From positions 32,001-96,000 of IMG/VR virus record IMGVR_UViG_3300025888_000011: 64,000 bases of DNA. One strand, written 5' to 3'. How positions within the stretch are numbered: the first letter of the stretch is position 1; each line of letters opens with the position of its first letter. The stretch comes from a virus. A program made the position numbers and the translations under genes. Under the pieces are notes generated by a model. That model searched no databases. It worked only from the letters and a program-made list of their open reading frames with translations, and was not told the origin of the DNA. This document shows, in pieces, positions 1 to 64,000 of this stretch.

Positions 1-185
1 ATTTTTAAATTATTATTAAAGTTTGAATAAGTTTCTTTAATATATTTATCTAATTCCTTTTCAAATTGAAACCCTTTGTGAAATGTTATTGTAACATAAT
101 TCCCACTTTTAGAAGTTTTGTCTCCTATTGTATTTGCTGATTCTTTTAATTTCTTATAAAATTCACCTATTAAAGATTTATTCAT
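1..185 (-). CDS. hypothetical protein, runs off the left edge
   Basis: ATG at 185 preceded by AGGAGG; frame MNKSLIGEFYKKLKESA... stays open to position 1. Confidence 0.6.
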   Translation of the reverse strand, partial: MNKSLIGEFYKKLKESANTIGDKTSKSGNYVTITFHKGFQFEKELDKYIKETYSNFNNNLK

Positions 186-517
186 GATGTAACCTCCTAT
201 TAATTATTATGTATTTGTTTCGTTTGTTTCTCAATTTCTTATTACATATAGAATATCATAGTTTTTATTGTTTGTAAAGTTTTATATTACTTTAGTCTTA
301 TTTGTTTTTCTTATATATTATATGATTGATATTAAAGAATAGTACCAATATATTAAGTGCTTATTATCAACTATAGTGTAGCTGAGAGCCTTTATGATGG
401 ATTATAAGAATGTAAGTGACTAATTGTACTAATAAAAATAAAGAAGCTTGTTATGGCTTCTTAGATGTTAACAATGTTTATATATTTATCTTATGTAATT
501 TAATTATTATATTATTA

Positions 518-1075
518 CTATTTAGTAGTATCATTGAAAGCGTTATATTCATTAGTCATTTCATTTACATTATTTATAGCAATATTATCTTTCTTATTAA
601 AATCAGTAACTGTTAATATTTTAATAGTTTTAAAGTTAGTTGGATTAATTTCTTTATCTGTTGTAATTAATTTAGCTTCATTTCCAATATATTTAGATGA
701 TATTTTATAAGATTCCCATTCTGTTCCTACTTTCAATATTATAGTACTTGTCGTTCCGTCTCCTGATACTATTCCATATGATTGATATGTTATTGGTTCT
801 TTAGTTTGAGTAGCTGAGATAAGAGATTTAGAAGGTTGAGTTGTTATAGTTTTATTAATAGTTCCATTGTTTGATTTGAATATAGTTGATATAAAATAAG
901 GTGTATCTAATTGATGTTCTGATATATCTGATTGAATACATTGTAATATACTAAAGTGAGAAGTATATGAAGGTAAAGTTTGATGTAATATTGGATTTAT
1001 TAAGATTGTTATTAATAGGATAATTGGAGTAGATATTTTTATTAGTTTAGATATTGATATAGTTGATTTATTCAT
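518..1075 (-). CDS. hypothetical protein with N-terminal membrane anchor
   Basis: 185 aa, hydrophobic IILLITILIN, AAGGTGG RBS. Confidence 0.7.
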   Translation of the reverse strand: MNKSTISISKLIKISTPIILLITILINPILHQTLPSYTSHFSILQCIQSDISEHQLDTPYFISTIFKSNNGTINKTITTQPSKSLISATQTKEPITYQSYGIVSGDGTTSTIILKVGTEWESYKISSKYIGNEAKLITTDKEINPTNFKTIKILTVTDFNKKDNIAINNVNEMTNEYNAFNDTTK

Positions 1076-1136
1076 TATTAATTACCACCTTTATTTTGTA
1101 TTATTATATTGATAAGATTGTAATAGATTTTTTTAC

Positions 1137-1364
1137 TTACTCTTCAATTATTATTTCACTATGACTATATCCTAAAAAGAATAATGTTGTTTCATATTCT
1201 GTTCGTCCTCGTCTACGCATTTCCTCTATCACTGGAACTTCAAATTCACTTTGTCTCTTTATTGCCAATTCTTCTGTAACACATAGACATTTTAGTTCTT
1301 CTATTGTTTCACTATCTCCATCAACTTCACATTTTATATGCTCAAATACTCCCCATACTTTCAT
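1137..1364 (-). CDS. hypothetical phage protein
   Basis: 75 aa, AGGAGGG RBS. Confidence 0.7.
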   Translation of the reverse strand: MKVWGVFEHIKCEVDGDSETIEELKCLCVTEELAIKRQSEFEVPVIEEMRRRGRTEYETTLFFLGYSHSEIIIEE

Positions 1365-1429
1365 AATAGTCCCTCCTATTTTTATTTTACTTAATTAATA
1401 TTATTAAAAAATAGTAGCTGATTTCTCAA

Positions 1430-1657
1430 CTACTCGTATATATTTAATGATACATAACATACATTTTCAAACTGCCAGTCTACATCAATACATGCTCCAC
1501 AATCTTTAATTACATTTAACTTAGCTACATTCTCTTCTATAATCCAGTTTGCAAAGTCACTATCATTTGTAGCTGTTAATATTTTATTCCATTTCTTTGT
1601 GATTGTCTCAATTGTTTTTCCTTTAATTAGTGCATCTATAGTTTTAATAAGTTTCAT
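1430..1657 (-). CDS. hypothetical phage protein
   Basis: 75 aa, GAGGAG RBS, consensus promoter upstream. Confidence 0.7.
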   Translation of the reverse strand: MKLIKTIDALIKGKTIETITKKWNKILTATNDSDFANWIIEENVAKLNVIKDCGACIDVDWQFENVCYVSLNIYE

Positions 1658-1696
1658 TATTAATCACTCCTCTTTAATATGTATCTTGTAATTACT

Positions 1697-1725
1697 ATTA
1701 TATAGATATTTTATATTATTGTCAA
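1697..1725 (-). promoter_or_regulatory. sigmaA promoter
   Basis: TTGACA-17 nt-TATAAT on minus strand; spacer carries ATAATATAAAA. Confidence 0.8.
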
Positions 1726-1786
1726 TACTATATTTAAATTCTTTTTATATTATTTATCAGAACACACAAAGTGAAAAGGGAGAGGA

Positions 1787-2335
1787 TTATCTTACTATTG
1801 ATAACCCTTTTAATATTTTTTCCATTTGTGCTATTCTTTTATAAGGTCTGTTACTTCCATTTACCCATTGTACAAAACATTCTGCAAAGTTTTCCATATA
1901 GTTTACATTAGCATATTTTGACTTGCCTGCTATATCAAATTTAATCATTCTATCATTCAAGTATGTTTCATGTATATAATGTCCTATCTCATGTATTACA
2001 GTATCTTCATCATATTTAGTTTCTTTTAATGTTATACATTCTCTGTAGTAAAATCCTAGTGTTTTTTTACTATCTCCTAAACTTTCCATTTCGGAATCAG
2101 CAATGATTTTTATTGTTGGTATTTTAATGTTTAATTTTGCAAGAACTTCCTTGACAGCCTTTTCTGATTTTGTTAAGTTTTCTATTATTTCAACTTCTGA
2201 AGCGTCTATACTGTAAAAATCATTTTCAGTTTCAATGTGTATTACATTATTTCTATCTGTGCAATCAAATACTTTACCTATCATACCATTAAATTTTACT
2301 GTTTTATTTAAATATTTTTCTATGTTGTTTTTCAT
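1787..2335 (-). CDS. zincin-like metallopeptidase (HExxH)
   Basis: VIHEIGH plus downstream Y...ENFAECF third-ligand motif. Confidence 0.7.
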   Translation of the reverse strand: MKNNIEKYLNKTVKFNGMIGKVFDCTDRNNVIHIETENDFYSIDASEVEIIENLTKSEKAVKEVLAKLNIKIPTIKIIADSEMESLGDSKKTLGFYYRECITLKETKYDEDTVIHEIGHYIHETYLNDRMIKFDIAGKSKYANVNYMENFAECFVQWVNGSNRPYKRIAQMEKILKGLSIVR

Positions 2336-2510
2336 TTTTAAAACTCCTTTTGTCTTAACTGCTTATTCTCATAAGTCAGTGACTTATTTAAGTTTTAAAA
2401 ATGAAGCGTTGCACCATCTACGGATACACTCGGATTTTAATTGGTCACTTCATTTTTAGGATTGTAACGCATCCCTGCAAGTAGTAAATTAATTCCTTAC
2501 TACAATTACT

Positions 2511-2539
2511 ATTATACTGATATTTTATATTATTGTCAA
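2511..2539 (-). promoter_or_regulatory. sigmaA promoter
   Basis: TTGACA-17 nt-TATAAT, near-identical to the promoter at 1697-1725. Confidence 0.8.
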
Positions 2540-3448
2540 CACTATTTAAAAATTCTTTTTATATTGTTTTATTAATTTAAAGTTTTATTTTTGTTTATCT
2601 TCTTACTTTATTATATGTTGAACTGTGTTAAATAGTACCTAATTATAATGTTATTCTAAAATAAAGTTGATATAAATATTATGTGATTATATTAGTTAAG
2701 TGATTGATTGTAATACTATTACAGAGTATCTAATGGCTTATATAAGCGTTATTATGAGTATGTTAATATAATTGTATAGAGCAATATAATAGATAGACTA
2801 ATGATAATATATGTTGACTGAGTAATGTATAAGTAATGTAATGATAGTAACATAGTGTTCCTTTATATAATATAGTTATATATGATTGCATATCAATAGA
2901 GTAGTGACTACATAAATTAGTGTTACTATTACATTATAAGTATGTTAGGCAAGACGTGAGTGAGTAAGTGTTAGTATATTGTATATACTATATGATTAAT
3001 GTATGACATAAAAGCCAGTGATAGTGTGTTAGATAATACCAATAGTATAATAGTATAAGAGATAACCTAATAAGGTATATAGTATTATAGTATGTGTATA
3101 GTAGTGTTAAGTGTATGGTAGTTAGTTTGTAAGATAGTATATATAATTACTATATAAATAGAGATAAGTATATAGGATAAGTGTATTAGTTATATAGCAC
3201 ACCAATAGATTAATATAATAGTAGCATAATAGATAAGATAGATTGAGATAAGGTATAAGATAGTATCATATGATATGTTATCTATATAGTAATAGCATTG
3301 TAGTATAAGAGTAATGGTATATATGTGTTGTGTATGATATAGTCATATGTTAGATGCTCTATTAAGTATATAGTAATAGCATTGATATAGTTAATAAGTT
3401 ATCAATAGGTTGTGCATATATGTAACAGATAAAGATAATAGATAGTAA

Positions 3449-3654
3449 TATACCCTATATAGGTATAAGATAATAGATAGTAGTATATATGTGTTTAACG
3501 TAGTGTATGTAACATATTGTTATACCCTTGACTATATATGTATACCTATACTAGGTATAATGATTATTAGTTATATAAACATAAGGTGTGTAAGGTATTA
3601 AGAGACATATAATAAGTATACCCTTTAATAAATTAGGATACCCCTATTGGGTAT
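3449..3654. repeat. three ATACC-N7-GGTAT palindromes
   Basis: TATACCCTATATAGGTATA (3449), TATACCTATACTAGGTATA (3541), ATACCCCTATTGGGTAT (3638). Confidence 0.7.
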
Positions 3655-4630
3655 AGGATATTAAATAGAATACGTCATACTATATAAAAAACTTAATAAC
3701 GATTTTGGGACGTATGCTAATTTTTTAAAATTCAGGTATCCTATTATAATATTAAATGCTAACTAACAATATTTACTCATTAGACTAGCACAACACCTAC
3801 TCATATACGTTCAGTTTAATTAAATCTATCTCTATTTGATTCTAATTGATAATACATACACAAAATTGGGTTAATATTAGAGTAATTTTAATTAATTTAT
3901 TAGTATAAAGGAACAAGTGTTCAATTCTATAGGACTAAATATGTATTTAATAACATAGAATTAGTGTTTTAAGTGGTAAAACTGGTATTATTTTGTGTTG
4001 TAATTATAATTGAGAATGGTTTAAAACGTAGGATATACCATAGATGGGGGCATAATTATCACTTTAGCACTTTAGCGTGGTGACGTATATCCCATGGGTA
4101 CAACAAGGAATAGGCACATCCCAATTTATCATTTCATATATTTCACATTATTTTATTCTCAATCAGCTATATTAATCATTAATTAATTTACTTTCTTATA
4201 AATATTAGTCTTGGTTTTATTCACATAATATTCACATTATATCCTTCTTATATCAAATAATCCCTAATTTAGCTCGTAGAACGTTTCGTAACTATGTAGG
4301 GAATATAACACCTAATCCCATTTTAAACCTCTTAGAATTAACCTCATATATTGCCCTTTATTATATATCAATCTCCTACAATCCCTTATTATACCTACGT
4401 TTAGTTCGACAACTATATTTATTTTCCTATTTAAACTACTATATTTATAAAACAGGGGCTATAATTTCCATTATAAATCCTTATATACTTTACCTTACAT
4501 CACCTTTTATAAATATAAACAAAATAATATTCAATTAATCTATAATAATTTTACATAAAAAAATAAAATAGAAAGTGTTTTCTCTCTATTTTTAGTAATA
4601 AATTAATATCATATAACTTATTTAATTTTA

Positions 4631-4813
4631 TTAATTAAAGTTATTTTCCTTTTCTCTTTTACTCATTGAATAAACTTGACTAAAAAATACAATTGTCATT
4701 ACAACTAACATTATAATATCATTCTGTACAATATATACAGATATAAAATATAATACTAATAATTGATTTAAACTCAATAATATTTTTACATAATCCATTT
4801 CCCTATTTCTCAT
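4631..4813 (-). CDS. small two-TM membrane protein
   Basis: 60 aa with two hydrophobic segments. Confidence 0.5.
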   Translation of the reverse strand: MRNREMDYVKILLSLNQLLVLYFISVYIVQNDIIMLVVMTIVFFSQVYSMSKREKENNFN

Positions 4814-5002
4814 TCCCTATAATTATCTATTCTCGTATGTATTATATTATAAAACTAAATTAATATACTCTTATCTCATTTGGTAATTATTTCAGACACA
4901 TAAACATGTTCTAGCAAAATAAAAAAGTAGAAGAATAAAATTAATCTCCTACTTAAAACTTATGTATTATTATATTAACATTAACATTTCAAAATAAATA
5001 AA

Positions 5003-5164
5003 TTAAACTCCTAATCCTCTTTTTAACAAACAAATATATTCTTCTATTTTCTTATATACAATTATTTCAATTAAATAAACTTTATTAATAAATTCCCTTT
5101 TCTTTATTTCTCTATTTAAATTTTTATATTGTTTTATATATTTAATCTTATCTCTATATTCCAT
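5003..5164 (-). CDS. small basic hypothetical protein
   Basis: 53 aa MEYRDKIKY...RGLGV, AGGAGG RBS; below ORF-track cutoff. Confidence 0.5.
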   Translation of the reverse strand: MEYRDKIKYIKQYKNLNREIKKREFINKVYLIEIIVYKKIEEYICLLKRGLGV

Positions 5165-5718
5165 TTATAATGCCTCCTAAGTAATTATATTTTACTTTAT
5201 TTATATTTCAATAATCAATCTTATAATAATAGTATATCACATTCTCAATATTATATACATAGTTTTATATTACTCTAATATATTTATATTCTTTTTAATA
5301 ATGCATTAATTATATTGTCTAGTTTCTTCTGTATTTTACTCTGTTCTATTGATAATCTATTATATTTACAGTTATTATATCAATATTATTCTATATTCAC
5401 AGGGGACTATAATTTCCATTCTAAGCCATTGTAATATAATAGATACTAGTGTACCTAAAATTTAATCAAACAATGTAGGGAGTATTGTATGGGAGGGGGT
5501 TATGAATTCATTAAATATGTTAATCTCTATATATGACTATACCCTTTATGAAAAATAAGTAAATAAAAAAAAGAGTAATATTTCTATCACTCTAATGAAT
5601 ATTATTATATTAAATTATATTTGTCTGTATTTATATTGTCAGATTATTTGACAAAAATATTATTGTCAATATAAATATGGTTATTTATTTCTTTATATAT
5701 TATTGTTATGAGATTATA

Positions 5719-5985
5719 TTATATAGTTGTTTCTATTTTTTCTTTTTTAACAAGCCTTATCACTTTATTTATAACTCCAGTTTTATCAATTATTACTTTA
5801 GTCACTTTATTTAAACTCATTAGAAAAATACATTGTCCAATTAATGGCAATCCTATATAACCTGCTCCTACTAAAACTCCTAATGTAGTATATAAAACAG
5901 TATTGGTAGTTGCTTTTGTATTTATGGCAAGTTGTTCGCACTTAGCTCTTTTCATAATCATATCATCCATACATATATATTTCAT
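5719..5985 (-). CDS. small membrane protein
   Basis: 88 aa, hydrophobic core, AAGGAG RBS. Confidence 0.7.
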   Translation of the reverse strand: MKYICMDDMIMKRAKCEQLAINTKATTNTVLYTTLGVLVGAGYIGLPLIGQCIFLMSLNKVTKVIIDKTGVINKVIRLVKKEKIETTI

Positions 5986-5997
5986 GCTTTAGCTCCT

Positions 5998-6252
5998 TTA
6001 TTTAATAATGTGTAATGTTTTAAGGAAATCTTTCCAACCAGCAAAACTAGCTTTTGTTAATGTTAATAATACAGGGGGATGCGTATTTAAATAATGCATA
6101 TATTGAACGACATCTGTAGCAATAGCACTTACCCCTGTAAATTTAATTAATCTAGCATAATCTTTTTGGTCTAAAGATTTCATTGCAATTTCAGATAATA
6201 AAGTTAATCCAGTAATTTTTATAACGTCTCCTACTAAAAATCCAAATGTCAT
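5998..6252 (-). CDS. SpoIIIAC/SpoIIIAD-like small membrane protein
   Basis: VIKITGLTLLSEIAMKSLDQKDYARLIKFTG resembles the SpoIIIAC pattern IFKIAGIG...GKKEYAQWVTLLG. Confidence 0.55.
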   Translation of the reverse strand: MTFGFLVGDVIKITGLTLLSEIAMKSLDQKDYARLIKFTGVSAIATDVVQYMHYLNTHPPVLLTLTKASFAGWKDFLKTLHIIK

Positions 6253-6288
6253 AATATTCTCCTTATTATTATTTGTTGAGAGATTGTG

Positions 6289-6477
6289 TTAAAGATTTCT
6301 AAGAGCTTTAAAGAATCCCACAGTTGTAGTTATAACTGTTACTCCTGCTATAGCAAATCCTGTCAATCTAATATATTGTGCATAATCCTCTTTACCAACC
6401 TTCTGGCATATACCTTCTGCAAAAGCACTTATAACACCTGCACTTGCTAAAGTTATTATTGAACTTGCTAATCCCAT
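6289..6477 (-). CDS. SpoIIIAC-like small membrane protein
   Basis: 62 aa, GVISAFAEGICQKVGKEDYAQYIRLTGF; length and GKE(D/E)YAQ motif match SpoIIIAC. Confidence 0.65.
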   Translation of the reverse strand: MGLASSIITLASAGVISAFAEGICQKVGKEDYAQYIRLTGFAIAGVTVITTTVGFFKALRNL

Positions 6478-6577
6478 AATATATTCCTCCTTATGAGAAC
6501 TTCTATATAATCCAAAACCTACAACACTATATAGATTTTGAGTTATATAGAAGTTTCCCTCTATATATTTTTTGTGA

Positions 6578-6910
6578 TTATGAATGCCATTTGTGTCTTA
6601 ATTGTTTTGCTGTTTTAAAATCAATAATATTACTTTCTCCATTTATGACTTTCTTTTCAATTTGTTTTACATTTTTCTTAGTTTTACTTAAATATTTATT
6701 TGTTGATTTTCCAATATTATATACTCTTTTACTTAAAATTTTTATTACTCTTAGAACTCCTCTTATTGATAAATAAATGTTCTTAAATGTTATAGCAATT
6801 ATTTTACCTAAAAGAGTATGAGCTAAAAATAATTTTGTTACAAAACCTACAATAATTAATGCAATACTCATCTGTAACAGTTCCTTTATTATTTGAATAA
6901 TAGTGTTCAT
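6578..6910 (-). CDS. membrane protein with basic C-terminus
   Basis: 110 aa, N-terminal TM, AAGGAG RBS. Confidence 0.7.
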   Translation of the reverse strand: MNTIIQIIKELLQMSIALIIVGFVTKLFLAHTLLGKIIAITFKNIYLSIRGVLRVIKILSKRVYNIGKSTNKYLSKTKKNVKQIEKKVINGESNIIDFKTAKQLRHKWHS

Positions 6911-7714
6911 ATTTATCTCTCCTTAGTTTTTTAAAAATTATTAATCATAAGTTTGTAAAATAAAATCCTTTGTATATAGATATTTTAATTTCTAATTTTG
7001 CAAATAATCTATATTCGATATTTAAATTCTATTGAATAAGTCTCATATAATTTTTATAAATAAACTTTATTGCTAACATTTAATTATAAATATCTATTAT
7101 CTATAATTAGTATTACTTAATATGTTTTAAGACCATTATGCCCTGCCCCTTATTAGACTATATAACTATAGAAATAAATACTATAATTAAAGTAACAATA
7201 AATCTATTTATAAAACTATATAAATCATTCAAGGAATTAAATATGAACAAATTATTTCTAATAGACTTATAAAATATCTACAAGCTTTTGTATCCTTAAA
7301 TTCCTTTGTATACTATATAGTATTCCTTATAGTATATTTAGTTACAATATTTGAATAATTTATGATAATTATTTTTTAGTAACCTAAGTGGATTTTATTG
7401 TTATATAATATTTTGGTAATATATTCTTTATATAGATATGTTTAAGTATAATGGTATTTTAAACTATGGCAATTTTGGAATATTGTGGAGAAGTTATTTA
7501 TTTTATAAATAAAGTTTTTGTGTGAAGCAAGATATTCGTTTCACTCACTCTTATCTTATTGTAATTATTTTTTATTGATATAACTATGTTTATAGGGTGT
7601 AATTAAGTGTCTGTAGAGTAATAAGGTATATTATAGGGTATAACATAGAGTAATGATTAATTGAGGTTATTAGATATACTATAGGTTGCTTAATTCGCAT
7701 ATCTATTTTAGACA

Positions 7715-7748
7715 TAAAAATATCCTAACTAAATTAATAGCTAGGATT
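7715..7748 (-). terminator. intrinsic terminator of FtsK/relaxase operon
   Basis: ATCCTA(A/G)CT inverted repeat followed by a T-run on the minus strand. Confidence 0.55.
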
Positions 7749-7772
7749 GAATTTTAGATTTGAAATATATCA

Positions 7773-8366
7773 TTATAAGAATATCTCAGAGAAATTTTTT
7801 AGACTATAGTCTAATCTAATTACAGGATATATTTTGGTATTATAATTCTTATGAGTTCTATCATCAATCAAAATCATTCTTGGTATTTTACCTTCACAAG
7901 CATGGATGATTTCATCCTTCGCGTTATCAAATCTATCTAGGTTGAGACTGTTATTGCTTTTATTTACTTCTATTAAATTTCTAAATCTAAAACCACCATA
8001 TTCATATATCATAAGAGCATCACTTCTCAACTTTCCATTCATCCATTGCCTTTCTAATTCAAACTTTTCAATATTTGCACCACTAGCGAGTAGTTTGCAG
8101 TAATAATCCATTAAATATATTCTATGAGGTGAATTAGATATCTTTTTTACGTCTGTATCAATATCTACAAATAATTTTATTTTTAAAGCTGTATTAGTTA
8201 TTATTTTAAGTCTATGCTCAATCTTACATAATCGTTGAAGCCTACATCTGCTGTATTCGTATCCTCTCTTCATATCAGGGAACGCTATAAGTCTTGCTTC
8301 CTCTATACTTATAAATGAGTATTTCTCAATATGTCTTAGTATTAATCTATCTTTTACTGTTATCAT
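7773..8366 (-). CDS. replication-relaxation (Replic_Relax/MOBC-like) protein
   Basis: N-terminal wHTH-like KDRLILRHIEKY, H motif, RSDA...LIEVN nuclease core; overlaps the FtsK stop. Confidence 0.7.
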   Translation of the reverse strand: MITVKDRLILRHIEKYSFISIEEARLIAFPDMKRGYEYSRCRLQRLCKIEHRLKIITNTALKIKLFVDIDTDVKKISNSPHRIYLMDYYCKLLASGANIEKFELERQWMNGKLRSDALMIYEYGGFRFRNLIEVNKSNNSLNLDRFDNAKDEIIHACEGKIPRMILIDDRTHKNYNTKIYPVIRLDYSLKNFSEIFL

Positions 8367-9985
8367 TTTATTATCTTCTCCTTTCCTGTTTCTTTAGGTG
8401 GACTCCACTCCACATAACCTTCAATATTTTTTGTGTTTTCTTTTACAATATTATTTAATTCCTCTACACTTGTTGATTCTACATCAATATATTTAGTTTC
8501 TGTTAATAATTTATTATATGATTCTGCGTCATGATTATCTCTTCTTGTTTTAAAATCCATTATTCTTTTTTCTAGAATATCATTCTGCTTTTTTATTTCT
8601 CTCTCTAATTTTTTATTTTTCTTATTTAATTCTTTTTCTCTCTCAATTATTTCTTGTTCTTTTTCTTTAAGTTTTTGTTCATATGATATATCTTCCTTTC
8701 CTGAAGTATCTTCTTTTTTAGGATTAGTTTTCTTTAATCGTTCTACATCATTAAAAATATTGCTATGATTAGGGTTAAGTTTATCCTTTATAAATTCCAT
8801 AATCATAGGGTCATCGATGAAGGGGGTTTGTAAAAAATCATAAGCTAATGTTTTATATACAGCTACCCTTCTTGGTAAATCTAATGCTATTTGGCTATCA
8901 TCCGTAGCAACTTCACTAGATTTTGAATTTGATGCACGGAAAGCTATTTTCAAATTAGATAATGACTTGATAAAACTGTTTAATAGTACTGCCGTAGGTT
9001 TCTGTAAACAACTTATTAAGAATAAATTATTAGACCTTCCATATTGTGCTAAAGAGGCTAACAAATCATCTACAATTTTCTTTTTTTCTTTAACATTTTT
9101 ACTATCAGAACCTTTTTCAGCAATACTAGCCATTTCATCAATACACACCCAAATAGTAGGTTGTTTATTGTTCTCATGGAGTCTATTATAATCAGTAATA
9201 TTACTTCCTAATCCTTTCTGTTTAATAGTAGCAACTAATTTTGTCCTTCTCTTATTTTCTAATTCTAAATATTGTAAAATAGTCACAGCTTTATCTAAAT
9301 CGTCTGCAAATCCCTTACAAATCGTAGCATCCTTATAAAGTAATAAATCACATTTATCTAATTGTATTAAGAAAAGTTGTAAGTCTTTTACATCATGATT
9401 ATATACTTGCGTTGCTAGAGAACAATCTAACAATTTTGATTTACCTGTGCCTGTTGTGCCTGAAAGTAATACTTGACACCATTTATTTAAATCAATAATA
9501 ATAGGAGTTCCATCAAACATATCACCTATATATATTTCCCAAGGTTCTGTTTTTGGTGGAGAAAACTTCTTATTCATAGTTATTTTAGTTACTATCCTAA
9601 TGTCCATAGATAAATCTAATCTTTCTTTATTATATATAAAAATACATTGTAGTCCGTCTTCAATTTTATCTTGTATAGTTTTTAAAGATGAAAAAGTTAA
9701 ACCTTTAGGACAATGTAATCTTGCTTTAAATCCAAACTCCTCATACTCTATCTTAGTGAAAGTAAATGTTTTGTTATCTGTAGTATATGTTTTAGTTTGG
9801 TACATAATATCTTTCCAATCCTCAATCAACTTTGCTATTTTAGTTTTTTTATCTTTCTCAATTTTCTTTATATCTTTTAATTCCTTATTCTTTTTAGCTT
9901 TATCTAATTGTATAATCTTTTTGTTTATATTAGATTTACTTAATACTTTCTTTTTACCATTAAGATGCTTTGAAAAAAGTTTCAT
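8363..9985 (-). CDS. FtsK/SpoIIIE-family ATPase
   Basis: Walker A GTTGTGKS, Walker B VCIDEM, QYGRS...LQKP motifs. Confidence 0.9.
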   Translation of the reverse strand: MKLFSKHLNGKKKVLSKSNINKKIIQLDKAKKNKELKDIKKIEKDKKTKIAKLIEDWKDIMYQTKTYTTDNKTFTFTKIEYEEFGFKARLHCPKGLTFSSLKTIQDKIEDGLQCIFIYNKERLDLSMDIRIVTKITMNKKFSPPKTEPWEIYIGDMFDGTPIIIDLNKWCQVLLSGTTGTGKSKLLDCSLATQVYNHDVKDLQLFLIQLDKCDLLLYKDATICKGFADDLDKAVTILQYLELENKRRTKLVATIKQKGLGSNITDYNRLHENNKQPTIWVCIDEMASIAEKGSDSKNVKEKKKIVDDLLASLAQYGRSNNLFLISCLQKPTAVLLNSFIKSLSNLKIAFRASNSKSSEVATDDSQIALDLPRRVAVYKTLAYDFLQTPFIDDPMIMEFIKDKLNPNHSNIFNDVERLKKTNPKKEDTSGKEDISYEQKLKEKEQEIIEREKELNKKNKKLEREIKKQNDILEKRIMDFKTRRDNHDAESYNKLLTETKYIDVESTSVEELNNIVKENTKNIEGYVEWSPPKETGKEKIIK

Positions 9986-10208
9986 TCTTCTTATTTCCTC
10001 CTACTCTATTACTTATTCGTTGTTGAATTTTTTTAGACTTAACTATTCTATCTGTAATATCATAAAAAACTAATTTATCTACATTTTTCTTCCAAACTCC
10101 TTTTACATATATATAAGTTCCAAATCCTACTAGAAATACTGTAGAAGCCCCAATTTCTATAGCATGAGCAAGTAATATTGCCGATATAGTTCCTATCATA
10201 ATTTTCAA
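9960..10208 (-). CDS. small membrane protein leading the FtsK operon
   Basis: 82 aa, two hydrophobic segments, AAGGAG RBS, TTG start. Confidence 0.65.
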   Translation of the reverse strand: MKIMIGTISAILLAHAIEIGASTVFLVGFGTYIYVKGVWKKNVDKLVFYDITDRIVKSKKIQQRISNRVGGNKKNETFFKAS

Positions 10209-10231
10209 TCTCCTTTATAAACTATTAGTAA

Positions 10232-10261
10232 TACTATATGTTATTCAACTATTTAAAGTAT
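10232..10261 (-). promoter_or_regulatory. sigmaE/sigmaK-like sporulation promoter
   Basis: AC-17-CATATAGTA (also ATA-18-CATA) upstream of the FtsK operon. Confidence 0.45.
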
Positions 10262-10281
10262 TGTGACAAAATAAAGTTTAA

Positions 10282-10311
10282 GTATAAATATTAAAGTATC
10301 TGCACATAATA
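10282..10311 (+). promoter_or_regulatory. sigmaG-like promoter
   Basis: GTATA-18 nt-CATAATA matches GNATA-18-CATNNTA. Confidence 0.55.
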
Positions 10312-10336
10312 ATTTTGATTTGAAGGAGGTTTTAAT

Positions 10337-11062
10337 ATGAGAGTATCAAAGTATTTATTTCCTACCTCACATAAAAATAGGCGTATATATAGAAAGGCTA
10401 AGTCTGATGTATTTTCAGCGTTTGGAATGATAAAATTAATTTGTAAAATAATAATTTATATAGTATCAGGTATAATAGGAGTAGTTATTTTAAGTTCAAG
10501 TTTTATATATAAGCTTGTTAAAAGAATTAAAGATTATAATCACTATAAGAAAAATGGTTTTTCGTATTTGAAAATTTATAAAGATATTACTCAATTATCA
10601 GGAAGAAGTTTTGAAATATTAATGTATGAATTATTTAAAGCAAATGGATATAAGGTTTATATGACTCAAGCTACTTGTGATGGTGGCAAAGATTTAATTC
10701 TAATTGTTGATGGTGTGGAAACTTATGTAGAATTGAAAAGGTGGAATGGTGGTTGGCAAGTTGGGAGACCTGAAATTCAAAAATTATTAGGATCAGCAGT
10801 TTGCGATGGAGTTAGAAAATGCTTATTTATCACAACAGGAAGTTACAATACTAACGCTCTAGAATGTTCTGCCAAGACAGATATGATTGATTTATGGGAT
10901 ATGGAAGATATAATGAAATTAATTAATGATACTGATATAGATAAAATACCTTGGATTATGAGCAAAGTAATGGAATATAATGAGGAAGATATATTAAAGA
11001 AAATCAATAATTTCGGTGAAAAAGTTGATAAATATACTAATAATTTAGATAAACAGTATTAA
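10337..11062 (+). CDS. Mrr-like restriction endonuclease domain protein with TM segment
   Basis: LSGRSFE...DGGKDL...VELKRW...VG.PEIQKL.GS...FITTGSY Mrr_cat pattern. Confidence 0.85.
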   Translation: MRVSKYLFPTSHKNRRIYRKAKSDVFSAFGMIKLICKIIIYIVSGIIGVVILSSSFIYKLVKRIKDYNHYKKNGFSYLKIYKDITQLSGRSFEILMYELFKANGYKVYMTQATCDGGKDLILIVDGVETYVELKRWNGGWQVGRPEIQKLLGSAVCDGVRKCLFITTGSYNTNALECSAKTDMIDLWDMEDIMKLINDTDIDKIPWIMSKVMEYNEEDILKKINNFGEKVDKYTNNLDKQY

Positions 11063-11086
11063 AAGAGCGATTATATGCTCTTTTTT
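11061..11086 (+). terminator. intrinsic terminator
   Basis: AAAAGAGC/GCTCTTTT stem plus T-run. Confidence 0.7.
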
Positions 11087-11600
11087 GCTTTATTTGGTAA
11101 TATTCCTCATTATATCTAGTGAAGTTAATTTTGTAACGAAAATAAGCCTACTATAAGCATTTAAATCAATTCTAGGTACAATTATATATCCTAAAATTAA
11201 AGTTGCTTACAATGTGCTTAAATGAGTTTTGAATGGATACCTATTTGTGACATCCTTATACATAAATAATTACCTCATTATATAGATATGTATTTATACC
11301 TTTAATGCCTATTGAGTAGCATTATATATAATTAATATCTATTAGTTTTACAATATAATCATTATCAACTAATGAATTTCATATACATTTATACAATATC
11401 GTTAATTACTATTTCTACCCAACTCTATACATTAATAACTAATGAATGGCAATAGTAACCATTGTATGGCATATACAATCACTTATATACATTGCTTGTT
11501 AACTATTGCTATTGATATTATATGAATTATATTGATAATCTATTGTAACCAAATTCATTCTATGGTAATATAATGTTATTAGGAAAAGAAAACTAGATAC

Positions 11601-11942
11601 TTGGAGGTGGCAAGCTTGCAACAAGAGTTTAATAAATTAGAAATCGCTATTCTTTATATGTTGTATGATAAAGAAAAATTCACAGCCTTAACTTCATGTC
11701 AAATTAAAGATTTTTTAACTGATGAGGGATTCTTATCAAGATTTAAAGTAACAACCTCATATAATACAATGGTTAGAAGAGTTAAAAGTCTACTTGAACA
11801 GGAATATATCTCTTTTGGATATAAAGAGGGGAATGCTCAAACTTATTTTTTAAATGCAAAAGGAGTAGAATGTATAGAACATGAATTAATTGAAAATGGA
11901 ATTATTGAAAATGATATCGAAGATATAGAAGGAGGTAATTAA
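11601..11942 (+). CDS. tubR: TubR-like winged-helix partition adaptor (likely start TTG 11616)
   Basis: wHTH signature SYNTMVRRVKSLLEQEYI..G.K...TYFLN.KG; directly upstream of tubZ. Confidence 0.7.
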   Translation: MEVASLQQEFNKLEIAILYMLYDKEKFTALTSCQIKDFLTDEGFLSRFKVTTSYNTMVRRVKSLLEQEYISFGYKEGNAQTYFLNAKGVECIEHELIENGIIENDIEDIEGGN

Positions 11943-11943
11943 T

Positions 11944-13107
11944 ATGAATCGTACAGATTTCACTTTGTTGGGGTGTGGAGGCGGAGGCGGTAAGGTTGTT
12001 GATACCATCGTTAACCAAGACTCAAAATTTATGAGTTACTTTATTAATGCATCCAAAACAGATATTGAATCATTAGACAATTCTGATGATATTGCTGTGA
12101 ATTATACTTGTATTGCAAATCAAAGAAATGGAATGGGACGTGACCGCAATCTTGGAAAAAGATATGTTTCTAAAAGAGGCATGAATCTATTAGAAGTAAT
12201 CGATAATTTTGATACATCTGTTGTATACGTAGTATTTACTTTTGGAGGTGGTTCTGGGAGTGCTATAGCTAGTATTTTATTAGCAGGTATACAGAAATTG
12301 AAGGATATTGAAAACTTTGATAAAACTATTAATATTATAGGTATATTACCAAGCATTGATTCAAGCACCGAGGTTCTAAAAAATTCAGTAGAAACTTGGA
12401 ATGAAATTATGTCATATACTTGTATTAATAATATGATTTTTATAGATAATAACAACACAGTAAATGGTGAATACTTAGAAGAACAAGAAATAAATGATAG
12501 ATTTGCTGAAATGTTCGATTCTATATTTGACATTCCTAATGTGAATGGAAGAAATTTTGATAATGGGAATCTAGGCAGAATCTTAAATTCTGAAGGATGT
12601 ATGTATATTTATGATTTACCTGATGGATGTAATAATGCTAACTTAGCTCTAAAACAAGCAGATACAAATAGTGTGTTGGCTAAGATGTATGAGTCTAAAG
12701 AGAGTATAGACATAGATAAAGATGGCAATAAAAAAATCAAGTGTGGGTTTATAGGTACTTCATTCAACAATGAAAATTATACACATAAAGATATTTTAGC
12801 AAAATATAAATCTAACAAAGAGGATTTTGAGGGATATAATGAAGATAGTAATTTAGTTTTAATCTCAGGATGTTTACCTCCCCTAGTATCAATTCAAGTA
12901 ATTCAAGCTGAACTAAAAGATAGAGAAAAAGTAGAAATATGTAATGATAAAACTGATTTTAAATCATTTATAGTTGAGAATGACAGTGAGAAAGAATTGA
13001 ATACAAACTACAAAGAGATTAAAGAGCATAAGCCAGTTGCACAACCACAAGTTAAAACTAAGACTAAAAAGAAAGCTATGAAGAAAAATATATTTGATAT
13101 GCTTTAA
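11944..13107 (+). CDS. tubZ: TubZ tubulin/FtsZ-like partition GTPase
   Basis: GCGGGGG, GMGRD, GGGSGS tubulin signature, NFDNGN T7-like loop, basic tail. Confidence 0.9.
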   Translation: MNRTDFTLLGCGGGGGKVVDTIVNQDSKFMSYFINASKTDIESLDNSDDIAVNYTCIANQRNGMGRDRNLGKRYVSKRGMNLLEVIDNFDTSVVYVVFTFGGGSGSAIASILLAGIQKLKDIENFDKTINIIGILPSIDSSTEVLKNSVETWNEIMSYTCINNMIFIDNNNTVNGEYLEEQEINDRFAEMFDSIFDIPNVNGRNFDNGNLGRILNSEGCMYIYDLPDGCNNANLALKQADTNSVLAKMYESKESIDIDKDGNKKIKCGFIGTSFNNENYTHKDILAKYKSNKEDFEGYNEDSNLVLISGCLPPLVSIQVIQAELKDREKVEICNDKTDFKSFIVENDSEKELNTNYKEIKEHKPVAQPQVKTKTKKKAMKKNIFDML

Positions 13108-13161
13108 TAAATTTATAAGGTAATATTAAGCTTAAACTGTTTAATATTACCTTAATTATAA

Positions 13162-13869
13162 TTGAAAGGGGATAGCGAGTTGAAAGAACATATTTTTGAT
13201 GTAAATTATACTGAGTCAGACAAAAAATATTCTACAATTGAAGAAGTCAGTATAATCCTATCTATAGAAGCTCCTACTATAATATTTTGGTGTAATAAAT
13301 TTAATGATTTGCTAAATATTCAATCAATAGGAATGTATCAGATTTTTAATGAGAATGATATTAAGAATTTAAAAACAATAAAAAAACTCAACATAGATGA
13401 AAATATGAATATTGGTGAAATTAAAACATATTTAAATCAAAATAAAGGTGTAATTATAACTAAAAAAGAAATTGAAGTTCCAGAGGTAAGTTTATTAACA
13501 GTATTAGCTAAGATCCTAACTTCTCAAAATGATAAAATAGAAAACTTACTTGAGGCAAATAATCAACTCATGAAAAATCAAGAAATCTTTACAAATAAAA
13601 TATTAGAATCACAAAAAGAAATGTGTATTGATATAGTTAAGAAAACAAATAATTCCGAGGAAATAAATGGTTTGAAAGAAGAAATCGTTGAACTAACTAA
13701 AACTGTAAATGAGAAAATGGAATTAATGGAGAAAGAAACTACTAAAAGATTAAATGATAGTGCTTTACTTATAAAGGAAAATTTAGAAAAGAGAAAGCAA
13801 GAACAAGAATTAATATTGTTAGAGAAAAGTAAAAAGAAATCAATATGGAATCGAATGTTGGGCAAATAA
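13162..13869 (+). CDS. tubY: TubY-like MerR-HTH coiled-coil protein
   Basis: MerR HTH, long coiled coil, amphipathic C-terminus KKSIWNRMLGK; follows tubZ as in phage c-st. Confidence 0.75.
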   Translation: MKGDSELKEHIFDVNYTESDKKYSTIEEVSIILSIEAPTIIFWCNKFNDLLNIQSIGMYQIFNENDIKNLKTIKKLNIDENMNIGEIKTYLNQNKGVIITKKEIEVPEVSLLTVLAKILTSQNDKIENLLEANNQLMKNQEIFTNKILESQKEMCIDIVKKTNNSEEINGLKEEIVELTKTVNEKMELMEKETTKRLNDSALLIKENLEKRKQEQELILLEKSKKKSIWNRMLGK

Positions 13870-14261
13870 CTGTCAATCAATTTCAAGCTACTTTATAGCC
13901 ATTCTAAGACACTTTAATTATTGGTAATGTAATTACTCATAATAATAGTTTATAGCCTTCTCAGTGTATTCTGATTAGGCTAATTTTGATTATATAGTTG
14001 TTATAGTTTGTCCATTTGTAGAATTTTATGTAGAATAAGAAATTATTAGTAATAATTATAATACTAATAATAATAAAATAATATAAAAAGTATATTGTAA
14101 TATTATCCAATATGTGATATAATGAGATAAGAATAAATGAGGAGGGGGGGGGGATATATTTGAGTTTAAATAAGTTTATAATAATATAAAATATGTATTG
14201 TTATTTGGTAGAATTTATGATATAATGAGATAGTAAGGATTATTAAAAAGGAAGTGATGAA

Positions 14262-14456
14262 ATGAAAAAGATAATATGGAAAATAAGAGGATTCTTTATA
14301 AAATTATTAGCAGGGAATGATATTAATGTAATTATAAACACTAATTTAGATTCTAATAAAGGAATTATTATAAGTAGTAAATATAATGTGTTCAAGAATA
14401 TTGAAATAGAAGGATTTAATACTGCGTTTACAATGAAAGATAAAAAATGCAATTAA
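14262..14456 (+). CDS. hypothetical protein
   Basis: 64 aa, RBS and tandem promoters upstream. Confidence 0.55.
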   Translation: MKKIIWKIRGFFIKLLAGNDINVIINTNLDSNKGIIISSKYNVFKNIEIEGFNTAFTMKDKKCN

Positions 14457-14516
14457 GAATATAATAATACATAATTAATATAGTAATTGTAGTAAAAATT
14501 AAAAGGAGAGATAAAA

Positions 14517-16268
14517 ATGTTAATAGCAAAGAATTCAAAAATGAAAATGGTTAAAATTATTGATAGTGTTGAGGAAGATACATATACATGTCCATTGTGT
14601 GGAGAGAAGCTAACGAGGAACTTTGGGATTTTACGCCAGTACTATAGTCATCCGATGGGTAAGGGAGAAAATTGCGAATATAAACTTAAACTAATGTTAA
14701 AAGATAATCCTACTGAATTCATAGAAAGTGATTTAAGTATTCTAAGAGACCAATATTATAATAAGAAATTTACAGATGTAAAAGTTGAAATGTCTGATTT
14801 AATTTCAGATGAGGGATACCCATTAACTCAACAACAGAAAGATATAATTTATTCTACAGAAGATAAAATAAAAGTAACAGCTTTAGCAGGTAGTAGTAAA
14901 ACAACAACCCTTTATTATTATGCAAAAGCTAGAAGCGATAAGAAGATTCTGTATTTGGTATATAATAAATCTCAACAATTAGAAGCACAAAATACATTTG
15001 GTAAGCTTGGCAACGTTGAAATTCGTACAGTACATAGTTTAGGTTATGCTTATGTTGGAAGGTTTTATAGAAATAAATTAACCTTTGGATATAATGCCAT
15101 TGACGTTATGAAAGATATGGATATCAAATGGGAGAACCAAGAACTCGCTGTTAAGATTTATGAAATGTTTAAAAATTATATGCTATCTGAATTTGATAAA
15201 TTTGAAGACTTAGAGACTTTCAAAGGTGATAAAAATAGAGAAGTTATAATATCGTATTGCTATAGATTATGGGAACTTAAAAAAGACTTAAAATCTAATG
15301 TAAAAGTGGAGCATGATTGGTATCTAAAATCGTTTCAGCTTATGCGTAAGTCTCTTGATAGAAAGTATGACATACTACTAATCGACGAAGTACAAGATAG
15401 TTCGATGCTTGTGTTTGATATAATTAAGTCTTCCAATGTAAAGAATATATGTATGGTTGGTGATATTTTTCAGAGCATTTATTTGTGGAGATGTAGTTGC
15501 AATATCATGCCTTTGTTTAAAGCAAAAGAATACAAACTAACAACTTCGTTTAGAGTAAGTCAAAACATAGCCAATATTGCTAATATGATTATTGAAGACG
15601 TAAATGATACAAAAATAGGAATGACAGGATTTAATACTGAACAAACTATTGTAGAAAAGATTGATAAGACAAAGCCATATGCTTGTTTGTGTAGAACTAA
15701 TTCAAGTTTATTCGGTGAAACAATAGACGCTCTGAATCATGGAAAGAAAGCATTGTACTATGAAGGAGGTTATAGTGGATATAATTTTAATAACATATTA
15801 GATTGCTATAATTTTCAACAAGGAGATAAAGTAAAGAATCCATTATTCAATAAATTTAAAAATTATTCTAAAATGGAAGAGTTCGCAGAACAGAATAAAG
15901 ATATTGAATTATTATCTTTAATGAGAATGGTAGATAAATATGGGATGGATGTACCTGAGTTAATACATAAGATAAAATCAAGCACTACTACTAAAAAAGA
16001 TAAATTAGATTGCTATTTTTCAACTATACATAAATCAAAAGGAAGCACAATTGAAATACCATTGTTAATATCTGACGACCATTTTGATATAGAAGATTAT
16101 TTTGATAAGAAATTCTTAGGTATTGGAGTATTAGATAAAACCAAAAACTACTATGAAGAAATGTGCTTGATATACGTGGCTATAACGAGAGCGAAGGCAA
16201 GCATAGTTTTAAGTGATACTCTTAAAAAATACTTGGTGTTAAGATATAAATTCAATAAAAATAAATAA
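14517..16268 (+). CDS. UvrD/Rep-like SF1 helicase with N-terminal zinc finger
   Basis: CPLCG...H...C; ALAGSSKTT, IDEVQD, VGDIFQSIY, TIHKSKG, YVAITRA. Confidence 0.9.
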   Translation: MLIAKNSKMKMVKIIDSVEEDTYTCPLCGEKLTRNFGILRQYYSHPMGKGENCEYKLKLMLKDNPTEFIESDLSILRDQYYNKKFTDVKVEMSDLISDEGYPLTQQQKDIIYSTEDKIKVTALAGSSKTTTLYYYAKARSDKKILYLVYNKSQQLEAQNTFGKLGNVEIRTVHSLGYAYVGRFYRNKLTFGYNAIDVMKDMDIKWENQELAVKIYEMFKNYMLSEFDKFEDLETFKGDKNREVIISYCYRLWELKKDLKSNVKVEHDWYLKSFQLMRKSLDRKYDILLIDEVQDSSMLVFDIIKSSNVKNICMVGDIFQSIYLWRCSCNIMPLFKAKEYKLTTSFRVSQNIANIANMIIEDVNDTKIGMTGFNTEQTIVEKIDKTKPYACLCRTNSSLFGETIDALNHGKKALYYEGGYSGYNFNNILDCYNFQQGDKVKNPLFNKFKNYSKMEEFAEQNKDIELLSLMRMVDKYGMDVPELIHKIKSSTTTKKDKLDCYFSTIHKSKGSTIEIPLLISDDHFDIEDYFDKKFLGIGVLDKTKNYYEEMCLIYVAITRAKASIVLSDTLKKYLVLRYKFNKNK

Positions 16269-16292
16269 AAGTAAAATAATATAAAATAAGTA

Positions 16293-16321
16293 TTGACTTT
16301 TATATCCAATGGTGGTATAAT
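16293..16321 (+). promoter_or_regulatory. sigmaA promoter
   Basis: TTGACT-17-TATAAT with extended TG. Confidence 0.7.
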
Positions 16322-16442
16322 TGACTTGTAAGGATAATTAATAAAGGAGTTGATACTTTTGATTGTAATTTCATTAGGAACGCACTATTTAAATTACATA
16401 TAATATAATGATATAAAATAAATTTATAGGAGGAATTAGTAA

Positions 16443-17891
16443 ATGATAGTGGGTATTAAAAAAGAAAAGATAAGAAAGATTTTTACAGACAATTTACCAA
16501 GAAAAGAAAAATTATTTGATTGGTTCAAGAGTATTGGATACAAGGTAAGATTTATTTATGATGATATTGAAGGTGAGGTAGATATAATTGGATATGATGG
16601 AAAGTTTCTATCTATAACATATAATAATAAAATATTAGAAATAAGTACAGGGAATCTTCAAAAATGTCGATTAGGCAAATTATTAAATAAATGCACAGAT
16701 GAATTTAAAATAGAAATCAGTACTCAATTTATAGATGACAAAAGAAATATTACAATTATTAATAAAGAAAATAGAAAAGACAGACAAGGACGTAACTTTA
16801 AATGGTATCAATATAAGTGTAATAAATGTGGATTTTGTGATGATAGAAGTTGGATTGAAGAGAGTTCATTATTAAATGGACAAGGTTGTTCATGTTGTCA
16901 TGGAAAGACGGCAGTGCTTGGAATAAACACAATTTGGGATACTGATAGGATTATGTGTAATTTAGGAGTTAGTGAGGAAGATGCCAAGACACATACTAAA
17001 TGGAGTAATGTCAAAGTTGATGTAATTTGCCCTGATTGTGGTAGAATAAAAAATGTGTCTTTAGATAAGATTCACAGATTTCATTCAATAGGATGTGTTT
17101 GTAGTGACACTATATCTTATCCAGAAAAATTAATGTTTAATATATTAGAACAATTAAATGTTGAAAACACATATCAATTAACTAAAAAGACTTTGATGTG
17201 GTGTAATAAATATAAATACGATTTTTATTTTAAAATAAATAACAAAGAATATATTATTGAAACACATGGTAGCCAACATTATAAAAATAAATTTACTATA
17301 AAAAAAATTAGGTCATTAGAAAATGAAATAGAAAATGATAAAAACAAAAAAGCCTTAGCTTTAGCAAATGGAATAAAAGAAGAAGATTATATCGTGATTG
17401 ATTGCAGATATAGTGAATTAGAATTTATACGAAATAATATAGTAGACAGTAAATTAAATGAGATATTTGATTTATTAAATATAGATTGGAATAAAGCTGA
17501 AGAATATGCATTAAAGAATTTATGTAAAAAAGCATGTGAGATGAAGAGAGATAATCCTAATATACTTACAGTAGACATATGTAAATTTTTTAAATTAAGT
17601 AAAACAACAATAATAAGGTATCTAAAAAAAGGAAGTAAGATATGGGAATGGTGCAATTATGACCCAAAAGAAGAACAGAGGAAATCAGGATTGAGGGTAA
17701 GTAGTTTAATAAGTAAAAAAGTAGAGGTATTTAATAAAATGGGTGAGTCATTAGGCATTTTTCCAAGTTGTGCTGAATTAGAACGACAATCTGAAAAGAT
17801 ATTGGGTGTAAAATTAATTAATCAAAATATATCAAAAGTATGTATTCATCATGCACATACACATAAAGGGCTTATATTTAAATATGTTTAA
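16443..17891 (+). CDS. free-standing homing-endonuclease-like protein (Zn ribbons, PD-(D/E)xK-like core, NUMOD1-like tail)
   Basis: CxxC motifs, SYPE...YDFY...IIETHGSQH, C-terminal GIFPS.AELER helix. Confidence 0.75.
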   Translation: MIVGIKKEKIRKIFTDNLPRKEKLFDWFKSIGYKVRFIYDDIEGEVDIIGYDGKFLSITYNNKILEISTGNLQKCRLGKLLNKCTDEFKIEISTQFIDDKRNITIINKENRKDRQGRNFKWYQYKCNKCGFCDDRSWIEESSLLNGQGCSCCHGKTAVLGINTIWDTDRIMCNLGVSEEDAKTHTKWSNVKVDVICPDCGRIKNVSLDKIHRFHSIGCVCSDTISYPEKLMFNILEQLNVENTYQLTKKTLMWCNKYKYDFYFKINNKEYIIETHGSQHYKNKFTIKKIRSLENEIENDKNKKALALANGIKEEDYIVIDCRYSELEFIRNNIVDSKLNEIFDLLNIDWNKAEEYALKNLCKKACEMKRDNPNILTVDICKFFKLSKTTIIRYLKKGSKIWEWCNYDPKEEQRKSGLRVSSLISKKVEVFNKMGESLGIFPSCAELERQSEKILGVKLINQNISKVCIHHAHTHKGLIFKYV

Positions 17892-17940
17892 AATAATTAA
17901 ATTAACTATAATAATATAATTCATAAGGAGAGAGCAAACA

Positions 17941-18123
17941 ATGACAAGAGAAGAATTTATAAAAATAGCAATATTAAAAGGATATACATTAGAGTATGCA
18001 GAAATATTAGCAGACATGGTTGTAAAATCTAAAAGAACTTATCAAGAAGGATATTTAATATGTCTTAAATGTCTTGAAGATGGTGAATTACTTGGAGAAT
18101 GGGAAGTAAATAATGATATTTAA
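17941..18123 (+). CDS. hypothetical protein
   Basis: 60 aa, AAGGAG RBS. Confidence 0.6.
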   Translation: MTREEFIKIAILKGYTLEYAEILADMVVKSKRTYQEGYLICLKCLEDGELLGEWEVNNDI

Positions 18124-18156
18124 ATATATCAAAACAATATAAGGAGGTAATTAATA

Positions 18157-18345
18157 ATGGATTTATCACATAGAAGATATGCAGTAAATTGTTTTATACA
18201 GAATTTTAGTAAAGAAGAATTAACTTCTCTTGTAAATGAGTTATCAGATATGATATTAAATAGCGAAGGAGAAGCAGGATACGATAAAATCTTATTAAAA
18301 ATATTAGGTACAACAATAAAAAGAACACCAAAATTAGAAAAATAA
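18157..18345 (+). CDS. hypothetical protein
   Basis: 62 aa, AAGGAGG RBS. Confidence 0.65.
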   Translation: MDLSHRRYAVNCFIQNFSKEELTSLVNELSDMILNSEGEAGYDKILLKILGTTIKRTPKLEK

Positions 18346-18588
18346 ATATATATAAAAAGGAGAAATGATAAAAATGAAAACAGATGCAATATCAAAATTT
18401 GAAGAGAATATAAATGGAGAAAAGATTGAATTATTTAAAAGTAGAGTTGAAAAAACTCATGAAAGTTGTGGTAAAAGTTATATGGTAAGGATTATAGTGA
18501 GAGATTAATAAGTAAATAATATAAATTTAGAATAGTGTAAAAGCTATTCTATTAGTCATAATATAATATAAAAGGAGAGTCAAAATAA

Positions 18589-20571
18589 ATGAGCGAAGAA
18601 ATAACAATATATAATTCAACAAAGGAACTAAAATTACAAAAGATAGATAGTTTGTCTCAATTAGCAATTAATAGATTAACTGAGTTTAATAAGAATCCAC
18701 TTGGAGAAAAATATGAATTAGCAATAAGAGAATTAGTTAAATACATATTATTTTATACTAATAAAGAAAAGATAATAGCATTCCCCATGTCGACAGGTAG
18801 TGGGAAAAGCACAATCACAGAGTTATCAATGGCTTATATGTACAATGATGACCTATTTAAAAACTATTGTGGGACTATTATATTAAAACTTACTAGAGAT
18901 GATTGTAATTCAACTGCTATCAATATAAATAAGTATGCTAATAAAGAAATTGCTTATGCTTATCATGGAGGAGATGTTGAAAATGGTAAGGCGAATGATA
19001 TAACCATTGAAGATTTACAGACTTACCCAATACTAATAATGACACACGAGGGTTATAAATCATTTGTAGACAGGAAAGAAATTAAGACTAAAAGTAAAAG
19101 AAAAAAGATAGATATAAATGATATTTACGAATGGACAGATAAAAGAATAGATAAATTAACTGTAAATTACAATATATTTACTAGACAGAGATTAATTATT
19201 GACGAGGAAATATCAAACGTAGAAACTGTAGCAATCAATATAAAAACTATAAATATTATTGAGAATGCCATTATGAATATGGGAAACAATGATTTATATG
19301 ATGTTTTTATGAGTTTTATTAACTCGATAAAGAAAGAGTTTATAAAATCTTATACAGAGAAAGCTAATAAACTTAATTTTGTTTATTTTGAGAATATAGT
19401 TAAACCTGAAGGAATGGATGAGGCTATATATGATTCTAAGGATTATAAAGCTAGAGAATGCTATATAAATATATTAAATTTATTAGAACATGGTGGTTAC
19501 GTTAGATATTCAACTGAATTAGAAAATAAAAGTATAACAACATTCAAATACATAGATATTTATAATCCTAGATTTGCTAAATTACAATTAGATGCTACAG
19601 CAGATGTAAATAAATTATATATATATAATCCACATTATGAAGTTAAGGAATTACCTGAATTCAAAACATATAAGAATACATATTTACATATATATGATAA
19701 AGTAACTGGTTCAAGAAGTTCATTAATTGAAAATTTCGATTTAGGAATGCTTCAAGCATGTATAAAAGACATAGGAGAAAAACTTCTCAAAGGGGAAAAG
19801 GGGCTTATAGTATTTAATAACAAACAATTGGAATATGGATTCTATGAGGAAATTCAAGGTACAGATTTAGTAGGAAGAGTATGGATTACACATTATGGAT
19901 TAACTACAGGAAGTAATCAATGGAAAGATTATGATAAAGTATTTGTATATGGATTAAATATAATGAGTGATGCTATATACCCTATATTATATCACTGTAA
20001 TAGTATGGAAGAAGACTTTAATAAATATGACACTATGTTAATTCCAAAGAAAGGCTCAAGAGCATATGCAGAAACTAAATTTGAAGAAGTTAGAGTTGGG
20101 TTAGTCTCCTCAGCAATAATACAAGCAATTAATAGAATTAAAATAAGAAAATATTGTGACGGTGATACACCCGAAACTCATATTTATATGCTCAATAGCG
20201 ATAAGAGTGTTGATAATATAATAAAAGGAAGCATGAAAGGCATTAATATTCTATATGATTGGCAATTAGATTTTACTCCACCAATAAAAGAACGTAAATC
20301 TAAAGTAGAAGATAATACACTAAAAATAATAAACTATTTAAAATTTCTAATTGAAAATCCTGAGTCAAAATTTGTATGTGAGTTAAAGAATGAGAATATA
20401 TTAACAGATAAAGGAATTAAGAAAAAGGATTTAAGAGAAGGACTTGATTTTGCTAATAGACCTGCGTTTAATCGAGCATTAGATAAACCAATTTTCACTC
20501 AGTTTTGTATTGATTATAATATAGATATGAGTAATAAAAATAACAAATACATAGGCATGACAATAAAATAA
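18589..20571 (+). CDS. SF2 (DEAD/DEAH-like) helicase-domain protein
   Basis: PMSTGSGKST, ILIMTH, LIIDEE, LDATA, GSN, IQAINRI motifs. Confidence 0.75.
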   Translation: MSEEITIYNSTKELKLQKIDSLSQLAINRLTEFNKNPLGEKYELAIRELVKYILFYTNKEKIIAFPMSTGSGKSTITELSMAYMYNDDLFKNYCGTIILKLTRDDCNSTAININKYANKEIAYAYHGGDVENGKANDITIEDLQTYPILIMTHEGYKSFVDRKEIKTKSKRKKIDINDIYEWTDKRIDKLTVNYNIFTRQRLIIDEEISNVETVAINIKTINIIENAIMNMGNNDLYDVFMSFINSIKKEFIKSYTEKANKLNFVYFENIVKPEGMDEAIYDSKDYKARECYINILNLLEHGGYVRYSTELENKSITTFKYIDIYNPRFAKLQLDATADVNKLYIYNPHYEVKELPEFKTYKNTYLHIYDKVTGSRSSLIENFDLGMLQACIKDIGEKLLKGEKGLIVFNNKQLEYGFYEEIQGTDLVGRVWITHYGLTTGSNQWKDYDKVFVYGLNIMSDAIYPILYHCNSMEEDFNKYDTMLIPKKGSRAYAETKFEEVRVGLVSSAIIQAINRIKIRKYCDGDTPETHIYMLNSDKSVDNIIKGSMKGINILYDWQLDFTPPIKERKSKVEDNTLKIINYLKFLIENPESKFVCELKNENILTDKGIKKKDLREGLDFANRPAFNRALDKPIFTQFCIDYNIDMSNKNNKYIGMTIK

Positions 20572-20791
20572 TATATAATCGTAACGTTTTTACTCTTATA
20601 AACTCTATTAGAGGGAAATGTTACGATGAATAAATTCAACAGATTATAAAGAAAGTTCAAAACAAGGAAAAGCTAATTCGATGAACCTGAATTACCTTAA
20701 CTTTCACGTGCAGTGGATCGTTCAAGTTGTCATTACTTTTTCAATTTTAATAACAACTATAATAATATAAATATAAAGGAGATGATTAATA

Positions 20792-21385
20792 ATGAATAAA
20801 TTAATATTTGGAGTAGGTTTTAATAGTGGTGATAAATATACAACTAGTATAAATAGAAAAATAACAAAACAATATTCGTGTTGGCACGATATGATGAGAA
20901 GGTGTTATTCTGAAAAATATCATATTAAATATTCAACATATAGTGATTGTTCGGTCTGTAAAGAATGGCATAACTTTCAAACTTTTGCAGAGTGGTATGA
21001 TGAAAATTTTTATATATTAGAAAATTGGAATATGGCTTTGGATAAAGATATCCTTGTTAAAGGTAATAAAGTATATTCACCTAAAACATGTATATTTGTT
21101 CCTCAAAATATAAATTGCTTATTTATTATAAAGCAAAGAAAGGTTAGTAATTTACCAATAGGGGTTAGTAAAGAAAAAGGAAGAAGTAAATATAAGTCAT
21201 TATGTAGCGATGGCAAAAAGAAAATTAAATACTTAGGATTCTTTGATACTCCAAAGAAAGCTTTTGATGCTTATAAAGTATTTAAGGAAAACTTAGTAAA
21301 AGAAATTGCGGATACATATAAATTATTAATCCCACAGAGGTTATATAATGCTATGTATAAATATGAAATAGAAATAACTGATTAA
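20792..21385 (+). CDS. HNH/AP2-type homing-endonuclease-like protein
   Basis: WHDMMRRCY...VCKEWHNFQTF...LDKDIL...YSPKTCIFVP; YLGFFDTP AP2-like end. Confidence 0.75.
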   Translation: MNKLIFGVGFNSGDKYTTSINRKITKQYSCWHDMMRRCYSEKYHIKYSTYSDCSVCKEWHNFQTFAEWYDENFYILENWNMALDKDILVKGNKVYSPKTCIFVPQNINCLFIIKQRKVSNLPIGVSKEKGRSKYKSLCSDGKKKIKYLGFFDTPKKAFDAYKVFKENLVKEIADTYKLLIPQRLYNAMYKYEIEITD

Positions 21386-21627
21386 ACTAATACATAATCT
21401 TCAAAATTCACTTAGGTAAATAGTTTATCTAAGTGAATTAATCACAAATTTAATATTATAATTTCAATATATTTTGCTATTATAATAGAAAAGAACAGGA
21501 TAATATTATAAAGTTTTTCTAAAAGAATGTAAAAGAGGGTATAAAATAGAATATTAAACATAGTATGTATAACTCCTCAAGTAGTTGGTATAACAAGGCT
21601 TAGGACAAGTCATGTGATTGATTAGTA

Positions 21628-21636
21628 TGTGGATAA
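21628..21636 (-). promoter_or_regulatory. DnaA box
   Basis: TGTGGATAA = perfect TTATCCACA, adjacent to the iterons. Confidence 0.75.
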
Positions 21637-21644
21637 CTAATTAT

Positions 21645-21726
21645 TGTGATTAATTAACTTGTTAGTTGTGAGTGATTAACTTGACTTTTGTGAGTGATTA
21701 ACTTGACTTTTGTGATTAATTAACTT
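21645..21726 (+). repeat. origin iterons, 4 x 16 bp at 22-bp period
   Basis: TGTGA(T/G)T(A/G)ATTAACTT at 21645, 21667, 21689, 21711; an inverted copy lies at 21431-21446. Confidence 0.9.
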
Positions 21727-21803
21727 ATGTTATAGTTGTGATTAAAACGTATGTTGTTGATTGTGTGAATTATGTTAATAACTTATAGAGGAGATTATAT
21801 AAT

Positions 21804-22955
21804 ATGAGTAATGTAGTAACCAAAGGTACTGCTAAAGTGTTTAAATACAACGCAGGAATAGAAAGTATTGTAGATGGTGGAACGGTTCAGTTACCTTTTA
21901 TATCTGAATATAAAGGTGATAGAAGAACTGCAATGGAATATATATGGTTTACTAAAGATGCAAGTGGAAATCTTTGCAAAAGAGGTATATACGTGAGTGG
22001 GCATGGTCAATATGGAGTCCCAACACTATATGATTCAGATGTATATATGGCATTACAAGATATATTTCTACGTAAAAAAACTGTGAATGGTATATGCGAG
22101 TTAGAATTTAATTCTTTGTCCGTAGATTATTTAAATATTGAATTTTCTATGAATGAATTAGCTAGAGAAATGGGTTATATATTACCAATAGGAAAGTCAA
22201 CAAGAGAACTCTTAAAAAAATCAATAAAAACATTACTAGCAACAACAATGTTTTCTTTATATGAAGGTGGAATTTATGACATAAGGCATAAGCAATATGT
22301 GACTAAAAAAGAGGTAGGATATCATTTATTAGAAGAATATGGAAATGAAGTTACTACCGAGGACGAAGAAGTTATTGTTGATATTATGCATATTAGATTA
22401 AGTAAATTCACTTACTTACAAATAGTAAACGATTATAAACTTTTTTATAATAAAAACAAATATAGGAAACCTAAAAATAGAATAGCAAGAAAAATTTATA
22501 TTATGGCTCTACAATGGAAGGGCAATAAAGACTTTGCTTATGCTAAAATAGATACTTTAATTGAGAAGATACCTATGATAGAAGAGGATAAGAGATATAA
22601 AAAAAGATATATTAAAAAAGCACTAAAAGCATTAAATGACAGTGGAATTATCAAGGCTAATTGTGATAAGAATGATTTAGTGTATTTTGATTTTAGAGAG
22701 CAAAAACAAATAGATGAATACAAGAATAAATATAATAAATATTCAGATATAACAACTAAATTATACGATATGGGATTTAATATGCTAGAAGTTGATGAAT
22801 TAGTGGATGTTGAAAGAATAAGATTTATACAAGCATTGCTAAGATATCTAGATTTTCAAAAACCTTTAAAACCTAAGAGATATTTTTTGAAATGTTATAA
22901 TGAGAATATTGAAATTGATAGAGGTTTCTATAGTGAAAATAGTTTAGTACTGTGA
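21804..22955 (+). CDS. plasmid-type replication initiator protein
   Basis: GVPTLYDSDVYMAL...FSMNELAREMG...LKKSIKTL wHTH initiator pattern; flanked by iterons on both sides. Confidence 0.8.
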   Translation: MSNVVTKGTAKVFKYNAGIESIVDGGTVQLPFISEYKGDRRTAMEYIWFTKDASGNLCKRGIYVSGHGQYGVPTLYDSDVYMALQDIFLRKKTVNGICELEFNSLSVDYLNIEFSMNELAREMGYILPIGKSTRELLKKSIKTLLATTMFSLYEGGIYDIRHKQYVTKKEVGYHLLEEYGNEVTTEDEEVIVDIMHIRLSKFTYLQIVNDYKLFYNKNKYRKPKNRIARKIYIMALQWKGNKDFAYAKIDTLIEKIPMIEEDKRYKKRYIKKALKALNDSGIIKANCDKNDLVYFDFREQKQIDEYKNKYNKYSDITTKLYDMGFNMLEVDELVDVERIRFIQALLRYLDFQKPLKPKRYFLKCYNENIEIDRGFYSENSLVL

Positions 22956-23143
22956 TTAATTAACTTAGGGCAAATGGCAAATGTGATTAATTCACTTAAG
23001 TAAAATTGATTTTGTGATTGATTAACTTAGATAAAACCATAATTGTGATTGATTCACTTGTATTTTAATAAATTGTGATTAATTAACTTAGGTTATTCTG
23101 ATAATTAAAGCGAATTAATCACAGAGTAAGTTAATTGATCACA
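22951..23143 (+). repeat. downstream iteron array (copy-control-like)
   Basis: TGTGATT(A/G)ATT(A/C)ACTT at 22951, 22982, 23013, 23044, 23074; inverted copies at 23108 and 23128. Confidence 0.9.
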
Positions 23144-23483
23144 AAATAATTTATAGGCTAGATGATATTTTATTAGAATGAGAGTAATACCCACCAAATC
23201 AATTTAAACGTCATATAATATATATTGAATAAAGTTTTACTAGAATTCAATAATATCAGTCATAATAAAAATTTACTAACATATAATATAGTTAGATAAT
23301 TAATCCATTACAAATGATATTTAATGGCTCAAATTTGACTTGTGTGATGATTTTAATATTATTAGGTATAATTGCATTACCTTATTTTAAAGTAGCTTAA
23401 AATTGATTTTAGTGAGTTTTAAGACAGAATACATTTTCAATTAAACTTTTCCGAATAAAGATAATATAATAATATAAAATGTA

Positions 23484-23512
23484 TTGACAATGGAAGAATA
23501 TTATGGTAAACT
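23484..23512 (+). promoter_or_regulatory. sigmaA promoter
   Basis: TTGACA-17-TAAACT with extended TG. Confidence 0.65.
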
Positions 23513-23538
23513 GAGAGAGTAGAAAGGAAGTGAGATAA

Positions 23539-23721
23539 ATGAATACAGTTAGAAATCCAACTGAATCAGAAATATTAAAATACATACTTATTAAAAATGG
23601 ATATTTTACTGAAGAAGAGTATATTCAAGGTAAGAACGAATTAATTAATATTTTAATTGAGGAAGTAAACAAAACTAATAGAGAAGTTGAAAAATTTGTG
23701 CAAGATTTTTTAAATTCATAA
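23539..23721 (+). CDS. hypothetical protein
   Basis: 60 aa with RBS. Confidence 0.65.
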   Translation: MNTVRNPTESEILKYILIKNGYFTEEEYIQGKNELINILIEEVNKTNREVEKFVQDFLNS

Positions 23722-23745
23722 TAATACAAGAGGAGGAAGAACATT

Positions 23746-24024
23746 ATGATAGGCGTTGAACAATTTGGAGAAACTAGAGATTTAACAAGTGAAGAAGAGA
23801 AAGCATATTTAAAAGGATTAAAAAGTATATCTAAGGCAACTGGAATTAATTTATATGAGAAAGAAGAACCTATAACAATAAATATTCCTAGTATAGATAG
23901 TTGGACAATTACAGATTTAAAATATACTTGTAGAAAGAATAAAGTTAGAGGTTATACGAAAATGGATAGAGAACAATTGATTGCAGAAGTTAAAAGAATT
24001 ATTGAGAATTATAAAAGTAAATAA
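23746..24024 (+). CDS. protein with C-terminal Rho_N-like helix-extension-helix
   Basis: WTITDLKYTCRKNKVRGYTKMDREQLI. Confidence 0.6.
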   Translation: MIGVEQFGETRDLTSEEEKAYLKGLKSISKATGINLYEKEEPITINIPSIDSWTITDLKYTCRKNKVRGYTKMDREQLIAEVKRIIENYKSK

Positions 24025-24044
24025 TATAAAGGAGTGAATATATA

Positions 24045-24188
24045 ATGAGAGGTAAGAGAGCAGGTATGGGAAGTTTCTTTGATGACTTTGATAAATATAT
24101 AGAAGAATTATCAGATGAGGAATTTGAGGAAGTACTTATAAAAGCAGGAATAGAAAATTGTCCATTGATAAAAAAGGAGGAATTATAA
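24045..24188 (+). CDS. small acidic hypothetical protein
   Basis: 47 aa, AAGGAG RBS, fills the gap between neighbouring genes. Confidence 0.55.
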   Translation: MRGKRAGMGSFFDDFDKYIEELSDEEFEEVLIKAGIENCPLIKKEEL

Positions 24189-24521
24189 ATGTATTATGGT
24201 AAAAAATCAGTTGCAAGAATAGATGAATATTATGGAATAAATAGTGAGGATGATTATAAAATTAAAGATTGTGAGAAAATCCAACAAGCATTTAATAATC
24301 ATGCAATTATGTTAACACTCGCAGAATGTCATGAATTATATAATAGTTGGTCAGATGAACATTACAGTGCATATTGGGAGAATGGAATAGAGGATTATGA
24401 TTTAGAACAAATATTTGAATTATTAATGCCTTGGTTACAAAATATTCTAGAGGACAGAATTAATAGGATTGAAGTTTTATTAGAACAATTAGAGAAAGGT
24501 GGATACATAGAAATAATATAG
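24189..24521 (+). CDS. hypothetical protein
   Basis: 110 aa, AAGGAGG RBS. Confidence 0.75.
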   Translation: MYYGKKSVARIDEYYGINSEDDYKIKDCEKIQQAFNNHAIMLTLAECHELYNSWSDEHYSAYWENGIEDYDLEQIFELLMPWLQNILEDRINRIEVLLEQLEKGGYIEII

Positions 24522-24536
24522 GAGGAGTGAATTAAT

Positions 24537-24776
24537 TTGGATAATTATATATTTAAAATAACAAATGTAATGACAGAAAAAGGAATTAATGGAATAACTA
24601 TAATAGAAGCAGAATGTATTCAAGATGGAATATCGTTAGGGATAAAAATATTAAACTCACAAAGGAATAAAAGGGATTTTATAAAAGATAAACTAAATAG
24701 GAGACACGAGCAAATATTAAAATTAAAATGTGAAATCAATAATAATACAATTCAAGTAGGTGAGATTTTAAAATGA
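24537..24776 (+). CDS. hypothetical protein
   Basis: 79 aa, GGAGGAG RBS. Confidence 0.65.
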   Translation: MDNYIFKITNVMTEKGINGITIIEAECIQDGISLGIKILNSQRNKRDFIKDKLNRRHEQILKLKCEINNNTIQVGEILK

Positions 24777-25039
24777 TAAGAGAAAAACAAACATATCCAA
24801 AAGTTAAATCAATCAAACCCTTCTTTTGGAAAGAGTGCAGATTCTGTGGAAAAGAATTTAAAAGAGAGGGATTTAGTATTTATGATTACACTCAAATAAA
24901 TGCAAAATTATATTTTTCATATTGTTGTGGTAAATGTGGTGAGGATATAGAAAGTGTTAAAAGATTAGTTGATATAAGTAAAATGAGAAAAATGCCTAGA
25001 AATATGAAAACTCCAAAACAAATAGTAGGAATAAAATAA
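24773..25039 (+). CDS. small zinc-finger protein
   Basis: CRFC...CGKC. Confidence 0.65.
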   Translation: MIREKQTYPKVKSIKPFFWKECRFCGKEFKREGFSIYDYTQINAKLYFSYCCGKCGEDIESVKRLVDISKMRKMPRNMKTPKQIVGIK

Positions 25040-25256
25040 AACTATAATAATATAAAAATATATGTTGCTATTTTATGGAAAGTATGATATAATGAAATAG
25101 TAAGGTAATCAAGATAAATAATTTCTCAGATGCTTTACAAAAATAATATATTAAGAATATAATAATACAAAATAAACAATAAAGGAGAATGATATTAATG
25201 GAAAATCATCAATTATTAAAAGGAATAATTATTAAAAGAGAGGTGACTATCTTTTA

Positions 25257-25526
25257 ATGACAGAGATAAGCTTTGAGGAATTTCAACTTGAAAATATGGG
25301 ACATGCAGATAAATATATAAGTGTAAGGGAATTGAATGAAAAAATACATATGGAAAATGAGAATAAGAAAATCAAATGGATTTATACTGAAAAAGATTGG
25401 GAAAGGAAATCTGAGAAATGGATAATAGGACATGTTTGGGATAGAGCAAAGGGTAGATTTGTTAGTTTGGGAAGTTTAACAAGAGAAATGAATAAGAAAA
25501 GAAAGCTTAAACAGAAGAAAGAGTGA
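25257..25526 (+). CDS. hypothetical protein
   Basis: 89 aa, GAGGTG RBS. Confidence 0.65.
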   Translation: MTEISFEEFQLENMGHADKYISVRELNEKIHMENENKKIKWIYTEKDWERKSEKWIIGHVWDRAKGRFVSLGSLTREMNKKRKLKQKKE

Positions 25527-25582
25527 TACATATAATAATATAAAATTAATTCAATAAAAATAATACATAAAGGGAGAGAAAA

Positions 25583-25957
25583 ATGGAGTTAAAAATGATT
25601 AATACGAGGGTAGTGACAGTAGAAGAATTAAAGGATATACAGTATTTAGATTTATTTACGCTAACTGAGAAGGCTTATATGGACTATATAGGAACAATCA
25701 AATATGGTAGTAATATAGATTATAATACTGCTAAAAAGAAGATTATAAGAAATATTTTATTAAGTAGAGAAGCTCATGAGAATAAAATTGATAAATGTAA
25801 AAGGCTATTTTATTATGGAAATTTACAAATAATGTTAAATGAAAAAGAGAAGACAATTTGTTTTATTAAAAATACTTTAAATACTGATTATAATTTTAAA
25901 TTAGATGTGGAGAAAAGGAAAACTTTAAATTACATAATGGGATTGAAAAATAATTAA
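25583..25957 (+). CDS. hypothetical protein
   Basis: 124 aa, GGGAG RBS. Confidence 0.7.
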   Translation: MELKMINTRVVTVEELKDIQYLDLFTLTEKAYMDYIGTIKYGSNIDYNTAKKKIIRNILLSREAHENKIDKCKRLFYYGNLQIMLNEKEKTICFIKNTLNTDYNFKLDVEKRKTLNYIMGLKNN

Positions 25958-25977
25958 AACAGAGGAGTGGAAACAAC

Positions 25978-26343
25978 ATGAGCAATACAATATATAAAAT
26001 AACCTACGATATTGATAATTATGGAGATAAATTTTATCATAAAATAAAAGTCGATAGATACCATTGTCATGAAAAAGATAAATGTATTATTATTCAAAGT
26101 GAACGTAAAAGAATACATAAGGATAAGATAGATATTATTACTGCTATTGAAGGCAACAACACAAGAGGAGTTAGATACTTTGTATGGACTTTGGATGAAA
26201 GTAAAATAGAAATATATAAAGTAAAATTAAAGGAGAAGATATTAAAACAAATAGAAAAATACAAAAATAATATAAGCAATTTAGAAAAAGCATTAGAATT
26301 AGAAGTTACTGTAAAAGAAAGAGATTACTCATACAATGAATAA
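25978..26343 (+). CDS. hypothetical protein
   Basis: 121 aa, GAGGAG RBS. Confidence 0.7.
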   Translation: MSNTIYKITYDIDNYGDKFYHKIKVDRYHCHEKDKCIIIQSERKRIHKDKIDIITAIEGNNTRGVRYFVWTLDESKIEIYKVKLKEKILKQIEKYKNNISNLEKALELEVTVKERDYSYNE

Positions 26344-26418
26344 GAGATAATATAAAATAGTCAATAAATTGAAAGTTTCAATCAGAAAGTAATATTTGAA
26401 TTAAAAGGAGAGATAATA

Positions 26419-27234
26419 ATGAGAATACCATATTTAGTAATAATTAACGATGAGAAATCATTTGTATATACTGATAAGAGGAAAATAAAGAAAATATTTA
26501 ATGAGAAAGATAATATAAAGGTATATGTTTTTAAAACAATTGATAAATATAATTGTTGGGTTGATATATATGAATTATATAAAAATAATAAAGAAGTAGA
26601 AATTAAAATATTTAAAGGTGAAAATGATGCTTTTTATTCTGATTTAGGATGTTCTATAATGAGAAGTTTAGCTAAAGCAGAATGGAATAGTAGTATTAAG
26701 TATCCTGATAATGGATGGCATATTTGTAGTGTTTGTGGGGATATAACAAATAATATAGATAGATGTTTATATTGTGATGAATTTGTTTGTTGGGATTGTT
26801 CACATGAGGTTATAAATAATAGTTATATAGAGGGTGATTTTTGTTCATATGAATGTTATAGAAAATATGGAGAAAAAGAATATAATATAGAGTATAATCC
26901 TGAAAAAGAATATAAAGAAAAAGTTTGTGATAGACTTGAATATATTCTAGGACGTTTTGAAAAAGAACAATTACTTAATGTTTTAATACATTTAGAATCA
27001 TCTGTTTATGATTATGACGAAGATGATGTGAATGAAGTTAATTTAAAATATAAAAACAAATCTAAAGAAGAATTATTAAACATTCTTGAGCGTGATTGTG
27101 ATACTTATGATATTTTAATGAAACTATATGAGGATGAGACGGATGAATATTTATCAGATATATTAGATGGAGAAGGATTTATAAATAATTTAGACCCAAA
27201 TGACCCAGCAGATGAATGGTTCTTTGAAGATTAA
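26419..27234 (+). CDS. Cys-rich zinc-finger protein with acidic C-terminus
   Basis: CSVC, CLYC, CWDC, FCSYEC. Confidence 0.7.
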   Translation: MRIPYLVIINDEKSFVYTDKRKIKKIFNEKDNIKVYVFKTIDKYNCWVDIYELYKNNKEVEIKIFKGENDAFYSDLGCSIMRSLAKAEWNSSIKYPDNGWHICSVCGDITNNIDRCLYCDEFVCWDCSHEVINNSYIEGDFCSYECYRKYGEKEYNIEYNPEKEYKEKVCDRLEYILGRFEKEQLLNVLIHLESSVYDYDEDDVNEVNLKYKNKSKEELLNILERDCDTYDILMKLYEDETDEYLSDILDGEGFINNLDPNDPADEWFFED

Positions 27235-27262
27235 AGAAAAGAGAAAGGAGATAATACTGATT

Positions 27263-27985
27263 ATGGCAAAAGCAAAGGTTTATAAAGTTTGTACGGAATG
27301 TAATATAAAGAAAAAAGTAAAAACAGATTTCTTGAATGCAACAAAAGATATATGTTTAGAATGTGCTAAGAAAATAAAAAAGGAAAAAAGAGTAAATACA
27401 TACGCACAAAGAAAAGAAGATGTAACAAAAACTAAAAACTTCACAGGATTTTATATATATAGATTTTTAGATAAAGACGATAATATTATATATGTAGGCA
27501 AAACAACTAATTTCGATAAAAGAATGGAAGTACACTTTGGTAAAGTAAATTATCATGATGTTCTATTAGTAGACGAATCAGAGCCTTGTAGTTTCGAAAC
27601 AAATAAAGAAAGCAGTTATCAATTATTAATGCATCATGGTCATTTAGAAGGCGAATGCTATGAATCAGTTAGAAATGTAGAAAAGATGACTTTAAATAAT
27701 CAATATGAGATGGATATTCTTGAAATACATTTCATTAATAAGTTTAGACCTGAATATAATACAGAATTCAAATACAATAACGTAACAGATTTATTTGATA
27801 TATGTGAACCTAAATGGCTAAGAACTATTAGTTTGATTAATTTAAAAATACACTTTATCAGACTAAATGGTAATACTAAATTATATGATAAAATTTTAGG
27901 AAGTGATGAAATGGTAGATATTGTGGCAAGGAATAAATTTAAAAGCCAAGAAGAATTAATTGAAATGTGTAATAATATAAAATAG
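27263..27985 (+). CDS. GIY-YIG nuclease domain protein
   Basis: FYIYRF...IIYVGKT...R...E...YN; N-terminal CTEC...CLEC; start moved to the ATG after AAGGAG. Confidence 0.8.
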   Translation: MAKAKVYKVCTECNIKKKVKTDFLNATKDICLECAKKIKKEKRVNTYAQRKEDVTKTKNFTGFYIYRFLDKDDNIIYVGKTTNFDKRMEVHFGKVNYHDVLLVDESEPCSFETNKESSYQLLMHHGHLEGECYESVRNVEKMTLNNQYEMDILEIHFINKFRPEYNTEFKYNNVTDLFDICEPKWLRTISLINLKIHFIRLNGNTKLYDKILGSDEMVDIVARNKFKSQEELIEMCNNIK

Positions 27986-27998
27986 GGGGAAAGATACA

Positions 27999-30900
27999 AT
28001 GGTAAATCGTCAATTATTTACAATGAAATTTAAGTCCACGAGACTAAAAAAATATAAGTACGATATAACTATCAACTATCAAGAGGCTTTAGACAATAAT
28101 GAAATAATAGCTCTAGCAGATTCTCAAATACTTAGGACGATAAGAGATGTTATTGCTGAAAAAGGAGGTGATTCTAGTAGAATATTAGATAGAGAATTAT
28201 TAGAAGAATTTTATCATGAAATTAATATAATAAGGAGAAAGAAAAGAAATACAACTGAAGACACTTTAAATAATGTTATGAAAATAAAAGAAATAAAAGA
28301 TAAAATAACCAACATGTGCTTCGTACCAGAATACATAACTATTGTAATAGAAGACATAAGTCATTATGATTATTTATATGAGAATGGACTAACACTTAAC
28401 GGAGTAGTTTATTATAGGCTCTCAGTATCGGCAGGGCAAGGGAGAGTATCTACTGTAGTATTTTGTTCAAGTGATATATTAGAGACGGTAAATACAATAT
28501 TAGACAACGGTAGGAACAAGGAACAAGTATTCTCACCTTCTAAATTTAATGCATATAAAGGTACATATAGTTCAGCAACAAAACCTGTAACAACTCCTAG
28601 ATTTTGTGTAGTACCTGATTTTGAATCGCCTACTACATTTGATGTTAATTGGGTTACAGAAACAAAAGGAGAACTAGACGATGAGATTAAACCAAAAACA
28701 ATAACAAAGAATTTTAATAGATGGGACGGAATGGGAATTATTTCTCCTACATTTGCCAAACAATGGGCAGATGATTTAGAGTTAGATTACATTCCTGCTG
28801 AATTTTGCACCCGTCAAAGTTATTTAAAAGGTATGTTTGGGGTGTTTGATTTTCACGAGTTTTGTGAGATTAAGAATAATGGAAATTATATAACTAAATC
28901 AGTTTATAAAGATAAAGAGGGCAATGATATAGAAATTGATTTAAGGGATTATGATATGATTGTTACGGAAGGACAATTTAAACTTTGGAACTCATTTAAT
29001 AGTTTAGAACAATATAAAAAAAATTGTGAAACTAATAATCTTAAATGGGGAGTAGCTTTATATACAGATAAAGAATTAAAAAATAATTTAAAATATAATT
29101 ACCAATTTTTGCAATCGTTAAATATAAAATCTAAAGATGTTCCAAAATTATGTGAAGAATTTATTAACTGGATACAAGGAGTTAGTACAGATGATGTATG
29201 GTATTCAATATTGTTTTTAATGGGTGTAAATGTAACAGAAACCTCTATAATGAATTATTTAAGAGATAGTAAAAACTATTGGGTAAAAAGTTTAATTATA
29301 AATCATGATTTAATAAATGATAAATATGTAAAACAAAAGATATATAATCTTATAAAAACTAAAATTGACAAAGGGTGTATGGGAAGTATAATCTTAACAG
29401 GTAATAATCAAACTTTAGTGTCAGACCCTTATGCTATGATGGAGTATGTGTGTGGCATGGAGGTAAAAGGATTGTTAGGGAAGAGAAAATACTACTCAAA
29501 CTATTGGAACGAAAGAGGAGTAACGGAGATATTAGGAACAAGACCACCACTGACTTATAGGTCAGAATGTTTAAAGATGGAATTAGAAAACACAGAAGAG
29601 CAAAGATATTGGTATAAACATATGTATGGTGGAATTATTGTAAATGTTCATGGATGCGAAACAGATAATTTTGCAGGTAGTGATAAACTTAATGTCACCA
29701 TTATATAGTAATATATAATGTAAAACTTGGTGAACCTATAAATATAGGGTGTGTCGAAAGATGCTAACGGTGAAACTCTAAGGTTAAAGTGTGTGTTAAA
29801 TTGATAATATAATAATATAAAAGGAGGTGAAATAATGAATGATTATTACATATATGAATGGTTTAATATAGAAACGGATGAAGTTTTTTATGTAGGTAAG
29901 GGCAAGAAAGGAAGACATAAGATAATTACAGGGAGGAATCCTTATTTCACAAATTATTATAATAAATATAATTGTGAAAGTAGAATAGTGTTTAATAATT
30001 TAACAGAATTAGAAGCATTTGAATTAGAAATTAAAACAATAAAAAGATATAAAGAAAATTGTCTTTGCAAGTGTAATTTAACAGAGGGAGGAGAACAACC
30101 TCCGACATTATATGGAAAAGATAATGCTATGTATGGAAGACCTTGGTGGGATGATAATACGCCTATAGAAAAAATTGAAAAATGGAGAAAAAGTAGATAT
30201 TCTTTCGGGTGTGGTGAATTAAATTTACAGTTTGGGATTTCACCAAAAGATAGAATGGATAAGGATACATATGAAGGATGGAAAGAAAAACATATTGGTT
30301 TAGGTATAGGAGAAAATAATTCTCAATATCAAGTGTCTCCGAAAGATAGAATGGATGAGAAAACTTATCTTCAATGGAAGGAAAATCATAAATTTATAAT
30401 TGGAGATAAAAACCCTAATGCAAAATGCGTAAACATGTATGATATTAATAATAAATTATATAAAAGTTTTACATACATAGGTGACTGTGTTAAATTTCTA
30501 ATTGATAATAATATTACAATATTCAAAGAGAATACAATAAGAACAAAAATTAGAAATTCATCATCAGAAACTATTCCTTTTGAGGGATATTATTTTAAAG
30601 TAATATAAAACAAACACACATTTAACTATGACAATACCGTGCCAAGCCCTAACAATATAGTTTATTCTATGTTAGTGGAAGGTGTAACGACTAAATTGGG
30701 TTGTATAACGCCCTAAGAGGGTAAATTTAGGCGAAAATCCTTATCCCGTAGTGCCAAGCATCCTATTTAATTGAGGATGAAGAGATAGTCTAGTCCGACT
30801 TCGTTAAGAAGTGTTAAAGTATTACGAAAGTAACGGTGTACACGTTTGATTTTGACTTTTTGTCAACAACTTCCAATTCTGTGATAGTAAATTCAACTTA

Positions 30901-31969
30901 TGAAAATGAATTACCAATAGTCTATGAAGCACCGAAACCTAAAAAAATAATATTTACAAATGATGATTTATTTAATGCAGATAAATTTACATTTGGTTCT
31001 ATAATAGGGGCTATAACTAACAAAAGCACTACAGGGCATGCAATGTTAACTCATTTAAAAGATACATATGGTATAGAAAGTAGAGAGTATACAACAGTAT
31101 TAGACCGAATTAAGATGTGTACTAAATTGCAAAGTGCCCAAATTGATAAGGCTAAGATAGGAAAAGAGGTAAAAGGGATTCCTAAAACATGGACAGATAG
31201 AAGATATATAGAGAGTTTGGAAATTGATAAAAAAGAGAAAGATTTCTTAAAGTCAATTATGATGGACAGACACCCATACTTTTTTATACATTTATATCCT
31301 GATACAAAGAGAAAATATAAAAAACATATAGAAGGATATAATATATCGTGTGAACATAAATTTGGTATGAATGTTGAAGAGTTAATTTTAAAAGCAGATA
31401 AAACTAAGGAAGAAAATGAATATATAAAAGCATATTATGAATATATGCCTGTAATTTACACTGATGGAGTTGTAAATTCTATATGTAGATATATTGAAAG
31501 TGTTGATTTTAAAATTAGAGAAAAAGTAAGCACTAAATCAGAGGACACTCATTCAATTCTTATGAGAAACGAGAATATTGAGGATGAAGAAGTTTATCAA
31601 GAGATATTAAAAAAATATAAAGTATTTAAAAAAGAATTAAAAAATAATAACAATGTAAAGAATTCAAGTAAGAAACAGAAGTATGATGAGACATTATCAC
31701 AAGAAGTTAATGGAATTTATAAAAAATTTAAAAGTGAAATGGATAAAGAATGCCCTAATACATATGAATTAGTTGATTACTTAATTAAAATATTTTATGT
31801 TGAGTTTCCAAGTGCAAATAAGGATTTATTATGGAATACATATGGTAAATATATATATGATAATTTAAAAAGTAAGAATCAAAATCCTGTATTATTCCCT
31901 TTTCCAAATAAAAAAGGAGACATAGAATATCTTAATCAAAAATTTTTACTCAAGGAGGTAATAATTTAA
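27999..31969 (+). CDS. YonO-like single-subunit (RdRP-like) RNA polymerase, join(27999..29684,30845..31969)
   Basis: SAGQGR, DGMGIIS, KG, RPP motifs; splicing restores AGSDFDFD catalytic triad; SPbeta-like synteny with HU and head genes. Confidence 0.8.
29685..30844 (+). mobile_element. group I intron with internal homing endonuclease
   Basis: P1 exon GUGAU/GUCAC with U.G at the splice site; AACGACUA and AAGAGAUAGUC (P7); terminal G 30844; in-frame junction. Confidence 0.9.
29835..30608 (+). CDS. intron-encoded GIY-YIG homing endonuclease
   Basis: YYIYEW...FYVGKG...R...E...NLTEGG; repeated GExN..SPKDRMD modules; looped out by GTGTGTT/AACACAC pairing. Confidence 0.85.
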   Translation: MNDYYIYEWFNIETDEVFYVGKGKKGRHKIITGRNPYFTNYYNKYNCESRIVFNNLTELEAFELEIKTIKRYKENCLCKCNLTEGGEQPPTLYGKDNAMYGRPWWDDNTPIEKIEKWRKSRYSFGCGELNLQFGISPKDRMDKDTYEGWKEKHIGLGIGENNSQYQVSPKDRMDEKTYLQWKENHKFIIGDKNPNAKCVNMYDINNKLYKSFTYIGDCVKFLIDNNITIFKENTIRTKIRNSSSETIPFEGYYFKVI

Positions 31970-32862
31970 TGGAATTTAAATATAATGAAAAATTATACGG
32001 AGAAACAATATGTAAAAATGGATTTCAGACTGAATATATAAACTCTGAATTAACTATATTGGTTAAATACTTAAAAGAGGTTAAATCTTTTAAAAGAAAA
32101 TATACAGAAGCTTTTTTATATGGGTTCTGTGAAAAATATATTGAGGGATTTAATAAAGTTAAATTCTTCAAAGTTATTGATAGAGCGATAGTGAATGGTA
32201 GAAAAAGAAGCAATAAATTAATAGTTATAGATAAAATACCAATATATAAAGAGGAAATAGAAGCCATTGATAAATTAAAGGTTGAACATGAACATAAAAA
32301 ATTATTATTTACTTTTTTAGTTAGTAAAAAATTAAGTCTTACTATTAGAAAAATACATGATGAAAATATAAATGAAATGTCAGCTTACTTTGAAGGAAAT
32401 AAGAAAAGATATAATGATATATTTAAACTGACTAACATAGTTGGTAAATACAAAATTGAGGATATGATACATACATTAGTTAGTAAAAAAATAATAGAAT
32501 CGGTAATCAATGGTGGAATAGTTTTAAAATTTCTTTATCCTATGTACGATATTAGAATAGATAGTTATGAAGTTAAAAATTACAAAACAGATAAAATAGA
32601 AAATAGAGAAAAACAAATTATAATTTATAATGTTAAAGATTATAAGTTATATGAAAATATTAGTGATTTTGATAACATAGGATATGTATTTGATTATTAT
32701 AAAGGAGAAAATGGGATTAAGAAATGTGAATGTTGTAAAAAATATATTAAACAAAAGAGCAAAAAACCACCTAAATACTGTGAAGAATGTATTAAAGAAA
32801 AGCAAAAAGAATGGGAAAAACTAAGTAAAGCTAAAGCTAAAAAGGAACTTGGCAAGTTTTAA
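31969..32862 (+). CDS. hypothetical protein with C-terminal zinc finger, coupled to the RNAP gene
   Basis: TAATG overlap; CECC...YCEEC. Confidence 0.75.
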   Translation: MEFKYNEKLYGETICKNGFQTEYINSELTILVKYLKEVKSFKRKYTEAFLYGFCEKYIEGFNKVKFFKVIDRAIVNGRKRSNKLIVIDKIPIYKEEIEAIDKLKVEHEHKKLLFTFLVSKKLSLTIRKIHDENINEMSAYFEGNKKRYNDIFKLTNIVGKYKIEDMIHTLVSKKIIESVINGGIVLKFLYPMYDIRIDSYEVKNYKTDKIENREKQIIIYNVKDYKLYENISDFDNIGYVFDYYKGENGIKKCECCKKYIKQKSKKPPKYCEECIKEKQKEWEKLSKAKAKKELGKF

Positions 32863-33181
32863 TAATTACATCAATACATGTTGTAAACCTAGTCATACCA
32901 ACGGTTTAAGAGGTTTCAATATAATTTGTGAAATTTTCGGTATATGGTAGGAAGTAGTAATATAAAATTACCATTTTTAAACATGCTAAGGTAAAGCATA
33001 GTGTGTTTATCATAAGGAATAAAATAAAAAATTAATATTACATAACTATCACATAAAATAATACGTCATCTATTATCATCCTAACTCACGGTGCTTTAGG
33101 ATATACGAGGATAAAGGAAAACCTCTCAAACCTGATGATAAATAATCCTAGAAAGTAGCAAGTTTAGGACTAATATAATAT

Positions 33182-33257
33182 GGCGATGTGGCGAAATTGG
33201 TATCGCAACGCACTTGTAATGCGTAGATTGAAGATTCGAGTTCTTTCATCGCCTCCA
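33182..33257 (+). tRNA. tRNA with UGU anticodon (Thr by anticodon), atypical identity
   Basis: 76-nt cloverleaf: GGCGATG/CATCGCC, GCGA/TCGC, ACGCA-CTTGTAA-TGCGT, TTCGAGT loop, encoded CCA. Confidence 0.85.
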
Positions 33258-33469
33258 ATAGACTCGCCTGATAGTAAAAGGCAAATTCATTTTTACTCTC
33301 CTTTTTTGAGGTAAGCTTCTCACTTACCTCAGTTAAATTTATAACAGGGAGAAAATTTTTATGAGAATAAACAATAATATAAAATTAAGTTTAACATTTA
33401 ATTAGTATTTTAGTCGAAAGACAGAAATAAATAAAAGGGTGATTACCAAACATCAAAAGGAGTTATAAT

Positions 33470-34231
33470 ATGGTAAATATAAGAAAGAATATTCTAGAAC
33501 AAGATATTAATGATTTATTCAAAAGGATTAATAAAGAAAAAGAATTAAAAGAGAACAGAATAATAATGAGCGAGAGCAACATATTTAAAACGGTTTACAG
33601 AATGGAATACGTTTCAGAAAAGAATTATTCTAATTACAGAAAATTAATTGATTCATTATCTAAATTATATAATACATACAAACAATTAGATTATGAAAAT
33701 TACAATACTCAATTTGTATTATCATTAATAAGTAGATTAGAAGAGGAAACTGAAAACGTTCATGATTTAATGAGAGATTCGTTGAAAAATGAAAGAGATG
33801 ACCAATACCGATGTTTAAGTGATTCTTATATCAAGTTAATTGATTTGGTTGGAAATATAAGTAGAGATATTCCTTATGATGGAAATGAAATAATGAATTA
33901 CGCTCTTACTCTCACAGGAATTAAATATGTATGGGGAGGAGAAACAGAACAAGGATTTGATTGTTCAGGATTTACTAAATATGTATTTGAACATTTTGGA
34001 TTAGATATTGGTAGAACAACTTGCTTGCAAATTACACAAGGAAAACATGTTGATAAAAGTGATTTAAAAGAAGGAGATTTAGTATTCTTTGGAAATATAG
34101 AATTACCTCATCAAGTAGGAATATATATAGGAAAAGACTCATTTATAAATGCACCAAAAACAGGTAATGTTGTTAAAGTCAGTAAAATGGAAAACAGAGA
34201 GGATTATGTAACAGGAAGAAGAATAATATAA
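33470..34231 (+). CDS. NlpC/P60 (C40) domain protein
   Basis: YVWGG...FDCSGF...GDLVFF...VGIYIG. Confidence 0.85.
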   Translation: MVNIRKNILEQDINDLFKRINKEKELKENRIIMSESNIFKTVYRMEYVSEKNYSNYRKLIDSLSKLYNTYKQLDYENYNTQFVLSLISRLEEETENVHDLMRDSLKNERDDQYRCLSDSYIKLIDLVGNISRDIPYDGNEIMNYALTLTGIKYVWGGETEQGFDCSGFTKYVFEHFGLDIGRTTCLQITQGKHVDKSDLKEGDLVFFGNIELPHQVGIYIGKDSFINAPKTGNVVKVSKMENREDYVTGRRII

Positions 34232-34333
34232 ATAAGTATTTTAGCTTTGAGACAAGCTTTAAATAGAATTAATGCAGATTCCTGCAAAGTGGAATAAATA
34301 ACCAATGGGTTATATTAAAGGAGATTAATTATT

Positions 34334-34648
34334 ATGAAAACAACAACTAATAAAGAACAATTGGTAGAGAAAATAGCATTGGAAACAGGATTTACTAAAA
34401 AAGACACAAAAATTTTTCTTGAGGGTTTTATCAAAGTAACAGGAACGGTATTACAAGAAGATGGAGAAATTCAGCTCGTTGGTTTTGGTAAATTTGGTAC
34501 AAGAGATATAGCTGAAAAATCAGGAGTATGTAAATTACAAAAGGATTCAGCAGGTAATGTAATTGAAACACCATTTACTACAGAAGCACACAAGCAACCA
34601 TTTTTTAAAGTTGGAAAAGGTTTGAAAGACAAAGCAAATGCAAAATAA
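34334..34648 (+). CDS. HU-family DNA-binding protein (YonN-like)
   Basis: NKEQLV...IQLVGFGKF...PFFKVGKGLK. Confidence 0.9.
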   Translation: MKTTTNKEQLVEKIALETGFTKKDTKIFLEGFIKVTGTVLQEDGEIQLVGFGKFGTRDIAEKSGVCKLQKDSAGNVIETPFTTEAHKQPFFKVGKGLKDKANAK

Positions 34649-34716
34649 AATAATATAAAATAAAGTTTAAAAAGAATTATTATATGTAATATGAATGTAT
34701 TATAAATTAAAATTTG

Positions 34717-34768
34717 TGAAGCTAGGAGTAAGATATGAATAATATTAAATTTCCTAGCTTCATTTTTT
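34717..34768 (+). terminator. intrinsic terminator
   Basis: TGAAGCTAGGA/TCCTAGCTTCA stem plus T-run. Confidence 0.65.
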
Positions 34769-34839
34769 ATGCGTTTTTAATAAAACGTAAATAATGTAGG
34801 GATTTCTATTTAATATAGAAAAACTGAGGGAAGATTTAG

Positions 34840-35310
34840 GTGGGTGTATTAATGAAAAAAGGAACAAAGATACATAACAGAGTTAGAAAAGTGAGAGAAG
34901 ATACATTATATAAATTATATTTTAAACTACCACATTCTTGTAAATCTTGTTGCTATAATAGCAATTGTCCTCATATAGAGAATATGAATGATATTACAAA
35001 TTGTGATAATTACAAAGAATCAATTGAATTAAATGAACTTGTTTTAATGATGAAAGAACAAAATATAAACATTGAATCATTTTGTGAAAAATACAAAGTT
35101 AAGAAAGAATATTTTATGGAAATGATAAAAGGCAAAATGCTAATGTCATATAAATATTATATTGCAATCTGCACTAGACTTCACGTTGAAGAAATGGATG
35201 AATTTTATATTTATAAAGCAAGATTTTTAAATGAAGAAAAGGAAATAATTAGAAACGAAAATAAAACCTTAAAAAGTGAGGTACAAATAGATGCAAATAT
35301 ATTATACTAA
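34840..35310 (+). CDS. Cys-cluster plus HTH-like hypothetical protein
   Basis: CKSCC...C...C followed by an XRE-like helical segment. Confidence 0.6.
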   Translation: MGVLMKKGTKIHNRVRKVREDTLYKLYFKLPHSCKSCCYNSNCPHIENMNDITNCDNYKESIELNELVLMMKEQNINIESFCEKYKVKKEYFMEMIKGKMLMSYKYYIAICTRLHVEEMDEFYIYKARFLNEEKEIIRNENKTLKSEVQIDANILY

Positions 35311-36781
35311 TAAAAATATTAACTGCAATGGCGATGGTGTAACAGGAAGTATGAATTTACTAACTGTTAAAAGAGATAATATGAAAGATTATAATTGTTT
35401 GGTGGATTTTGGAATGGTACAAAGTTCTAAAATCAAAGGTGACCAATTACACAAAATAAATAATAGAGATTTATTATTAGGGGGTGGTTTAGAACATGAG
35501 AATGTAATTATTAACGATATACTGTTAACGCATTCTCATGCATAAGTAGACCATATTGCTTTGCTCGGGCGTGTTCCTAGCATTACCGAGTTAGACCACG
35601 CACATATTAGAATGACTGAATTAAGTGCTAAAATAGCTACCGTGATACTACAAGATGCTTGTCATATTTTATTAAAAGAACATGAAAAATCAGTTAAAAA
35701 AAGTAAGGATAAAAAACAACAAACTGTTCCTTATATAACTCAAAAAAGCACAGATGATGTTATAGAAAGAATACAATCTTATTCATTTGATAAACAAATT
35801 TTAGTCGATGAAGGGATAAAAATTACGTTCAAAAGTAACGGACATTTGCCCGGTTCTGCTTCAATATTAATGGAAATAAGAGAGGGTTCATACGAAAAAA
35901 AGACAATTTTATTTAGCGGAGATACATCAGGCACAAGACCATTTATGCTAACAAAACCACTAGATATTAAAGAAAATAAAATTGATTTTATACTCAGTGA
36001 ATCTACATACAATAATAAATTAATAGAAAAAAACAACTTTGAGAGTGAATTTGTAAAGTATATTCAAGAAACTTGTATAGAAAAGAAAGGAAAGATAATT
36101 GCTCCTGTTTTCGCAAGTGGACGTAGCACAAATTCTCTAATTCAATTGAGACACGTTTATGAACAACATCCTGAATTTAAAGATATAAAAGTTTACCTTT
36201 GTAGTCCTATGGCATGTAAATTACATAAAATTCTATGTAATGACACAAATAAAGAATTTTATGCAGAGGAATGGCATGACGAACTTGATATAGTTGATTG
36301 GGGACAAGTTTCCTATGTTGAATCATTTAGAGCAGTTGTAAAAATGTTAAATAATCCAGACCCTTGTGTGATATTTGCAAGTGCAGGTATGATTGGGGCT
36401 TATTCAGAATACATAATAGGACAATTAGTATCTACTCGTAAAAATCGTGTAGTGTTTCTCGGATATCAATGTGTAGGGAGTGTCGGAGATTCTTTGCAAC
36501 AAGGAATACAAAAGACGATGACAGTCGAGGATGAAGAAGGAAAGAGAAAAAGTGTTAATATTAATGCGAAAATTTCTACTGTCAAAGGAATGAGTGGACA
36601 TTCGGATTACAAAGAATTATGCAAATTATGGAGTTCAGTCGAAAAGAAAAAATTAAAAACTATTCTTTTAAATCATGGAAATCCTGATGGAATGCATTTC
36701 TTTAAAAAAGAATTACAAAAAGCATTACCAAATGTAGATATTAAAATTACTAAATATAATGAAATCGTTAGACTTTGTTAA
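35291..36781 (+). CDS. MBL-fold beta-CASP nuclease with one in-frame TAA at 35543 (recoded or pseudogene)
   Basis: both ORFs share one frame; VDFG, THSHA*VDH, GHLPGS, FSGD, ESTY, SGHSD, NHG motifs all present. Confidence 0.8.
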
Positions 36782-36812
36782 AAATAAAATAATATAAAAT
36801 TAGGAGATTACA

Positions 36813-36977
36813 ATGGATTATAAAATAATAATTAAACCAAATATTGCTCGTCAACTCTTACATTTAGGACATGAAATAAAAGATATAAAGCCTAAAAAAG
36901 AAAATCCTTTAGAAACAGTGTTTGTTTTTGAAGAGACTGAAAAATTCAAAGTAGATTTGACTGCTATATCAAAATAG
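36813..36977 (+). CDS. small DUF5659-like protein
   Basis: 54 aa IARQLLHLGHEIKDIKP...TVFVFEETE; AGGAG RBS. Confidence 0.65.
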   Translation: MDYKIIIKPNIARQLLHLGHEIKDIKPKKENPLETVFVFEETEKFKVDLTAISK

Positions 36978-37025
36978 TAGTCTTTTTATTTTATAAAAAA
37001 CTCGTAAAAAGGAAGGTGTTTATTA

Positions 37026-38189
37026 ATGGAAGAAAAATTATTATTAAAGAAATCAGCAATATTGTGGGTGAACGAATACTATAATTATGATAAAGAGGAT
37101 TGTATTTTACTAAAAGTATTTAGAAAAAATTTAACAGAATCATATGATATTCTAATAGATAAATCTGATTTTGAATTAGTTTCACAAGGTCAATGGTATG
37201 GTCATATGAGTAGAAAAAATACTCATTTAAAAAATATATTACATATATTATGGACTCATACTAAAAACAACAAGAAAGTAACATCTGACATATATCAATG
37301 GATTCTAGATAGTAAAAACGAAAATCGTATAGTAGACCATATAAGTATGGATAGACAAGATAATAGAAGACAAAATTTAAGATTCGCAACAGCAAAAGAA
37401 AACACTGTAAATCAAGAATATACTGGATGGAGTTATCAAGATGGTAAGTATTGTAGTTACATTTATTGTGATTCTATATATTTTTATTTGGGTAGCTATG
37501 ATAATAAAGAGGATGCAGAAGCAATTTACTTAAAAGCTTATATTATAATGGGCTATGATAAAATTTCTGAATCTTGCAAATCAAGAATTCAACTAGCGAA
37601 TATTAGACTTTCTGAAGAAGATTGTTCTAGTAAATATCTTAACAGATTAATAATGTATAGAAATGAAGGGGTTATACCTAAAATCGACAAAGAATTGATT
37701 AAACTTATAAAATTATCTACATTCCAAGGTAATGGATTGGGATATAATTATGATAAGCCAACTAAAAGATATTTAGTAAGAATTAAAATAAATAATAAAG
37801 AAGTTAATATAGGTAGATATAAAACAGAAAAAGAAGCTAATGATATATATTTAAAATCATGTTTGATAACAAACAAGAATGACCAATATTCTCAGATTGA
37901 AAAAAGAATACAAGAACATAACATTATATTAACTGAAGAAGATTATAAACATAAATATTTAAAAAAGGTTTATAACTTATATAATAATATTGACGAAGTT
38001 ACTGTAAATGGGAGATTTAATTATACATATGAAGAGAACATGAATATAATTATAAAATTAGTAAATGAAGGAGTTAATTGGAATAGAATATCACAATATT
38101 TAAGAGAAAATATAAAAGGACTTGAAGGAGCAAAAGGCGAAATGGTAAAAGTAAAATATAATAAGTATATAAAAGCATTAAGTATTTAA
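37026..38189 (+). CDS. HNH endonuclease with two AP2-like domains
   Basis: VDHISMDRQDNRRQNLR; YLGSYD..EDA and NIGRYKTEKEA. Confidence 0.85.
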   Translation: MEEKLLLKKSAILWVNEYYNYDKEDCILLKVFRKNLTESYDILIDKSDFELVSQGQWYGHMSRKNTHLKNILHILWTHTKNNKKVTSDIYQWILDSKNENRIVDHISMDRQDNRRQNLRFATAKENTVNQEYTGWSYQDGKYCSYIYCDSIYFYLGSYDNKEDAEAIYLKAYIIMGYDKISESCKSRIQLANIRLSEEDCSSKYLNRLIMYRNEGVIPKIDKELIKLIKLSTFQGNGLGYNYDKPTKRYLVRIKINNKEVNIGRYKTEKEANDIYLKSCLITNKNDQYSQIEKRIQEHNIILTEEDYKHKYLKKVYNLYNNIDEVTVNGRFNYTYEENMNIIIKLVNEGVNWNRISQYLRENIKGLEGAKGEMVKVKYNKYIKALSI

Positions 38190-38221
38190 AATAATATAAA
38201 ATAAAAAGGAGATTAACTAAT

Positions 38222-38443
38222 ATGAAAGATACATTAAGCGTTACAAAAAAGAGAGTACTAAAGGAAGTAGAACTTACATTTGTAGAAGGAGTTTGGAAAT
38301 ATCAAGATGCAGACATGACTGAAGCATTACCTTTATCAGAAGCATTTACTCCATTTCTAGGAGAGACTGCTACTATAACAATTGTAAATAAGGATGAATC
38401 TGACGATATTGTTGGAGACCCTATTGATGTTGAGGATGAATAA
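38222..38443 (+). CDS. YonK-like small acidic protein
   Basis: LSEAFTPFLGETATITI pattern; upstream of the YonJ-like gene as in SPbeta. Confidence 0.5.
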   Translation: MKDTLSVTKKRVLKEVELTFVEGVWKYQDADMTEALPLSEAFTPFLGETATITIVNKDESDDIVGDPIDVEDE

Positions 38444-38675
38444 TTTAGTTAACATATTAAATATTATGAAGTAAACCTGACAAAAGTAAACCAAGCAGAA
38501 ATAACTAAAATACATAAACAAATAATAATATAGAGTGGTGCTTGTCAATATAGAATGTATAAGATTTAGTTATATGTTCTATATAGTACTCGCACTACTT
38601 TATTACAACAAAAAGCGTCTTAGATGCTATTTAAGACTATTACAATAATAAAATAAGAAATGGAGATTAAAATTT

Positions 38676-38858
38676 GTGCTAAAAAATGACGGGAGAAAAT
38701 CCAATAGCAAAGCAAGTAAGAAGAAACACAAACTAAAACAAGTTAAGTGTGGTAAGTGTAAGAATATAACAGAATATCATGAATCGGATATTGAATCTGT
38801 TAGTGGAATGAAAGTAATTTTATGTGATTTTTGTGGAATAGAAATTAATTTAAAATAA
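38676..38858 (+). CDS. small zinc-ribbon protein
   Basis: CGKC...CDFCG; GGAG RBS, GTG start. Confidence 0.6.
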   Translation: MLKNDGRKSNSKASKKKHKLKQVKCGKCKNITEYHESDIESVSGMKVILCDFCGIEINLK

Positions 38859-38874
38859 TATAAAATAAAGAATT

Positions 38875-40257
38875 ATGGGAGAGAGTAAAATGATTGAAAT
38901 AAAAAGAGATGATTATAGTTGTGATGAGGAATTTATAGCAAAGGTTTATTGTTTAAAATCAGATAATAATATGACAAATAAAGAATGTAACACATATATA
39001 AATTCAATGCTTGGAAGTAATTATGGAGAATCTACAACTAGAGGTATAGCTAAATATATAAATTTAGGACAAGAAATTCAATCTGAAAGAAATTTATCAG
39101 AATTAAAAGGTGAAAATAAAGAAATTACAACATTAAAACATGAATATAACAACTATGAGCAAGTTAAAAGCTACAAAGAAGTTGTTGAAATAAATAAAGA
39201 TGGAAGTTATTCAAGTGATAGATTAATAGGAATTGAAAACGAAGACAATCTAAAAGATGAGAATTTTCTATTAGGAGTACATAATTACGATGCTAAAGCA
39301 TGGCAGATAGTTTCTGCAAGAAATAGTATTTGGAATACTCAAGTAAAGGGTGGTACTATAACGAAATTATATGCAAGTAAAATTAACGTTAAACCTAGAG
39401 TTAATAGTGTATCTACAGAAGAAATAAAGGAATGGTTTAAAGAATTTGATAGAGAAAACAAAACGGTTAAAAATATAAACTATAAACATAAAGAAGGTAA
39501 ATTACTATTTGAATTTCCAATGGTAGATTTGCATTATGGAAAAAAAGGATATGTTTTTGAGGTTGGCAAGGAAAGTAGTTCGGAACAAACAGAACAGAAT
39601 TTTTTAAAAGTAATATGTGATTTTAAAAATAGATTAAAAGACAAGCCTATATCAAAAATTGTGTTCCCAATAGGTAATGATTTATTTAACAGTGATTCTA
39701 CTGATGGGTCTACCACTAGAGGCACAAAACAAGATAATGATATGAGATGGAAACAATTATTTAAAAGTGGCTTAAAAATGATTACACAAGGTATAGATGT
39801 GCTATCTGAAATAGCACCTATAGATTTAATCTATGTAGAAGGAAATCACGATACAATGTCTGCATATCATTTATTTGTTGCACTAGACGCTTATTATAGA
39901 AAGGATGATGTTGTAAATGTTATTGATAGTGCATTAACAAGACAATATTATAAATGGGGTAAGTGTTTAATAGGATATTCTCATGGAAATTGTGAGGGTA
40001 AAAGGATAAGTGGTTTAATGCAAAAAGAACAACCCAAATTATGGGGAGAAACTTTGTATAGAGAATGGCATTTAGCCCATTTACATCATGAAATAGCCAA
40101 AGAAGATAATGGTCTGGTAATAAGACATTTACCTTCAATAACTGGAACTGATGCGTGGCACTATAATAGTGGATACGTAGGAGCATTACAAAAATGTCAA
40201 GCTTTTATTTGGGATAAAGAATCAGGACTTATGGATATATTAATGAGTTATGTTTAA
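38875..40257 (+). CDS. calcineurin-like metallophosphoesterase (YonJ-like)
   Basis: DLHYG, GNDLFN, GNHD, HG, AHLHH motifs. Confidence 0.85.
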   Translation: MGESKMIEIKRDDYSCDEEFIAKVYCLKSDNNMTNKECNTYINSMLGSNYGESTTRGIAKYINLGQEIQSERNLSELKGENKEITTLKHEYNNYEQVKSYKEVVEINKDGSYSSDRLIGIENEDNLKDENFLLGVHNYDAKAWQIVSARNSIWNTQVKGGTITKLYASKINVKPRVNSVSTEEIKEWFKEFDRENKTVKNINYKHKEGKLLFEFPMVDLHYGKKGYVFEVGKESSSEQTEQNFLKVICDFKNRLKDKPISKIVFPIGNDLFNSDSTDGSTTRGTKQDNDMRWKQLFKSGLKMITQGIDVLSEIAPIDLIYVEGNHDTMSAYHLFVALDAYYRKDDVVNVIDSALTRQYYKWGKCLIGYSHGNCEGKRISGLMQKEQPKLWGETLYREWHLAHLHHEIAKEDNGLVIRHLPSITGTDAWHYNSGYVGALQKCQAFIWDKESGLMDILMSYV

Positions 40258-40287
40258 ATATAAAATAATATAAAGTAGGAGAAAAAT

Positions 40288-40416
40288 ATGAAGAAGTCTA
40301 AATGTGGATACACAATCAATAAACCTAAGAATTGGGTGAATACTGTAATGGAATTAACACCACTTGTACTTATTTTAGGTAGTATTTTAGGAGTTTTATT
40401 TATAACAATAATTTAA
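40288..40416 (+). CDS. small single-TM peptide
   Basis: 42 aa, AGGAG RBS, hydrophobic C-terminal half. Confidence 0.45.
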   Translation: MKKSKCGYTINKPKNWVNTVMELTPLVLILGSILGVLFITII

Positions 40417-40449
40417 AATATAATAATATGAAGGGCAAAGGTAGATATT

Positions 40450-41058
40450 ATGGAAGAATATTTAAACTACAAACAAATAAGAATTCATCAATTAAAGGAA
40501 AAAGAATGTCTTGATAATAGAACAATATGGCTTGATGAAACTATAACGGGTGATACAGAATTTATGGTTTTAAAAATGTTTGATAGAATTGTAGCTATGG
40601 ATGTTAAGTCAAAAATAACTCCTGAAAACGCTGAACCAATTTTATTAAAAATTAGCTCGTATGGTGGAAATGTGGATGCGTCACTAAGTATCATTTCAAA
40701 AATTGAAGCACTACGAATTTTACAGTATCGCATACATGGATATGCTTATGGTAAATGCATGTCAGGAGCGTTTAAAATTTTCATCGCTTGTACTAAGAGA
40801 TTTGCTCAACCAACTACAGATTTACTTTGCCATATGCCTAATCACGGTGAATATGGTGGTTTCTACACTATGGAAGATGATAGACGTAGATATACTAGCT
40901 CTAAAAGGTCATGGGATAGATGTAAAAAAGTAATAATAAAATATACTAATCTCACAGATGAAATGCTTGAAGAATCAGTTAGTAAAAATGAAGATATGTG
41001 CTTTTGGGCGGATGAGAGTATTGAACAAAACTTAGGAATTGTTGACGAATTATTCTAA
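40450..41058 (+). CDS. ClpP-like protease subunit
   Basis: NRTIWL, ISSYGG, CMSGA (Ser), LLCH (His), D.CFWADE...GIVDE. Confidence 0.85.
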   Translation: MEEYLNYKQIRIHQLKEKECLDNRTIWLDETITGDTEFMVLKMFDRIVAMDVKSKITPENAEPILLKISSYGGNVDASLSIISKIEALRILQYRIHGYAYGKCMSGAFKIFIACTKRFAQPTTDLLCHMPNHGEYGGFYTMEDDRRRYTSSKRSWDRCKKVIIKYTNLTDEMLEESVSKNEDMCFWADESIEQNLGIVDELF

Positions 41059-41085
41059 ATAAAAACTAATAAAAACTAATATAGA

Positions 41086-41445
41086 GTGGAGGATAGGATT
41101 ATGAGTGAAAAAGTTATTAATATGGAAATTGGAACAAATGAGAATGTGGAAGAGATTTTAGAATACACGAGTGAAGAAATAATGGGAAATATTACAGTAG
41201 ATGAAGAATTAAAAAGAATACAAATTCAAGATAAACCTATATCTAAACTATCAAAAGAAACTAAGAATGGAACAATATATAAAGATATTATGGAACAAAC
41301 AGAAGTATTAGGAGCATGTTTTCAAACTCTTTTAGGTTTTGGTGTAGATTACGTTTCTTCTCTTACAATTGCACAAAATATGATAACTAATATGGTTGAA
41401 ACAGAGAAAATTAAAATACAAAATGTATTAACTCAACAATTATAA
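41086..41445 (+). CDS. hypothetical protein
   Basis: 119 aa ORF. Confidence 0.7.
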   Translation: MEDRIMSEKVINMEIGTNENVEEILEYTSEEIMGNITVDEELKRIQIQDKPISKLSKETKNGTIYKDIMEQTEVLGACFQTLLGFGVDYVSSLTIAQNMITNMVETEKIKIQNVLTQQL

Positions 41446-41506
41446 TAAAAACACGTTAATAATATAAAACAAAATAAATATCAAAATTAAAAGGAGAATA
41501 ATAAAT

Positions 41507-42349
41507 ATGGTAAAATACGAATTAGAATCAAAGGAAGAATTTCTTGAATTTGCAATAGACAGACTCAATGATGAGGATAATATATCTTTAATAGTATTAG
41601 AGGACAACATAGAAATAATCTTAGACTGTCGTGAATTTGAATGTAAATCACTTATTAAAGAAATAAACGCAGAATATTGTATATATGTGATAACTAAAAA
41701 TACTGTTAGGAGTGGTATTTATTTAGAAATTACACCAGTTACATTTGATGAAGATTGCATAATGGAAAATTATATTGAGAATGATTTGGTTGCTGTGCAA
41801 GATGGATTATTAGATGACGAAGAATTATTAGACATAGATGCCGAGGAATTAATTATATTGGATTATGAGTATGACAATGAAGAAACATGTAATTGTGAGT
41901 GTTGTCAAGGATGTTGTGACAATAATGAAGAGGAAAATGAACCAGTAACCAATGAAATATTCGAATGTGAAGATGTTATTACTGCCAAATTAGAATTTAT
42001 AGAAGATACTTTAGAGAATTATGGTGAAATTAGTTTAATCACAAATTATGAAACTGCTAAAGAAATTGCAATGGAATATGGAATACATGATTATTTAGAT
42101 TATTTTGCTATAGATTTACAAAGTGACGTAGAAGGATATTTAGTTGAAATAACTGAGGATGAATTATTTGTTATTGAACCAATTGAAAGAATAGATGGTT
42201 ATTTCACAATTGAAACCGATAGATTGTATATTGATTTTGATGTAGAAGAATATTTAGATGAAGATTTTTATGAAAATTATTTAAATGTTGAAGAGTGTCT
42301 TGGAATCAAAATACAAGAAGTAGAATTAGAGTTTAGTAAGTTAAAGTAA
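41507..42349 (+). CDS. highly acidic protein with internal duplication
   Basis: two similar halves joined by CNCECCQGCC. Confidence 0.75.
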   Translation: MVKYELESKEEFLEFAIDRLNDEDNISLIVLEDNIEIILDCREFECKSLIKEINAEYCIYVITKNTVRSGIYLEITPVTFDEDCIMENYIENDLVAVQDGLLDDEELLDIDAEELIILDYEYDNEETCNCECCQGCCDNNEEENEPVTNEIFECEDVITAKLEFIEDTLENYGEISLITNYETAKEIAMEYGIHDYLDYFAIDLQSDVEGYLVEITEDELFVIEPIERIDGYFTIETDRLYIDFDVEEYLDEDFYENYLNVEECLGIKIQEVELEFSKLK

Positions 42350-42444
42350 TGTAAATATATTTTGATATAGAAGATTAGATTCTTAGTCTTCTATAATGAG
42401 AGTATATAAGAATTAAATAAAGTCATAATAATATAAAAAATATG

Positions 42445-42473
42445 TTGACAAATTAAGTTGAAAATGGTAATAT
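42445..42473 (+). promoter_or_regulatory. sigmaA promoter
   Basis: TTGACA-17-TAATAT with extended TG. Confidence 0.65.
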
Positions 42474-42479
42474 TATATT

Positions 42480-42558
42480 AAGGATAGAATCATATAAAGG
42501 AGTCGACACTTTTATATGATTTGATAAGTGTGGGTTTTATCTACCGTCACTCTTCCTT
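42480..42558 (+). ncRNA. structured leader RNA (three-stem junction) upstream of endonuclease
   Basis: AAGGA/TCCTT closing stem, 13-bp hairpin with AGTCGACA loop, third hairpin complementary to the downstream RBS region. Confidence 0.6.
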
Positions 42559-42616
42559 GATTTTTACATATAATAATCACGGTGGATAAAATAATATAAA
42601 AGAGGTAGATAATAAA

Positions 42617-44041
42617 ATGATAGACTTAGAACAAATAGTAAAAGTTAGATGGAATGGTTGTACAAGAAAATGGTATGAATCTAAAGGATATATTTATACA
42701 AAGCAAAATGAATTTTTTGATTGTAAGTTAGAGGATTTACAAAAGGGTTCAACAGTAAAAGTTTTAGTAATATGTGATTATTGTGGAGAAGAATTTCCAA
42801 AAGAATATAGAAATTACTTTAAAGAAAGAAAAATAGTTGAAAAAGATTGTTGTAAAAATAGAAAATGTATGGTTAAAAAATCTAAAGAAGTTAATTTAAA
42901 AACTATTGGTGTAGAAAATCCTATGCAATTAAAGGAAATAAGTGAAAAATCAGGTGTGAATCATAGAACTCCTTTTAATGAAGTAGTTTTATTATGTGAA
43001 GAAAAAGGACTTTTATTATTAAGTAAAGAGAGTGATTATAAAAACGATAGAACTCCAATTTTTATAATATGTAATAAACATGAATCAGAAGGAATACAAG
43101 AAACTAAATTTGCTAATATAAAAAAGAATAAAACTTGTTGTTTTTTCGGAGGGCATGATTTAATAGGATTAAGTAAAAGATTAAATGGGGAAGATGTTTA
43201 TAATGATTTCATAAAACATGGATTAACTCCATTATTTAAACCAAATGAATACAAGGATAATCAAACTATATTACCATATATATGCGATAAACATAAAGAT
43301 AAAGGAATACAATACAGAGCATATATGAATATAGACAATAATGAAGGATGTTCATATTGTGCAAAAGAGAGAATGAAAGAAAAAATGAGGTTTGATGAGA
43401 AATATGTTTTTGATAATTTGATTAATAAGGGATTAATACCGATTGAGGGCGAAAGATATATTAATAGAAATACTCCTATAAAATACAGATGCATTAAACA
43501 TCCAAACGTTATACAACACATTATATTTGGAGGATTCTTTAATACAGAATGTGCTTGTGATTATTGTAGAATGGAGAAAAGTTTATACAGTTTAAATAGA
43601 TATTTTAGAAGTTCTTTAAGTTTTTGGAGAAAAGAAGCTGAAAATAACTGTAACCATATGTGTATTTTAAGTGGAGTAAAACAATATGAAGTTCATCATT
43701 TATATTCCTATAATTCAATAATAAAAGATGTTGTTGATGAATTAAAGTTAGATTTCAAAAATGTTAAAGATTATTCTGAAATAGATTTATTAAATATAAG
43801 AAATAAAGTAATAGAAAAACATAAATTATCAAAAGGAATATGTTTAAATACTAAATTGCATATTATTTTTCATCAAGTTTTTGGAAAATTAAATAATACA
43901 AAAGAACAATTTGAGGAATTTAAAGAGAGCTATTATAATGGCGAGTTTGATAATGATTTAGAAGAAGAACTAAAATCTTACAATTCTATAAGAAGGTTAA
44001 ATGAAAACAGAATAAAGAGTGATTTTAATGAAGCTATGTAA
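42617..44041 (+). CDS. HNH homing-endonuclease-like protein with repeated Zn modules
   Basis: CDYCG; three C.KH...C..C repeats; EVHH...GICL..KLH..FH..FG..NN. Confidence 0.8.
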   Translation: MIDLEQIVKVRWNGCTRKWYESKGYIYTKQNEFFDCKLEDLQKGSTVKVLVICDYCGEEFPKEYRNYFKERKIVEKDCCKNRKCMVKKSKEVNLKTIGVENPMQLKEISEKSGVNHRTPFNEVVLLCEEKGLLLLSKESDYKNDRTPIFIICNKHESEGIQETKFANIKKNKTCCFFGGHDLIGLSKRLNGEDVYNDFIKHGLTPLFKPNEYKDNQTILPYICDKHKDKGIQYRAYMNIDNNEGCSYCAKERMKEKMRFDEKYVFDNLINKGLIPIEGERYINRNTPIKYRCIKHPNVIQHIIFGGFFNTECACDYCRMEKSLYSLNRYFRSSLSFWRKEAENNCNHMCILSGVKQYEVHHLYSYNSIIKDVVDELKLDFKNVKDYSEIDLLNIRNKVIEKHKLSKGICLNTKLHIIFHQVFGKLNNTKEQFEEFKESYYNGEFDNDLEEELKSYNSIRRLNENRIKSDFNEAM

Positions 44042-44088
44042 AATTGTAGCTTCATTTTTAATGCATAAAAATATAAGGAAGTGAAAAT

Positions 44089-45198
44089 ATGACAACAAGA
44101 GCAATAACAAGTAAAACTAAATCTAAATCCACAACTAAAAAAGAAGACAAGCCAATAGTAGAAATTACTTGTACTTGTTGTGGTGAAACAAAACATGATA
44201 CTGAATTTTATAGTAGTCAAAGTGAAATATTTAAAGCAAATAATAAGATGTGTATTTGCAAAAATTGTGTAATTGAGATATTTGATTTTTATAAGGCTAA
44301 ATATAAGGATGATGAACAAGCTTCTATATATCGAACTTGTGAATTATTAGATGTTTATTATACTGAAAATTTAATAGAATCTTCGAGAAAAGAGATGCTT
44401 AAAAGAGGTTCAGAAACTGGAAGTGTTATGAAATTCTACATGAAGAACGTGGGAATGAATCAATATAAAAATATGTCTTTTGAAGATAGAGAGATAACAC
44501 ATATACATGCTAAGGAAATTTTATATGAAAAAGAATTAGCTGAATTAACAGAAACTAAGAAAGAGAAAAAAGCTAAGGAAGATTGTATGAAGCTTATAGG
44601 ATATGATGCATTTTCTAGTGAACCTGTAAAAGAAAAGAAAGCATTATATTCAAAACTTGTAGGATTTTTAGATAGTTCTACACTTAAAGATAATTTTAAG
44701 ATTCCAATTGTTATCCAAATTGTGAAAATGTTTAATCAAGCAGACCAATTAGATAGGGCATTATCTGAACATTTAAGTAACCCTGATGTTATTTTAAAAT
44801 CGTCAGATGACATAAATAGGATAATAGGGGCTAAACAGAAAATAACTTCTGCTGTTTTAAGTATGGCTAAAGATAATGGAATAAGTGTAAATTACAGTAA
44901 CAATAAAAGTAAAGGAGCTGGAACACTTACTGGAATAATAAAAGAACTACAAGAGATTGGATTTGAAGATGCTGATGTTAATTTGTTTGATGTAGAAACA
45001 TTAGGTGGAATTAAGCATGTTGCTGATGAGAGCAATAAATCTATTGCGGAGCAATTGCAGTTTGATGAGAATGATTATACAGAAATGATAAGTGAACAGA
45101 AAATATTAATAGAAAAGTTTCAAAAATCATCAGATAAAATGGAAGAAGAAAATAGAAAAATAAAAACAATTTTAAACTTAAATGGTTTGAAATATTAA
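44089..45198 (+). CDS. putative terminase small subunit (YonG-like)
   Basis: CTCCG...CKNC zinc finger; directly upstream of the large terminase. Confidence 0.6.
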   Translation: MTTRAITSKTKSKSTTKKEDKPIVEITCTCCGETKHDTEFYSSQSEIFKANNKMCICKNCVIEIFDFYKAKYKDDEQASIYRTCELLDVYYTENLIESSRKEMLKRGSETGSVMKFYMKNVGMNQYKNMSFEDREITHIHAKEILYEKELAELTETKKEKKAKEDCMKLIGYDAFSSEPVKEKKALYSKLVGFLDSSTLKDNFKIPIVIQIVKMFNQADQLDRALSEHLSNPDVILKSSDDINRIIGAKQKITSAVLSMAKDNGISVNYSNNKSKGAGTLTGIIKELQEIGFEDADVNLFDVETLGGIKHVADESNKSIAEQLQFDENDYTEMISEQKILIEKFQKSSDKMEEENRKIKTILNLNGLKY

Positions 45199-45216
45199 GG
45201 AGGGAGTCTATAGAAA

Positions 45217-47345
45217 ATGGATTTCTCAATAAAACAAGGAAAAGAATATATGTCAGATACAAAAAAAGAAGGATATATGAGATTAGCACAAATAATACAA
45301 TGGGGAAGAAAGTATCCCACAAAATTCGTTGAAAGATTTTTTGGTGTATTTCTATTAGATTATCAAAAATATGTTTTTATGAATAGTTGGTCAACTCCAT
45401 TTTGTGTATGGTGTCAATGTCGTTCTAGTGGTAAATCAACATTAGGAAGTCCATTTATAATGGCTAAATCAATATTGATTCCTAATTTTCAAGGGTATTT
45501 ACTTGCAGGAGATGGCTCTCAGAGTAAGGAATTATTTCAGAAAATTGAGAAAATTGCTAATAGAGAAATTACCTCATTTACAGGGTTAACAGATGTATTT
45601 GGCAACGAATTAGTTAAGAGTGCCTCAAACACCAGTGGATTTACACATAATCCAAATTCCTTTGAATATAAGCTTTATAATGGTTCTAAGGTCAATACCT
45701 TAAATTCCGTTCCCGATAACCTTCGTTCGAAAAGAAGCAACTGTAACTTCTACGATAAACTTTTGTCGCCTTATATAGTAATATATAAGTGAAAATTATT
45801 CAATATCGGTGAATCCTAAGTCAGAAATGATATGGCGATACCGAGATAAGTTAAAGGTTTAAAAACTTTTGACCATCGTAACGCATAGAGATTGAAACTT
45901 TATATTAATATTATAAAGATATAAAATATCTCCAAGAGTGAATAACAACCTTGTAGGTTGAAAATGTATGCTGAACTTATAAGAAATTATAAGAAGTAGA
46001 GGATAAAAAGCCTTTACGATAACAAAAATTGGAAGCAGGTTTCATACCAGACGATTTATTTGTAACAACAGAGCCATTTACAACACAAAATAGTAACTTT
46101 GCTTTAGGTGGTGAATCACAAGATGTAACTTTAATACCTAAACAATTTCCTAATCAGTTAATTTACGCTTCATCAGCATCAAGTATTGACCAATATTTCT
46201 TTAAAAAATATAAGGAATTTTCTAAAAGAATGTTTTTAGGGGATAAAAAGTATTTTGTTGCAGATATAAAAGATGAGGTTGTAATGAGTGCAACATTTAA
46301 TGGAAAAGTGTATCCTGTATCTCTGTTAGTTCAAGAAACAATAGATAATGCTATGAGAGAAAACCCTGAAAAAGCAAATAGAGAATATAAAAATATATTT
46401 TCTAAAGAGGGTGGAGACAATCAAATTATTAAACGTGCAAGCATTATAAGAAATTCTAAAAATTACAAACCTATACTAACGAATGAAACTAATGAAATGA
46501 AGTTTATTTTAGCTCAAGACCCAGCAAGAAAATCTGATAATTCTATTACAACTATAGGATTGTTATATCACGATGAACATGTTGGTTATAAATTGAGATT
46601 ATGTAATTGTGTTAATTTTCTTGATAAAGGAAACAAAGTTAAACAACAAATGAGAATACCAGACCAAATCAAAGAAGTTAAAATTTTATTAAATAGTTAC
46701 AATGGAAAAGGCAAGGCACAGTGCGAAAACATACATAAGTTGTTGGTTGATGCAGGAGCTGGAGGTCAAGGACTGTCAATAGCAGATGAATTTATGGAAG
46801 ATTATAAAATTGACGGAAAAGACTATAGAGGATTGATAGATAAAGAAAACTGTTCAGAATATATTACTACATTTCCTAATGCTTTAGATAAACTTAAATT
46901 AATATCCCCACAAAAATATAAGAGAGATATGTTTGATGCTCTAGTAGAAATGATGAATATGGACTTAATTGAATTCCCTTCAAATTATGACGGTAGAGGA
47001 TATTTACGGTTTGAGGAGAGTATGACAGAATGTTATACGGATGAAGATAACAAATCGAAAAAGAAAACTGAAGCAAAGGAAAATATATATAAATTAAGTG
47101 ATGATGAAATTTTATCTTTAGTAAATTTAGATTTAGCAAAAGAAGAATTGGTCAATATTCATAGGATAGATTCATCAAATGAGAATTATAGATACGACTT
47201 ACCTGCCGACAAAAAAAGAAAGATGCATGACGATAAAGCGTATACGATTGCGATGCTCGCGTGGGAGTTAAAAAATATAAGAAGAGATGAATTTTATGAA
47301 GGTAAAGGAAAGCAAAAAGTAAACATCTTGGATTATTGCATGTAA
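45217..47345 (+). CDS. terL: terminase large subunit, join(45217..45756,46032..47345)
   Basis: CRSSGKS Walker A; splicing restores Walker B FYDEAG; ASSA, DPA..SD, HDDKAYT nuclease motifs. Confidence 0.9.
45757..46031 (+). mobile_element. group I intron without ORF (275 nt)
   Basis: P1 CGAU/GUCG with U.G; P2 CTTATATA-GTAA-TATATAAG; P7 GCATA/TATGC; terminal G; in-frame junction. Confidence 0.9.
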
Positions 47346-47406
47346 ATAATAATATAAAACTATAAACACACAATTTCCAAATCCTCAAAGAAAGGAGGTA
47401 TACAAA

Positions 47407-48981
47407 TTGACAACTAAAAAAATAACTAAAGAATCAATAGAATTATCTCAATCATTAAAAGAAACTCAAGAACTTGAAGAAGAATCTCATCGTGATTATG
47501 TATCATTTGCAAAAGATAGTTCTGTTTCAAATAAATCTTCTGCATATTCTTCTATTCAAAATAATAAAGCAAGGAAAACATCTAAAAGTAATATAAAGAA
47601 ATTTTTAGATAATCCTACTGACAATTATTTACAATTACAACAGTCTTCACAATATCTTAAAAATACAAATGGTATTTATAATAGATTAATATTCTATTTT
47701 TCATCATTATTAACATATGAACATTATTTATACCCTGTAGTGAGTTCAGATAAATTGGATAACGATAAAAAAGTAACAAAAGTTTATGAAGACGTTGCAA
47801 TAAATTTAGAAAAATATAATTTAAAGTTTAATTTACCTAAATTTACAGAATACATATTTACAGATGGAGAAGTATTTTTATATAAATTAGAAGATACAAA
47901 AGGAATTGTATTTAAGAAAATTCCAAATGAATATTGTAGAGTTAGTCAAATGGAAGATGGAGTTTTTAGATATGAAATAAATGTTACTAAATTTACAGAT
48001 ATTACAATACAAGAATTTCCACAAGAATTTCAAAATTTATATAACGTATTTCATGATAAAGAAAAATCAGATAAAAATAAGAAACAGAATAAGAATCAAA
48101 ACAATATTCTCAATAATATTAATAACAACTATATAAATTATGGATGGTTTCAAATTAGTAATAAAGGAGTTTGTTTTCCTACTCAATGGAATAATTTTCA
48201 TTCATTTCCTATGATGTCCTATTTATTACCAGATATTATGGATATAGATTCTATTAAGGATTTAAAGAAAGATTCTGATAGATTAGATAATACAAAATTT
48301 ATACATAGTAAAGTTGAAACTAATAAAGATACTGGATTACCTGTAATGGATTTAGATATTGTAAAAGCATATAACAAATCTATTCAAGATAAATTGCCTG
48401 ATGGAATGGTAGCTATTACTAATCCATTTGTAACAAACTCTATTCAACTAGCAGGAAGTCAAAGTAATATAAATAATATTGTTGAACAAGCTACAGATTA
48501 TATTTATTCAAGTGCAGGAGTAAGTGATTTACTCTTTTCTAATAAGAAATCATCTAGTGAAGCACTTAAACAATCTATTGCAGTTGATGTTCAAATACTA
48601 TTATCATTTATATTACCATTATATATTAATTATATAAACTTTGAATTAAGACAATATAATTCTGTTTATAGATTTGCTGTAAGAATATTAGAAACAACAT
48701 TATTATCTAGAAAAGATGATTTAACACTTAGTATGGCAAGTATGAATGTAGGCGGTTCTAGATTAAAGTTTATGGCTTTATGTGGACATACTCCTATTGA
48801 AGCGAGAACTCTTAGAAAACTAGAGAATGCTTTAGGTATGGATGAATTATTAACTCCTAAATTAAATGGTAATGTAATTAGTGGAAATGCAGATGGAACT
48901 TCAAATGTTGGAGGAGCACCTACAGCTGAATCAACAGGAACGGTAGGAGATAACACAGAAAAGGCTAACGAAAACAAGTAA
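47407..48981 (+). CDS. portal protein (YonE-like)
   Basis: 524 aa after terminase; NGIYNRLIFY, DGEVF.Y, SSAGVS..LF. Confidence 0.75.
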   Translation: MTTKKITKESIELSQSLKETQELEEESHRDYVSFAKDSSVSNKSSAYSSIQNNKARKTSKSNIKKFLDNPTDNYLQLQQSSQYLKNTNGIYNRLIFYFSSLLTYEHYLYPVVSSDKLDNDKKVTKVYEDVAINLEKYNLKFNLPKFTEYIFTDGEVFLYKLEDTKGIVFKKIPNEYCRVSQMEDGVFRYEINVTKFTDITIQEFPQEFQNLYNVFHDKEKSDKNKKQNKNQNNILNNINNNYINYGWFQISNKGVCFPTQWNNFHSFPMMSYLLPDIMDIDSIKDLKKDSDRLDNTKFIHSKVETNKDTGLPVMDLDIVKAYNKSIQDKLPDGMVAITNPFVTNSIQLAGSQSNINNIVEQATDYIYSSAGVSDLLFSNKKSSSEALKQSIAVDVQILLSFILPLYINYINFELRQYNSVYRFAVRILETTLLSRKDDLTLSMASMNVGGSRLKFMALCGHTPIEARTLRKLENALGMDELLTPKLNGNVISGNADGTSNVGGAPTAESTGTVGDNTEKANENK

Positions 48982-49011
48982 ATAATATAAAACATATGGA
49001 CGATAAAGGAT

Positions 49012-49206
49012 GTGATAAAAATGTTTATATATTGTTTTGAAAAGAAAGATAAGGAAGATTTGATTTCTAAGGGATATAGGTATTTAAAAGAAGAAACTGT
49101 TGGTCTTGGCGATAAAAAAGCCTATGTGTTTATAGATGATAATAAACTGAATTTTGAAGAATTAGATAATAAGAAGTTTATTAAAAGTAATAAGATGAAT
49201 TTCTAA
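49012..49206 (+). CDS. small hypothetical protein
   Basis: 64 aa FIYCF...DLISKGY.YL. Confidence 0.65.
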   Translation: MIKMFIYCFEKKDKEDLISKGYRYLKEETVGLGDKKAYVFIDDNKLNFEELDNKKFIKSNKMNF

Positions 49207-49226
49207 GTGAAGGGAGGTGAAAATTA

Positions 49227-50609
49227 GTGGAATACAAATATATACCAACTAAATTTGAATCAATAGGTAATACAGACAAAGTAAATGATGAGTTTGTTCG
49301 TTGCTCGATTTCGGTTCTCGGATTGGAACAGGTAGCAAATAATACTCATTTTAATAAAGAAAGCGTAGATAAAGCAACCCCAACTTTAGGATATATACCA
49401 GTAATAGGATATATGAGAGAAGGAGAGTTTCAAGGACATGGACAAGAAATAGTTCTTAAAGATGATGGTGGAGTAGAATTTATTGTAAAAACAATCCCTT
49501 ACGGTGTAGTTATAAAAGATTCAGCAAGATATGAGGATATGACTCATTTAAATGGGACAAAAGAATCTTATTTAGTGACAGATTGTTATATTTGGAGAAG
49601 ATATTTAGATGATGTAGATATGATTAATTCGTTGAAACAAAGCATGGAAATTATGGTTAATAATTGTGATTGGGATGAAAATGGAGTATTACAAATTACA
49701 GATTTTTCCTTCTCTGCTCTTTGCATGATTTCCGTAGAACCTGCTTTTGAACTTTCTAAGATAAGAACATTAGACAAATTCTCTAAATCAGACTTTAAGG
49801 CAGAATATACAGCAATGTGTGGGGCTTTAGATATATATTTAAGCGATAATAAAATAAAAGAAAGTAGGGTGATAAAAAAGATGGAAAATAAAATTGAAGA
49901 AGAAGTAGTAGAAGTAAAATTAGCAGAAGAGACTCCTGTTGAGGAAATAGTTGAAATGACTAAAGAACCGATTGTTAAAGATGAAGAAAAAATAGAATTA
50001 AAAGAGGCTAAGAAAAAGGAAGACCCAAAAACAGTAGAACCAAAAGTTCCAACTGAAAAAGGCACACCTGTAGAACCAGTAGTTCCAGTTAACAAAACTA
50101 TACCTGAAGATAAAAAGAAGAAAAAGGTTGTTGCAGAAAAGGTAGTAGAAGAAGTTGTAAGCGTGAATTTTGAAGCAGAATACGATTCTATAAAATCTAG
50201 TTTTGATAAACTTGAAATTAGTAATAATGAATTGAAGGCAAAATTCAATGACATTACATCACAATTTGAAACTTTAAATACAGAAGTAATCTCTCTGAGA
50301 GAGTTTAAACTTAATGAAGAAAATCAGAAAGCATTTGAATTGAGAAAAATTGAAGTTGATAAAATTATAGCAGAATTCTCTTTTGAAGAAGAAGAGATTA
50401 AAGACATACGTCAAAAAGCGTACTCTAATGAAATTGCAACAGAGGAATTGGAAAATTCTTTATTTACATTAGAAGGAAGAAAACTTCATGCTAAAAAACA
50501 ATTTTCAGCTAAGAAAGTAGAAGCAATAGTTGAAAAACCTGTAGTTAAAATTACAGAAGAACAAACAGTTAAAAGTGTTTACGGTTCAGCCGATAAATAT
50601 TTTAAATAG
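49227..50609 (+). CDS. prohead protease/scaffold (YonD-like)
   Basis: PVIG...GH, QSMEI, FSALCM...PAFE; acidic coiled-coil C-terminus. Confidence 0.75.
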   Translation: MEYKYIPTKFESIGNTDKVNDEFVRCSISVLGLEQVANNTHFNKESVDKATPTLGYIPVIGYMREGEFQGHGQEIVLKDDGGVEFIVKTIPYGVVIKDSARYEDMTHLNGTKESYLVTDCYIWRRYLDDVDMINSLKQSMEIMVNNCDWDENGVLQITDFSFSALCMISVEPAFELSKIRTLDKFSKSDFKAEYTAMCGALDIYLSDNKIKESRVIKKMENKIEEEVVEVKLAEETPVEEIVEMTKEPIVKDEEKIELKEAKKKEDPKTVEPKVPTEKGTPVEPVVPVNKTIPEDKKKKKVVAEKVVEEVVSVNFEAEYDSIKSSFDKLEISNNELKAKFNDITSQFETLNTEVISLREFKLNEENQKAFELRKIEVDKIIAEFSFEEEEIKDIRQKAYSNEIATEELENSLFTLEGRKLHAKKQFSAKKVEAIVEKPVVKITEEQTVKSVYGSADKYFK

Positions 50610-50672
50610 TAACAATACAAGATATTAATATAAAAACAACAAAACAAATTAAAATTCGAGGAGGAATATATA

Positions 50673-51128
50673 ATGATAAGATTAGACAAAATTAAAGGTT
50701 CAGCTCACATAGCTTCATTTACATTCGCAACAACTTTAACAAACGGTGCAGTAGTTGCATTAGGTGCTTTAAACACAGACGGTGAAAGTTACATAGGTGG
50801 TGCTGTAGCTAACGTTGCTACAGATAAAATAGTTTTTCATGCTTCAGTAGAATTACAATATGCAGTTGATGCAATGGAAGAGGATTACACTCTTAAAATA
50901 GGTGGTAAAGGTAGAGGTTATATTCTTGAAAAAGGAGATATCGTAACAATTACAGATGACCAACTTACTGGAACTACAGTTGTAGGTGGATTTGTATTAC
51001 CAGTAGTAGGAACTAAACTTGCTTTTAGTGCATCAGCTAGAACAACTGAAAATTTAGCTTTCCAAGTAATAGAAAAAACAACTCTTGGTGGAGCAGTAGC
51101 AACAGCTTTAGAAGTAATATACGCTTAA
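50673..51128 (+). CDS. putative head decoration protein
   Basis: NGAVVALG, beta-rich, sits between scaffold and capsid, high-expression codon bias. Confidence 0.6.
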   Translation: MIRLDKIKGSAHIASFTFATTLTNGAVVALGALNTDGESYIGGAVANVATDKIVFHASVELQYAVDAMEEDYTLKIGGKGRGYILEKGDIVTITDDQLTGTTVVGGFVLPVVGTKLAFSASARTTENLAFQVIEKTTLGGAVATALEVIYA

Positions 51129-51184
51129 TTTATAAAAATAAAATAATATAAAAATTAATAATACAATTCGAGGAGGAATATATA

Positions 51185-52162
51185 ATGATAGCAAAAATGA
51201 CTGATTTACAGAAAGTATCTTTAGATACATATAGGGGTGTTGTAACAAACTACTCTACATCAGAAGGAAATGACGCAATAAGAAATGCAATATTAGAAGC
51301 AGTAGGTGGCGAATGGTCTTATAATAAATTTATGAAAAATCAATATGATGTATATGAGATTCTTATTGAAACACTTTCTATTGGAATGGGAACTCTTTTA
51401 TTAGACCAATTAAACAACTTTGTTGAAATGAAAGATACTAATTTAGGAGATACTACTACATTTATTGTAGAGGATAATTCTTTATTTAAAGTAGCATCTA
51501 TATGTGATGGTAACACAGATATCAGAAGACAGAAATTACATTCAAGAAAATTCCCAATAACTACTGAAAGACTTGGTTTAAAGGTGTATGCTGATTTAGA
51601 GATGTTTATGGCAAATAGAATAGATTGGACTAAAATGATAAACAGAGTTTCAGTTTCATTCAATGCAGAAATAGGTAGTAGAATATATAACGCATTATAT
51701 GCTTCATACGCAGGACTAAACGCTCCTTATGCTGTAACAGGTGTTTTTACATCTGAAGCACTAGCAGATATGGTTGCACATGTAGAAGCACAAACAGGTC
51801 AAACTGTTGTTATCTATGGTACTAAGAAAGCATTAGGTAAAATTACTAACGCTAATCTTTCTGATAAAATGAAAGACGAATTACACTTAGTAGGACATTT
51901 TGGTAGTTTCCAAGGAACAGAATTACTTGAATTACCACAAGCTCACAAAGCTAATACAGATACATTTGTAGTAACAGATGACTTCTTACTTGTAGTTCCA
52001 AATGGTGAAAAAATAGTAAAGGTTGTTTTAGAAGGAGAACCTACTATGTATGAAACATCAGCAGGTGCAAGAAACGATGAGCAAATGGAATTCTTCTTTG
52101 CTAGAAAAGTTGGTATTGCTGTATTAAAAGCTTCACAATATGGTTTTTACAAAATATCATAA
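51185..52162 (+). CDS. major capsid protein (YonB-like)
   Basis: 325 aa, position, DIRRQKL, IYGTKKAL, high-expression codons, terminator downstream. Confidence 0.8.
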   Translation: MIAKMTDLQKVSLDTYRGVVTNYSTSEGNDAIRNAILEAVGGEWSYNKFMKNQYDVYEILIETLSIGMGTLLLDQLNNFVEMKDTNLGDTTTFIVEDNSLFKVASICDGNTDIRRQKLHSRKFPITTERLGLKVYADLEMFMANRIDWTKMINRVSVSFNAEIGSRIYNALYASYAGLNAPYAVTGVFTSEALADMVAHVEAQTGQTVVIYGTKKALGKITNANLSDKMKDELHLVGHFGSFQGTELLELPQAHKANTDTFVVTDDFLLVVPNGEKIVKVVLEGEPTMYETSAGARNDEQMEFFFARKVGIAVLKASQYGFYKIS

Positions 52163-52178
52163 TAAGAATATAAAATAT

Positions 52179-52211
52179 AAAAGTAGATATATTAATTTAT
52201 GTCTACTTTTT
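52179..52211 (+). terminator. intrinsic terminator after capsid gene
   Basis: AAAAGTAGATA/TGTCTACTTTT. Confidence 0.7.
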
Positions 52212-52247
52212 AATAATTAAATTAGATAGAAAAGGAGATTAATAAAA

Positions 52248-52865
52248 ATGGCAAATGTAAAGAAAGAAACTATAGATGTAGTAGAAAAAGCAGAAGATAA
52301 GAAAATAGAGACTAAAGTAGAACCTAAAATAGAGGTTGAAGCAAAAAAGGAAACAGTAGTACAACCTAAAAAAAGAATAAAAGTAGATAGAACAACAGAA
52401 GTTAAAATAATGAATAATACAAATGGAATATTTATTTATGAAAATGATAAGACGAATACGAGTTGTATTCTAACTAAATTTGGTGACGAAGATTATTTAA
52501 CTATTGATGAATTATTAAAAATGAAAAATTCACATAGAGATATAATTGAGAAATTTTGGATAAGAATTGTAAATGTTGAAAATGAAGAAATTGAAATGGA
52601 AGATGTATTAAATTTTCTATTGATAGATGATTTATATAAAAATGCATTAAATGCTGAACAAGTTGATGAAATGCTTTTAACAGAATCTGATGAAAGATTT
52701 GAAACAGTATTTTTAAAACTACATAAAGAATTTAAAAATAGAATAATAGAAAGAGCTACAATTTTATTTGAAGAAAAAAGATTTAATGATTTCTATAAAA
52801 TGCAACTTATAACAGAATATTTAAATAACGATGAGTTTTTCAAAGAAATTGCTGAGAGAAAGTAA
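52248..52865 (+). CDS. hypothetical morphogenesis protein
   Basis: 205 aa, position after capsid. Confidence 0.65.
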   Translation: MANVKKETIDVVEKAEDKKIETKVEPKIEVEAKKETVVQPKKRIKVDRTTEVKIMNNTNGIFIYENDKTNTSCILTKFGDEDYLTIDELLKMKNSHRDIIEKFWIRIVNVENEEIEMEDVLNFLLIDDLYKNALNAEQVDEMLLTESDERFETVFLKLHKEFKNRIIERATILFEEKRFNDFYKMQLITEYLNNDEFFKEIAERK

Positions 52866-52890
52866 TATAAAAAGGTGGTGAAACAAATAA

Positions 52891-53307
52891 ATGGCTACCA
52901 CATTTCAAGATATATATAATAAATTCTTATTTCAAGTAAGAGATTTAGAGTTTGATTTATTAGAAGATGCTGAATTAGAACAACTACTATATAATTATTT
53001 AGAAAATGCTACAGTAGAATTCAAACAATGTAGAAAAGATTTAAATGATTTTGATAAAACTTTAGAGCAGTTTAATGTAAATTTATCTATTGAGGAAATA
53101 TATATCGTTTCTTTAGGAATGGTATTACATTGGTTAAGACCTAAAATCAATAGAGAAGAACTATTAAAGCAATCTATAGGTGATAGAGATTATAAATTAG
53201 CATCTAATTGGCAAACTTTAGGTAAATTAATGGATAGAGAAATAATGATACAAAATAATCTTAAAAACTACATATCAAAATATCAATATATTGCTAGTGA
53301 AATCTAG
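52891..53307 (+). CDS. putative head-tail adaptor
   Basis: TTFQDIYNKFL...FNVNLS.EE..I...M...W; position. Confidence 0.55.
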   Translation: MATTFQDIYNKFLFQVRDLEFDLLEDAELEQLLYNYLENATVEFKQCRKDLNDFDKTLEQFNVNLSIEEIYIVSLGMVLHWLRPKINREELLKQSIGDRDYKLASNWQTLGKLMDREIMIQNNLKNYISKYQYIASEI

Positions 53308-53325
53308 AAAGGAGGATTTTTTATT

Positions 53326-54366
53326 ATGGGAAAGTTTGATTTATTTAGAAAACTAAATACAATAAATGGTAGTACGTCACAAGAAGTAATCGTAAATAAT
53401 ATAGAAAAAGAATTTGACCAATATATAAAAAATACTCCTAATTCTTATATTTCTACTAGATATAATGATGTAAGTAATGTAGAAATTAAATGTACATTAC
53501 AAGATGCAGGTTTTAATGATAAGAAAAATGGTGATGAGAAAATACTTTGTACTTATTTATCTTGTGATTTAAAACAAGGTGATATTATAAAAATAGAAAG
53601 TAAAATATATCTTATTACATTTCAAGAAGATAATACTATTAAAACACATAATACATATATTGTAAGACCTTGTAATAGTCAATTAAAGTTTAAATATAAT
53701 GGAGTTATTTATTCCATTCCCGCAATTATTACGAATCAAAGTCCATATTTAGTTGGAGTTGCTGATGGGAAATATTTTGATGTAGGAAACGTGAAATTAA
53801 GTTGTTCTCTTGGAATAAATTTATTAAACAAGGATGTAGTTAAAGTTATATTTAGAGGAATGAGATTTATTCTTTATTCAAATGGAGTAAGAATTGCTTA
53901 TAAAATAACCTCAACAGATACTATTTCAAAAGAAGGATTATTAGCACTTGTATTAGAAGAAAGTAACGACTTAAAAATTGAGGATGTGGGAGATGTGGCT
54001 TTTAACAATTATGAAACTAATACCGAACTAGAAACACCTGTGATTCCAACACCAACATATAAGATAGTTAGTTCTACAGGGGATGTTAATTATTTATTTA
54101 ATGGAAGTGTTAGAACATTTAAGGTTGTCAGTGCAGATGGTACAACTATAACAGATAACTCATTTACTTTTACTCTAGGTCAAAGTTCAACTAATCCTGC
54201 TATGACACCAATAATGCTTATAACTCTCATAGATAATAAAACAACCTTAGCTGTGCGTTTAACTCCACATGTTACAAATAAAGGATATTTCCTTTTAATT
54301 GCCACAGATTCTTTAGGTAATATAACTAGTCGAGAATTACGAGTGAAGGGAAATTATGATATATAA
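53326..54366 (+). CDS. putative head closure/neck protein
   Basis: LKQGDII...CN..LK motif, beta-rich C-terminus; position. Confidence 0.5.
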   Translation: MGKFDLFRKLNTINGSTSQEVIVNNIEKEFDQYIKNTPNSYISTRYNDVSNVEIKCTLQDAGFNDKKNGDEKILCTYLSCDLKQGDIIKIESKIYLITFQEDNTIKTHNTYIVRPCNSQLKFKYNGVIYSIPAIITNQSPYLVGVADGKYFDVGNVKLSCSLGINLLNKDVVKVIFRGMRFILYSNGVRIAYKITSTDTISKEGLLALVLEESNDLKIEDVGDVAFNNYETNTELETPVIPTPTYKIVSSTGDVNYLFNGSVRTFKVVSADGTTITDNSFTFTLGQSSTNPAMTPIMLITLIDNKTTLAVRLTPHVTNKGYFLLIATDSLGNITSRELRVKGNYDI

Positions 54367-54395
54367 ATAATATAAAAGATTAAAGGAGTATTTAT

Positions 54396-54554
54396 ATGAA
54401 AATATTTAATATTAAACAAGCAGATATATTCATTAAGAACTCTGCTACTCCAATAGGAGTAAATACAGGGAATAAATTTAAAGTGTTCATAGAATTTGAA
54501 GAAAACCAAATATTTAAAGATTTAATGGTGCGATGGCTAAATAAAGAATTTTAG
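54396..54554 (+). CDS. small DUF5659-like protein
   Basis: 52 aa MKIFNIKQADIFIKN...VFIEFEE...LMVRW; AAGGAG RBS. Confidence 0.6.
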   Translation: MKIFNIKQADIFIKNSATPIGVNTGNKFKVFIEFEENQIFKDLMVRWLNKEF

Positions 54555-54602
54555 CTATTTTTTATTGCCCAAAATAATACGATTTAAGGGAGGATTTATA
54601 AT

Positions 54603-55730
54603 ATGGGATTGAGTATTAACAAAATATCATTTAAAAAATGGTGTATGGATAACTTATCAAAAAAAGAAGCAAACAATATTTTAGACAGATGGGATTATGA
54701 ATTAAATAATAAAAAACCTGATGAAATTGGATATAGTTCAAAAGGAGAAAACAATAAAGGATATTGGTTTAAGTGCTTAGAGCATCTTGAACATGGAAGT
54801 GAATTAAAAAATATTAAGAATTTCGTATATGGACATAAGAAAAGTATAGATTGTTACCAATGTAATTCTTTTGCTCAGTGGGGAATCGACAATATATGTA
54901 GTGATTTCTTAGAAAAATATTGGGATTATAATAAAAATGATAAACTAGAACTAAATCCTTGGGAAATATCTAAATGTGTATATAAGGAAGTTTGGATATT
55001 TTGTAAAAACAAAGATAAGCCTCATCATGGAAGCTACATTATAGGATGTGGTTATTTTGTAAAAGGTAGACGTTGTCCTTATTGTAGTCATAGAGGTGGA
55101 AAAACCCATCCATTAGATAGTTTTGGTCAATACATAATAGATAATCATGGAGTTAAATTTTTAATTGACATATGGTCTGATAAAAATAAGGTATCTCCTT
55201 TTGAATATGCACCAGGAAGTAATTATAAAGTTTGGTGGAAATGTTTAGATAATAAACACGATGATTATTTAAGAGAGATAAGCAGTTCAAATAGATTTGA
55301 ATATCGTTGCCCTGACTGTGTTCAAGAAAGAAATGAAAGTTTACTTGAAGAAAAGACTAGACTATATTTAAATGAGTTGGGATATGATATTTTACATGAG
55401 CGTCATTGCACTATTATCCCTAAAAATCCTAAAACAAAAATGCCTTTACCTTTTGATAATGAAATAAATATAAATGGAATAAAACTTATTTTGGAGGTTC
55501 ATGGAATTCAGCATTACAAATTATGTGGATTTCATATTTTAGCATCTAAACATAATAATACAACACCAGAGTATGAATTTCATATGCAAAAAGTAAGAGA
55601 TAAATATAAAAGTTATGTAGCATATAGAAATGGTTATAAGTATATTGCTATTCCATATACTTCTGACAATAAAAAGGAAAAATATAAAACTTTAATTGAT
55701 AATAAGATTAAAAAAATACAAAATAAGTAG
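54603..55730 (+). CDS. zinc-ribbon homing-endonuclease-like protein
   Basis: three WD..KN..P.....S...VW(W/F)KC repeats; PFDNE...LEVHGIQHY core. Confidence 0.8.
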   Translation: MGLSINKISFKKWCMDNLSKKEANNILDRWDYELNNKKPDEIGYSSKGENNKGYWFKCLEHLEHGSELKNIKNFVYGHKKSIDCYQCNSFAQWGIDNICSDFLEKYWDYNKNDKLELNPWEISKCVYKEVWIFCKNKDKPHHGSYIIGCGYFVKGRRCPYCSHRGGKTHPLDSFGQYIIDNHGVKFLIDIWSDKNKVSPFEYAPGSNYKVWWKCLDNKHDDYLREISSSNRFEYRCPDCVQERNESLLEEKTRLYLNELGYDILHERHCTIIPKNPKTKMPLPFDNEININGIKLILEVHGIQHYKLCGFHILASKHNNTTPEYEFHMQKVRDKYKSYVAYRNGYKYIAIPYTSDNKKEKYKTLIDNKIKKIQNK

Positions 55731-55740
55731 GTGAAATAAT

Positions 55741-56283
55741 TTGAGCAACGTTTCCATGAAATTTCGTAATATAACAAAAATAAAAAATGGTATTATTAAT
55801 TTAATTTCACACGACAATAAAATCAAGAGGTACGTCTTATATCTTACGAGAGAGCCTTTAAATTTGTCAGCTTATGATACATCTAGTATTTTACAAGACC
55901 AACCAGATGTTGAAATTGATTTGGTTTTTGGAGACCCACATATTTATGGTTCAAGTTTTAATGATGTTGTATTAAGTGCATCACAAGTTACAATATTTGT
56001 ACATAGATATATGGGAGACCTTACTGGGAAAGCACTTGGCATAAATACTCTAATAGTGGATATAGTAACTCCTTTGGAATTCAATATTTTAAATGAAACT
56101 GAAGACCGTAATTCTGCCATAGCATGTTCTATATGCGATTTGGTCGACGATACATCAATTGGAGTAGGAAAAGCAAGTGTTGTTAAATATACTGAGTCAA
56201 GATACAGTCTTACTGATAATAATTATGAGATTCTTAGTTTATTCATAGAAGTTTCCACATCAAATTTAAGAGTTAATAAATAG
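55741..56283 (+). CDS. putative tail completion/terminator protein
   Basis: 180 aa, position before the tail tube. Confidence 0.45.
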   Translation: MSNVSMKFRNITKIKNGIINLISHDNKIKRYVLYLTREPLNLSAYDTSSILQDQPDVEIDLVFGDPHIYGSSFNDVVLSASQVTIFVHRYMGDLTGKALGINTLIVDIVTPLEFNILNETEDRNSAIACSICDLVDDTSIGVGKASVVKYTESRYSLTDNNYEILSLFIEVSTSNLRVNK

Positions 56284-56320
56284 AATAAATAAAGTAAATA
56301 GAACAAGTAGGTGATTATTT

Positions 56321-57091
56321 ATGTTAGAGAATATTTTAAATGAACCATATGAATTAATTGAAATAGACAAAGAAACAAATGAAATAAAAAATGAAATATA
56401 TATTTATCCTATTATTATTAAAGATTATTTTAAATTTCAAATATTAACAAGATTATTATATGTGAGTAAAGGTAATTTTTCAGAAACAGAAATTCCTTTA
56501 TTAGATTTAATTGTATTTCATTTAATTGATGTTGAATTAACTGACGAACAAAATATTATTAATAGAAATGATAGAATAAAAGAATTAGAACAAGTGTTTT
56601 CAATAATTATTAGAAAAGAAATACATTTTTATGAAGATAAAACACATTATCAATTTATTTCAGATGATAAGAAAAGTATAATACATAATTTAAATTACAA
56701 TGAAATTAGAACAATAATAATGAATCAAAATTTAATGTTTGAGCCTAAGATTTATAAAAATAAATTAGTGCAAGAATGGGCAGATTCAACTTTAAATGCA
56801 AAAATGAAAAATCAGCCCAAGATTGGAATGGAAGAGATGTTATCAACTATTTCTGTGAAAACAGGTAAACATTATTGGGATTTAAAAGAATATAGTATTT
56901 ATCAAATCTATAGTGATTTTTATAGATTAAGAAAAGACAAAAATTATGATACAAGTTACGCAATGAAATTACAAGGAGTTGATATAAGTATAGAAGATTT
57001 TGCAGAATGTCTAGATTTATATAAAAATCCTTATGATAGTGTATTTGTTGATGATGGGAAATTAGACCAAATAAAAAATGTTTGTAAATAG
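56321..57091 (+). CDS. hypothetical tail-region protein
   Basis: 256 aa, IYPI.IKDY...IR.IIM.QN...SIYQ. Confidence 0.65.
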   Translation: MLENILNEPYELIEIDKETNEIKNEIYIYPIIIKDYFKFQILTRLLYVSKGNFSETEIPLLDLIVFHLIDVELTDEQNIINRNDRIKELEQVFSIIIRKEIHFYEDKTHYQFISDDKKSIIHNLNYNEIRTIIMNQNLMFEPKIYKNKLVQEWADSTLNAKMKNQPKIGMEEMLSTISVKTGKHYWDLKEYSIYQIYSDFYRLRKDKNYDTSYAMKLQGVDISIEDFAECLDLYKNPYDSVFVDDGKLDQIKNVCK

Positions 57092-57159
57092 AACTAATTA
57101 TGGTTTTATTTAACATATATAAAATAAAATAATATAAAATACAAGGAGGAATAATTAAT

Positions 57160-58317
57160 ATGATAGCAGATATTTTTAAAGTACTATTAATTGATAATGC
57201 AACTGGTGAAACATTTGCAAGAACAACATTGGAATCAGCTTCAATAGAAATAAAAGAAGAGTCAAACGAGGTGGAAGGTGGAGGTTCAGTTTATGCTATA
57301 ATTCATAATGGAAAAAAAGAAACTATCGCATTGTCAGATGTAGAAGTCGACTTTGGCATTATAGCTAAACAACTTGGAGTAGACGCAGTTACAGGAGCAA
57401 CAATAGCTTATGCTATGCCTAAATTTTATACAGTAGAAACAGGTTTAATAATAACATTAGATAATGAACCATTAGTAGGTTCAATGTCTATATTTACAGA
57501 AGCAGGAGTTCCTATATTGGCAGTGGGTATTACATCAACTGTTGGAAAAGTAGTTACTCTTGCAACAGGTGTAGTAGGAGACCAAATAGAAGTAAGAACA
57601 TATAAATATCTTACTGGAGTGACAACTCAGTCTATAGAAATAAACAATACAAAGTTTGCAAAAGGTGTTACTGCTGTACTTGAAACAATAGAGATAACTC
57701 CTGAAGAAGTTCCTATAAATATCATTCAATTTATCTTTGATAGTTGTGCTTTTGATGGTGGATTTAAAATTGATACAAAGATAATAAGATGGTTGCACAA
57801 ACTATCTTAGCCTCGTACATTCAGAAATGAGTGTAGGACACAGATTTAATTGCAGGTAACTCCCAAGAGCCTTACACCACAATATAACTGAAAAGATTAT
57901 ATGAAGGTACGAAAGTAGAAAAAACGTAAGGATGGATATAAGGTTAAATCCTAAGTATCTGATAATATTCTACATATTATAAAACGGATGTTCATGCAGG
58001 TAAGCACCTAATGAGTAGAAATACTACGGTGAAACTTCAACGACTATCCTTGAAATAGGAGTAAAGCCACAAGCGATTGGTGGAAGAAAAAGTCTGCCCT
58101 TAACAAATAATGTTGAAGGTGAAGAAATAGTCTACTCACGTTGAGAAATCAAGTGGTCACTTAATTAACTAGAGTGACATTTATGGAGTAGCGTTCATGA
58201 GTAAATATAAAGGCAAAACGTGACGCAGTAAAGCATGACATTGGACTTAAAGTGTTGAAAAAGAGAAGTAAGGACTCAGTTGGCAAGATTCTTAGAATTC
58301 CAATAGCAACAGTATAA
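57160..58317 (+). CDS. major tail tube protein, intron-split (approx. join 57160..57780,58213..58317)
   Basis: T/G/V-rich structural protein; 34-codon 3' exon AKRDAVKHDIGLKV...ILRIPIATV follows the intron core. Confidence 0.65.
57781..58212 (+). mobile_element. group I intron without ORF; splice sites uncertain
   Basis: TACATTCA-GAAA-TGAGTGTA P2, AATTGCAGG, TCAACGACTAT and AAGAAATAGTC (P7), P3 CAGATTT/AAGTCTG. Confidence 0.8.
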
Positions 58318-58335
58318 AATAAAATAATATAAATA

Positions 58336-58364
58336 TTGACATTATAGTAAAAGTGACATATAAT
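58336..58364 (+). promoter_or_regulatory. sigmaA promoter
   Basis: TTGACA-17-TATAAT. Confidence 0.75.
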
Positions 58365-58370
58365 AGAATT

Positions 58371-58431
58371 AGAGGATAGATAAGGAGTAGCTCTTCATAT
58401 CGAAAACACATTTCTCCAAATGTGTTCCTCT
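58371..58431 (+). ncRNA. structured leader RNA upstream of endonuclease
   Basis: AGAGGA/TCCTCT closing stem, GGAGTAGCTCT hairpin, AACACATTT-CTCC-AAATGTGTT hairpin with anti-SD loop. Confidence 0.6.
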
Positions 58432-58474
58432 GTTTTACAAATGGAGGAATAATTATTTGGAGGTAATTAATAAA

Positions 58475-59914
58475 ATGTCTAAAAAGAAAACAATAAAACA
58501 ATATAAAAATGAAGTATATAAATTGGTAAATACAGAGTATGATATATTAGGTGATTACAATGGAAATAAAATTAATATACAAATGAGACATAACAATGAA
58601 AGTTGTAGTAATTTTGAATTTCCAATGAGTCCTAATAGTTTTTTAAGAGGTCAGAGGTGTCCTAAGTGTAGTGGAAGAATGAAGAAAACAACTGAGCAAT
58701 TTAAGAAAGAAGTCTTTAAAATTGAAGGTGAAAAATATGATGTTTTAGGTGATTATATAAATAATCACACTAAAATATTAATGCGACATAATTGTGAAAA
58801 ATGTAATAATCATGAATATGATGTAACTCCAAAGGATTTTTTATTTGGGTATAGATGTCCTAAATGTTTTGGTACTCCTTTAAAAACACAAGAGGAATTT
58901 GAAACAGAAGTATATAGTTTGGTACAAGATAAATATACTGTTTTAGGAAAGTATAAAACTAATAAGACTAAAATATTAATGAAGCATAATTGTAAAGAGT
59001 GTGATAGTTTTGAATTTGAAATGTCTCCTAACTCTTTTTTAAGTAAAAATCAACGATGTCCAAAATGTGGTGGCACTATGTTAAAGACCGATGAGCAGTT
59101 TAAAAGTGAGGTTTTTAATCTCGTAAAAGTTGAGTATGTAGTATTAGAAAAATATATAGGTGCACATACTAAAATTTTATTTAAACACAATTCAGATAAA
59201 TGTAATAATCATGAATTTCCAATGACTCCTGATAGTTTCTTATCTGGAGAGCAAAGATGTCCAAAGTGTGGTGGAACAAAAAAGAAAACAGATAAAGAAT
59301 TCAAGCAACAAATATTTAGTTTAGTTGGTGATGAATACACAGTCTTAGAAGAATATATAAATGATAGTACTAAAATAATGTTTAGACATAATAATAAAGG
59401 ATGTGGTAATTATGAATATCCAGTGAAGCCTAACTCTTTCTTAAATGGACACAGATGTCCTAAATGTAATGAATCTAAAGGTGAACAAGCAATAAGACAT
59501 TACTGTAAAGATAATAATATAAATTTTACTCCACAATATATTTATGAAGACTTATTATCTGACTTAGGTAATCCATTAAAGTATGATTTTGCAATATTTA
59601 ATGATATAAATAAAATAGATTTAAAATATCTAATAGAATATGATGGAGAATTCCATTATAAAGTTATAAAATATAAAAATGAAACTATAGAATGGGCTGA
59701 AGCAAAATTTGCAAAACAAAAATATCATGACAAATTAAAAAATGAATATTGTATTGAAAATAATATAGAATTATTAAGAATACCATATTGGGAATTTGAT
59801 AATTTAGAAAGAATATTAACAGATTATTTAATACACGGAAAAGAAATAAGTGAATTGGGAATAAGAGAATACATTGATGATATTGAGATTAATAATATTG
59901 CATGTAATAGCTAA
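58475..59914 (+). CDS. homing-endonuclease-like protein with five Zn repeats and PD-(D/E)xK-like domain
   Basis: 5 x (Y.VLG.Y....KI..RHN...C...P..FL.G.RCPKC); SKGE...YDFAI...IEYDGEFH. Confidence 0.8.
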   Translation: MSKKKTIKQYKNEVYKLVNTEYDILGDYNGNKINIQMRHNNESCSNFEFPMSPNSFLRGQRCPKCSGRMKKTTEQFKKEVFKIEGEKYDVLGDYINNHTKILMRHNCEKCNNHEYDVTPKDFLFGYRCPKCFGTPLKTQEEFETEVYSLVQDKYTVLGKYKTNKTKILMKHNCKECDSFEFEMSPNSFLSKNQRCPKCGGTMLKTDEQFKSEVFNLVKVEYVVLEKYIGAHTKILFKHNSDKCNNHEFPMTPDSFLSGEQRCPKCGGTKKKTDKEFKQQIFSLVGDEYTVLEEYINDSTKIMFRHNNKGCGNYEYPVKPNSFLNGHRCPKCNESKGEQAIRHYCKDNNINFTPQYIYEDLLSDLGNPLKYDFAIFNDINKIDLKYLIEYDGEFHYKVIKYKNETIEWAEAKFAKQKYHDKLKNEYCIENNIELLRIPYWEFDNLERILTDYLIHGKEISELGIREYIDDIEINNIACNS

Positions 59915-60026
59915 GCATACAACTTATTATTATCAGAATAATATAACATAGAATTCGTCTTTTATTCAGAAATATTATCATTAAACAAATAACAATATAA
60001 TAATATAAATAAAAAGGAGACTAAAT

Positions 60027-60365
60027 ATGATTGAATACATAAATAACACAAATACATTTAAATTAAAATATTCTTCAGTTGTATATCCACCCTTCAATAT
60101 CAATGTCAATACAATATATGATTGCACAATTGAAAATAATATATATTCTATAATAATAAATAAAATAAAAAAGGATTTTAATGTAGAATATATAAAAGCA
60201 TTATTTTCACCAATAGAAGGAAAATGGAGTGATTATATAAAAACTTTTGAAATTCCAATTATAGAAAAAGAAGTTAATCCAAATATAGAAATTAAATCTG
60301 AACCTATTAAAAATAAAATTCCAATAATATCTGAAGTAATTATTCCAAAACCAATAGTTAAATAA
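60027..60365 (+). CDS. hypothetical protein
   Basis: 112 aa, AAGGAG RBS. Confidence 0.65.
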   Translation: MIEYINNTNTFKLKYSSVVYPPFNINVNTIYDCTIENNIYSIIINKIKKDFNVEYIKALFSPIEGKWSDYIKTFEIPIIEKEVNPNIEIKSEPIKNKIPIISEVIIPKPIVK

Positions 60366-60408
60366 TCAAGTTGTTTGAAGACAATATAAAATGTATTGTC
60401 TTTTTCTT

Positions 60409-60465
60409 ATATAGCCTAATATTTAGCTTCTTACAAAAGGCTTAAAATGTTAGGCTATATTTTTT
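60409..60465 (+). terminator. long hairpin/terminator
   Basis: ATATAGCCTAATATTT/AAATGTTAGGCTATAT plus T-run. Confidence 0.6.
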
Positions 60466-60565
60466 GTTCTAATATACATTCTCTAAAAATGTATCTAAAT
60501 TCAAGCTAATTAACTAGTTGGTTTGCATTTATATATATAAAATATAAAATTAAAGGAGGGAATTT

Positions 60566-61744
60566 ATGACATCGCAAGAAGCTTTACAAAGTGCAATAGA
60601 ATTATCTATAGCAAGCGTAACAGGAAATGGTACAACAAAAGTATCTCTAAATTGTCAATATCCTATATTTGATATTGCATTAGATGTAAATTTAAAATTT
60701 GATATATTAATATATCCAACAGTTGAATTTCCTATAAATAAAATAATTGCAGTTAAAATAGGGAGTAATCCTCAAGCATTTTTTACAGTAAGTTCTAACT
60801 CAAAAGCTTTATGGTTATCCGAATTAATGGGAATTACAAGAGAATTATTTAATATAAAAGTTACAGAAACTATTGAGTTTGAATTCCAAAATCCTGAATT
60901 AGTGCAATTTAAATTAATTACTGCATTAGATGGTAATTTTGGAAATGCTATAGATATTGTAAATAATGGATTAACAAGTGAACAGTTTCTTATTAAAGCA
61001 ACAAGTATAAATCCATCCGATGAAAGTTCTGTTTCTGCTATAAGAAATGCAATAGATAATACTACTTCTGTTGTTACAAATAATGGAACAAATGTAATAA
61101 CTGTAAATAATATTTACCCTATATTTGGTAGTCAATTACCTATGACTTATATAGTAGACAGTTTAATTACTTTTGAAAAAATATTACCTATGGGTAGTGA
61201 AATATTTATTAAACATAATGGAGTATTTTATAAAAAAGTAATAACAACTAAGAATTTTAAAAATATATGGTTTAGTGATTTAGTAGAAGACACAAGAGGA
61301 GCTTTATTTTCAAAAGTTACTGAAGAATACGAATTCACATTTGTATATGACCAAAGTATCAATATTAAATTAATCACAGGAGAATTAACTAATTTTACAA
61401 ACTGTAACGTTGTTGTAAATCAATTAACATATGGATTATTTGAAGTAGCAAATAGTAATTCACTTATCAGTAACCCTATTATTTTAAACGACTGTAATTT
61501 TGTAATTACTTATGAAGATTACGAAAGAATAATAAAAAGTGCGAGACTAGAATTAGGCAATGACCAATATATTAACATAGATTATGTGATGGATAATTCA
61601 ACCACTCCTCCTAAAAAGTATATGAGAATTTCCCATTTAGATGAAAACTATAATGTAGAGATAAATCTTTTAATGGATATGAAAGGGATAGTTAATTATT
61701 TAGAACTATTAAAAGATATGGCAAGAGGATTATATGTTAAATAA
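60566..61744 (+). CDS. putative virion protein with internal duplication
   Basis: two copies of AI....SV.TNG...V.N..YPIF...W.S.L. Confidence 0.7.
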   Translation: MTSQEALQSAIELSIASVTGNGTTKVSLNCQYPIFDIALDVNLKFDILIYPTVEFPINKIIAVKIGSNPQAFFTVSSNSKALWLSELMGITRELFNIKVTETIEFEFQNPELVQFKLITALDGNFGNAIDIVNNGLTSEQFLIKATSINPSDESSVSAIRNAIDNTTSVVTNNGTNVITVNNIYPIFGSQLPMTYIVDSLITFEKILPMGSEIFIKHNGVFYKKVITTKNFKNIWFSDLVEDTRGALFSKVTEEYEFTFVYDQSINIKLITGELTNFTNCNVVVNQLTYGLFEVANSNSLISNPIILNDCNFVITYEDYERIIKSARLELGNDQYINIDYVMDNSTTPPKKYMRISHLDENYNVEINLLMDMKGIVNYLELLKDMARGLYVK

Positions 61745-63455
61745 TATTGGAATGTCTAGTGGTGGAGGTATAGCTAAGGGAAATATCTTACCTTTACATG
61801 AAAATAGTTATCATGGAATGATATTCGTATGGCTAGAAGACAATTTATCTGAACCTAAATTAATGCAATATAATGCAATTTTAAGAAAATGGAATCCTGT
61901 AGGTTCAAGCAATAATGGAGGAATTTTCATTACAAACGTTCGACCACAAGATTCTGCTGAAAATGTATCAAATAAAATTTATGGAGATGTTGAAAATGTA
62001 AAATTAGATAGTATTATAAGTACAACATCTAAGGTTATCGTTGATGTTTTATTAATTACAGGATGGAAAAACTATGTGCCAAATGCAACTGTTAATAATG
62101 TTCCTTTAATAAATGTAGTTAAGATGCTAGATAGACCATTATTTACAGCGAATATATTATTGGATTTAGAAAGTTCAAATATCCTTAAAGCAGTACATGA
62201 AGACGGAGCATATCATCAAGTAAATGTATCCTATAATAAATTACCTAAAATTACATCTGCATTATTTATAGGGAATTATCCTATTGAAAATATGGTAGAA
62301 CAATCAGAGTTAAAGGAAAATGATTTAGTACAAATAAAAATTCAAACAGATAAGCCTGTAATTAGAGCAGAAATTTCAAATTATGGGGCATGTAAATCTC
62401 AAATTTTCACATTCTCAGAGTCAGATGATATTTCTATTAGTAATATATTAATTGCTAATAGAGGAAATACTGTGCAAGATTTACCTATAAAATTAAGAGT
62501 TCAATCTAATGATGGTGGATGGAGTGATTGGTATACTTCTGATATTACAGGGAATATAGAAAAGGTTAATTTAGTAAAAATAAATAATTTACATCCTATT
62601 ATAAATGTTACTGGTATTAATTATCCAATTAATCAACAAGCTTTGAAAGGAATAGAACAAGCTACTATCATTCATACTGTAAGTAATTATGATAGTATTA
62701 CATATGAAAGTGTTAATGCTGAATTAATTATTGAAAATCACACTATATTTGAAAGTAATAAAACTGTGAGTAGAATAAATGGTGGTTATAATGTCAGCAT
62801 AAATAATTTTAGAATTACTGCTAATAGAATAGCAAATAATGCTAGTACAATTATTAATAAAGTTGTAAATATAGCAAACATAGACCCAATAATAACAATA
62901 CAAGAACAATATATTAGATTGCGTTCATCCGAAACAGGAAGTAATTATTGGATTAAGTTAATATCAAGTCAAAAACTATTAGAAACTCCAAGTTTAAGTA
63001 GTCCCGTGGGAACATTTGTTGGAAACTTCACTACCAGTGATGATATTACATGGAGTAAAACTATTAGTATTTCAGATACAGATAATAAAGGAAATTTTAA
63101 TTATATATCAATGTCTGCAAAGAATTTAGCTGGGAAAGTTGAGACTGCAATAACTGGTGATGATGTGATAATTATTGGTGGTATGACTAGTAGAAAACTT
63201 ACATTTCCTGCATTCCAAAGTACGGTTTGCATAGGTGCAAAAGTTGAGAATACGAGTAAAATATCTGTAATTGATTTATCAGGATATGTGTTTACTTATC
63301 AAAATAGTTTTTCTAATAATCCTCTTACTTTTACTATTGTAGATTTGAATGGAGTATTGGATAATAAGGGAGATTATTTAAAAATTACAGACCTAAATAT
63401 AGTAAATCAGAACTCAACCTCAAATTATTATATCAATTTTGAAGAAATTATATAA
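61734..63455 (+). CDS. beta-rich putative virion/tail accessory protein
   Basis: 573 aa, I/N/T/S-rich, repeated YP..Q..LK motif. Confidence 0.65.
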   Translation: MLNNIGMSSGGGIAKGNILPLHENSYHGMIFVWLEDNLSEPKLMQYNAILRKWNPVGSSNNGGIFITNVRPQDSAENVSNKIYGDVENVKLDSIISTTSKVIVDVLLITGWKNYVPNATVNNVPLINVVKMLDRPLFTANILLDLESSNILKAVHEDGAYHQVNVSYNKLPKITSALFIGNYPIENMVEQSELKENDLVQIKIQTDKPVIRAEISNYGACKSQIFTFSESDDISISNILIANRGNTVQDLPIKLRVQSNDGGWSDWYTSDITGNIEKVNLVKINNLHPIINVTGINYPINQQALKGIEQATIIHTVSNYDSITYESVNAELIIENHTIFESNKTVSRINGGYNVSINNFRITANRIANNASTIINKVVNIANIDPIITIQEQYIRLRSSETGSNYWIKLISSQKLLETPSLSSPVGTFVGNFTTSDDITWSKTISISDTDNKGNFNYISMSAKNLAGKVETAITGDDVIIIGGMTSRKLTFPAFQSTVCIGAKVENTSKISVIDLSGYVFTYQNSFSNNPLTFTIVDLNGVLDNKGDYLKITDLNIVNQNSTSNYYINFEEII

Positions 63456-63476
63456 ATAACAATAATATAAAATGGA

Positions 63477-63680
63477 GTGATTATTATGAATGAAAATAAA
63501 AAAGTTTTTCCTTGTTACAGTATGCCTTTGTACAAATTCCTAAAATATAATGGATTAAGATATGAAATAACAGGTAAAAACGTTGAAACAGATAAATTAT
63601 TCTATCTTTATATGTATGATGAGAAACTTAAATGTCTATTAAAGAAATGGACAGAAGAAGGTTTGGAATTAAAAAAATAA
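63477..63680 (+). CDS. small DUF5659-like protein
   Basis: FPCYSMPLYKFLKYNGLRY......TDKLFYLY....L...L..W. Confidence 0.7.
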   Translation: MIIMNENKKVFPCYSMPLYKFLKYNGLRYEITGKNVETDKLFYLYMYDEKLKCLLKKWTEEGLELKK

Positions 63681-63708
63681 TAGTTAAAAACAAAATAATA
63701 TAATATGC

Positions 63709-63739
63709 AAAAGAGTTAATCAATTTGGTTGGCTCTTTT
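63709..63739 (+). terminator. intrinsic terminator
   Basis: AAAAGAGTTAAT/GTTGGCTCTTTT stem with G.U pairs. Confidence 0.6.
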
Positions 63740-63785
63740 ATTATGTAGTTTTATAAAAAATAGATAAATTAAAGGAGTGGATTTT

Positions 63786-64000
63786 ATGTTATTAACAAAA
63801 GAAGTGGAAATAGGTTTAGGTGGAGGAAATGCAAAGTATTACGAAAATTTAGGATATGAAATACCTAGGGAAGTTAGCAAATACGGAAAATTAGTAATTT
63901 CTAAAAGTCTTAAATTAAAAGTAAGAGTAAATGATTTAAAAAACAATTCAGTGGTTAAGGTTTATGTTAAATGTGATTGTGAAGATTGCACGACACCAAT
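63786..64000 (+). CDS. N-terminus of another zinc-binding endonuclease-like protein (partial)
   Basis: MLLTKEVEI...KYYENLGY...DL..NS.VKV.VKCDC resembles the N-terminus of 42617..44041. Confidence 0.65.
   Translation, partial: MLLTKEVEIGLGGGNAKYYENLGYEIPREVSKYGKLVISKSLKLKVRVNDLKNNSVVKVYVKCDCEDCTTP

Follow-up and report, generated by a model that had tools for sequence, protein, structure and literature searches.

A clostridial phage DNA translocation operon carrying distant homologs of SpoIIIAC

A block of seven genes in a large Clostridium phage

We analyzed a window of 64,000 nt (positions 32,001 to 96,000 of the IMG/VR record IMGVR_UViG_3300025888_000011), which comes from a large Clostridium phage. 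Seven ORFs lie on the minus strand between positions 5719 and 10208 of the window, which confirms the observation made in the original prediction. They form two units. The first comprises the genes of a one-TM anchor, an FtsK/TcpA-type ATPase, and a Replic_Relax protein, which overlap and are translationally coupled. The second, beyond a spacer, holds genes of small membrane proteins, two of which encode diverged paralogs of SpoIIIAC, a subunit of the channel that joins mother cell and forespore. The co-oriented genes had been correctly identified, and the gap of about 860 bp that had been noted between the units measures 862 bp (6911-7772). The original interpretation is partly supported: the gene identifications and the linkage of the two units hold up, and the functional reading proposed at the time, a minimal conjugation-like machine moving a plasmid prophage into the forespore by way of the SpoIIIA-SpoIIQ channel, found no direct support.

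In the block we see the clostridial version of the "DNA translocation operon" that Pathria et al. 2012 described in phages 0305phi8-36, SPO1, Gamma, and GBSV1, whose hosts are Bacillus and Geobacillus (PMC3357382). Those operons also associate a MobC-like wHTH relaxase-type protein with a translocase devoid of TM segments and separate small membrane proteins (PMC3357382), but the translocase is TraG-like there and FtsK/TcpA-type here. Operons of FtsK, MobC-like, and membrane-anchor genes being already known from Bacillus phages, the new part is the SpoIIIAC-like cassette. While the anatomy of the block is solid, a link with sporulation is suggested by homology and a weak promoter match, and the block hints at, without proving, a movement of phage DNA during spore formation.

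Proposed membrane anchor, ATPase, and Replic_Relax protein

The first gene lies in the ORF at 9960-10208 (minus strand, like all the genes of the block). It probably starts at the ATG at 10199, which has an AAAGGAG site ahead and gives a protein of 79 aa (9960-10199) with a single TM helix at the N terminus (residues 1-29 are TM-like by Kyte-Doolittle) and a basic tail. We propose that this protein anchors the ATPase to the membrane. It is conserved in the related elements L053, L055, L008, and L015, more weakly in L077, L078, and L081, and the 3' end of its gene overlaps the start of the ATPase gene by 26 nt. The predicted complex between the anchor and residues 1-400 of the ATPase scored 0.51, against 0.14 for the best control. 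This is weak support. A score of this level was attained for 58 of 80 solved complexes, compared with 2 of 110 mismatched pairs; among those attaining it, just 7 of the 80 solved complexes, plus both mismatches, stay at or below 0.60. At least 97% of the contacts agreed between runs, with a partner pLDDT of at least 65.

The 540-aa ATPase (8363-9985) belongs to the FtsK/SpoIIIE family and is of the TcpA coupling-protein type. It matches PF01580 (E = 1.5e-13, 51.2 bits for a cut-off of 24) and phrog_1358, "FtsK/SpoIIIE-like", at 3.7e-47, carries Walker A (GTTGTGKS at 176) and Walker B (IWVCIDE at 278) motifs, and ends in a charged coiled-coil-like tail. Its best solved relatives are the chains 6o1w-z, named "DNA translocase coupling protein" (E = 3.5e-16), which we take to be TcpA, with FtsK behind at 7e-12. 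Like the SpoIIIE/FtsK septal pumps, the block combines a motor of the RecA type, equipped with Walker A and B motifs, with a winged-helix domain that reads DNA and comes after the motor; this reader is here the wHTH of the Replic_Relax protein, separate or fused, at the position of the gamma domain. Unlike cellular FtsK/SpoIIIE, which have an N-terminal membrane domain, the ATPase shows no TM segment by Kyte-Doolittle, its Pfam matches at E ≤ 1 include no gamma-domain (KOPS/SRS-reading) family, and the reader bears a nuclease-like domain.

The start of the gene encoding the 197-aa protein (7773-8366) overlaps the stop of the ATPase gene (ATGA), and natural FtsK-Replic_Relax fusions occur, such as P0116, where both Pfam matches are above the cut-off. 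The assignment of this protein to Replic_Relax (PF13814) had been made from its sequence and holds by way of its relatives: the protein itself has no match to the family, even at E ≤ 1, but 46 of its 102 HMMER homologs do (best 1.3e-10), and its AF2 model (pLDDT 93) resembles the ESM-Atlas "Replication-relaxation" cluster with a TM of 0.91. By profile homology and predicted fold, it is a divergent member of this MOBC-type family, with an N-terminal winged helix (Z = 9.6 for the wHTH) and a C-terminal PD-(D/E)XK-like nuclease domain, for which the restriction-endonuclease-fold matches given by Foldseek are weak (E = 2e-3). The homologs keep (S/P)D116 (98%), E133 (98%), H81 (91%), and E105 (68%), which points to conservation of the acidic metal-binding residues of a nuclease core. 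The lysine of the ExK motif is not conserved among them.

A palindromic spacer between the two units

A terminator-like hairpin with a T run behind it (7722-7747, minus strand) closes the first transcription unit, and no further site of this kind was found between 5400 and 10400. The hairpin is located in the spacer, a candidate cis-acting site for both the pump and the relaxase-like protein. The conserved core of the spacer (6957-7291) is an AT-rich imperfect palindrome whose apex bears the GC-rich motif AAGGGGCAGGGC (7140-7151), unique in the window. The self-inverted match spans 304 nt (6977-7280) and the DNA is predicted to fold into a long hairpin (z = -2.8); the palindrome of the window is not significant relative to shuffled sequence. 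The core is 74.6% identical to that of L008 over 342 nt, whereas the flanking proteins are only 46-50% identical. The apex TAAGG...CTTAA centers palindromes of 170-260 nt in six elements, and in all elements the Replic_Relax gene is followed by a spacer of at least 400 nt. In the Bacillus phage that we checked, we found no such conserved spacer and no cassette with two SpoIIIAC homologs. In a related lineage, a SASP gene lies inside the spacer.

A palindromic spacer adjoining a relaxase gene resembles an oriT, and the block could be a mobilization module. A MOBC relaxase would nick the spacer, the FtsK/TcpA-like ATPase would be its coupling protein, as the name of its closest solved relatives implies, and the genome would hitch-hike from cell to cell through the T4SS of another element, with the small membrane proteins docking the pump. 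PF13814 was indeed classed as a MOBC relaxase family (PMC5357655), and Pathria et al. reached the same reading for Bacillus phages (PMC3357382). Similar associations are found in pCW3, where the FtsK-like coupling ATPase TcpA is paired with a wHTH DNA-processing protein (TcpM/TcpK), and MOBC relaxase systems (pAD1 TraX, CloDF13 MobC) have a relaxase-type protein with a restriction-endonuclease-like fold. However, these systems differ from the block, where no T4SS channel genes were found and the ATPase has no TM domain of its own. The absence of VirB4/T4SS genes had been noted for the window, and in the 141-kb record (~74% complete) we found no match to PF12846 (AAA_10, VirB4-type), the one T4SS family searched. 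Furthermore, streptococcal MOBC elements use coupling proteins of the VirD4 type and not of the TcpA type (PMC5357655), no role in T4SS is known for relatives of SpoIIIAC, and the block is present in ordinary integrated prophages and its FtsK-relaxase core, in Bacillus, in strictly lytic phages (PMC3357382). Mobilization seems rather unlikely.

Small membrane proteins related to SpoIIIAC

The second unit begins with the gene of a 110-aa protein (6578-6910) that has a TM helix at its N terminus and a strongly basic tail (21 K+R). It had no family match in profile searches and is the ortholog of CST195 of Clostridium phage c-st, conserved in L008, L015, L053, and L055, and weakly in L080. The cassette ends with the gene of an 88-aa membrane protein (5719-5985, TM-like segment at residues 30-56), which has orthologs in L008, L015, L053, and L055 but is missing from c-st and wherever the block is minimal. 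Between the two are the genes of a 62-aa two-TM protein (6289-6477) and of its 84-aa paralog (5998-6252), the latter always directly after the former. Kyte-Doolittle windows reveal TM-like segments in the 110-, 62-, and 88-aa proteins, and none above the threshold in the 84-aa protein.

The original prediction held that two of these small proteins resemble SpoIIIAC/AD. HMM searches agree in part: the 62-aa protein matches TIGR02848 over its full length (31.7 bits, E = 1.5e-7) and PF06686 (23.0 bits), but both scores are below the curated cut-offs (56.65 and 24, respectively). Its orthologs score 17-18 bits in the curated-model test, and true SpoIIIAD proteins score 22-27 bits with TIGR02848, which is lower than the 62-aa protein. 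The comparison of its family with 27 clostridial SpoIIIAC by hhalign is clearer, with P = 9.6e-9 (probability 95.7%, 63 columns), to be compared with 0.4 for the reversed control and 4e-5 for SpoIIIAC against SpoIIIAD. In the reciprocal search, the profile of the family retrieves the chromosomal SpoIIIAC in ~160 Clostridiaceae genomes, and its Atlas cluster is named SpoIIIAC/SpoIIIAD family. The 62-aa protein and SpoIIIAC/SpoIIIAD (PF06686, TIGR02848) also have equal size, two hydrophobic helices, and the loop motif GK-x-[DE]-Y-A...G. The 84-aa protein is in the same PHROG (17166), aligns with the 62-aa family at P = 2e-6 and with SpoIIIAC at 1e-3, and its orthologs in L077 and L078 match the SpoIIIAC HMM that we built at 3e-9; it is placed in the SpoIIIAC superfamily by transitivity, because it is a paralog of the 62-aa protein. 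Judging from these profiles, both are true but distant SpoIIIAC homologs. In contrast to SpoIIIAC and SpoIIIAD, the gene of the 62-aa protein is phage-borne, sits in the block and not within a spoIIIA operon, and is paired with a DNA pump instead of SpoIIIAA/AB/AE-AH. The hosts hold their own spoIIIAC and spoIIIAD elsewhere.

Such homologs might manipulate sporulation itself, if the pair entered the host SpoIIIA complex, altered or blocked it, and shifted the fate of the forespore, the pump and the nuclease having a separate purpose. The 62-aa protein is a full-length mimic of SpoIIIAC with the motif GK-x-[DE]-YA, and phages of spore formers do carry sporulation regulators (PMC3601020). Yet, this would leave unexplained why the SpoIIIAC-like genes are exclusively sited beside FtsK and Replic_Relax, and we find it quite improbable.

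Distribution and genetic neighborhood of the block

The block was found in 12 elements, where its gene order is kept and protein identity ranges from 26 to 80%. The SpoIIIAC-like profile had strong matches in 9 of the 397 Clostridiaceae genomes, and the search with this profile alone led to adjoining FtsK and Replic_Relax genes in 5 out of 5 newly examined genomes. The proposed linkage between the pump half and the SpoIIIAC-like half is stronger than the sequence alone could show, the phage-type SpoIIIAC-like gene adjoining FtsK and Replic_Relax in every genome examined. Clostridium phage LPCPA58 and Bacillus phages have FtsK and Replic_Relax but no SpoIIIAC-like genes. One copy of the block lies in an integrated siphovirus-type prophage, beside the chromosomal miaB-mutS-mutL, and the block is therefore not specific to plasmid prophages, for which it had been thought to be a device. 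Among known phages, c-st (AP008983) has gene-for-gene orthologs, CST192-CST197, with 26-33% identity, all annotated as hypothetical or "FtsK/SpoIIIE-like", and shares the neighboring Mrr-like nuclease, TubR, TubZ, and TubY. The spacers of the two phages are unrelated in sequence, but both are palindromic.

TubR-TubZ-TubY stand back to back with the block in the window, c-st, L015, L053, and L055, an arrangement that could mean a role in vegetative maintenance. The pump and its DNA-binding partner would act with TubZRY to free division septa of trapped phage-plasmid copies, or to resolve these copies, and the membrane proteins would be anchors only. The Replic_Relax and FtsK genes of Bacillus pumilus phages often adjoin plasmid segregation systems as well (PMC9658697). 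However, five further genomes carry the block with neither a TubZ nor an Mrr neighbor, one copy is chromosomally integrated, and the SpoIIIAC homologs and the nuclease-like domain with its conserved acidic residues would be left without explanation. We consider a maintenance role unlikely.

The divergent neighbor of the block, a membrane-tethered Mrr-type nuclease, would also fit a function in genome entry or exclusion, where membrane proteins and pump act early in infection to pull in the remainder of the long genome or to bar superinfecting DNA. A gene-free region of 2.2 kb adjoins the block in the window, and in c-st the block is within ~4 kb of the physical genome end. Against this, the block follows the lysis cassette in integrated prophages and Gamma-type Bacillus phages, which is not the first-entering end, and the SpoIIIAC-like proteins would have no role. 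We find this function quite improbable as well.

Promoter-like motifs and the possible delivery of phage DNA to spores

The block had been described as headed by a mother-cell-type promoter. Positions 10259-10232 (minus strand) carry a promoter-like motif of the sigma-K/E type, AC-N17-CATATAGTA, which overlaps the better conserved block ATATAGTATTACTAATAG. Four diverged elements, namely the window, L008, L015, and c-st, have the exact pattern AC-N16/17-CATAnnnTA ahead of the operon. However, it is absent from the two closest relatives, as the -35 of L053 has no "AC" and the -10 CATA of L055 lacks its "C". Matches to this pattern are frequent in such AT-rich DNA (22 in the genome), and the -10 pattern CATANNNTA alone is not enriched in the window (104 matches for 110 expected). 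We regard the motif as a promoter-like match, a candidate promoter only. Three elements have a sigma-G-type match ahead of the Mrr-like gene that diverges from the block.

Sporulation-coupled delivery of phage DNA is our leading hypothesis, and a tentative one. The mother cell produces SpoIIIA proteins under sigma-E control (PMC3789822), and these form a membrane complex with SpoIIQ (PMC2703783). The Replic_Relax protein would bind, and perhaps nick, the palindromic site in the spacer and pass the DNA of the phage on to the ring of the ATPase, kept at the membrane by the anchor. In a sporulating host, the SpoIIIAC-like pair would bring the pump to the membrane that faces the forespore, within or next to the SpoIIIA-SpoIIQ complex, such that the spore could receive a copy of the phage genome, be it a plasmid or DNA that was excised or freshly injected. 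Several points count against such delivery. The DNA of an integrated prophage enters the spore with the chromosome anyway, and we know of no passage of DNA through the SpoIIIA-SpoIIQ complex. FtsK and Replic_Relax occur elsewhere without SpoIIIAC-like genes, the promoter pattern is both frequent and absent from L053 and L055, the 62-aa protein is below both SpoIIIAC cut-offs, the palindrome of the window lacks significance, and the deletion of the operon in a Bacillus phage left laboratory growth unaffected (PMC3357382). In favor of delivery, we counted the conserved gene order, the gene overlaps and fusions, the weak anchor-ATPase complex score, the SpoIIIAC homology, the linkage of the two halves, a spacer core conserved above the flanking proteins, the sigma-K- and sigma-G-type matches, the SASP gene, and the separate replicon of L055, in which a replication gene (Rep_3) lies beside the partition genes.

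Conservation of the block in Clostridium phages

The source IMG/VR record spans 141 kb, is about 74% complete and has about 25% G+C; the window corresponds to its bases 32001-96000. Among named phages, Clostridium phage c-st is the closest to it. Gene for gene, the minus-strand block (5719-10208) has its orthologues in CST192-CST197 of this phage, with 26-33% protein identity, and the genes across the divergent promoter region match CST191-188, i.e., the Mrr-like nuclease (which bears a TM segment at its N-terminus), TubR, TubZ, and a TubY-like MerR protein. A megablast search of the block against phage and plasmid collections revealed no near-identical public phage or plasmid, and a search with the Replic_Relax alignment found no related loci in viral contigs.

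The original prediction described a co-oriented minus-strand block encoding a small TM protein, an FtsK ATPase, and a Replic_Relax protein, followed by a gap and four small genes. This observation holds, and the anatomy of the block is confirmed. The order anchor, ATPase, Replic_Relax, spacer, and genes of 62 and 84 aa is repeated in three metagenomic relatives (L008, L053, and L055), and the order from the anchor to the 84-aa gene is also that of Clostridium sp. UBA2485 (L015) and C. muellerianum P21 (L016). Used alone, the SpoIIIAC-like profile gave strong matches in 9 of 397 Clostridiaceae genomes. The ATPase and Replic_Relax genes adjoin the SpoIIIAC-like gene in all five newly examined genomes, where the spacer is again present. 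FtsK and Replic_Relax genes without SpoIIIAC-like genes were found in Clostridium phage LPCPA58 and Bacillus phage vB_BhaS-171. Of 12 genomes with a Replic_Relax match, 11 have spoIIIAC, but so high a share is uninformative as to a restriction to spore formers, 79% of the sampled phylum having this gene as well.

One copy of the block ends an integrated siphovirus-type prophage, lying 3' of the holin and endolysin genes and ahead of miaB-mutS-mutL. Hence, the block is not confined to plasmid prophages, nor does it always accompany TubZ. Between its tail and lysis genes (L078 4215-6223), this integrated prophage carries the genes of an AAA_15/AAA_21 ATPase and of a nuclease-like protein, a pair that looks like a defence system.

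The ATPase, its candidate anchor, and the Replic_Relax protein

The first unit of the block starts with the gene of a one-TM protein of 79 aa (minus strand, probable start ATG at 10199), which has AAAGGAG ahead of its start, and ends with a terminator-like hairpin (7722-7747, minus strand). The 3' end of the 79-aa protein gene overlaps the start of the ATPase gene, whose stop in turn overlaps the start of the gene of the 197-aa protein. The ATPase (540 aa) belongs to the FtsK/SpoIIIE family (PF01580, E = 1.5e-13) and contains the Walker A and B motifs; it lacks both a TM segment and a gamma domain. Its best solved relatives are the chains 6o1w-z, named 'DNA translocase coupling protein' (E = 3.5e-16), with FtsK ranking behind. 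These chains are probably TcpA of pCW3. The small upstream 79-aa protein is the obvious candidate for the membrane anchor of the ATPase, and the modelled complex lends this weak support, since it scored 0.51 against 0.14 for the best control, in a range (at most 0.60) where only 7 of 80 solved complexes passed and where both mismatched pairs passing at all were also found.

Although the 197-aa protein has no Pfam match of its own, an exhaustive HMMER search with a profile built from its close homologues found 219 representatives, and 46 of the 102 aligned homologues match Replic_Relax (PF13814). Its AF2 model is confident (pLDDT 93), the best Atlas match being the 'Replication-relaxation' cluster (TM 0.91). 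The identity initially proposed was thus recovered through homologues and fold, and the protein is a divergent MOBC-type Replic_Relax protein. The N-terminal part forms a winged helix (Z = 9.6), the C-terminus gave weak matches to restriction-endonuclease folds, and (S/P)D116 and E133 are conserved in 98% of the homologues. It is a predicted nuclease, and probably an active one. The matches to the 197-aa profile include four natural FtsK_SpoIIIE-Replic_Relax fusions, which show that the protein works with the ATPase. A rival explanation for the block, whose ATPase is a relative of coupling proteins and whose Replic_Relax protein is of MOBC type, is mobilisation via a helper T4SS.

A SpoIIIAC-like cassette

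The second unit consists of four small genes, encoding proteins of 110, 62, 84, and 88 aa. TM-like segments were found in three of the four, the 84-aa protein being below the threshold. A full-length match to TIGR02848 (31.7 bits, E = 1.5e-7) was obtained for the 62-aa protein; in 31 Clostridiaceae genomes, true SpoIIIAC score 72-97 bits with this profile and true SpoIIIAD only 22-27 bits. When aligned by hhalign with 27 clostridial SpoIIIAC, the phage 62-aa family gave P = 9.6e-9 across 63 columns, with P = 0.4 for the reversed control and P = 4e-5 for SpoIIIAC against SpoIIIAD. The loop motif GK-x-[DE]-Y-A...G is common to this family and SpoIIIAC, and the phage profile retrieves the chromosomal SpoIIIAC in about 160 of the 397 Clostridiaceae genomes. 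The 84-aa protein is a paralogue of the 62-aa protein (hhalign, P = 2e-6). The likeness to SpoIIIAC noticed in the original prediction is therefore correct for both, directly for the first and by paralogy for the second. Their scores are below both curated cut-offs, and they are distant SpoIIIAC homologues, not equivalogs. The window proteins of 110, 88, and 82 aa show no likeness to SpoIIIAC or SpoIIIAD. The Atlas cluster to which the 62-aa protein belongs already bears the automatic name 'SpoIIIAC/SpoIIIAD family'. A tblastn search of this protein against phages and plasmids gave no match, a result for which the shortness of the query and low-complexity filtering are probably responsible and which does not imply absence.

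Bacillus phages 0305phi8-36, SPO1, Gamma, and others are known to carry a 'DNA translocation operon', in which membrane anchors accompany a MobC-like relaxase and a TM-less translocase, and laboratory growth is possible without it (Pathria et al., PMC3357382). The SpoIIIAC-like cassette is the new part and extends this already known phage operon. A function in DNA entry or exclusion is a rival explanation for the block. FtsK, Replic_Relax, and a TrbC/VirB2-like gene have been reported near plasmid segregation genes (PMC9658697), and another rival is that the block is an accessory of vegetative maintenance. FtsK/SpoIIIE genes are included in a list of sporulation-related phage genes (PMC3601020). 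Our literature search found no SpoIIIAC homologues linked to phages.

The spacer between the two units

The two units are separated by a spacer of 862 bp (6911-7772). Its core (6957-7291) has 74.6% identity to L008 across 342 nt, against only 46-50% for the flanking proteins. It folds into a long AT-rich imperfect hairpin (fold z = -2.8) whose apex (7140-7151) bears a GC-rich motif, and a TAAGG...CTTAA apex is found at the palindrome centre in six elements. In self-alignments, the palindromes of L015, L016, and L079 (the last another related locus) exceed mononucleotide shuffles, whereas that of the window does not, so we treat the spacer palindrome as a lead only and the spacer as a candidate, putative cis site. 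No known RNA family was identified in the spacer, the Rfam search of 4000-12000 giving only chance-level miRNA matches. A small hydrophobic ORF over the left palindrome arm (7157-7276, minus strand) was rejected as a gene of the window because an in-frame TAG interrupts it; an uninterrupted version is present in L053 (54 aa) and L008 (around 39 aa), and a frameshifted one in L055. In the L008 lineage, the spacer that separates the Replic_Relax gene from the small-membrane-protein cassette is enlarged and bears, on the opposite strand, a SASP gene (PF00269; L008 7271-7432, also in L009-L013).

Promoter motifs and the possible link to sporulation

A mother-cell promoter had been proposed at the head of the block. 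A sigma-K-type match (AC-N16/17-CATAnnnTA) is indeed present upstream of the first unit in the window, L008, L015, and c-st, but the exact pattern is absent from the two closest relatives and its -10 part occurs at chance frequency. On the other side, a sigma-G-type motif (GTATA-N18-CATAATA; 10233-10336, plus strand) precedes the gene of the membrane-tethered Mrr-like nuclease (10337-11062). A pattern of this type also lies ahead of the divergent Mrr-like gene in L053 and L055, and has only 4 matches in 128 kb (both strands of the window). Both motifs are matches only, and suggestive as such. The TATAGTAT block was rejected as a promoter, having no genome-wide enrichment (25 matches) and no convincing sigma-A -35 element. 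Neither sigma-factor (sigma70_r2) nor SASP genes were found in the record.

Our leading hypothesis, albeit a tentative one, is that the delivery of phage DNA to the forespore is coupled to sporulation; manipulation of sporulation is a rival that also involves this process. [quoted passage not shown] If true, this would amount to conjugation within one cell and would explain how phages, relatives of toxin-converting ones among them, are carried in spores.

With a DNA pump and a relaxase-like nuclease joined to homologues of a subunit of the sporulation channel, the block offers a concrete, testable gene set for studying the entry of phage genomes into endospores and the purpose of the phage 'DNA translocation operon'. 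A real link to sporulation would provide a new route of vertical inheritance of phages through spores and a new handle on SpoIIIAC function; otherwise, the block is one further member of the known operon. As the block is present in c-st and other Clostridium prophages, a real link would also bear on the stability with which such phages are carried.

Other features of the window and its relatives

The region at 2460-4630 of the window (2.2 kb) lacks ORFs of at least 45 aa and contains many short repeats, e.g., AAGATAATAGATAGTA. It may be a genome terminus or packaging region, since, in c-st, about 1-4 kb separate the orthologous block from the terminal direct repeat. In L055, a Rep_3 (PF01051) initiator (1913-3085) adjoins TubY-TubZ-TubR, which shows that this phage group has a replicon apart from the Replic_Relax gene; the candidate rep gene of the window (21804-22955) has no Pfam match. 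A 569-aa ORF (27999-29708) with a weak match to Pfam RdRP (PF05183) would fit a single-subunit phage RNA polymerase of the YonO type, and related contigs carry a gene with a YonV_C domain. The region 3' of the TubZRY genes encodes a UvrD-like helicase (14517-16268), a DEAD-box-like helicase (18589-20571), and a beta-CASP/RMMBL nuclease (35561-36781).

Follow-up and report, generated by a model that had tools for sequence, protein, structure and literature searches.

A conserved RNA structure, covariation within its stems, covariation of one loop with its two downstream targets and a common layout characterize a family of leaders found, among other places, before endonuclease genes of a viral genome, analysed here over a window of 64,000 nucleotides (positions 32,001 to 96,000 of IMG/VR record IMGVR_UViG_3300025888_000011). 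On balance, these are probably promoter-proximal leader RNAs with a three-way junction which occlude the ribosome-binding site (RBS), a branch of the int-alpA motif that forms a module before homing-endonuclease genes. The expression of homing endonucleases must be low or brief, and to our knowledge little is known about the control of free-standing representatives outside the T-even phages. Here, a conserved and transferable RNA module is associated with endonucleases that belong to several catalytic families without mutual relationship, in phages whose hosts are distant from each other, and its loop-target covariation, two sites around the Shine-Dalgarno (SD) sequence and symmetric changes of a palindrome in the P2 loop are unusual for bacterial leaders.

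Leader copies in the window and in the genome

A first-pass annotation of this DNA had described a shared leader with AGGATA and a hairpin upstream of the endonuclease genes, which is real and larger in extent than first described: the AGGATA-N-AAGGAGTNG motif (pattern AGGATA N3-16 AAGGAGTNG) has three matches in the window as compared with 0.00 in 100 shuffles, and all positions, including the ATGs at 16443, 42617 and 58475, were verified. The same pattern finds no further intergenic match in the whole 141-kb genome. The count of three copies holds for the window, but the genome contains five (copies 16, 42, 58, 122 and 131), of which copies 122 and 131 lie outside the window at L112:6836-6918 and L112:15019-15082. 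Four of the five fold in isolation as a three-way junction (P1/P2/P3) and copy 16 is a remnant; folding thus agrees with the earlier description of two full three-stem junctions (copies 42 and 58) and of a copy at 16330 with the first hairpin only. Each endonuclease gene had been credited with a promoter of its own, and a sigma-70-like promoter is found upstream of all three. The prophage setting is unsupported, the record being a linear viral contig of 141 kb obtained from peat metagenome data. Among the sequencing runs listed as containing this DNA, none is of RNA, and the sole run with all of it is a peat metagenome, possibly the source. Nor are the endonucleases fully unrelated as had been stated, since the 16443 protein is a paralogue of the one behind the fifth copy (L112:15153-16622, 54% identity) and the five endonucleases in the genome have PHROG domain families in common in a mosaic fashion.

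The features of copy 58 are as follows.

58323-58333, plus strand: phage motif AATAATATAAA, 5' of the -35 box
58336-58364, plus strand: sigma-70-like promoter, TTGACA-17-TATAAT, 12/12 consensus match
58371-58431, plus strand: three-way junction, P1 of 58371-76 with 58426-31, J1/2 UA
58379-58401, plus strand: P2 with loop UAGCU
58407-58424, plus strand: P3, preceded by J2/3 GAAAA
58412-58421, plus strand: P3 loop TTCTCCAAAT, antisense to sites A and B
58439-58449, plus strand: site A AAATGGAGGAA, contains GGAGG, followed at a distance of 9 nt by an in-frame TTG (58457)
58455-58463, plus strand: site B ATTTGGAGG with the SD sequence GGAGG, 11 nt upstream of the ATG
58475-59914, plus strand: endonuclease gene, 479 aa, repeated CapR/treble-clef zinc fingers and a nuclease domain

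The promoter is the sole perfect 12/12 match in 19 kb, and the endonuclease matches phrog_559 with E = 3e-104. The isolated leader (58371-58432) folds as a three-way junction with z = -2.9; for the whole leader z = -4.7, and its minimum free energy (MFE) structure pairs both SD-like sites.

Copy 42 has the following features.

42427-42437, plus strand: phage motif AATAATATAAA, 5' of the -35 box
42445-42473, plus strand: sigma-70-like promoter, TTGACA, 17 nt, TAATAT with upstream TG
42480-42558, plus strand: three-way junction, P1 AAGGA/UCCUU, J1/2 UA
42487-42522, plus strand: P2, loop A-GUCGAC-A at 42501-42508
about 42528-42551, plus strand: P3
42535-42547, plus strand: P3 loop TTTTATCTACCGT, antisense to sites A and B
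42579-42591, plus strand: site A ACGGTGGATAAAA, matches the P3 loop over 13 bp including one G-U pair
42590-42600, plus strand: phage motif AATAATATAAA as an exact copy, placed between site A and the RBS, candidate internal promoter
42604-42612, plus strand: site B GGTAGATAA, overlaps the SD sequence (GAGG, 5 nt upstream of the ATG) and matches the P3 loop over 9 bp
42617-44041, plus strand: endonuclease gene, 474 aa, N-terminus similar to phrog_12131, HNH-like C-terminal part

The isolated leader 42480-42558 forms a three-way junction of -20.6 kcal/mol (z = -2.8), with z = -2.2 for the whole leader, and the duplex of the P3 loop predicted by RNAduplex (-19.5 kcal/mol) is the top one among 31 targets.

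Copy 16 is degenerate; its P1' strand and the anti-RBS P3 are missing, and the whole leader folds with z = +0.67.

16275-16285, plus strand: phage-wide promoter-like motif AATAATATAAA, directly 5' of the -35 box
16293-16321, plus strand: sigma-70-like promoter, TTGACT, 17 nt, TG-n-TATAAT, read from sequence
16330-16361, plus strand: degenerate leader, AAGGAUA and a P2-like hairpin AAAGG-AGUUGAUA-CUUUU retained
16407-16417, plus strand: one-mismatch phage motif AATGATATAAA, 25 nt upstream of the ATG
16443-17891, plus strand: endonuclease gene, 482 aa, phrog_4538, nuclease families 9084/559, weak NUMOD1 match

Exact copies of the phage motif AATAATATAAA number 68 in the genome, where chance would give about 3 per strand, and 67 of them point along the gene direction; its position and strand bias suggest a promoter. 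Besides its place 5' of the -35 boxes, the exact motif stands directly before the RBS in copies 42 and 131 and with one mismatch before the start in copies 16 and 122; copy 58 has none there. Transcripts from the internal motif of copy 42 would lack the leader. As a candidate late-promoter box common to copies 16 and 42, TTACATATAAT was rejected, showing no enrichment before genes, and the small leader open reading frames of these two copies show no conservation.

Relatives and covariation of the stems

Covariance models, as the first-pass annotation had proposed, were built. The copy 58 type recurs in phage and metagenome sequences, more than 30 of them distinct; copy 58 itself is a clear member of the leader family (56.8 bits, E about 1e-15, with model R1 and 48.3 bits with R2). 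A shared, portable and structured leader before endonuclease genes is borne out by the window and by these relatives. In 33 distinct sequences, 92.2% of the cells are paired versus 71.7% in shuffles, compensatory double changes affect 14 of the 15 base pairs, and slid controls reach about 45%. Two members (L128, 49 bits, and L129, 33.5 bits) were fetched via protein similarity, independently of the RNA pattern, and some others are second copies detected by the covariance models only. Copies 42, 122 and 131 are below significance with R1 and R2 even without filters (9.6 bits for copy 42 with R2), so that they are assigned to the family by architecture and short motifs and not on statistical grounds; the junction letters of copies 122 and 131 depart from UA/GAAAA/CU even further than those of copy 42 (UA, UGAUAA, UC). 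Much of the family was collected with patterns fixing GAUA, UAGCU and UAUCGAAAA, and invariance there is therefore partly imposed. A first, loose collection pattern was discarded, nearly all of its matches being due to chance.

In most members the -10 box is located 5-12 nt upstream of P1. The contigs are of both Clostridia type and Burkholderiaceae type; among 151 sampled genomes from the class of a Clostridia MAG, with 37 candidates scored per genome, the seed genome alone matched. Downstream of the leader are genes for HNH, GIY-YIG and other endonucleases as well as DUF1376-like and other non-nuclease genes, and in one member (L283) a candidate integrase-like gene, judged from its first residues alone. 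An identical loop/site pair (ACCCAAC with GUUGGG twice) precedes a NUMOD4-HNH (L133), a GIY-YIG (L258) and another type of endonuclease (L364), so the sites are part of the RNA module and not of the protein. Likewise, L204 and L293 have the same loop/site set before different endonuclease families.

Complementarity of the P3 loop to the translation start region

According to the earlier description, the last hairpin is complementary to a pair of sites further downstream, one of them at the RBS. This holds for copies 42 and 58, and also the observation that loop and targets vary yet stay complementary extends from the window to more than 30 relatives. At least two perfect 6-mer complements of the P3 region are present in the own 40-nt start region of 16 out of 31 members, compared with 1.9% of cross pairs, and at least one in 25 of them versus 12.5% of cross pairs; the mean duplex energy of P3 loop and start region amounts to -13.0 kcal/mol for own and -8.6 kcal/mol for cross pairs. 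In nearly every member, site B, which equals site A in complementarity, overlaps the SD sequence or directly adjoins the AUG.

Loop-to-site pairing across P1 constitutes a pseudoknot and is beyond scoring by folding tools; under this limit, the RBS is paired with upstream sequence in the MFE structure of copy 58 and not in that of copy 42, in which the loop is engaged by site A while the true RBS stays free, so that site A could be a decoy keeping translation on. A genome-wide 8-mer search for other targets of four P3 loops was uninformative in this AT-rich DNA.

Relation to described RNAs

Rfam identifies one tRNA and no other family, be it at the gathering threshold in the whole window or at E <= 10 around the three endonuclease genes. 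The int-alpA motif (RF02996) is a candidate RNA listed as uncharacterised (Weinberg et al., 2017, Nucleic Acids Res 45:10811). Its model, with a cut-off of 35.8 bits, has no match at E <= 10 in the window or the whole genome, but relatives of copy 58 reach 25.8 bits (L157) and 27.4-28.2 bits, and L367, from the same MAG as copy 58 relatives, scores above threshold with 38.2 bits, preceding an HNH-like endonuclease gene and carrying two loop-complementary sites. The earlier consideration that a match to a described Rfam family would remove novelty thus applies in part, with sub-threshold matches for the relatives and none at threshold in the window, and the family is a new branch of a described, uncharacterised motif.

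As judged from sequence, the leader family is a distant, divergent relative of int-alpA. Both share the order P1, UA, P2, GAAAA, P3 (whose loop is rich in pyrimidines), CU, P1' and a U-rich tail, and a purine-rich complement of the P3 loop then follows; the int-alpA junction has UA (J1/2), GAAAA (J2/3) and CU (J3/1), and copy 58 has UA, GAAAA and U. The int-alpA consensus, of Rfam type sRNA, shows uuuuuuu after a GC-rich P1 of 8 bp. On the other hand, P2 comprises 7-14 bp here as compared with 4 bp and bears a palindromic loop, the hosts of the family are AT-rich phages of Clostridia type, and the neighbours are homing endonucleases and not integrase or alpA, the gene neighbours that the family name of int-alpA indicates. 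Neither for the two-site layout nor for the palindromic P2 loop was a description found in the literature. Having been without known function since 2017, int-alpA gains a concrete, testable candidate function.

The comparison with P1 C4 and P4 CI drawn in the first-pass annotation is a fair functional analogy, as one RNA would pair with two sites of its own transcript, and the C4 model RF01695 has no match at E <= 10 around the three genes. In the C4 and P4 immunity systems, a leader RNA is reportedly complementary to two sites of its own transcript, one of them over the RBS, and is processed to a stable, trans-acting RNA of about 77 nt. By analogy, the RNA here may equally come from the leader of the controlled operon, with two own-transcript sites of which one is at the RBS, and it adjoins a constitutive promoter. 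In contrast, C4 uses two loops for two sites, whereas here one loop faces two downstream direct repeats; the P4 sites lie on both sides of the RNA and cause termination, whereas both sites are downstream here; and C4 controls antirepressors instead of endonucleases.

In T-even and related phages, an RBS-sequestering structure is bypassed by a late promoter in I-TevI, I-TevII, I-TevIII, segB and Aeh1 mobE (PMC2988022). Similarly, copies 42 and 131 have a candidate phage promoter placed for escape from the leader. The T4 elements, though, are hairpins of a simple, local kind whose sequences are not conserved from gene to gene; here, the three-way junction is conserved, has a host-type promoter of its own and carries a loop complementary to two sites at a distance, and the family crosses phage groups. 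Hammerhead, tRNA-like and pRNA readings of the junction were rejected on account of misfitting core letters and missing Rfam matches.

Possible modes of action

According to the preferred reading of RBS occlusion, promoter, leader (about 55-80 nt) and translation start region would travel as a unit. The RNA would start a few bases past the -10 box, with P1 closing the junction before a U-rich stretch, and the P3 loop is antisense to two short direct repeats on either side of the SD sequence, adjoining the start codon. Once paired with them, the loop would bar the 30S subunit, so that leader-bearing transcripts would be poorly translated; we infer repression rather than activation. In copies 42 and 131, transcripts from the internal phage motif would be leaderless and translatable, as for T4 I-TevI, segB and mobE. 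Against occlusion stands that the internal motif is exact in only two of the five copies and missing from copy 58, and that a purely cis-acting reading leaves a consensus promoter for a translational block unexplained.

Such a strong private promoter would be sensible for an RNA product, and a trans-acting, possibly dimeric antisense sRNA in the style of P1 C4/P4 CI, compatible with the cis model, is possible, if on the unlikely side. Most transcripts would stop at the U-rich stretch and yield a 60-80-nt RNA; two of these would kiss through their P2 loops, and the two P3 loops would then close on sites A and B of mRNAs that arise by read-through or lack the leader, the leaderless mRNAs of copies 42 and 131 retaining site B. 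Consistent with release of an sRNA, the tail after P1' contains 5.6 T per 10 nt, with 3.0 expected, 15 of the 33 members have a run of four or more T, and the int-alpA consensus carries its U tail. In the window, however, P1 has 5-7 bp, tails are short and the terminator scan does not call P1. Dimerization would fit the 6-nt palindrome found in 12 of 21 distinct P2 loops (1.5 expected), of six types (UAGCUA, UAAUUA, UUGCAA, UCGCGA, UCAUGA and GUCGAC) which differ by symmetric double changes, do not share the register of the P2 stem and have purines on their flanks, as well as the target sites, which are always two, often 11 nt apart and around the SD sequence. The kissing loop of the HIV-1 DIS is an apical loop of 8-10 nt with a purine-flanked, self-complementary core of 6 nt. 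The P2 apical loop resembles this retroviral dimerization loop in its purine-flanked self-complementary 6-mer and symmetric double changes, but belongs to a bacterial and viral system and sits within the three-way junction of a 5' leader, with the dimer a candidate. Arguing against dimerization, a 6-nt palindrome is missing from copies 16, 58 and 131 (within the window, GUCGAC is present in copy 42, only AGCU in copy 58 and no palindrome in copy 16), UAGCUA is common by descent in most members, so that independent palindrome events are few, and the two copies in the L330 contig share the same P2 loop, so that loops are not strictly orthogonal.

The most specific form of this reading, a bivalent antisense clamp in which a released sRNA would homodimerize via the P2 palindrome and grip the repeats around the SD sequence with two P3 loops, is put forward as doubtful speculation. 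If true, each mobile endonuclease cassette would have a private, dosage-dependent translational immunity, and the orphan int-alpA motif before integrase/AlpA genes of other mobile elements would be explained; the dimer would represent a regulatory design that is new and could serve synthetic biology as a compact, orthogonal part.

It is improbable that the leader acts as a 5' stabiliser or translational enhancer, with the junction blocking 5'-dependent decay and the pairing of P3 with site A freeing the RBS and raising expression. The structure does begin at or near +1, the open RBS of the copy 42 MFE structure agrees, and the SD-like AAGGAG in P2 is reminiscent of two polypurine stabilisers from Bacillus, STAB-SD and SP82. 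A mere stabiliser, though, has no need of a covarying loop-target pair, the position of site B on SD sequence or AUG and its complementarity speak against it, and so does the MFE structure of copy 58.

Little probability is likewise given to a sensor of the riboswitch or protein-binding aptamer kind, whose junction would bind a ligand or host factor and whose P3 loop and sites would form the expression platform. Conserved nucleotides at the junction (UA, GAAAA, CU and the P2 base) amid covarying stems are aptamer-like and the motif spans phyla, from Clostridia-type to Burkholderiaceae-type contigs, but the junction is small, differs in copies 122 and 131 and owes its invariance in part to the search patterns, and the genes downstream (endonucleases, DUF1376-like and, for int-alpA, integrase/AlpA) have no common metabolic theme.

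DNA operators, as the repeated 6-9-mers (three times per locus, one inverted) would be if bound by the endonuclease in the manner of I-TevI, which represses its own promoter via an operator resembling its homing site (PMC2988022), or an RNA guide of the nuclease or the RNA cofactor that the first-pass annotation had offered as an alternative are very improbable, as identical loop/site sets precede different endonuclease families and the motif is also found before DUF1376-like and other non-nuclease genes, G-U pairs and compensatory changes in the stems point to the RNA level, and the sites are always on SD sequence and AUG, never on the promoter.

Of the surrounding DNA, two gene regions gave zero matches in megablast against phage records, and the candidate group I intron at 57772-58217 has no Rfam intron match at E <= 10. 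In L108, the same promoter and AGGATA are followed by an AAGGAG that serves as the real RBS.

Leader RNAs of the endonuclease genes

Three endonuclease genes of the window, whose products of 474-482 aa match phage homing-endonuclease families, are each preceded by their own host-type promoter and a leader RNA, as the first-pass annotation had proposed with coordinates that all proved right on re-reading of the sequence. In its complete form, the leader is a three-way junction of the stems P1, P2 and P3, the loop of P3 being antisense to the translation start region of the gene behind it.

16443: endonuclease gene behind leader copy 16
42617: endonuclease gene behind leader copy 42
58475: endonuclease gene behind leader copy 58
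L112:6836-6918 and L112:15019-15082: leader copies 122 and 131 on locus L112 outside the window, each before another endonuclease gene

The string AGGATA, followed after 3-16 nt by AAGGAGTNG, occurs three times in the window (0.00 expected), and no further intergenic instance was found in the rest of the whole genome; a perfect TTGACA-17-TATAAT promoter at 58336-58364 is the sole instance in 19 kb. Folded in isolation, the leaders of copies 42 and 58 form the three-way junction (z = -2.8 and -2.9, respectively), and copy 16 is, as claimed before, reduced to the first hairpin, with z = +0.67 for the whole leader. The earlier count of three copies holds for the window, but the genome has five. 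The two on L112 show the anatomy of the others, with a P1 that closes the junction, a P2 cap AAGG-(R)GUNG and a P3 loop antisense to the RBS region of their own gene. As the gene of the fifth copy is a paralogue of the 16443 gene (54% identity), copy 16 is the decayed form of a formerly complete leader. The description of the endonucleases as unrelated is overstated within this genome: although no pair of the five can be aligned except this one, all share PHROG domains in a mosaic pattern. Upstream of the promoter of the 58475 gene, about 520 nt without an ORF (57811-58330) follow a virion structural gene (57160-57810); a search of this stretch for an intron gave no Rfam match at E <= 10.

A covarying RNA family

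The feature is real and belongs to a broad covarying RNA family. On another viral contig, of 124 kb (L123, the same as L140), the gene for a homologue of the protein behind copies 16 and 131 is preceded by a consensus promoter and a leader alignable with copy 58; UA, GAUA...UAGCU...UAUC and GAAAA are common to the two leaders, while P1 and P3 differ yet pair. When viral, genome and metagenome collections were scanned with patterns, some 30 distinct sequences proved to be true members, besides many chance matches in coding DNA. Under R1, a covariance model built from nine members, copy 58 scores 56.8 bits; L128 (49 bits) and L129 (33.5 bits), which had been fetched as relatives of the 42617 endonuclease and not by RNA pattern, match as well, and R1 located second copies in four contigs which stand outside the pattern selection and vary at its 'fixed' positions. 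Among 33 distinct sequences, 92.2% of the paired cells are complementary, versus 71.7% in shuffles and about 45% with the partners slid, in an alignment that was fitted to the model and is biased towards structure, the margin being nonetheless large; 14 of the 15 base pairs have changes on both sides. Copies 42, 122 and 131 stay below significance under the broader model R2, but can be linked to the family via architecture, the AGGAUAGA start, the P2 cap and L129 as an intermediate, which combines the P1 of copy 42 (AAGGA/UCCUU) with a UCGCGA loop.

In most members the leader lies at the transcript start, with the -10 box ending 5-12 nt upstream of P1, and the tail after P1', the 3' strand of P1, holds 5.6 T per 10 nt (3.0 expected). 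A few members sit behind tRNA genes rather than a promoter: at L330:1-410, L337, L339 and L204:466-539 the leader/endonuclease cassette lies directly 3' of tRNA genes without a promoter of its own, resembling segB of the T4 tRNA cluster. Of 21 distinct P2 loop sequences, 12 contain a palindrome of 6 nt, where 1.5 would be expected. Six types occur (UAGCUA, UAAUUA, UUGCAA, UCGCGA, UCAUGA and GUCGAC), which differ by symmetric double substitutions; the palindrome does not share the register of the P2 stem and is therefore not simply a stem extension, and as UAGCUA is common by descent to most members, the independent events are few.

A variant on the minus strand of L249 (near 10484-10556 of the reversed locus) consists of P1, UA, P2 and GAAAA without P3, with nine U behind P1', and resembles a form of the motif that is simply a terminator. 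On the viral contig L108, the same promoter and AGGATA are followed by AAGGAGTGG, which there, 4 nt before the ATG, is the working RBS of a gene of NUMOD4/HNH type; the leader's SD-like P2 cap may have originated as such an RBS.

Relation to int-alpA

Neither the window nor twelve member loci gave an Rfam match that reached threshold; relatives of copy 58 are sub-threshold matches to RF02996, the int-alpA motif. With relaxed thresholds, the canonical member L157 matches the full RF02996 model at 25.8 bits (cut-off 35.8), with element order and letters in common: P1, UA, P2, GAAAA, P3 loop aaCCuUu, CU, P1', uuuuuuu and AAgGG. A Burkholderiaceae MAG carries a match above threshold (L367, 38.2 bits), which precedes an HNH-like gene and has two sites complementary to its loop, as well as two matches below threshold, one of copy-58 type. 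The window copies gave no match to RF02996 at E <= 10. Because of the L157 alignment and the occurrence of both kinds in one MAG, the copy-58 family is a sister branch of int-alpA and so a new branch of a known uncharacterised motif. The motif was reportedly published in 2017 without a function, and a literature search for a functional study of int-alpA found none.

The antisense loop and its targets

The P3 loop is, as the first reading claimed, complementary to two downstream sites, which prove to be direct repeats lying where translation starts. The order is site A, a purine-rich Shine-Dalgarno (SD) sequence, site B and the AUG, with the sites 9-25 nt, often 11 nt, apart. At least one perfect 6-mer complement is present in the own leader of 25 of 31 members (12.5% of cross pairs) and at least two in 16 (1.9% of cross pairs), a conservative test as the cross pairs contain close relatives. 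The loops are highly varied, among others ACCCAAC, ACCUAGCA, ACCUGACA, ACCGAC, GCUAAC, CUCCAUUC and AUUCGACC, and each is matched twice downstream, such that loops and targets change and complementarity is kept in the window as well as in family members elsewhere.

Gene types behind the leader, assigned from first residues only
NUMOD4/HNH-type: starts MEEIWKD...
GIY-YIG: starts YIY..TN..NGK.Y.G
Other endonuclease-like types: including phrog_4538 nuclease
Non-nucleases: for example DUF1376-like (MHYYQFHIGDY), on freshwater phage contigs

The best-supported reading is that the P3 loop would control translation by pairing with both of the sites that flank the SD. Since in nearly all members site B either includes part of the SD or abuts the AUG, and since the MFE structure of copy 58 has sites A and B both paired, the control is likely to be repression; in the MFE structure of copy 42, the loop pairs with site A and the RBS stays free. 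Neither MFE structure scores the pseudoknotted contact between loop and site. A second model would have a small RNA, terminated behind P1, form a dimer that grips both sites in trans: the private strong promoter and the U-rich tail suit a terminated RNA, the palindromic P2 loop its dimerisation and the site pair the clamp, in likeness to the C4 and CI RNAs, which act on their own operons. The cis leader and the trans dimer are compatible, and translational control through the P3 loop would be a plausible mechanism for the RNA family, and one open to direct test. One and the same loop/site set precedes three endonuclease types (L133, L258 and L364), which argues that the repeats are part of the RNA module and not protein operators; that the RNA serves as cofactor of one nuclease family, an alternative raised at first, is unlikely.

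The 58475 endonuclease may have a second start, 6 residues longer, at an in-frame TTG at 58457, 9 nt past the site A GGAGG of copy 58; in that case, the two antisense target sites would belong to one start codon each (58457-58477).

The phage and its own promoter motif

The source contig, of which the window covers bases 32001-96000, is viral, of 141,152 bp and 26.7% G+C, linear according to IMG/VR and 74% complete by CheckV estimate, and among sequencing runs it is present at full length in a peat metagenome only. The element had been placed in a prophage, of which this contig bears no mark. Genes run leftward up to about position 10,000 of the window and rightward beyond; the sheath protein of the tail shares 34-37% identity with its counterparts in phiKZ-like Pseudomonas jumbo phages, with no closer relative in the phage collection.

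27999-29708 and 30836-31969: RdRP-fold region, with 29835-30608 between
33182-33257: tRNA-Thr (UGU) gene
61734-63455: tail sheath protein
14077, 23468, 29811, 38190, 57128: examples of the 11-mer AATAATATAAA

The 141-kb genome contains 68 copies of the 11-mer, whose extended consensus is TAnAATAATATAAAA, where about 3 per strand would be expected. Of these, 67 point along the gene direction, and most precede either an RBS, by 5-30 nt, or, closely, a host-type -35 box. The ORF 27999-29708 matches the Pfam RdRP family (PF05183) with 26 bits, over its cut-off, which suggests a YonO-like two-barrel single-subunit RNA polymerase; as the phage encodes such a protein, AATAATATAAA probably serves a polymerase of the phage itself as promoter. 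It stands before every endonuclease promoter, and in copies 42 (42590-42600) and 131 also exactly between site A and the RBS, where transcripts begun at the internal motif would be without the junction. The same logic has been shown for I-TevI and segB of T4 and to mobE of Aeh1, whose transcripts from an internal start escape the upstream structure (PMC2988022). At about 14140-14160, a run of some ten G lies right behind an SD-like GAGGAGG in this genome of only 27% G+C; slippage at this tract is conceivable, as is an error of the assembly.

Follow-up and report, generated by a model that had tools for sequence, protein, structure and literature searches.

To our knowledge, translational bypassing is among the rarest recoding events, with essentially one well-studied case in a bacterial virus, gene 60 of phage T4, and one mitochondrial system. 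The gene for release factor 2, prfB, carries a programmed +1 frameshift site that reads CUU UGA C. The gap in T4 gene 60 is 50 nt long, lies in a MobA homing-endonuclease element and, in the summary given by a 2022 preprint, protects against MobA (Bonocora 2011, cited in preprint 10.1101/2022.08.31.505936). The same preprint calls the gene 60 cassette unique (10.1101/2022.08.31.505936). The mitochondria of Magnusiomyces capitatus use translational jumping over 81 mobile 'byp' inserts, and the A-site codon there is an unused one (PMC5009743). In stop-hops engineered in E. coli (Weiss et al. 1987, as outlined in PMC5009743), the peptidyl-tRNA re-pairs just beyond the stop codon, so that nine bases yield one amino acid. 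No natural in-frame stop-hop was known according to the 2016 review of Atkins et al. (PMC5009743).

Here we describe a locus that bears comparison with each of these systems. The DNA analyzed, referred to below as the window, is a stretch of 64,000 nucleotides corresponding to bases 32001-96000 of a 141-kb IMG/VR virus record (27% G+C). On its + strand, a gene for a predicted beta-CASP ribonuclease is interrupted by a stop codon within the metal-binding motif, and the codons at this point, GCA-UAA-GUA, have the same layout as the engineered stop-hops. Those were synthetic and had matched codons, whereas the window site is natural and conserved, its relatives have gaps of variable length, and its putative landing codon is a G.U near-match. 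As in T4 gene 60, this is a phage gene in which the take-off codon is followed by a stop, the landing codon resembles the take-off codon, the protein would be restored exactly, the gap falls in a conserved enzyme region, and an HNH endonuclease gene lies nearby in the window. Unlike gene 60, where the gap is 50 (or 20) nt, the gaps here are of 1-23 nt; there is no sequence homology between the two, no conserved take-off stem-loop was found here, and most interrupted relatives have no adjoining endonuclease gene. The byp elements, too, are short and of varied sequence, and jumping over them restores conserved proteins; their take-off and landing codons often match at only two of three positions. 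In contrast to them, the phage case concerns one fixed site in one bacterial-virus gene and involves a true stop codon. Within the literature that was searched, we found no report of this gene, of its family in connection with SPbeta, or of a natural short stop-hop.

The interrupted gene and its predicted product

The gene occupies one frame from the ATG at 35291 to the TAA at 36779-36781 (+ strand), with a Shine-Dalgarno-like GAGG, read directly from the + strand at 35278-35281, 9 nt 5' of the ATG. This frame holds a single internal stop codon, the TAA at 35543-35545. The junction reads CAT TCT CAT GCA TAA GTA GAC CAT and is composed, in the same frame as ATG 35291, of the codons for His (35531-35533), Ser (35534-35536), His (35537-35539) and Ala (GCA, 35540-35542), the TAA, GTA (35546-35548), and the codons for Asp (GAC, 35549-35551) and His (35552-35554). 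When every codon was re-read at these positions, the H-S-H-A-stop-V-D-H junction reported in a preliminary description of this DNA proved correct. It had been described as HxHxDH lengthened by two codons, and indeed the uninterrupted relatives read THSHADHIALLGR without extra codons, which makes exactly 6 extra bases in the window. The interruption of the beta-CASP gene is thereby confirmed as real in the window sequence.

The first coding segment (35291-35542, + strand, 84 codons; dN/dS of 0.1-0.3 versus relatives) encodes MBL motif 1 (VDFGM) and the His-x-His-Ala half of motif 2. It ends with the putative take-off codon, GCA for Ala (35540-35542, + strand), the last pre-stop codon in 9 of 11 alleles. 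There follows a 6-nt coding gap (35543-35548, + strand), made of the TAA stop and the putative landing codon GTA, which is missing from the uninterrupted L002 and L010 and is represented in other relatives by inserts of 1-23 nt that begin with a stop. The second coding segment (35549-36781, + strand, 410 codons plus stop) encodes the Asp-His of motif 2, MBL motifs 3 and 4, the beta-CASP domain and RMMBL, as judged from Pfam, invariant residues, the CPSF3 alignment and dN/dS. No ATG, GTG or TTG occurs between the stop and Asp-His in the window, where GTA stands alone, and the first downstream TTG (35561) falls 3' of the Asp-His pair. On reading the sequence, we saw no Shine-Dalgarno-like purine run ahead of TTG 35561, in agreement with the earlier remark that this codon has no clear SD.

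The C-terminal part of the protein matches the Pfam families Beta-Casp PF10996 (2.3e-13) and RMMBL PF07521 (4.4e-10), both over the gathering scores. The best PDB matches were CPSF73/CPSF3, archaeal CPSF/FttA, Integrator subunit 11 (IntS11) and TTHA0252, with E values from 4e-26 to 5e-12. These alignments span motif 2 to motif C, and the phage "lithshadh" pairs with "lithfhldh" of CPSF3 with identical spacing. Residues H173, D199, E225, H425 and H450, which cover the motif 3 His, the motif 4 Asp and beta-CASP motifs A, B and C, are invariant in the alignment of the relatives and align with CPSF3, while the motif 1 Asp (VDFGM) is kept in all N-terminal fragments. On the basis of the Pfam and PDB matches, the predicted product of the gene is a CPSF73-like beta-CASP ribonuclease with an interrupted HxHxDH metal-binding motif. 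It has the Beta-Casp and RMMBL domains in common with CPSF73, IntS11, FttA and TTHA0252, to which it is 25-30% identical, and differs in being without KH or other extra domains. The DNA encodes HSHA-stop-V-DH, and the exact contiguous motif is obtained only if 35543-35548 is skipped. The remaining catalytic motifs were said to be intact over about 490 codons; this holds, as the residues are invariant and no further stop or frameshift is present over that length in any allele.

The preliminary description had also pointed to a GC-rich hairpin downstream of the stop. This hairpin (35563-35591, + strand) is part of the minimum-free-energy structure predicted for the window, yet shuffled versions of the 101-nt region fold just as well (z -0.48), and the fold z-scores span -1.4 to +1.4. 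Across 13 sequences, 64.6% of the cells of the hairpin were paired versus 64.0% after shuffling, with no covariation, and RNAalifold predicted no pairs on the alignment of the relatives. The hairpin is probably incidental and we rejected it as a hop stimulator, neither its significance nor its conservation having been borne out. A search for an upstream Shine-Dalgarno-like element near the junction found none, and synonymous positions around the junction vary among relatives. Because no conserved stimulator was found, hop efficiency may be very low, as for the engineered stop-hops.

Stop-first inserts among related phages

A protein search was performed with the read-through translation as query; the DNA of the relatives and of N-terminal fragments was then fetched and the junctions were read. 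The full-length close relatives are P0003 (484 aa) and P0006 (493 aa), and about ten other relatives, 57-87% identical and 406-427 aa long, span only the last 82% of the query. His-x-His-Ala-Asp-His is uninterrupted in the L002 and L010 lineages, and all others examined are interrupted at the same place. Eleven distinct interrupted alleles were identified in independent JGI, ENA and Logan assemblies, one of them placed a codon earlier, with insert lengths of 1, 5, 6, 7, 9 and 23 nt that represent all three frame offsets. Six more database fragments stop exactly at ...H-[S/A]-H-A, including one that is 99% identical to the window's fragment and belongs to a different contig. Gene callers report each interrupted gene as two entries, a "hypothetical protein" and a truncated "metallo-beta-lactamase".

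The 1-nt insert is a T that follows GCC (L016, L019). The 5-nt inserts are TGACA, after GCG in L005 and after GCC in L009 and L020; TAACT (L014) and TAGTA (L021), both after GCG; and TAGCT, after GCA (L025). GCA also precedes the 6-nt insert of the window, TAAGTA, and the 7-nt insert of L008, TGAGGCG. The 9-nt insert of L024, TGAAAAACT, follows GCC, and the 23-nt insert of L003 and L004, with TGA at its start and GCT at its end, follows GCT. Coding would resume at GAC in each of these alleles except that of L008, where it would do so at GAT. In the allele placed one codon earlier (L006, L007, L012 and L022), the take-off codon is CAC, the 7-nt insert is TGAGTAT, and the coding sequence would resume at GCY GAC.

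A stop codon opens the insert in all eleven alleles, and TAA, TAG and TGA are all used. Deletion of the insert restores HSHADH exactly in every case, with no residue gained or lost. In the nine Ala alleles considered, the landing codon always shares G1 or C2 with GCN, and in three it is a true GCN (GCT..GCT over 23 nt, GCA..GCG and GCA..GCT). Since the alleles share ancestry, the p-values attached to these regularities overstate independence: 1.4e-12 for a leading stop in eleven alleles if independent, the chance being 0.084 per allele at genome triplet frequencies; 4e-6 for the shared G1 or C2, independence assumed; and 4e-4 for the true GCN codons, independence assumed. The window and L021 have a near-match, GUA, with a central G.U opposite a UGC anticodon. 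Four alleles land on ACA or ACT, whose first position is unable to pair with the tRNA-Ala anticodon.

In the 23-nt allele, a TAA closes the resume frame two codons ahead of the landing GCT; this allele is therefore reachable only by bypass or from an AUA start, and not by a simple frameshift. The junction of the 1-nt allele, GCC UGA C, is laid out like the +1 frameshift site of prfB, and in L016 and L019 translation would, as in prfB, resume at GAC after a +1 slip. The differences from prfB are that L016 and L019 have no upstream Shine-Dalgarno stimulator, that GCC does not belong to the classic slippery codons and that the window's allele stays in frame. A weak UGA-C context is present in four alleles. 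Stop-codon reassignment was rejected, because the gene's own end is a TAA, all three stops open gaps and most alleles change frame; so was a suppressor tRNA, the only tRNA in the 141-kb record being tRNA-Thr(UGU). With all three stops and all three offsets represented, the whole set of alleles cannot be accounted for by codon reassignment, by a suppressor tRNA or by plain readthrough.

To assess selection, codon alignments of the 80-codon and 410-codon parts were compared pairwise. Both parts gave pairwise dN/dS values of about 0.1-0.3, with pS of 0.5-0.75, near saturation. Both halves of the gene are under purifying selection and the gene is not dead. Synonymous sites being saturated, a neutral triplet would not have remained a stop. 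A tree built from the C-terminal part places L002 and L010, the lineages without interruption, among interrupted ones; the TGACA allele is present in both deep clades. This pattern indicates that the interruption is old, has been repeatedly remodelled, and has been cleanly lost at least twice or exchanged by recombination. The two uninterrupted lineages also mean that the insert is not obligatory. L016 and L019 form a mosaic with respect to each other, with breakpoints about 100 and about 600 nt downstream of the junction, and a gene-conversion tract centered on the junction was rejected because these breakpoints are not at the junction.

Uninterrupted close homologues had been named beforehand as the outcome that would speak against a hop; most homologues are interrupted, and the L002 and L010 lineages are not. 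Among the features looked for in homologues, a stop-first insert at the same place recurs in most, along with the Ala-like landing codon, but the hairpin does not.

Megablast of the locus against GenBank phages gave no match. In tblastn with an uninterrupted homologue, only relatives of less than 30% identity appeared, in unannotated gut-phage records and Clostridium phage c-st, with no cultured relative. The sole homologue in a scan of GTDB genomes, 26% identical and uninterrupted, is in a Chitinophaga MAG, and protein-pattern and DNA-pattern scans of IMG/VR retrieved only two other contigs. Two peat-metagenome DNA runs contain the window's stretch, wholly or partly; no RNA run is among those listed as containing it. 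The relatives share a conserved block made of a YonO-like RNA polymerase, an HU-like protein, a protein of about 140 aa, the nuclease, YonK, YonJ and ClpP, and in L002 the nuclease gene is directly 3' of the polymerase gene. The relatives are SPbeta-like phages, known only from metagenomes. A crude split-frame scan of the 141-kb record returned 95 adjacent-frame pairs, nearly all of them ordinary neighboring genes. On the + strand of the window, a single further in-frame pair was noted, with a start codon 21 nt past the stop, and it looks like two ordinary genes.

A proposed stop-dependent hop and its alternatives

We propose that one nuclease of 494 residues would be made only when the ribosome fails to terminate at TAA 35543. 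In this scheme, the A site would hold the stop codon while peptidyl-tRNA-Ala still occupies GCA in the P site; the tRNA would let go of GCA, the mRNA would slip by 6 nt, and the same tRNA would re-pair with GUA (G-C, G.U, A-U). Asp-tRNA would then read GAC, which would produce the exact His-Ser-His-Ala-Asp-His metal site. In the related phages, the same hop would take place over 5, 7, 9 or 23 nt or, on GCC UGA C, give way to a +1 slip of the prfB type. Re-pairing from GCA to GUA, as suggested in the preliminary description, fits the wider pattern of Ala-like landing codons, and the proposed logic of a take-off codon, a stop and a landing codon extends to the relatives, all of whose alleles are stop-first, with Ala-like landings in 9 of 9 Ala alleles. 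The idea that the ribosome skips the stop to rebuild HSHADH gained strong support from the varied stop-first inserts and from purifying selection on both halves; the hop itself is what we infer from them. The stop-first gaps, the Ala-like landings and the exact restoration of HSHADH conform to stop-dependent re-pairing in the P site, as known from engineered stop-hops, prfB and T4 gene 60 (PMC5009743). The best reading of these sequences is that hopping is programmed and depends on the stop, the 1-nt allele using a +1 shift instead, and we consider it probably correct.

We considered the possibility that no hop takes place and that the gene functions in pieces, with termination at the stop, reinitiation nearby, and assembly of an 84-residue and an approximately 410-residue polypeptide into an active nuclease. 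Purifying selection on both halves is equally compatible with this, and Aeromonas phage NrdA, split by a mobile element, can stay active (as cited in preprint 10.1101/2022.08.31.505936). Furthermore, starts in the resume frame are present ahead of Asp-His in L005 (GTG overlapping TGA) and in L008 and L016 (ATG from CAT-GCN). Yet the existing ATGs are forced by the His-Ala codons (CAT-GCN), and ahead of Asp-His no ATG, GTG or TTG is present in the window, L014, L021 or L024, the sole candidate being ATA in L003 and L025 and CTG in L009 and L020. There is no Shine-Dalgarno-like sequence, gaps of 1-9 nt leave no room for one, and a start at TTG 35561 of the window would lose the Asp-His metal ligands. 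If reinitiation were at work, the Ala-like codon at the end of the gap would also be left without a reason, and we regard assembly from two pieces as unlikely. Another possibility is that the extra bases are translated, by readthrough in the window and the 9-nt allele or by a -1/+1 frameshift in the 5- and 7-nt alleles, which would add two or three residues (HSHA-xx-DH). The 5-, 6- and 7-nt alleles would indeed each gain two residues by a -1, 0 or +1 event. However, HxHxDH is strict in the 1-nt allele and in the uninterrupted relatives, and CPSF3 has the same spacing. There are also stops in the path of the 23-nt allele, the resume frame of L005 and L014 opens only 12 nt ahead of Asp with no slippery site, and the record holds no suppressor tRNA, all of which makes a lengthened motif quite improbable.

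The extra bases might also be dealt with at the RNA level, through a small excision followed by ligation, or through editing. The site would be suitable, in that a conserved catalytic motif is a typical target of introns or inteins, but the inserts share no structure or boundary motif besides the leading stop, and this stop, though kept in all eleven alleles, would serve no role. We know of no splicing system that removes 1-23 nt, and such processing seems to us highly improbable. That the gene is dead or decaying, or that the TAA is an assembly error, had to be envisaged because the window comes from a metagenome-assembled virus record and because the public contigs matched to its stretch end at 35537, short of the junction. 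Against this, the 99%-identical fragment on the other contig ends at the same Ala, the eleven alleles come from many samples and from separate JGI, ENA and Logan assemblies, and strong purifying selection on both halves is accompanied by saturated synonymous divergence and no second defect. Decay or error is scarcely credible under these circumstances.

Possible roles of the gap

If a stop-dependent hop operates, the question arises of what the gap is for. We infer that it either throttles the synthesis of the nuclease, or makes it conditional on release-factor activity, or else represents a tolerated scar that would shield the DNA of the motif from a homing endonuclease, in the manner of the 50-nt gap of T4 gene 60. 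The preliminary description had suggested that recoding limits the output of a toxic nuclease, a purpose that gained no support here. Limited or conditional synthesis would predict more frequent hops whenever termination is slow. With regard to the scar, a free-standing HNH endonuclease gene (37026-38189, + strand; Pfam HNH_3 3.1e-6, PHROG HNH endonuclease 2.1e-19) begins 245 nt 3' of the end of the nuclease gene in the window. No HNH or homing endonuclease gene was found within 3 kb of the nuclease gene in L003, L005, L008 and L009 and, as the L016/L019 mosaic also lies off the junction, the link with an endonuclease is unproven. As to its function, the nuclease may act on the transcripts of the neighboring YonO-type RNA polymerase.

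A more far-reaching suggestion, which we put forward tentatively and consider possible rather than likely, is that evolution has maintained in these alleles a natural family of minimal stop-hops, covering +1 to +23 nt, that need little beyond a stop and an Ala-like landing codon, and that selection keeps the gap to tie the synthesis of the nuclease to release-factor activity or to host translational stress. If true, this would be a regulatory use of bypassing and not merely a tolerated scar. According to the 2016 review, the phenomenon would attract wider interest if counterparts of gene 60 with a shorter range, or a regulatory use, came to light (PMC5009743). The relatives provide a natural allelic series at one codon, with gaps of 0, 1, 5, 6, 7, 9 and 23 nt and with cognate, near-cognate and mismatched landings, which amounts to a ready-made experiment on what the ribosome requires for hopping. 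Since gene callers split all the interrupted genes, similar recoded genes of phages are probably widely mis-annotated.

Sequence variation within the nuclease gene

L016 and L019, two contigs from different samples, carry the same 1-nt gap allele at the junction, the interruption of motif 2 (HSHADH) in the CPSF73-like beta-CASP nuclease gene. In a comparison of L016:744-3809 with L019, identity was 100% from upstream up to and across the junction. A short stretch 100-230 nt downstream of the junction was divergent, identity fell to about 85% over the last 650 nt of the nuclease gene, and past the gene's end the two contigs were unrelated. The pattern is that of a recombination mosaic within the nuclease gene.

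In another relative, L015 (contig Ga0172378_10156039), HSHADH is intact and a 1-nt frameshift is found about 60 codons past it, within an A/G-rich linker (L015:500-620) that reads AAAGG as compared with AAGGG in the uninterrupted relative L002. Since the contig is short (1.8 kb), the frameshift is probably an error; alternatively, it could represent a second recoding site.

Genes and sequences around the nuclease locus

The region of the nuclease locus is a frequent target of mobile endonuclease genes. An HNH endonuclease gene (387 aa; window 37026-38189) lies between the gene in the YonK position and the next gene. L003 and L005, the closest relatives, lack a counterpart there, so the gene is a recent free-standing endonuclease insertion. 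The phages with the TGAGTAT gap allele carry a GIY-YIG endonuclease gene downstream of the nuclease locus (L007:3928-4588) and, upstream of it, a gene for a 466-aa treble-clef zinc-finger (DUF4379) protein (L006:768-2168). In the uninterrupted relative L010, the 1.5 kb after YonK (L010:4711-6252) contain no ORF >68 aa and may correspond to an intron, an RNA gene or a decayed gene.

The sole tRNA gene of the 141-kb record encodes tRNA-Thr(UGU) (window 33182-33257). In four alleles of relatives, the gap ends in a Thr codon, ACA or ACT, as the proposed landing codon. The match is probably a coincidence.

Synteny with the phage RNA polymerase gene

The CPSF73/FttA-like nuclease is syntenic with a YonO-type (RdRP-fold) RNA polymerase in the window (27999-36781), L002 (L002:55-4455), L009 and L010; in L002, the nuclease gene directly follows that of the polymerase. 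Transcription termination or 3' processing is the field of action of CPSF73, IntS11 and FttA alike, so the phage nuclease might serve the phage polymerase in this way.
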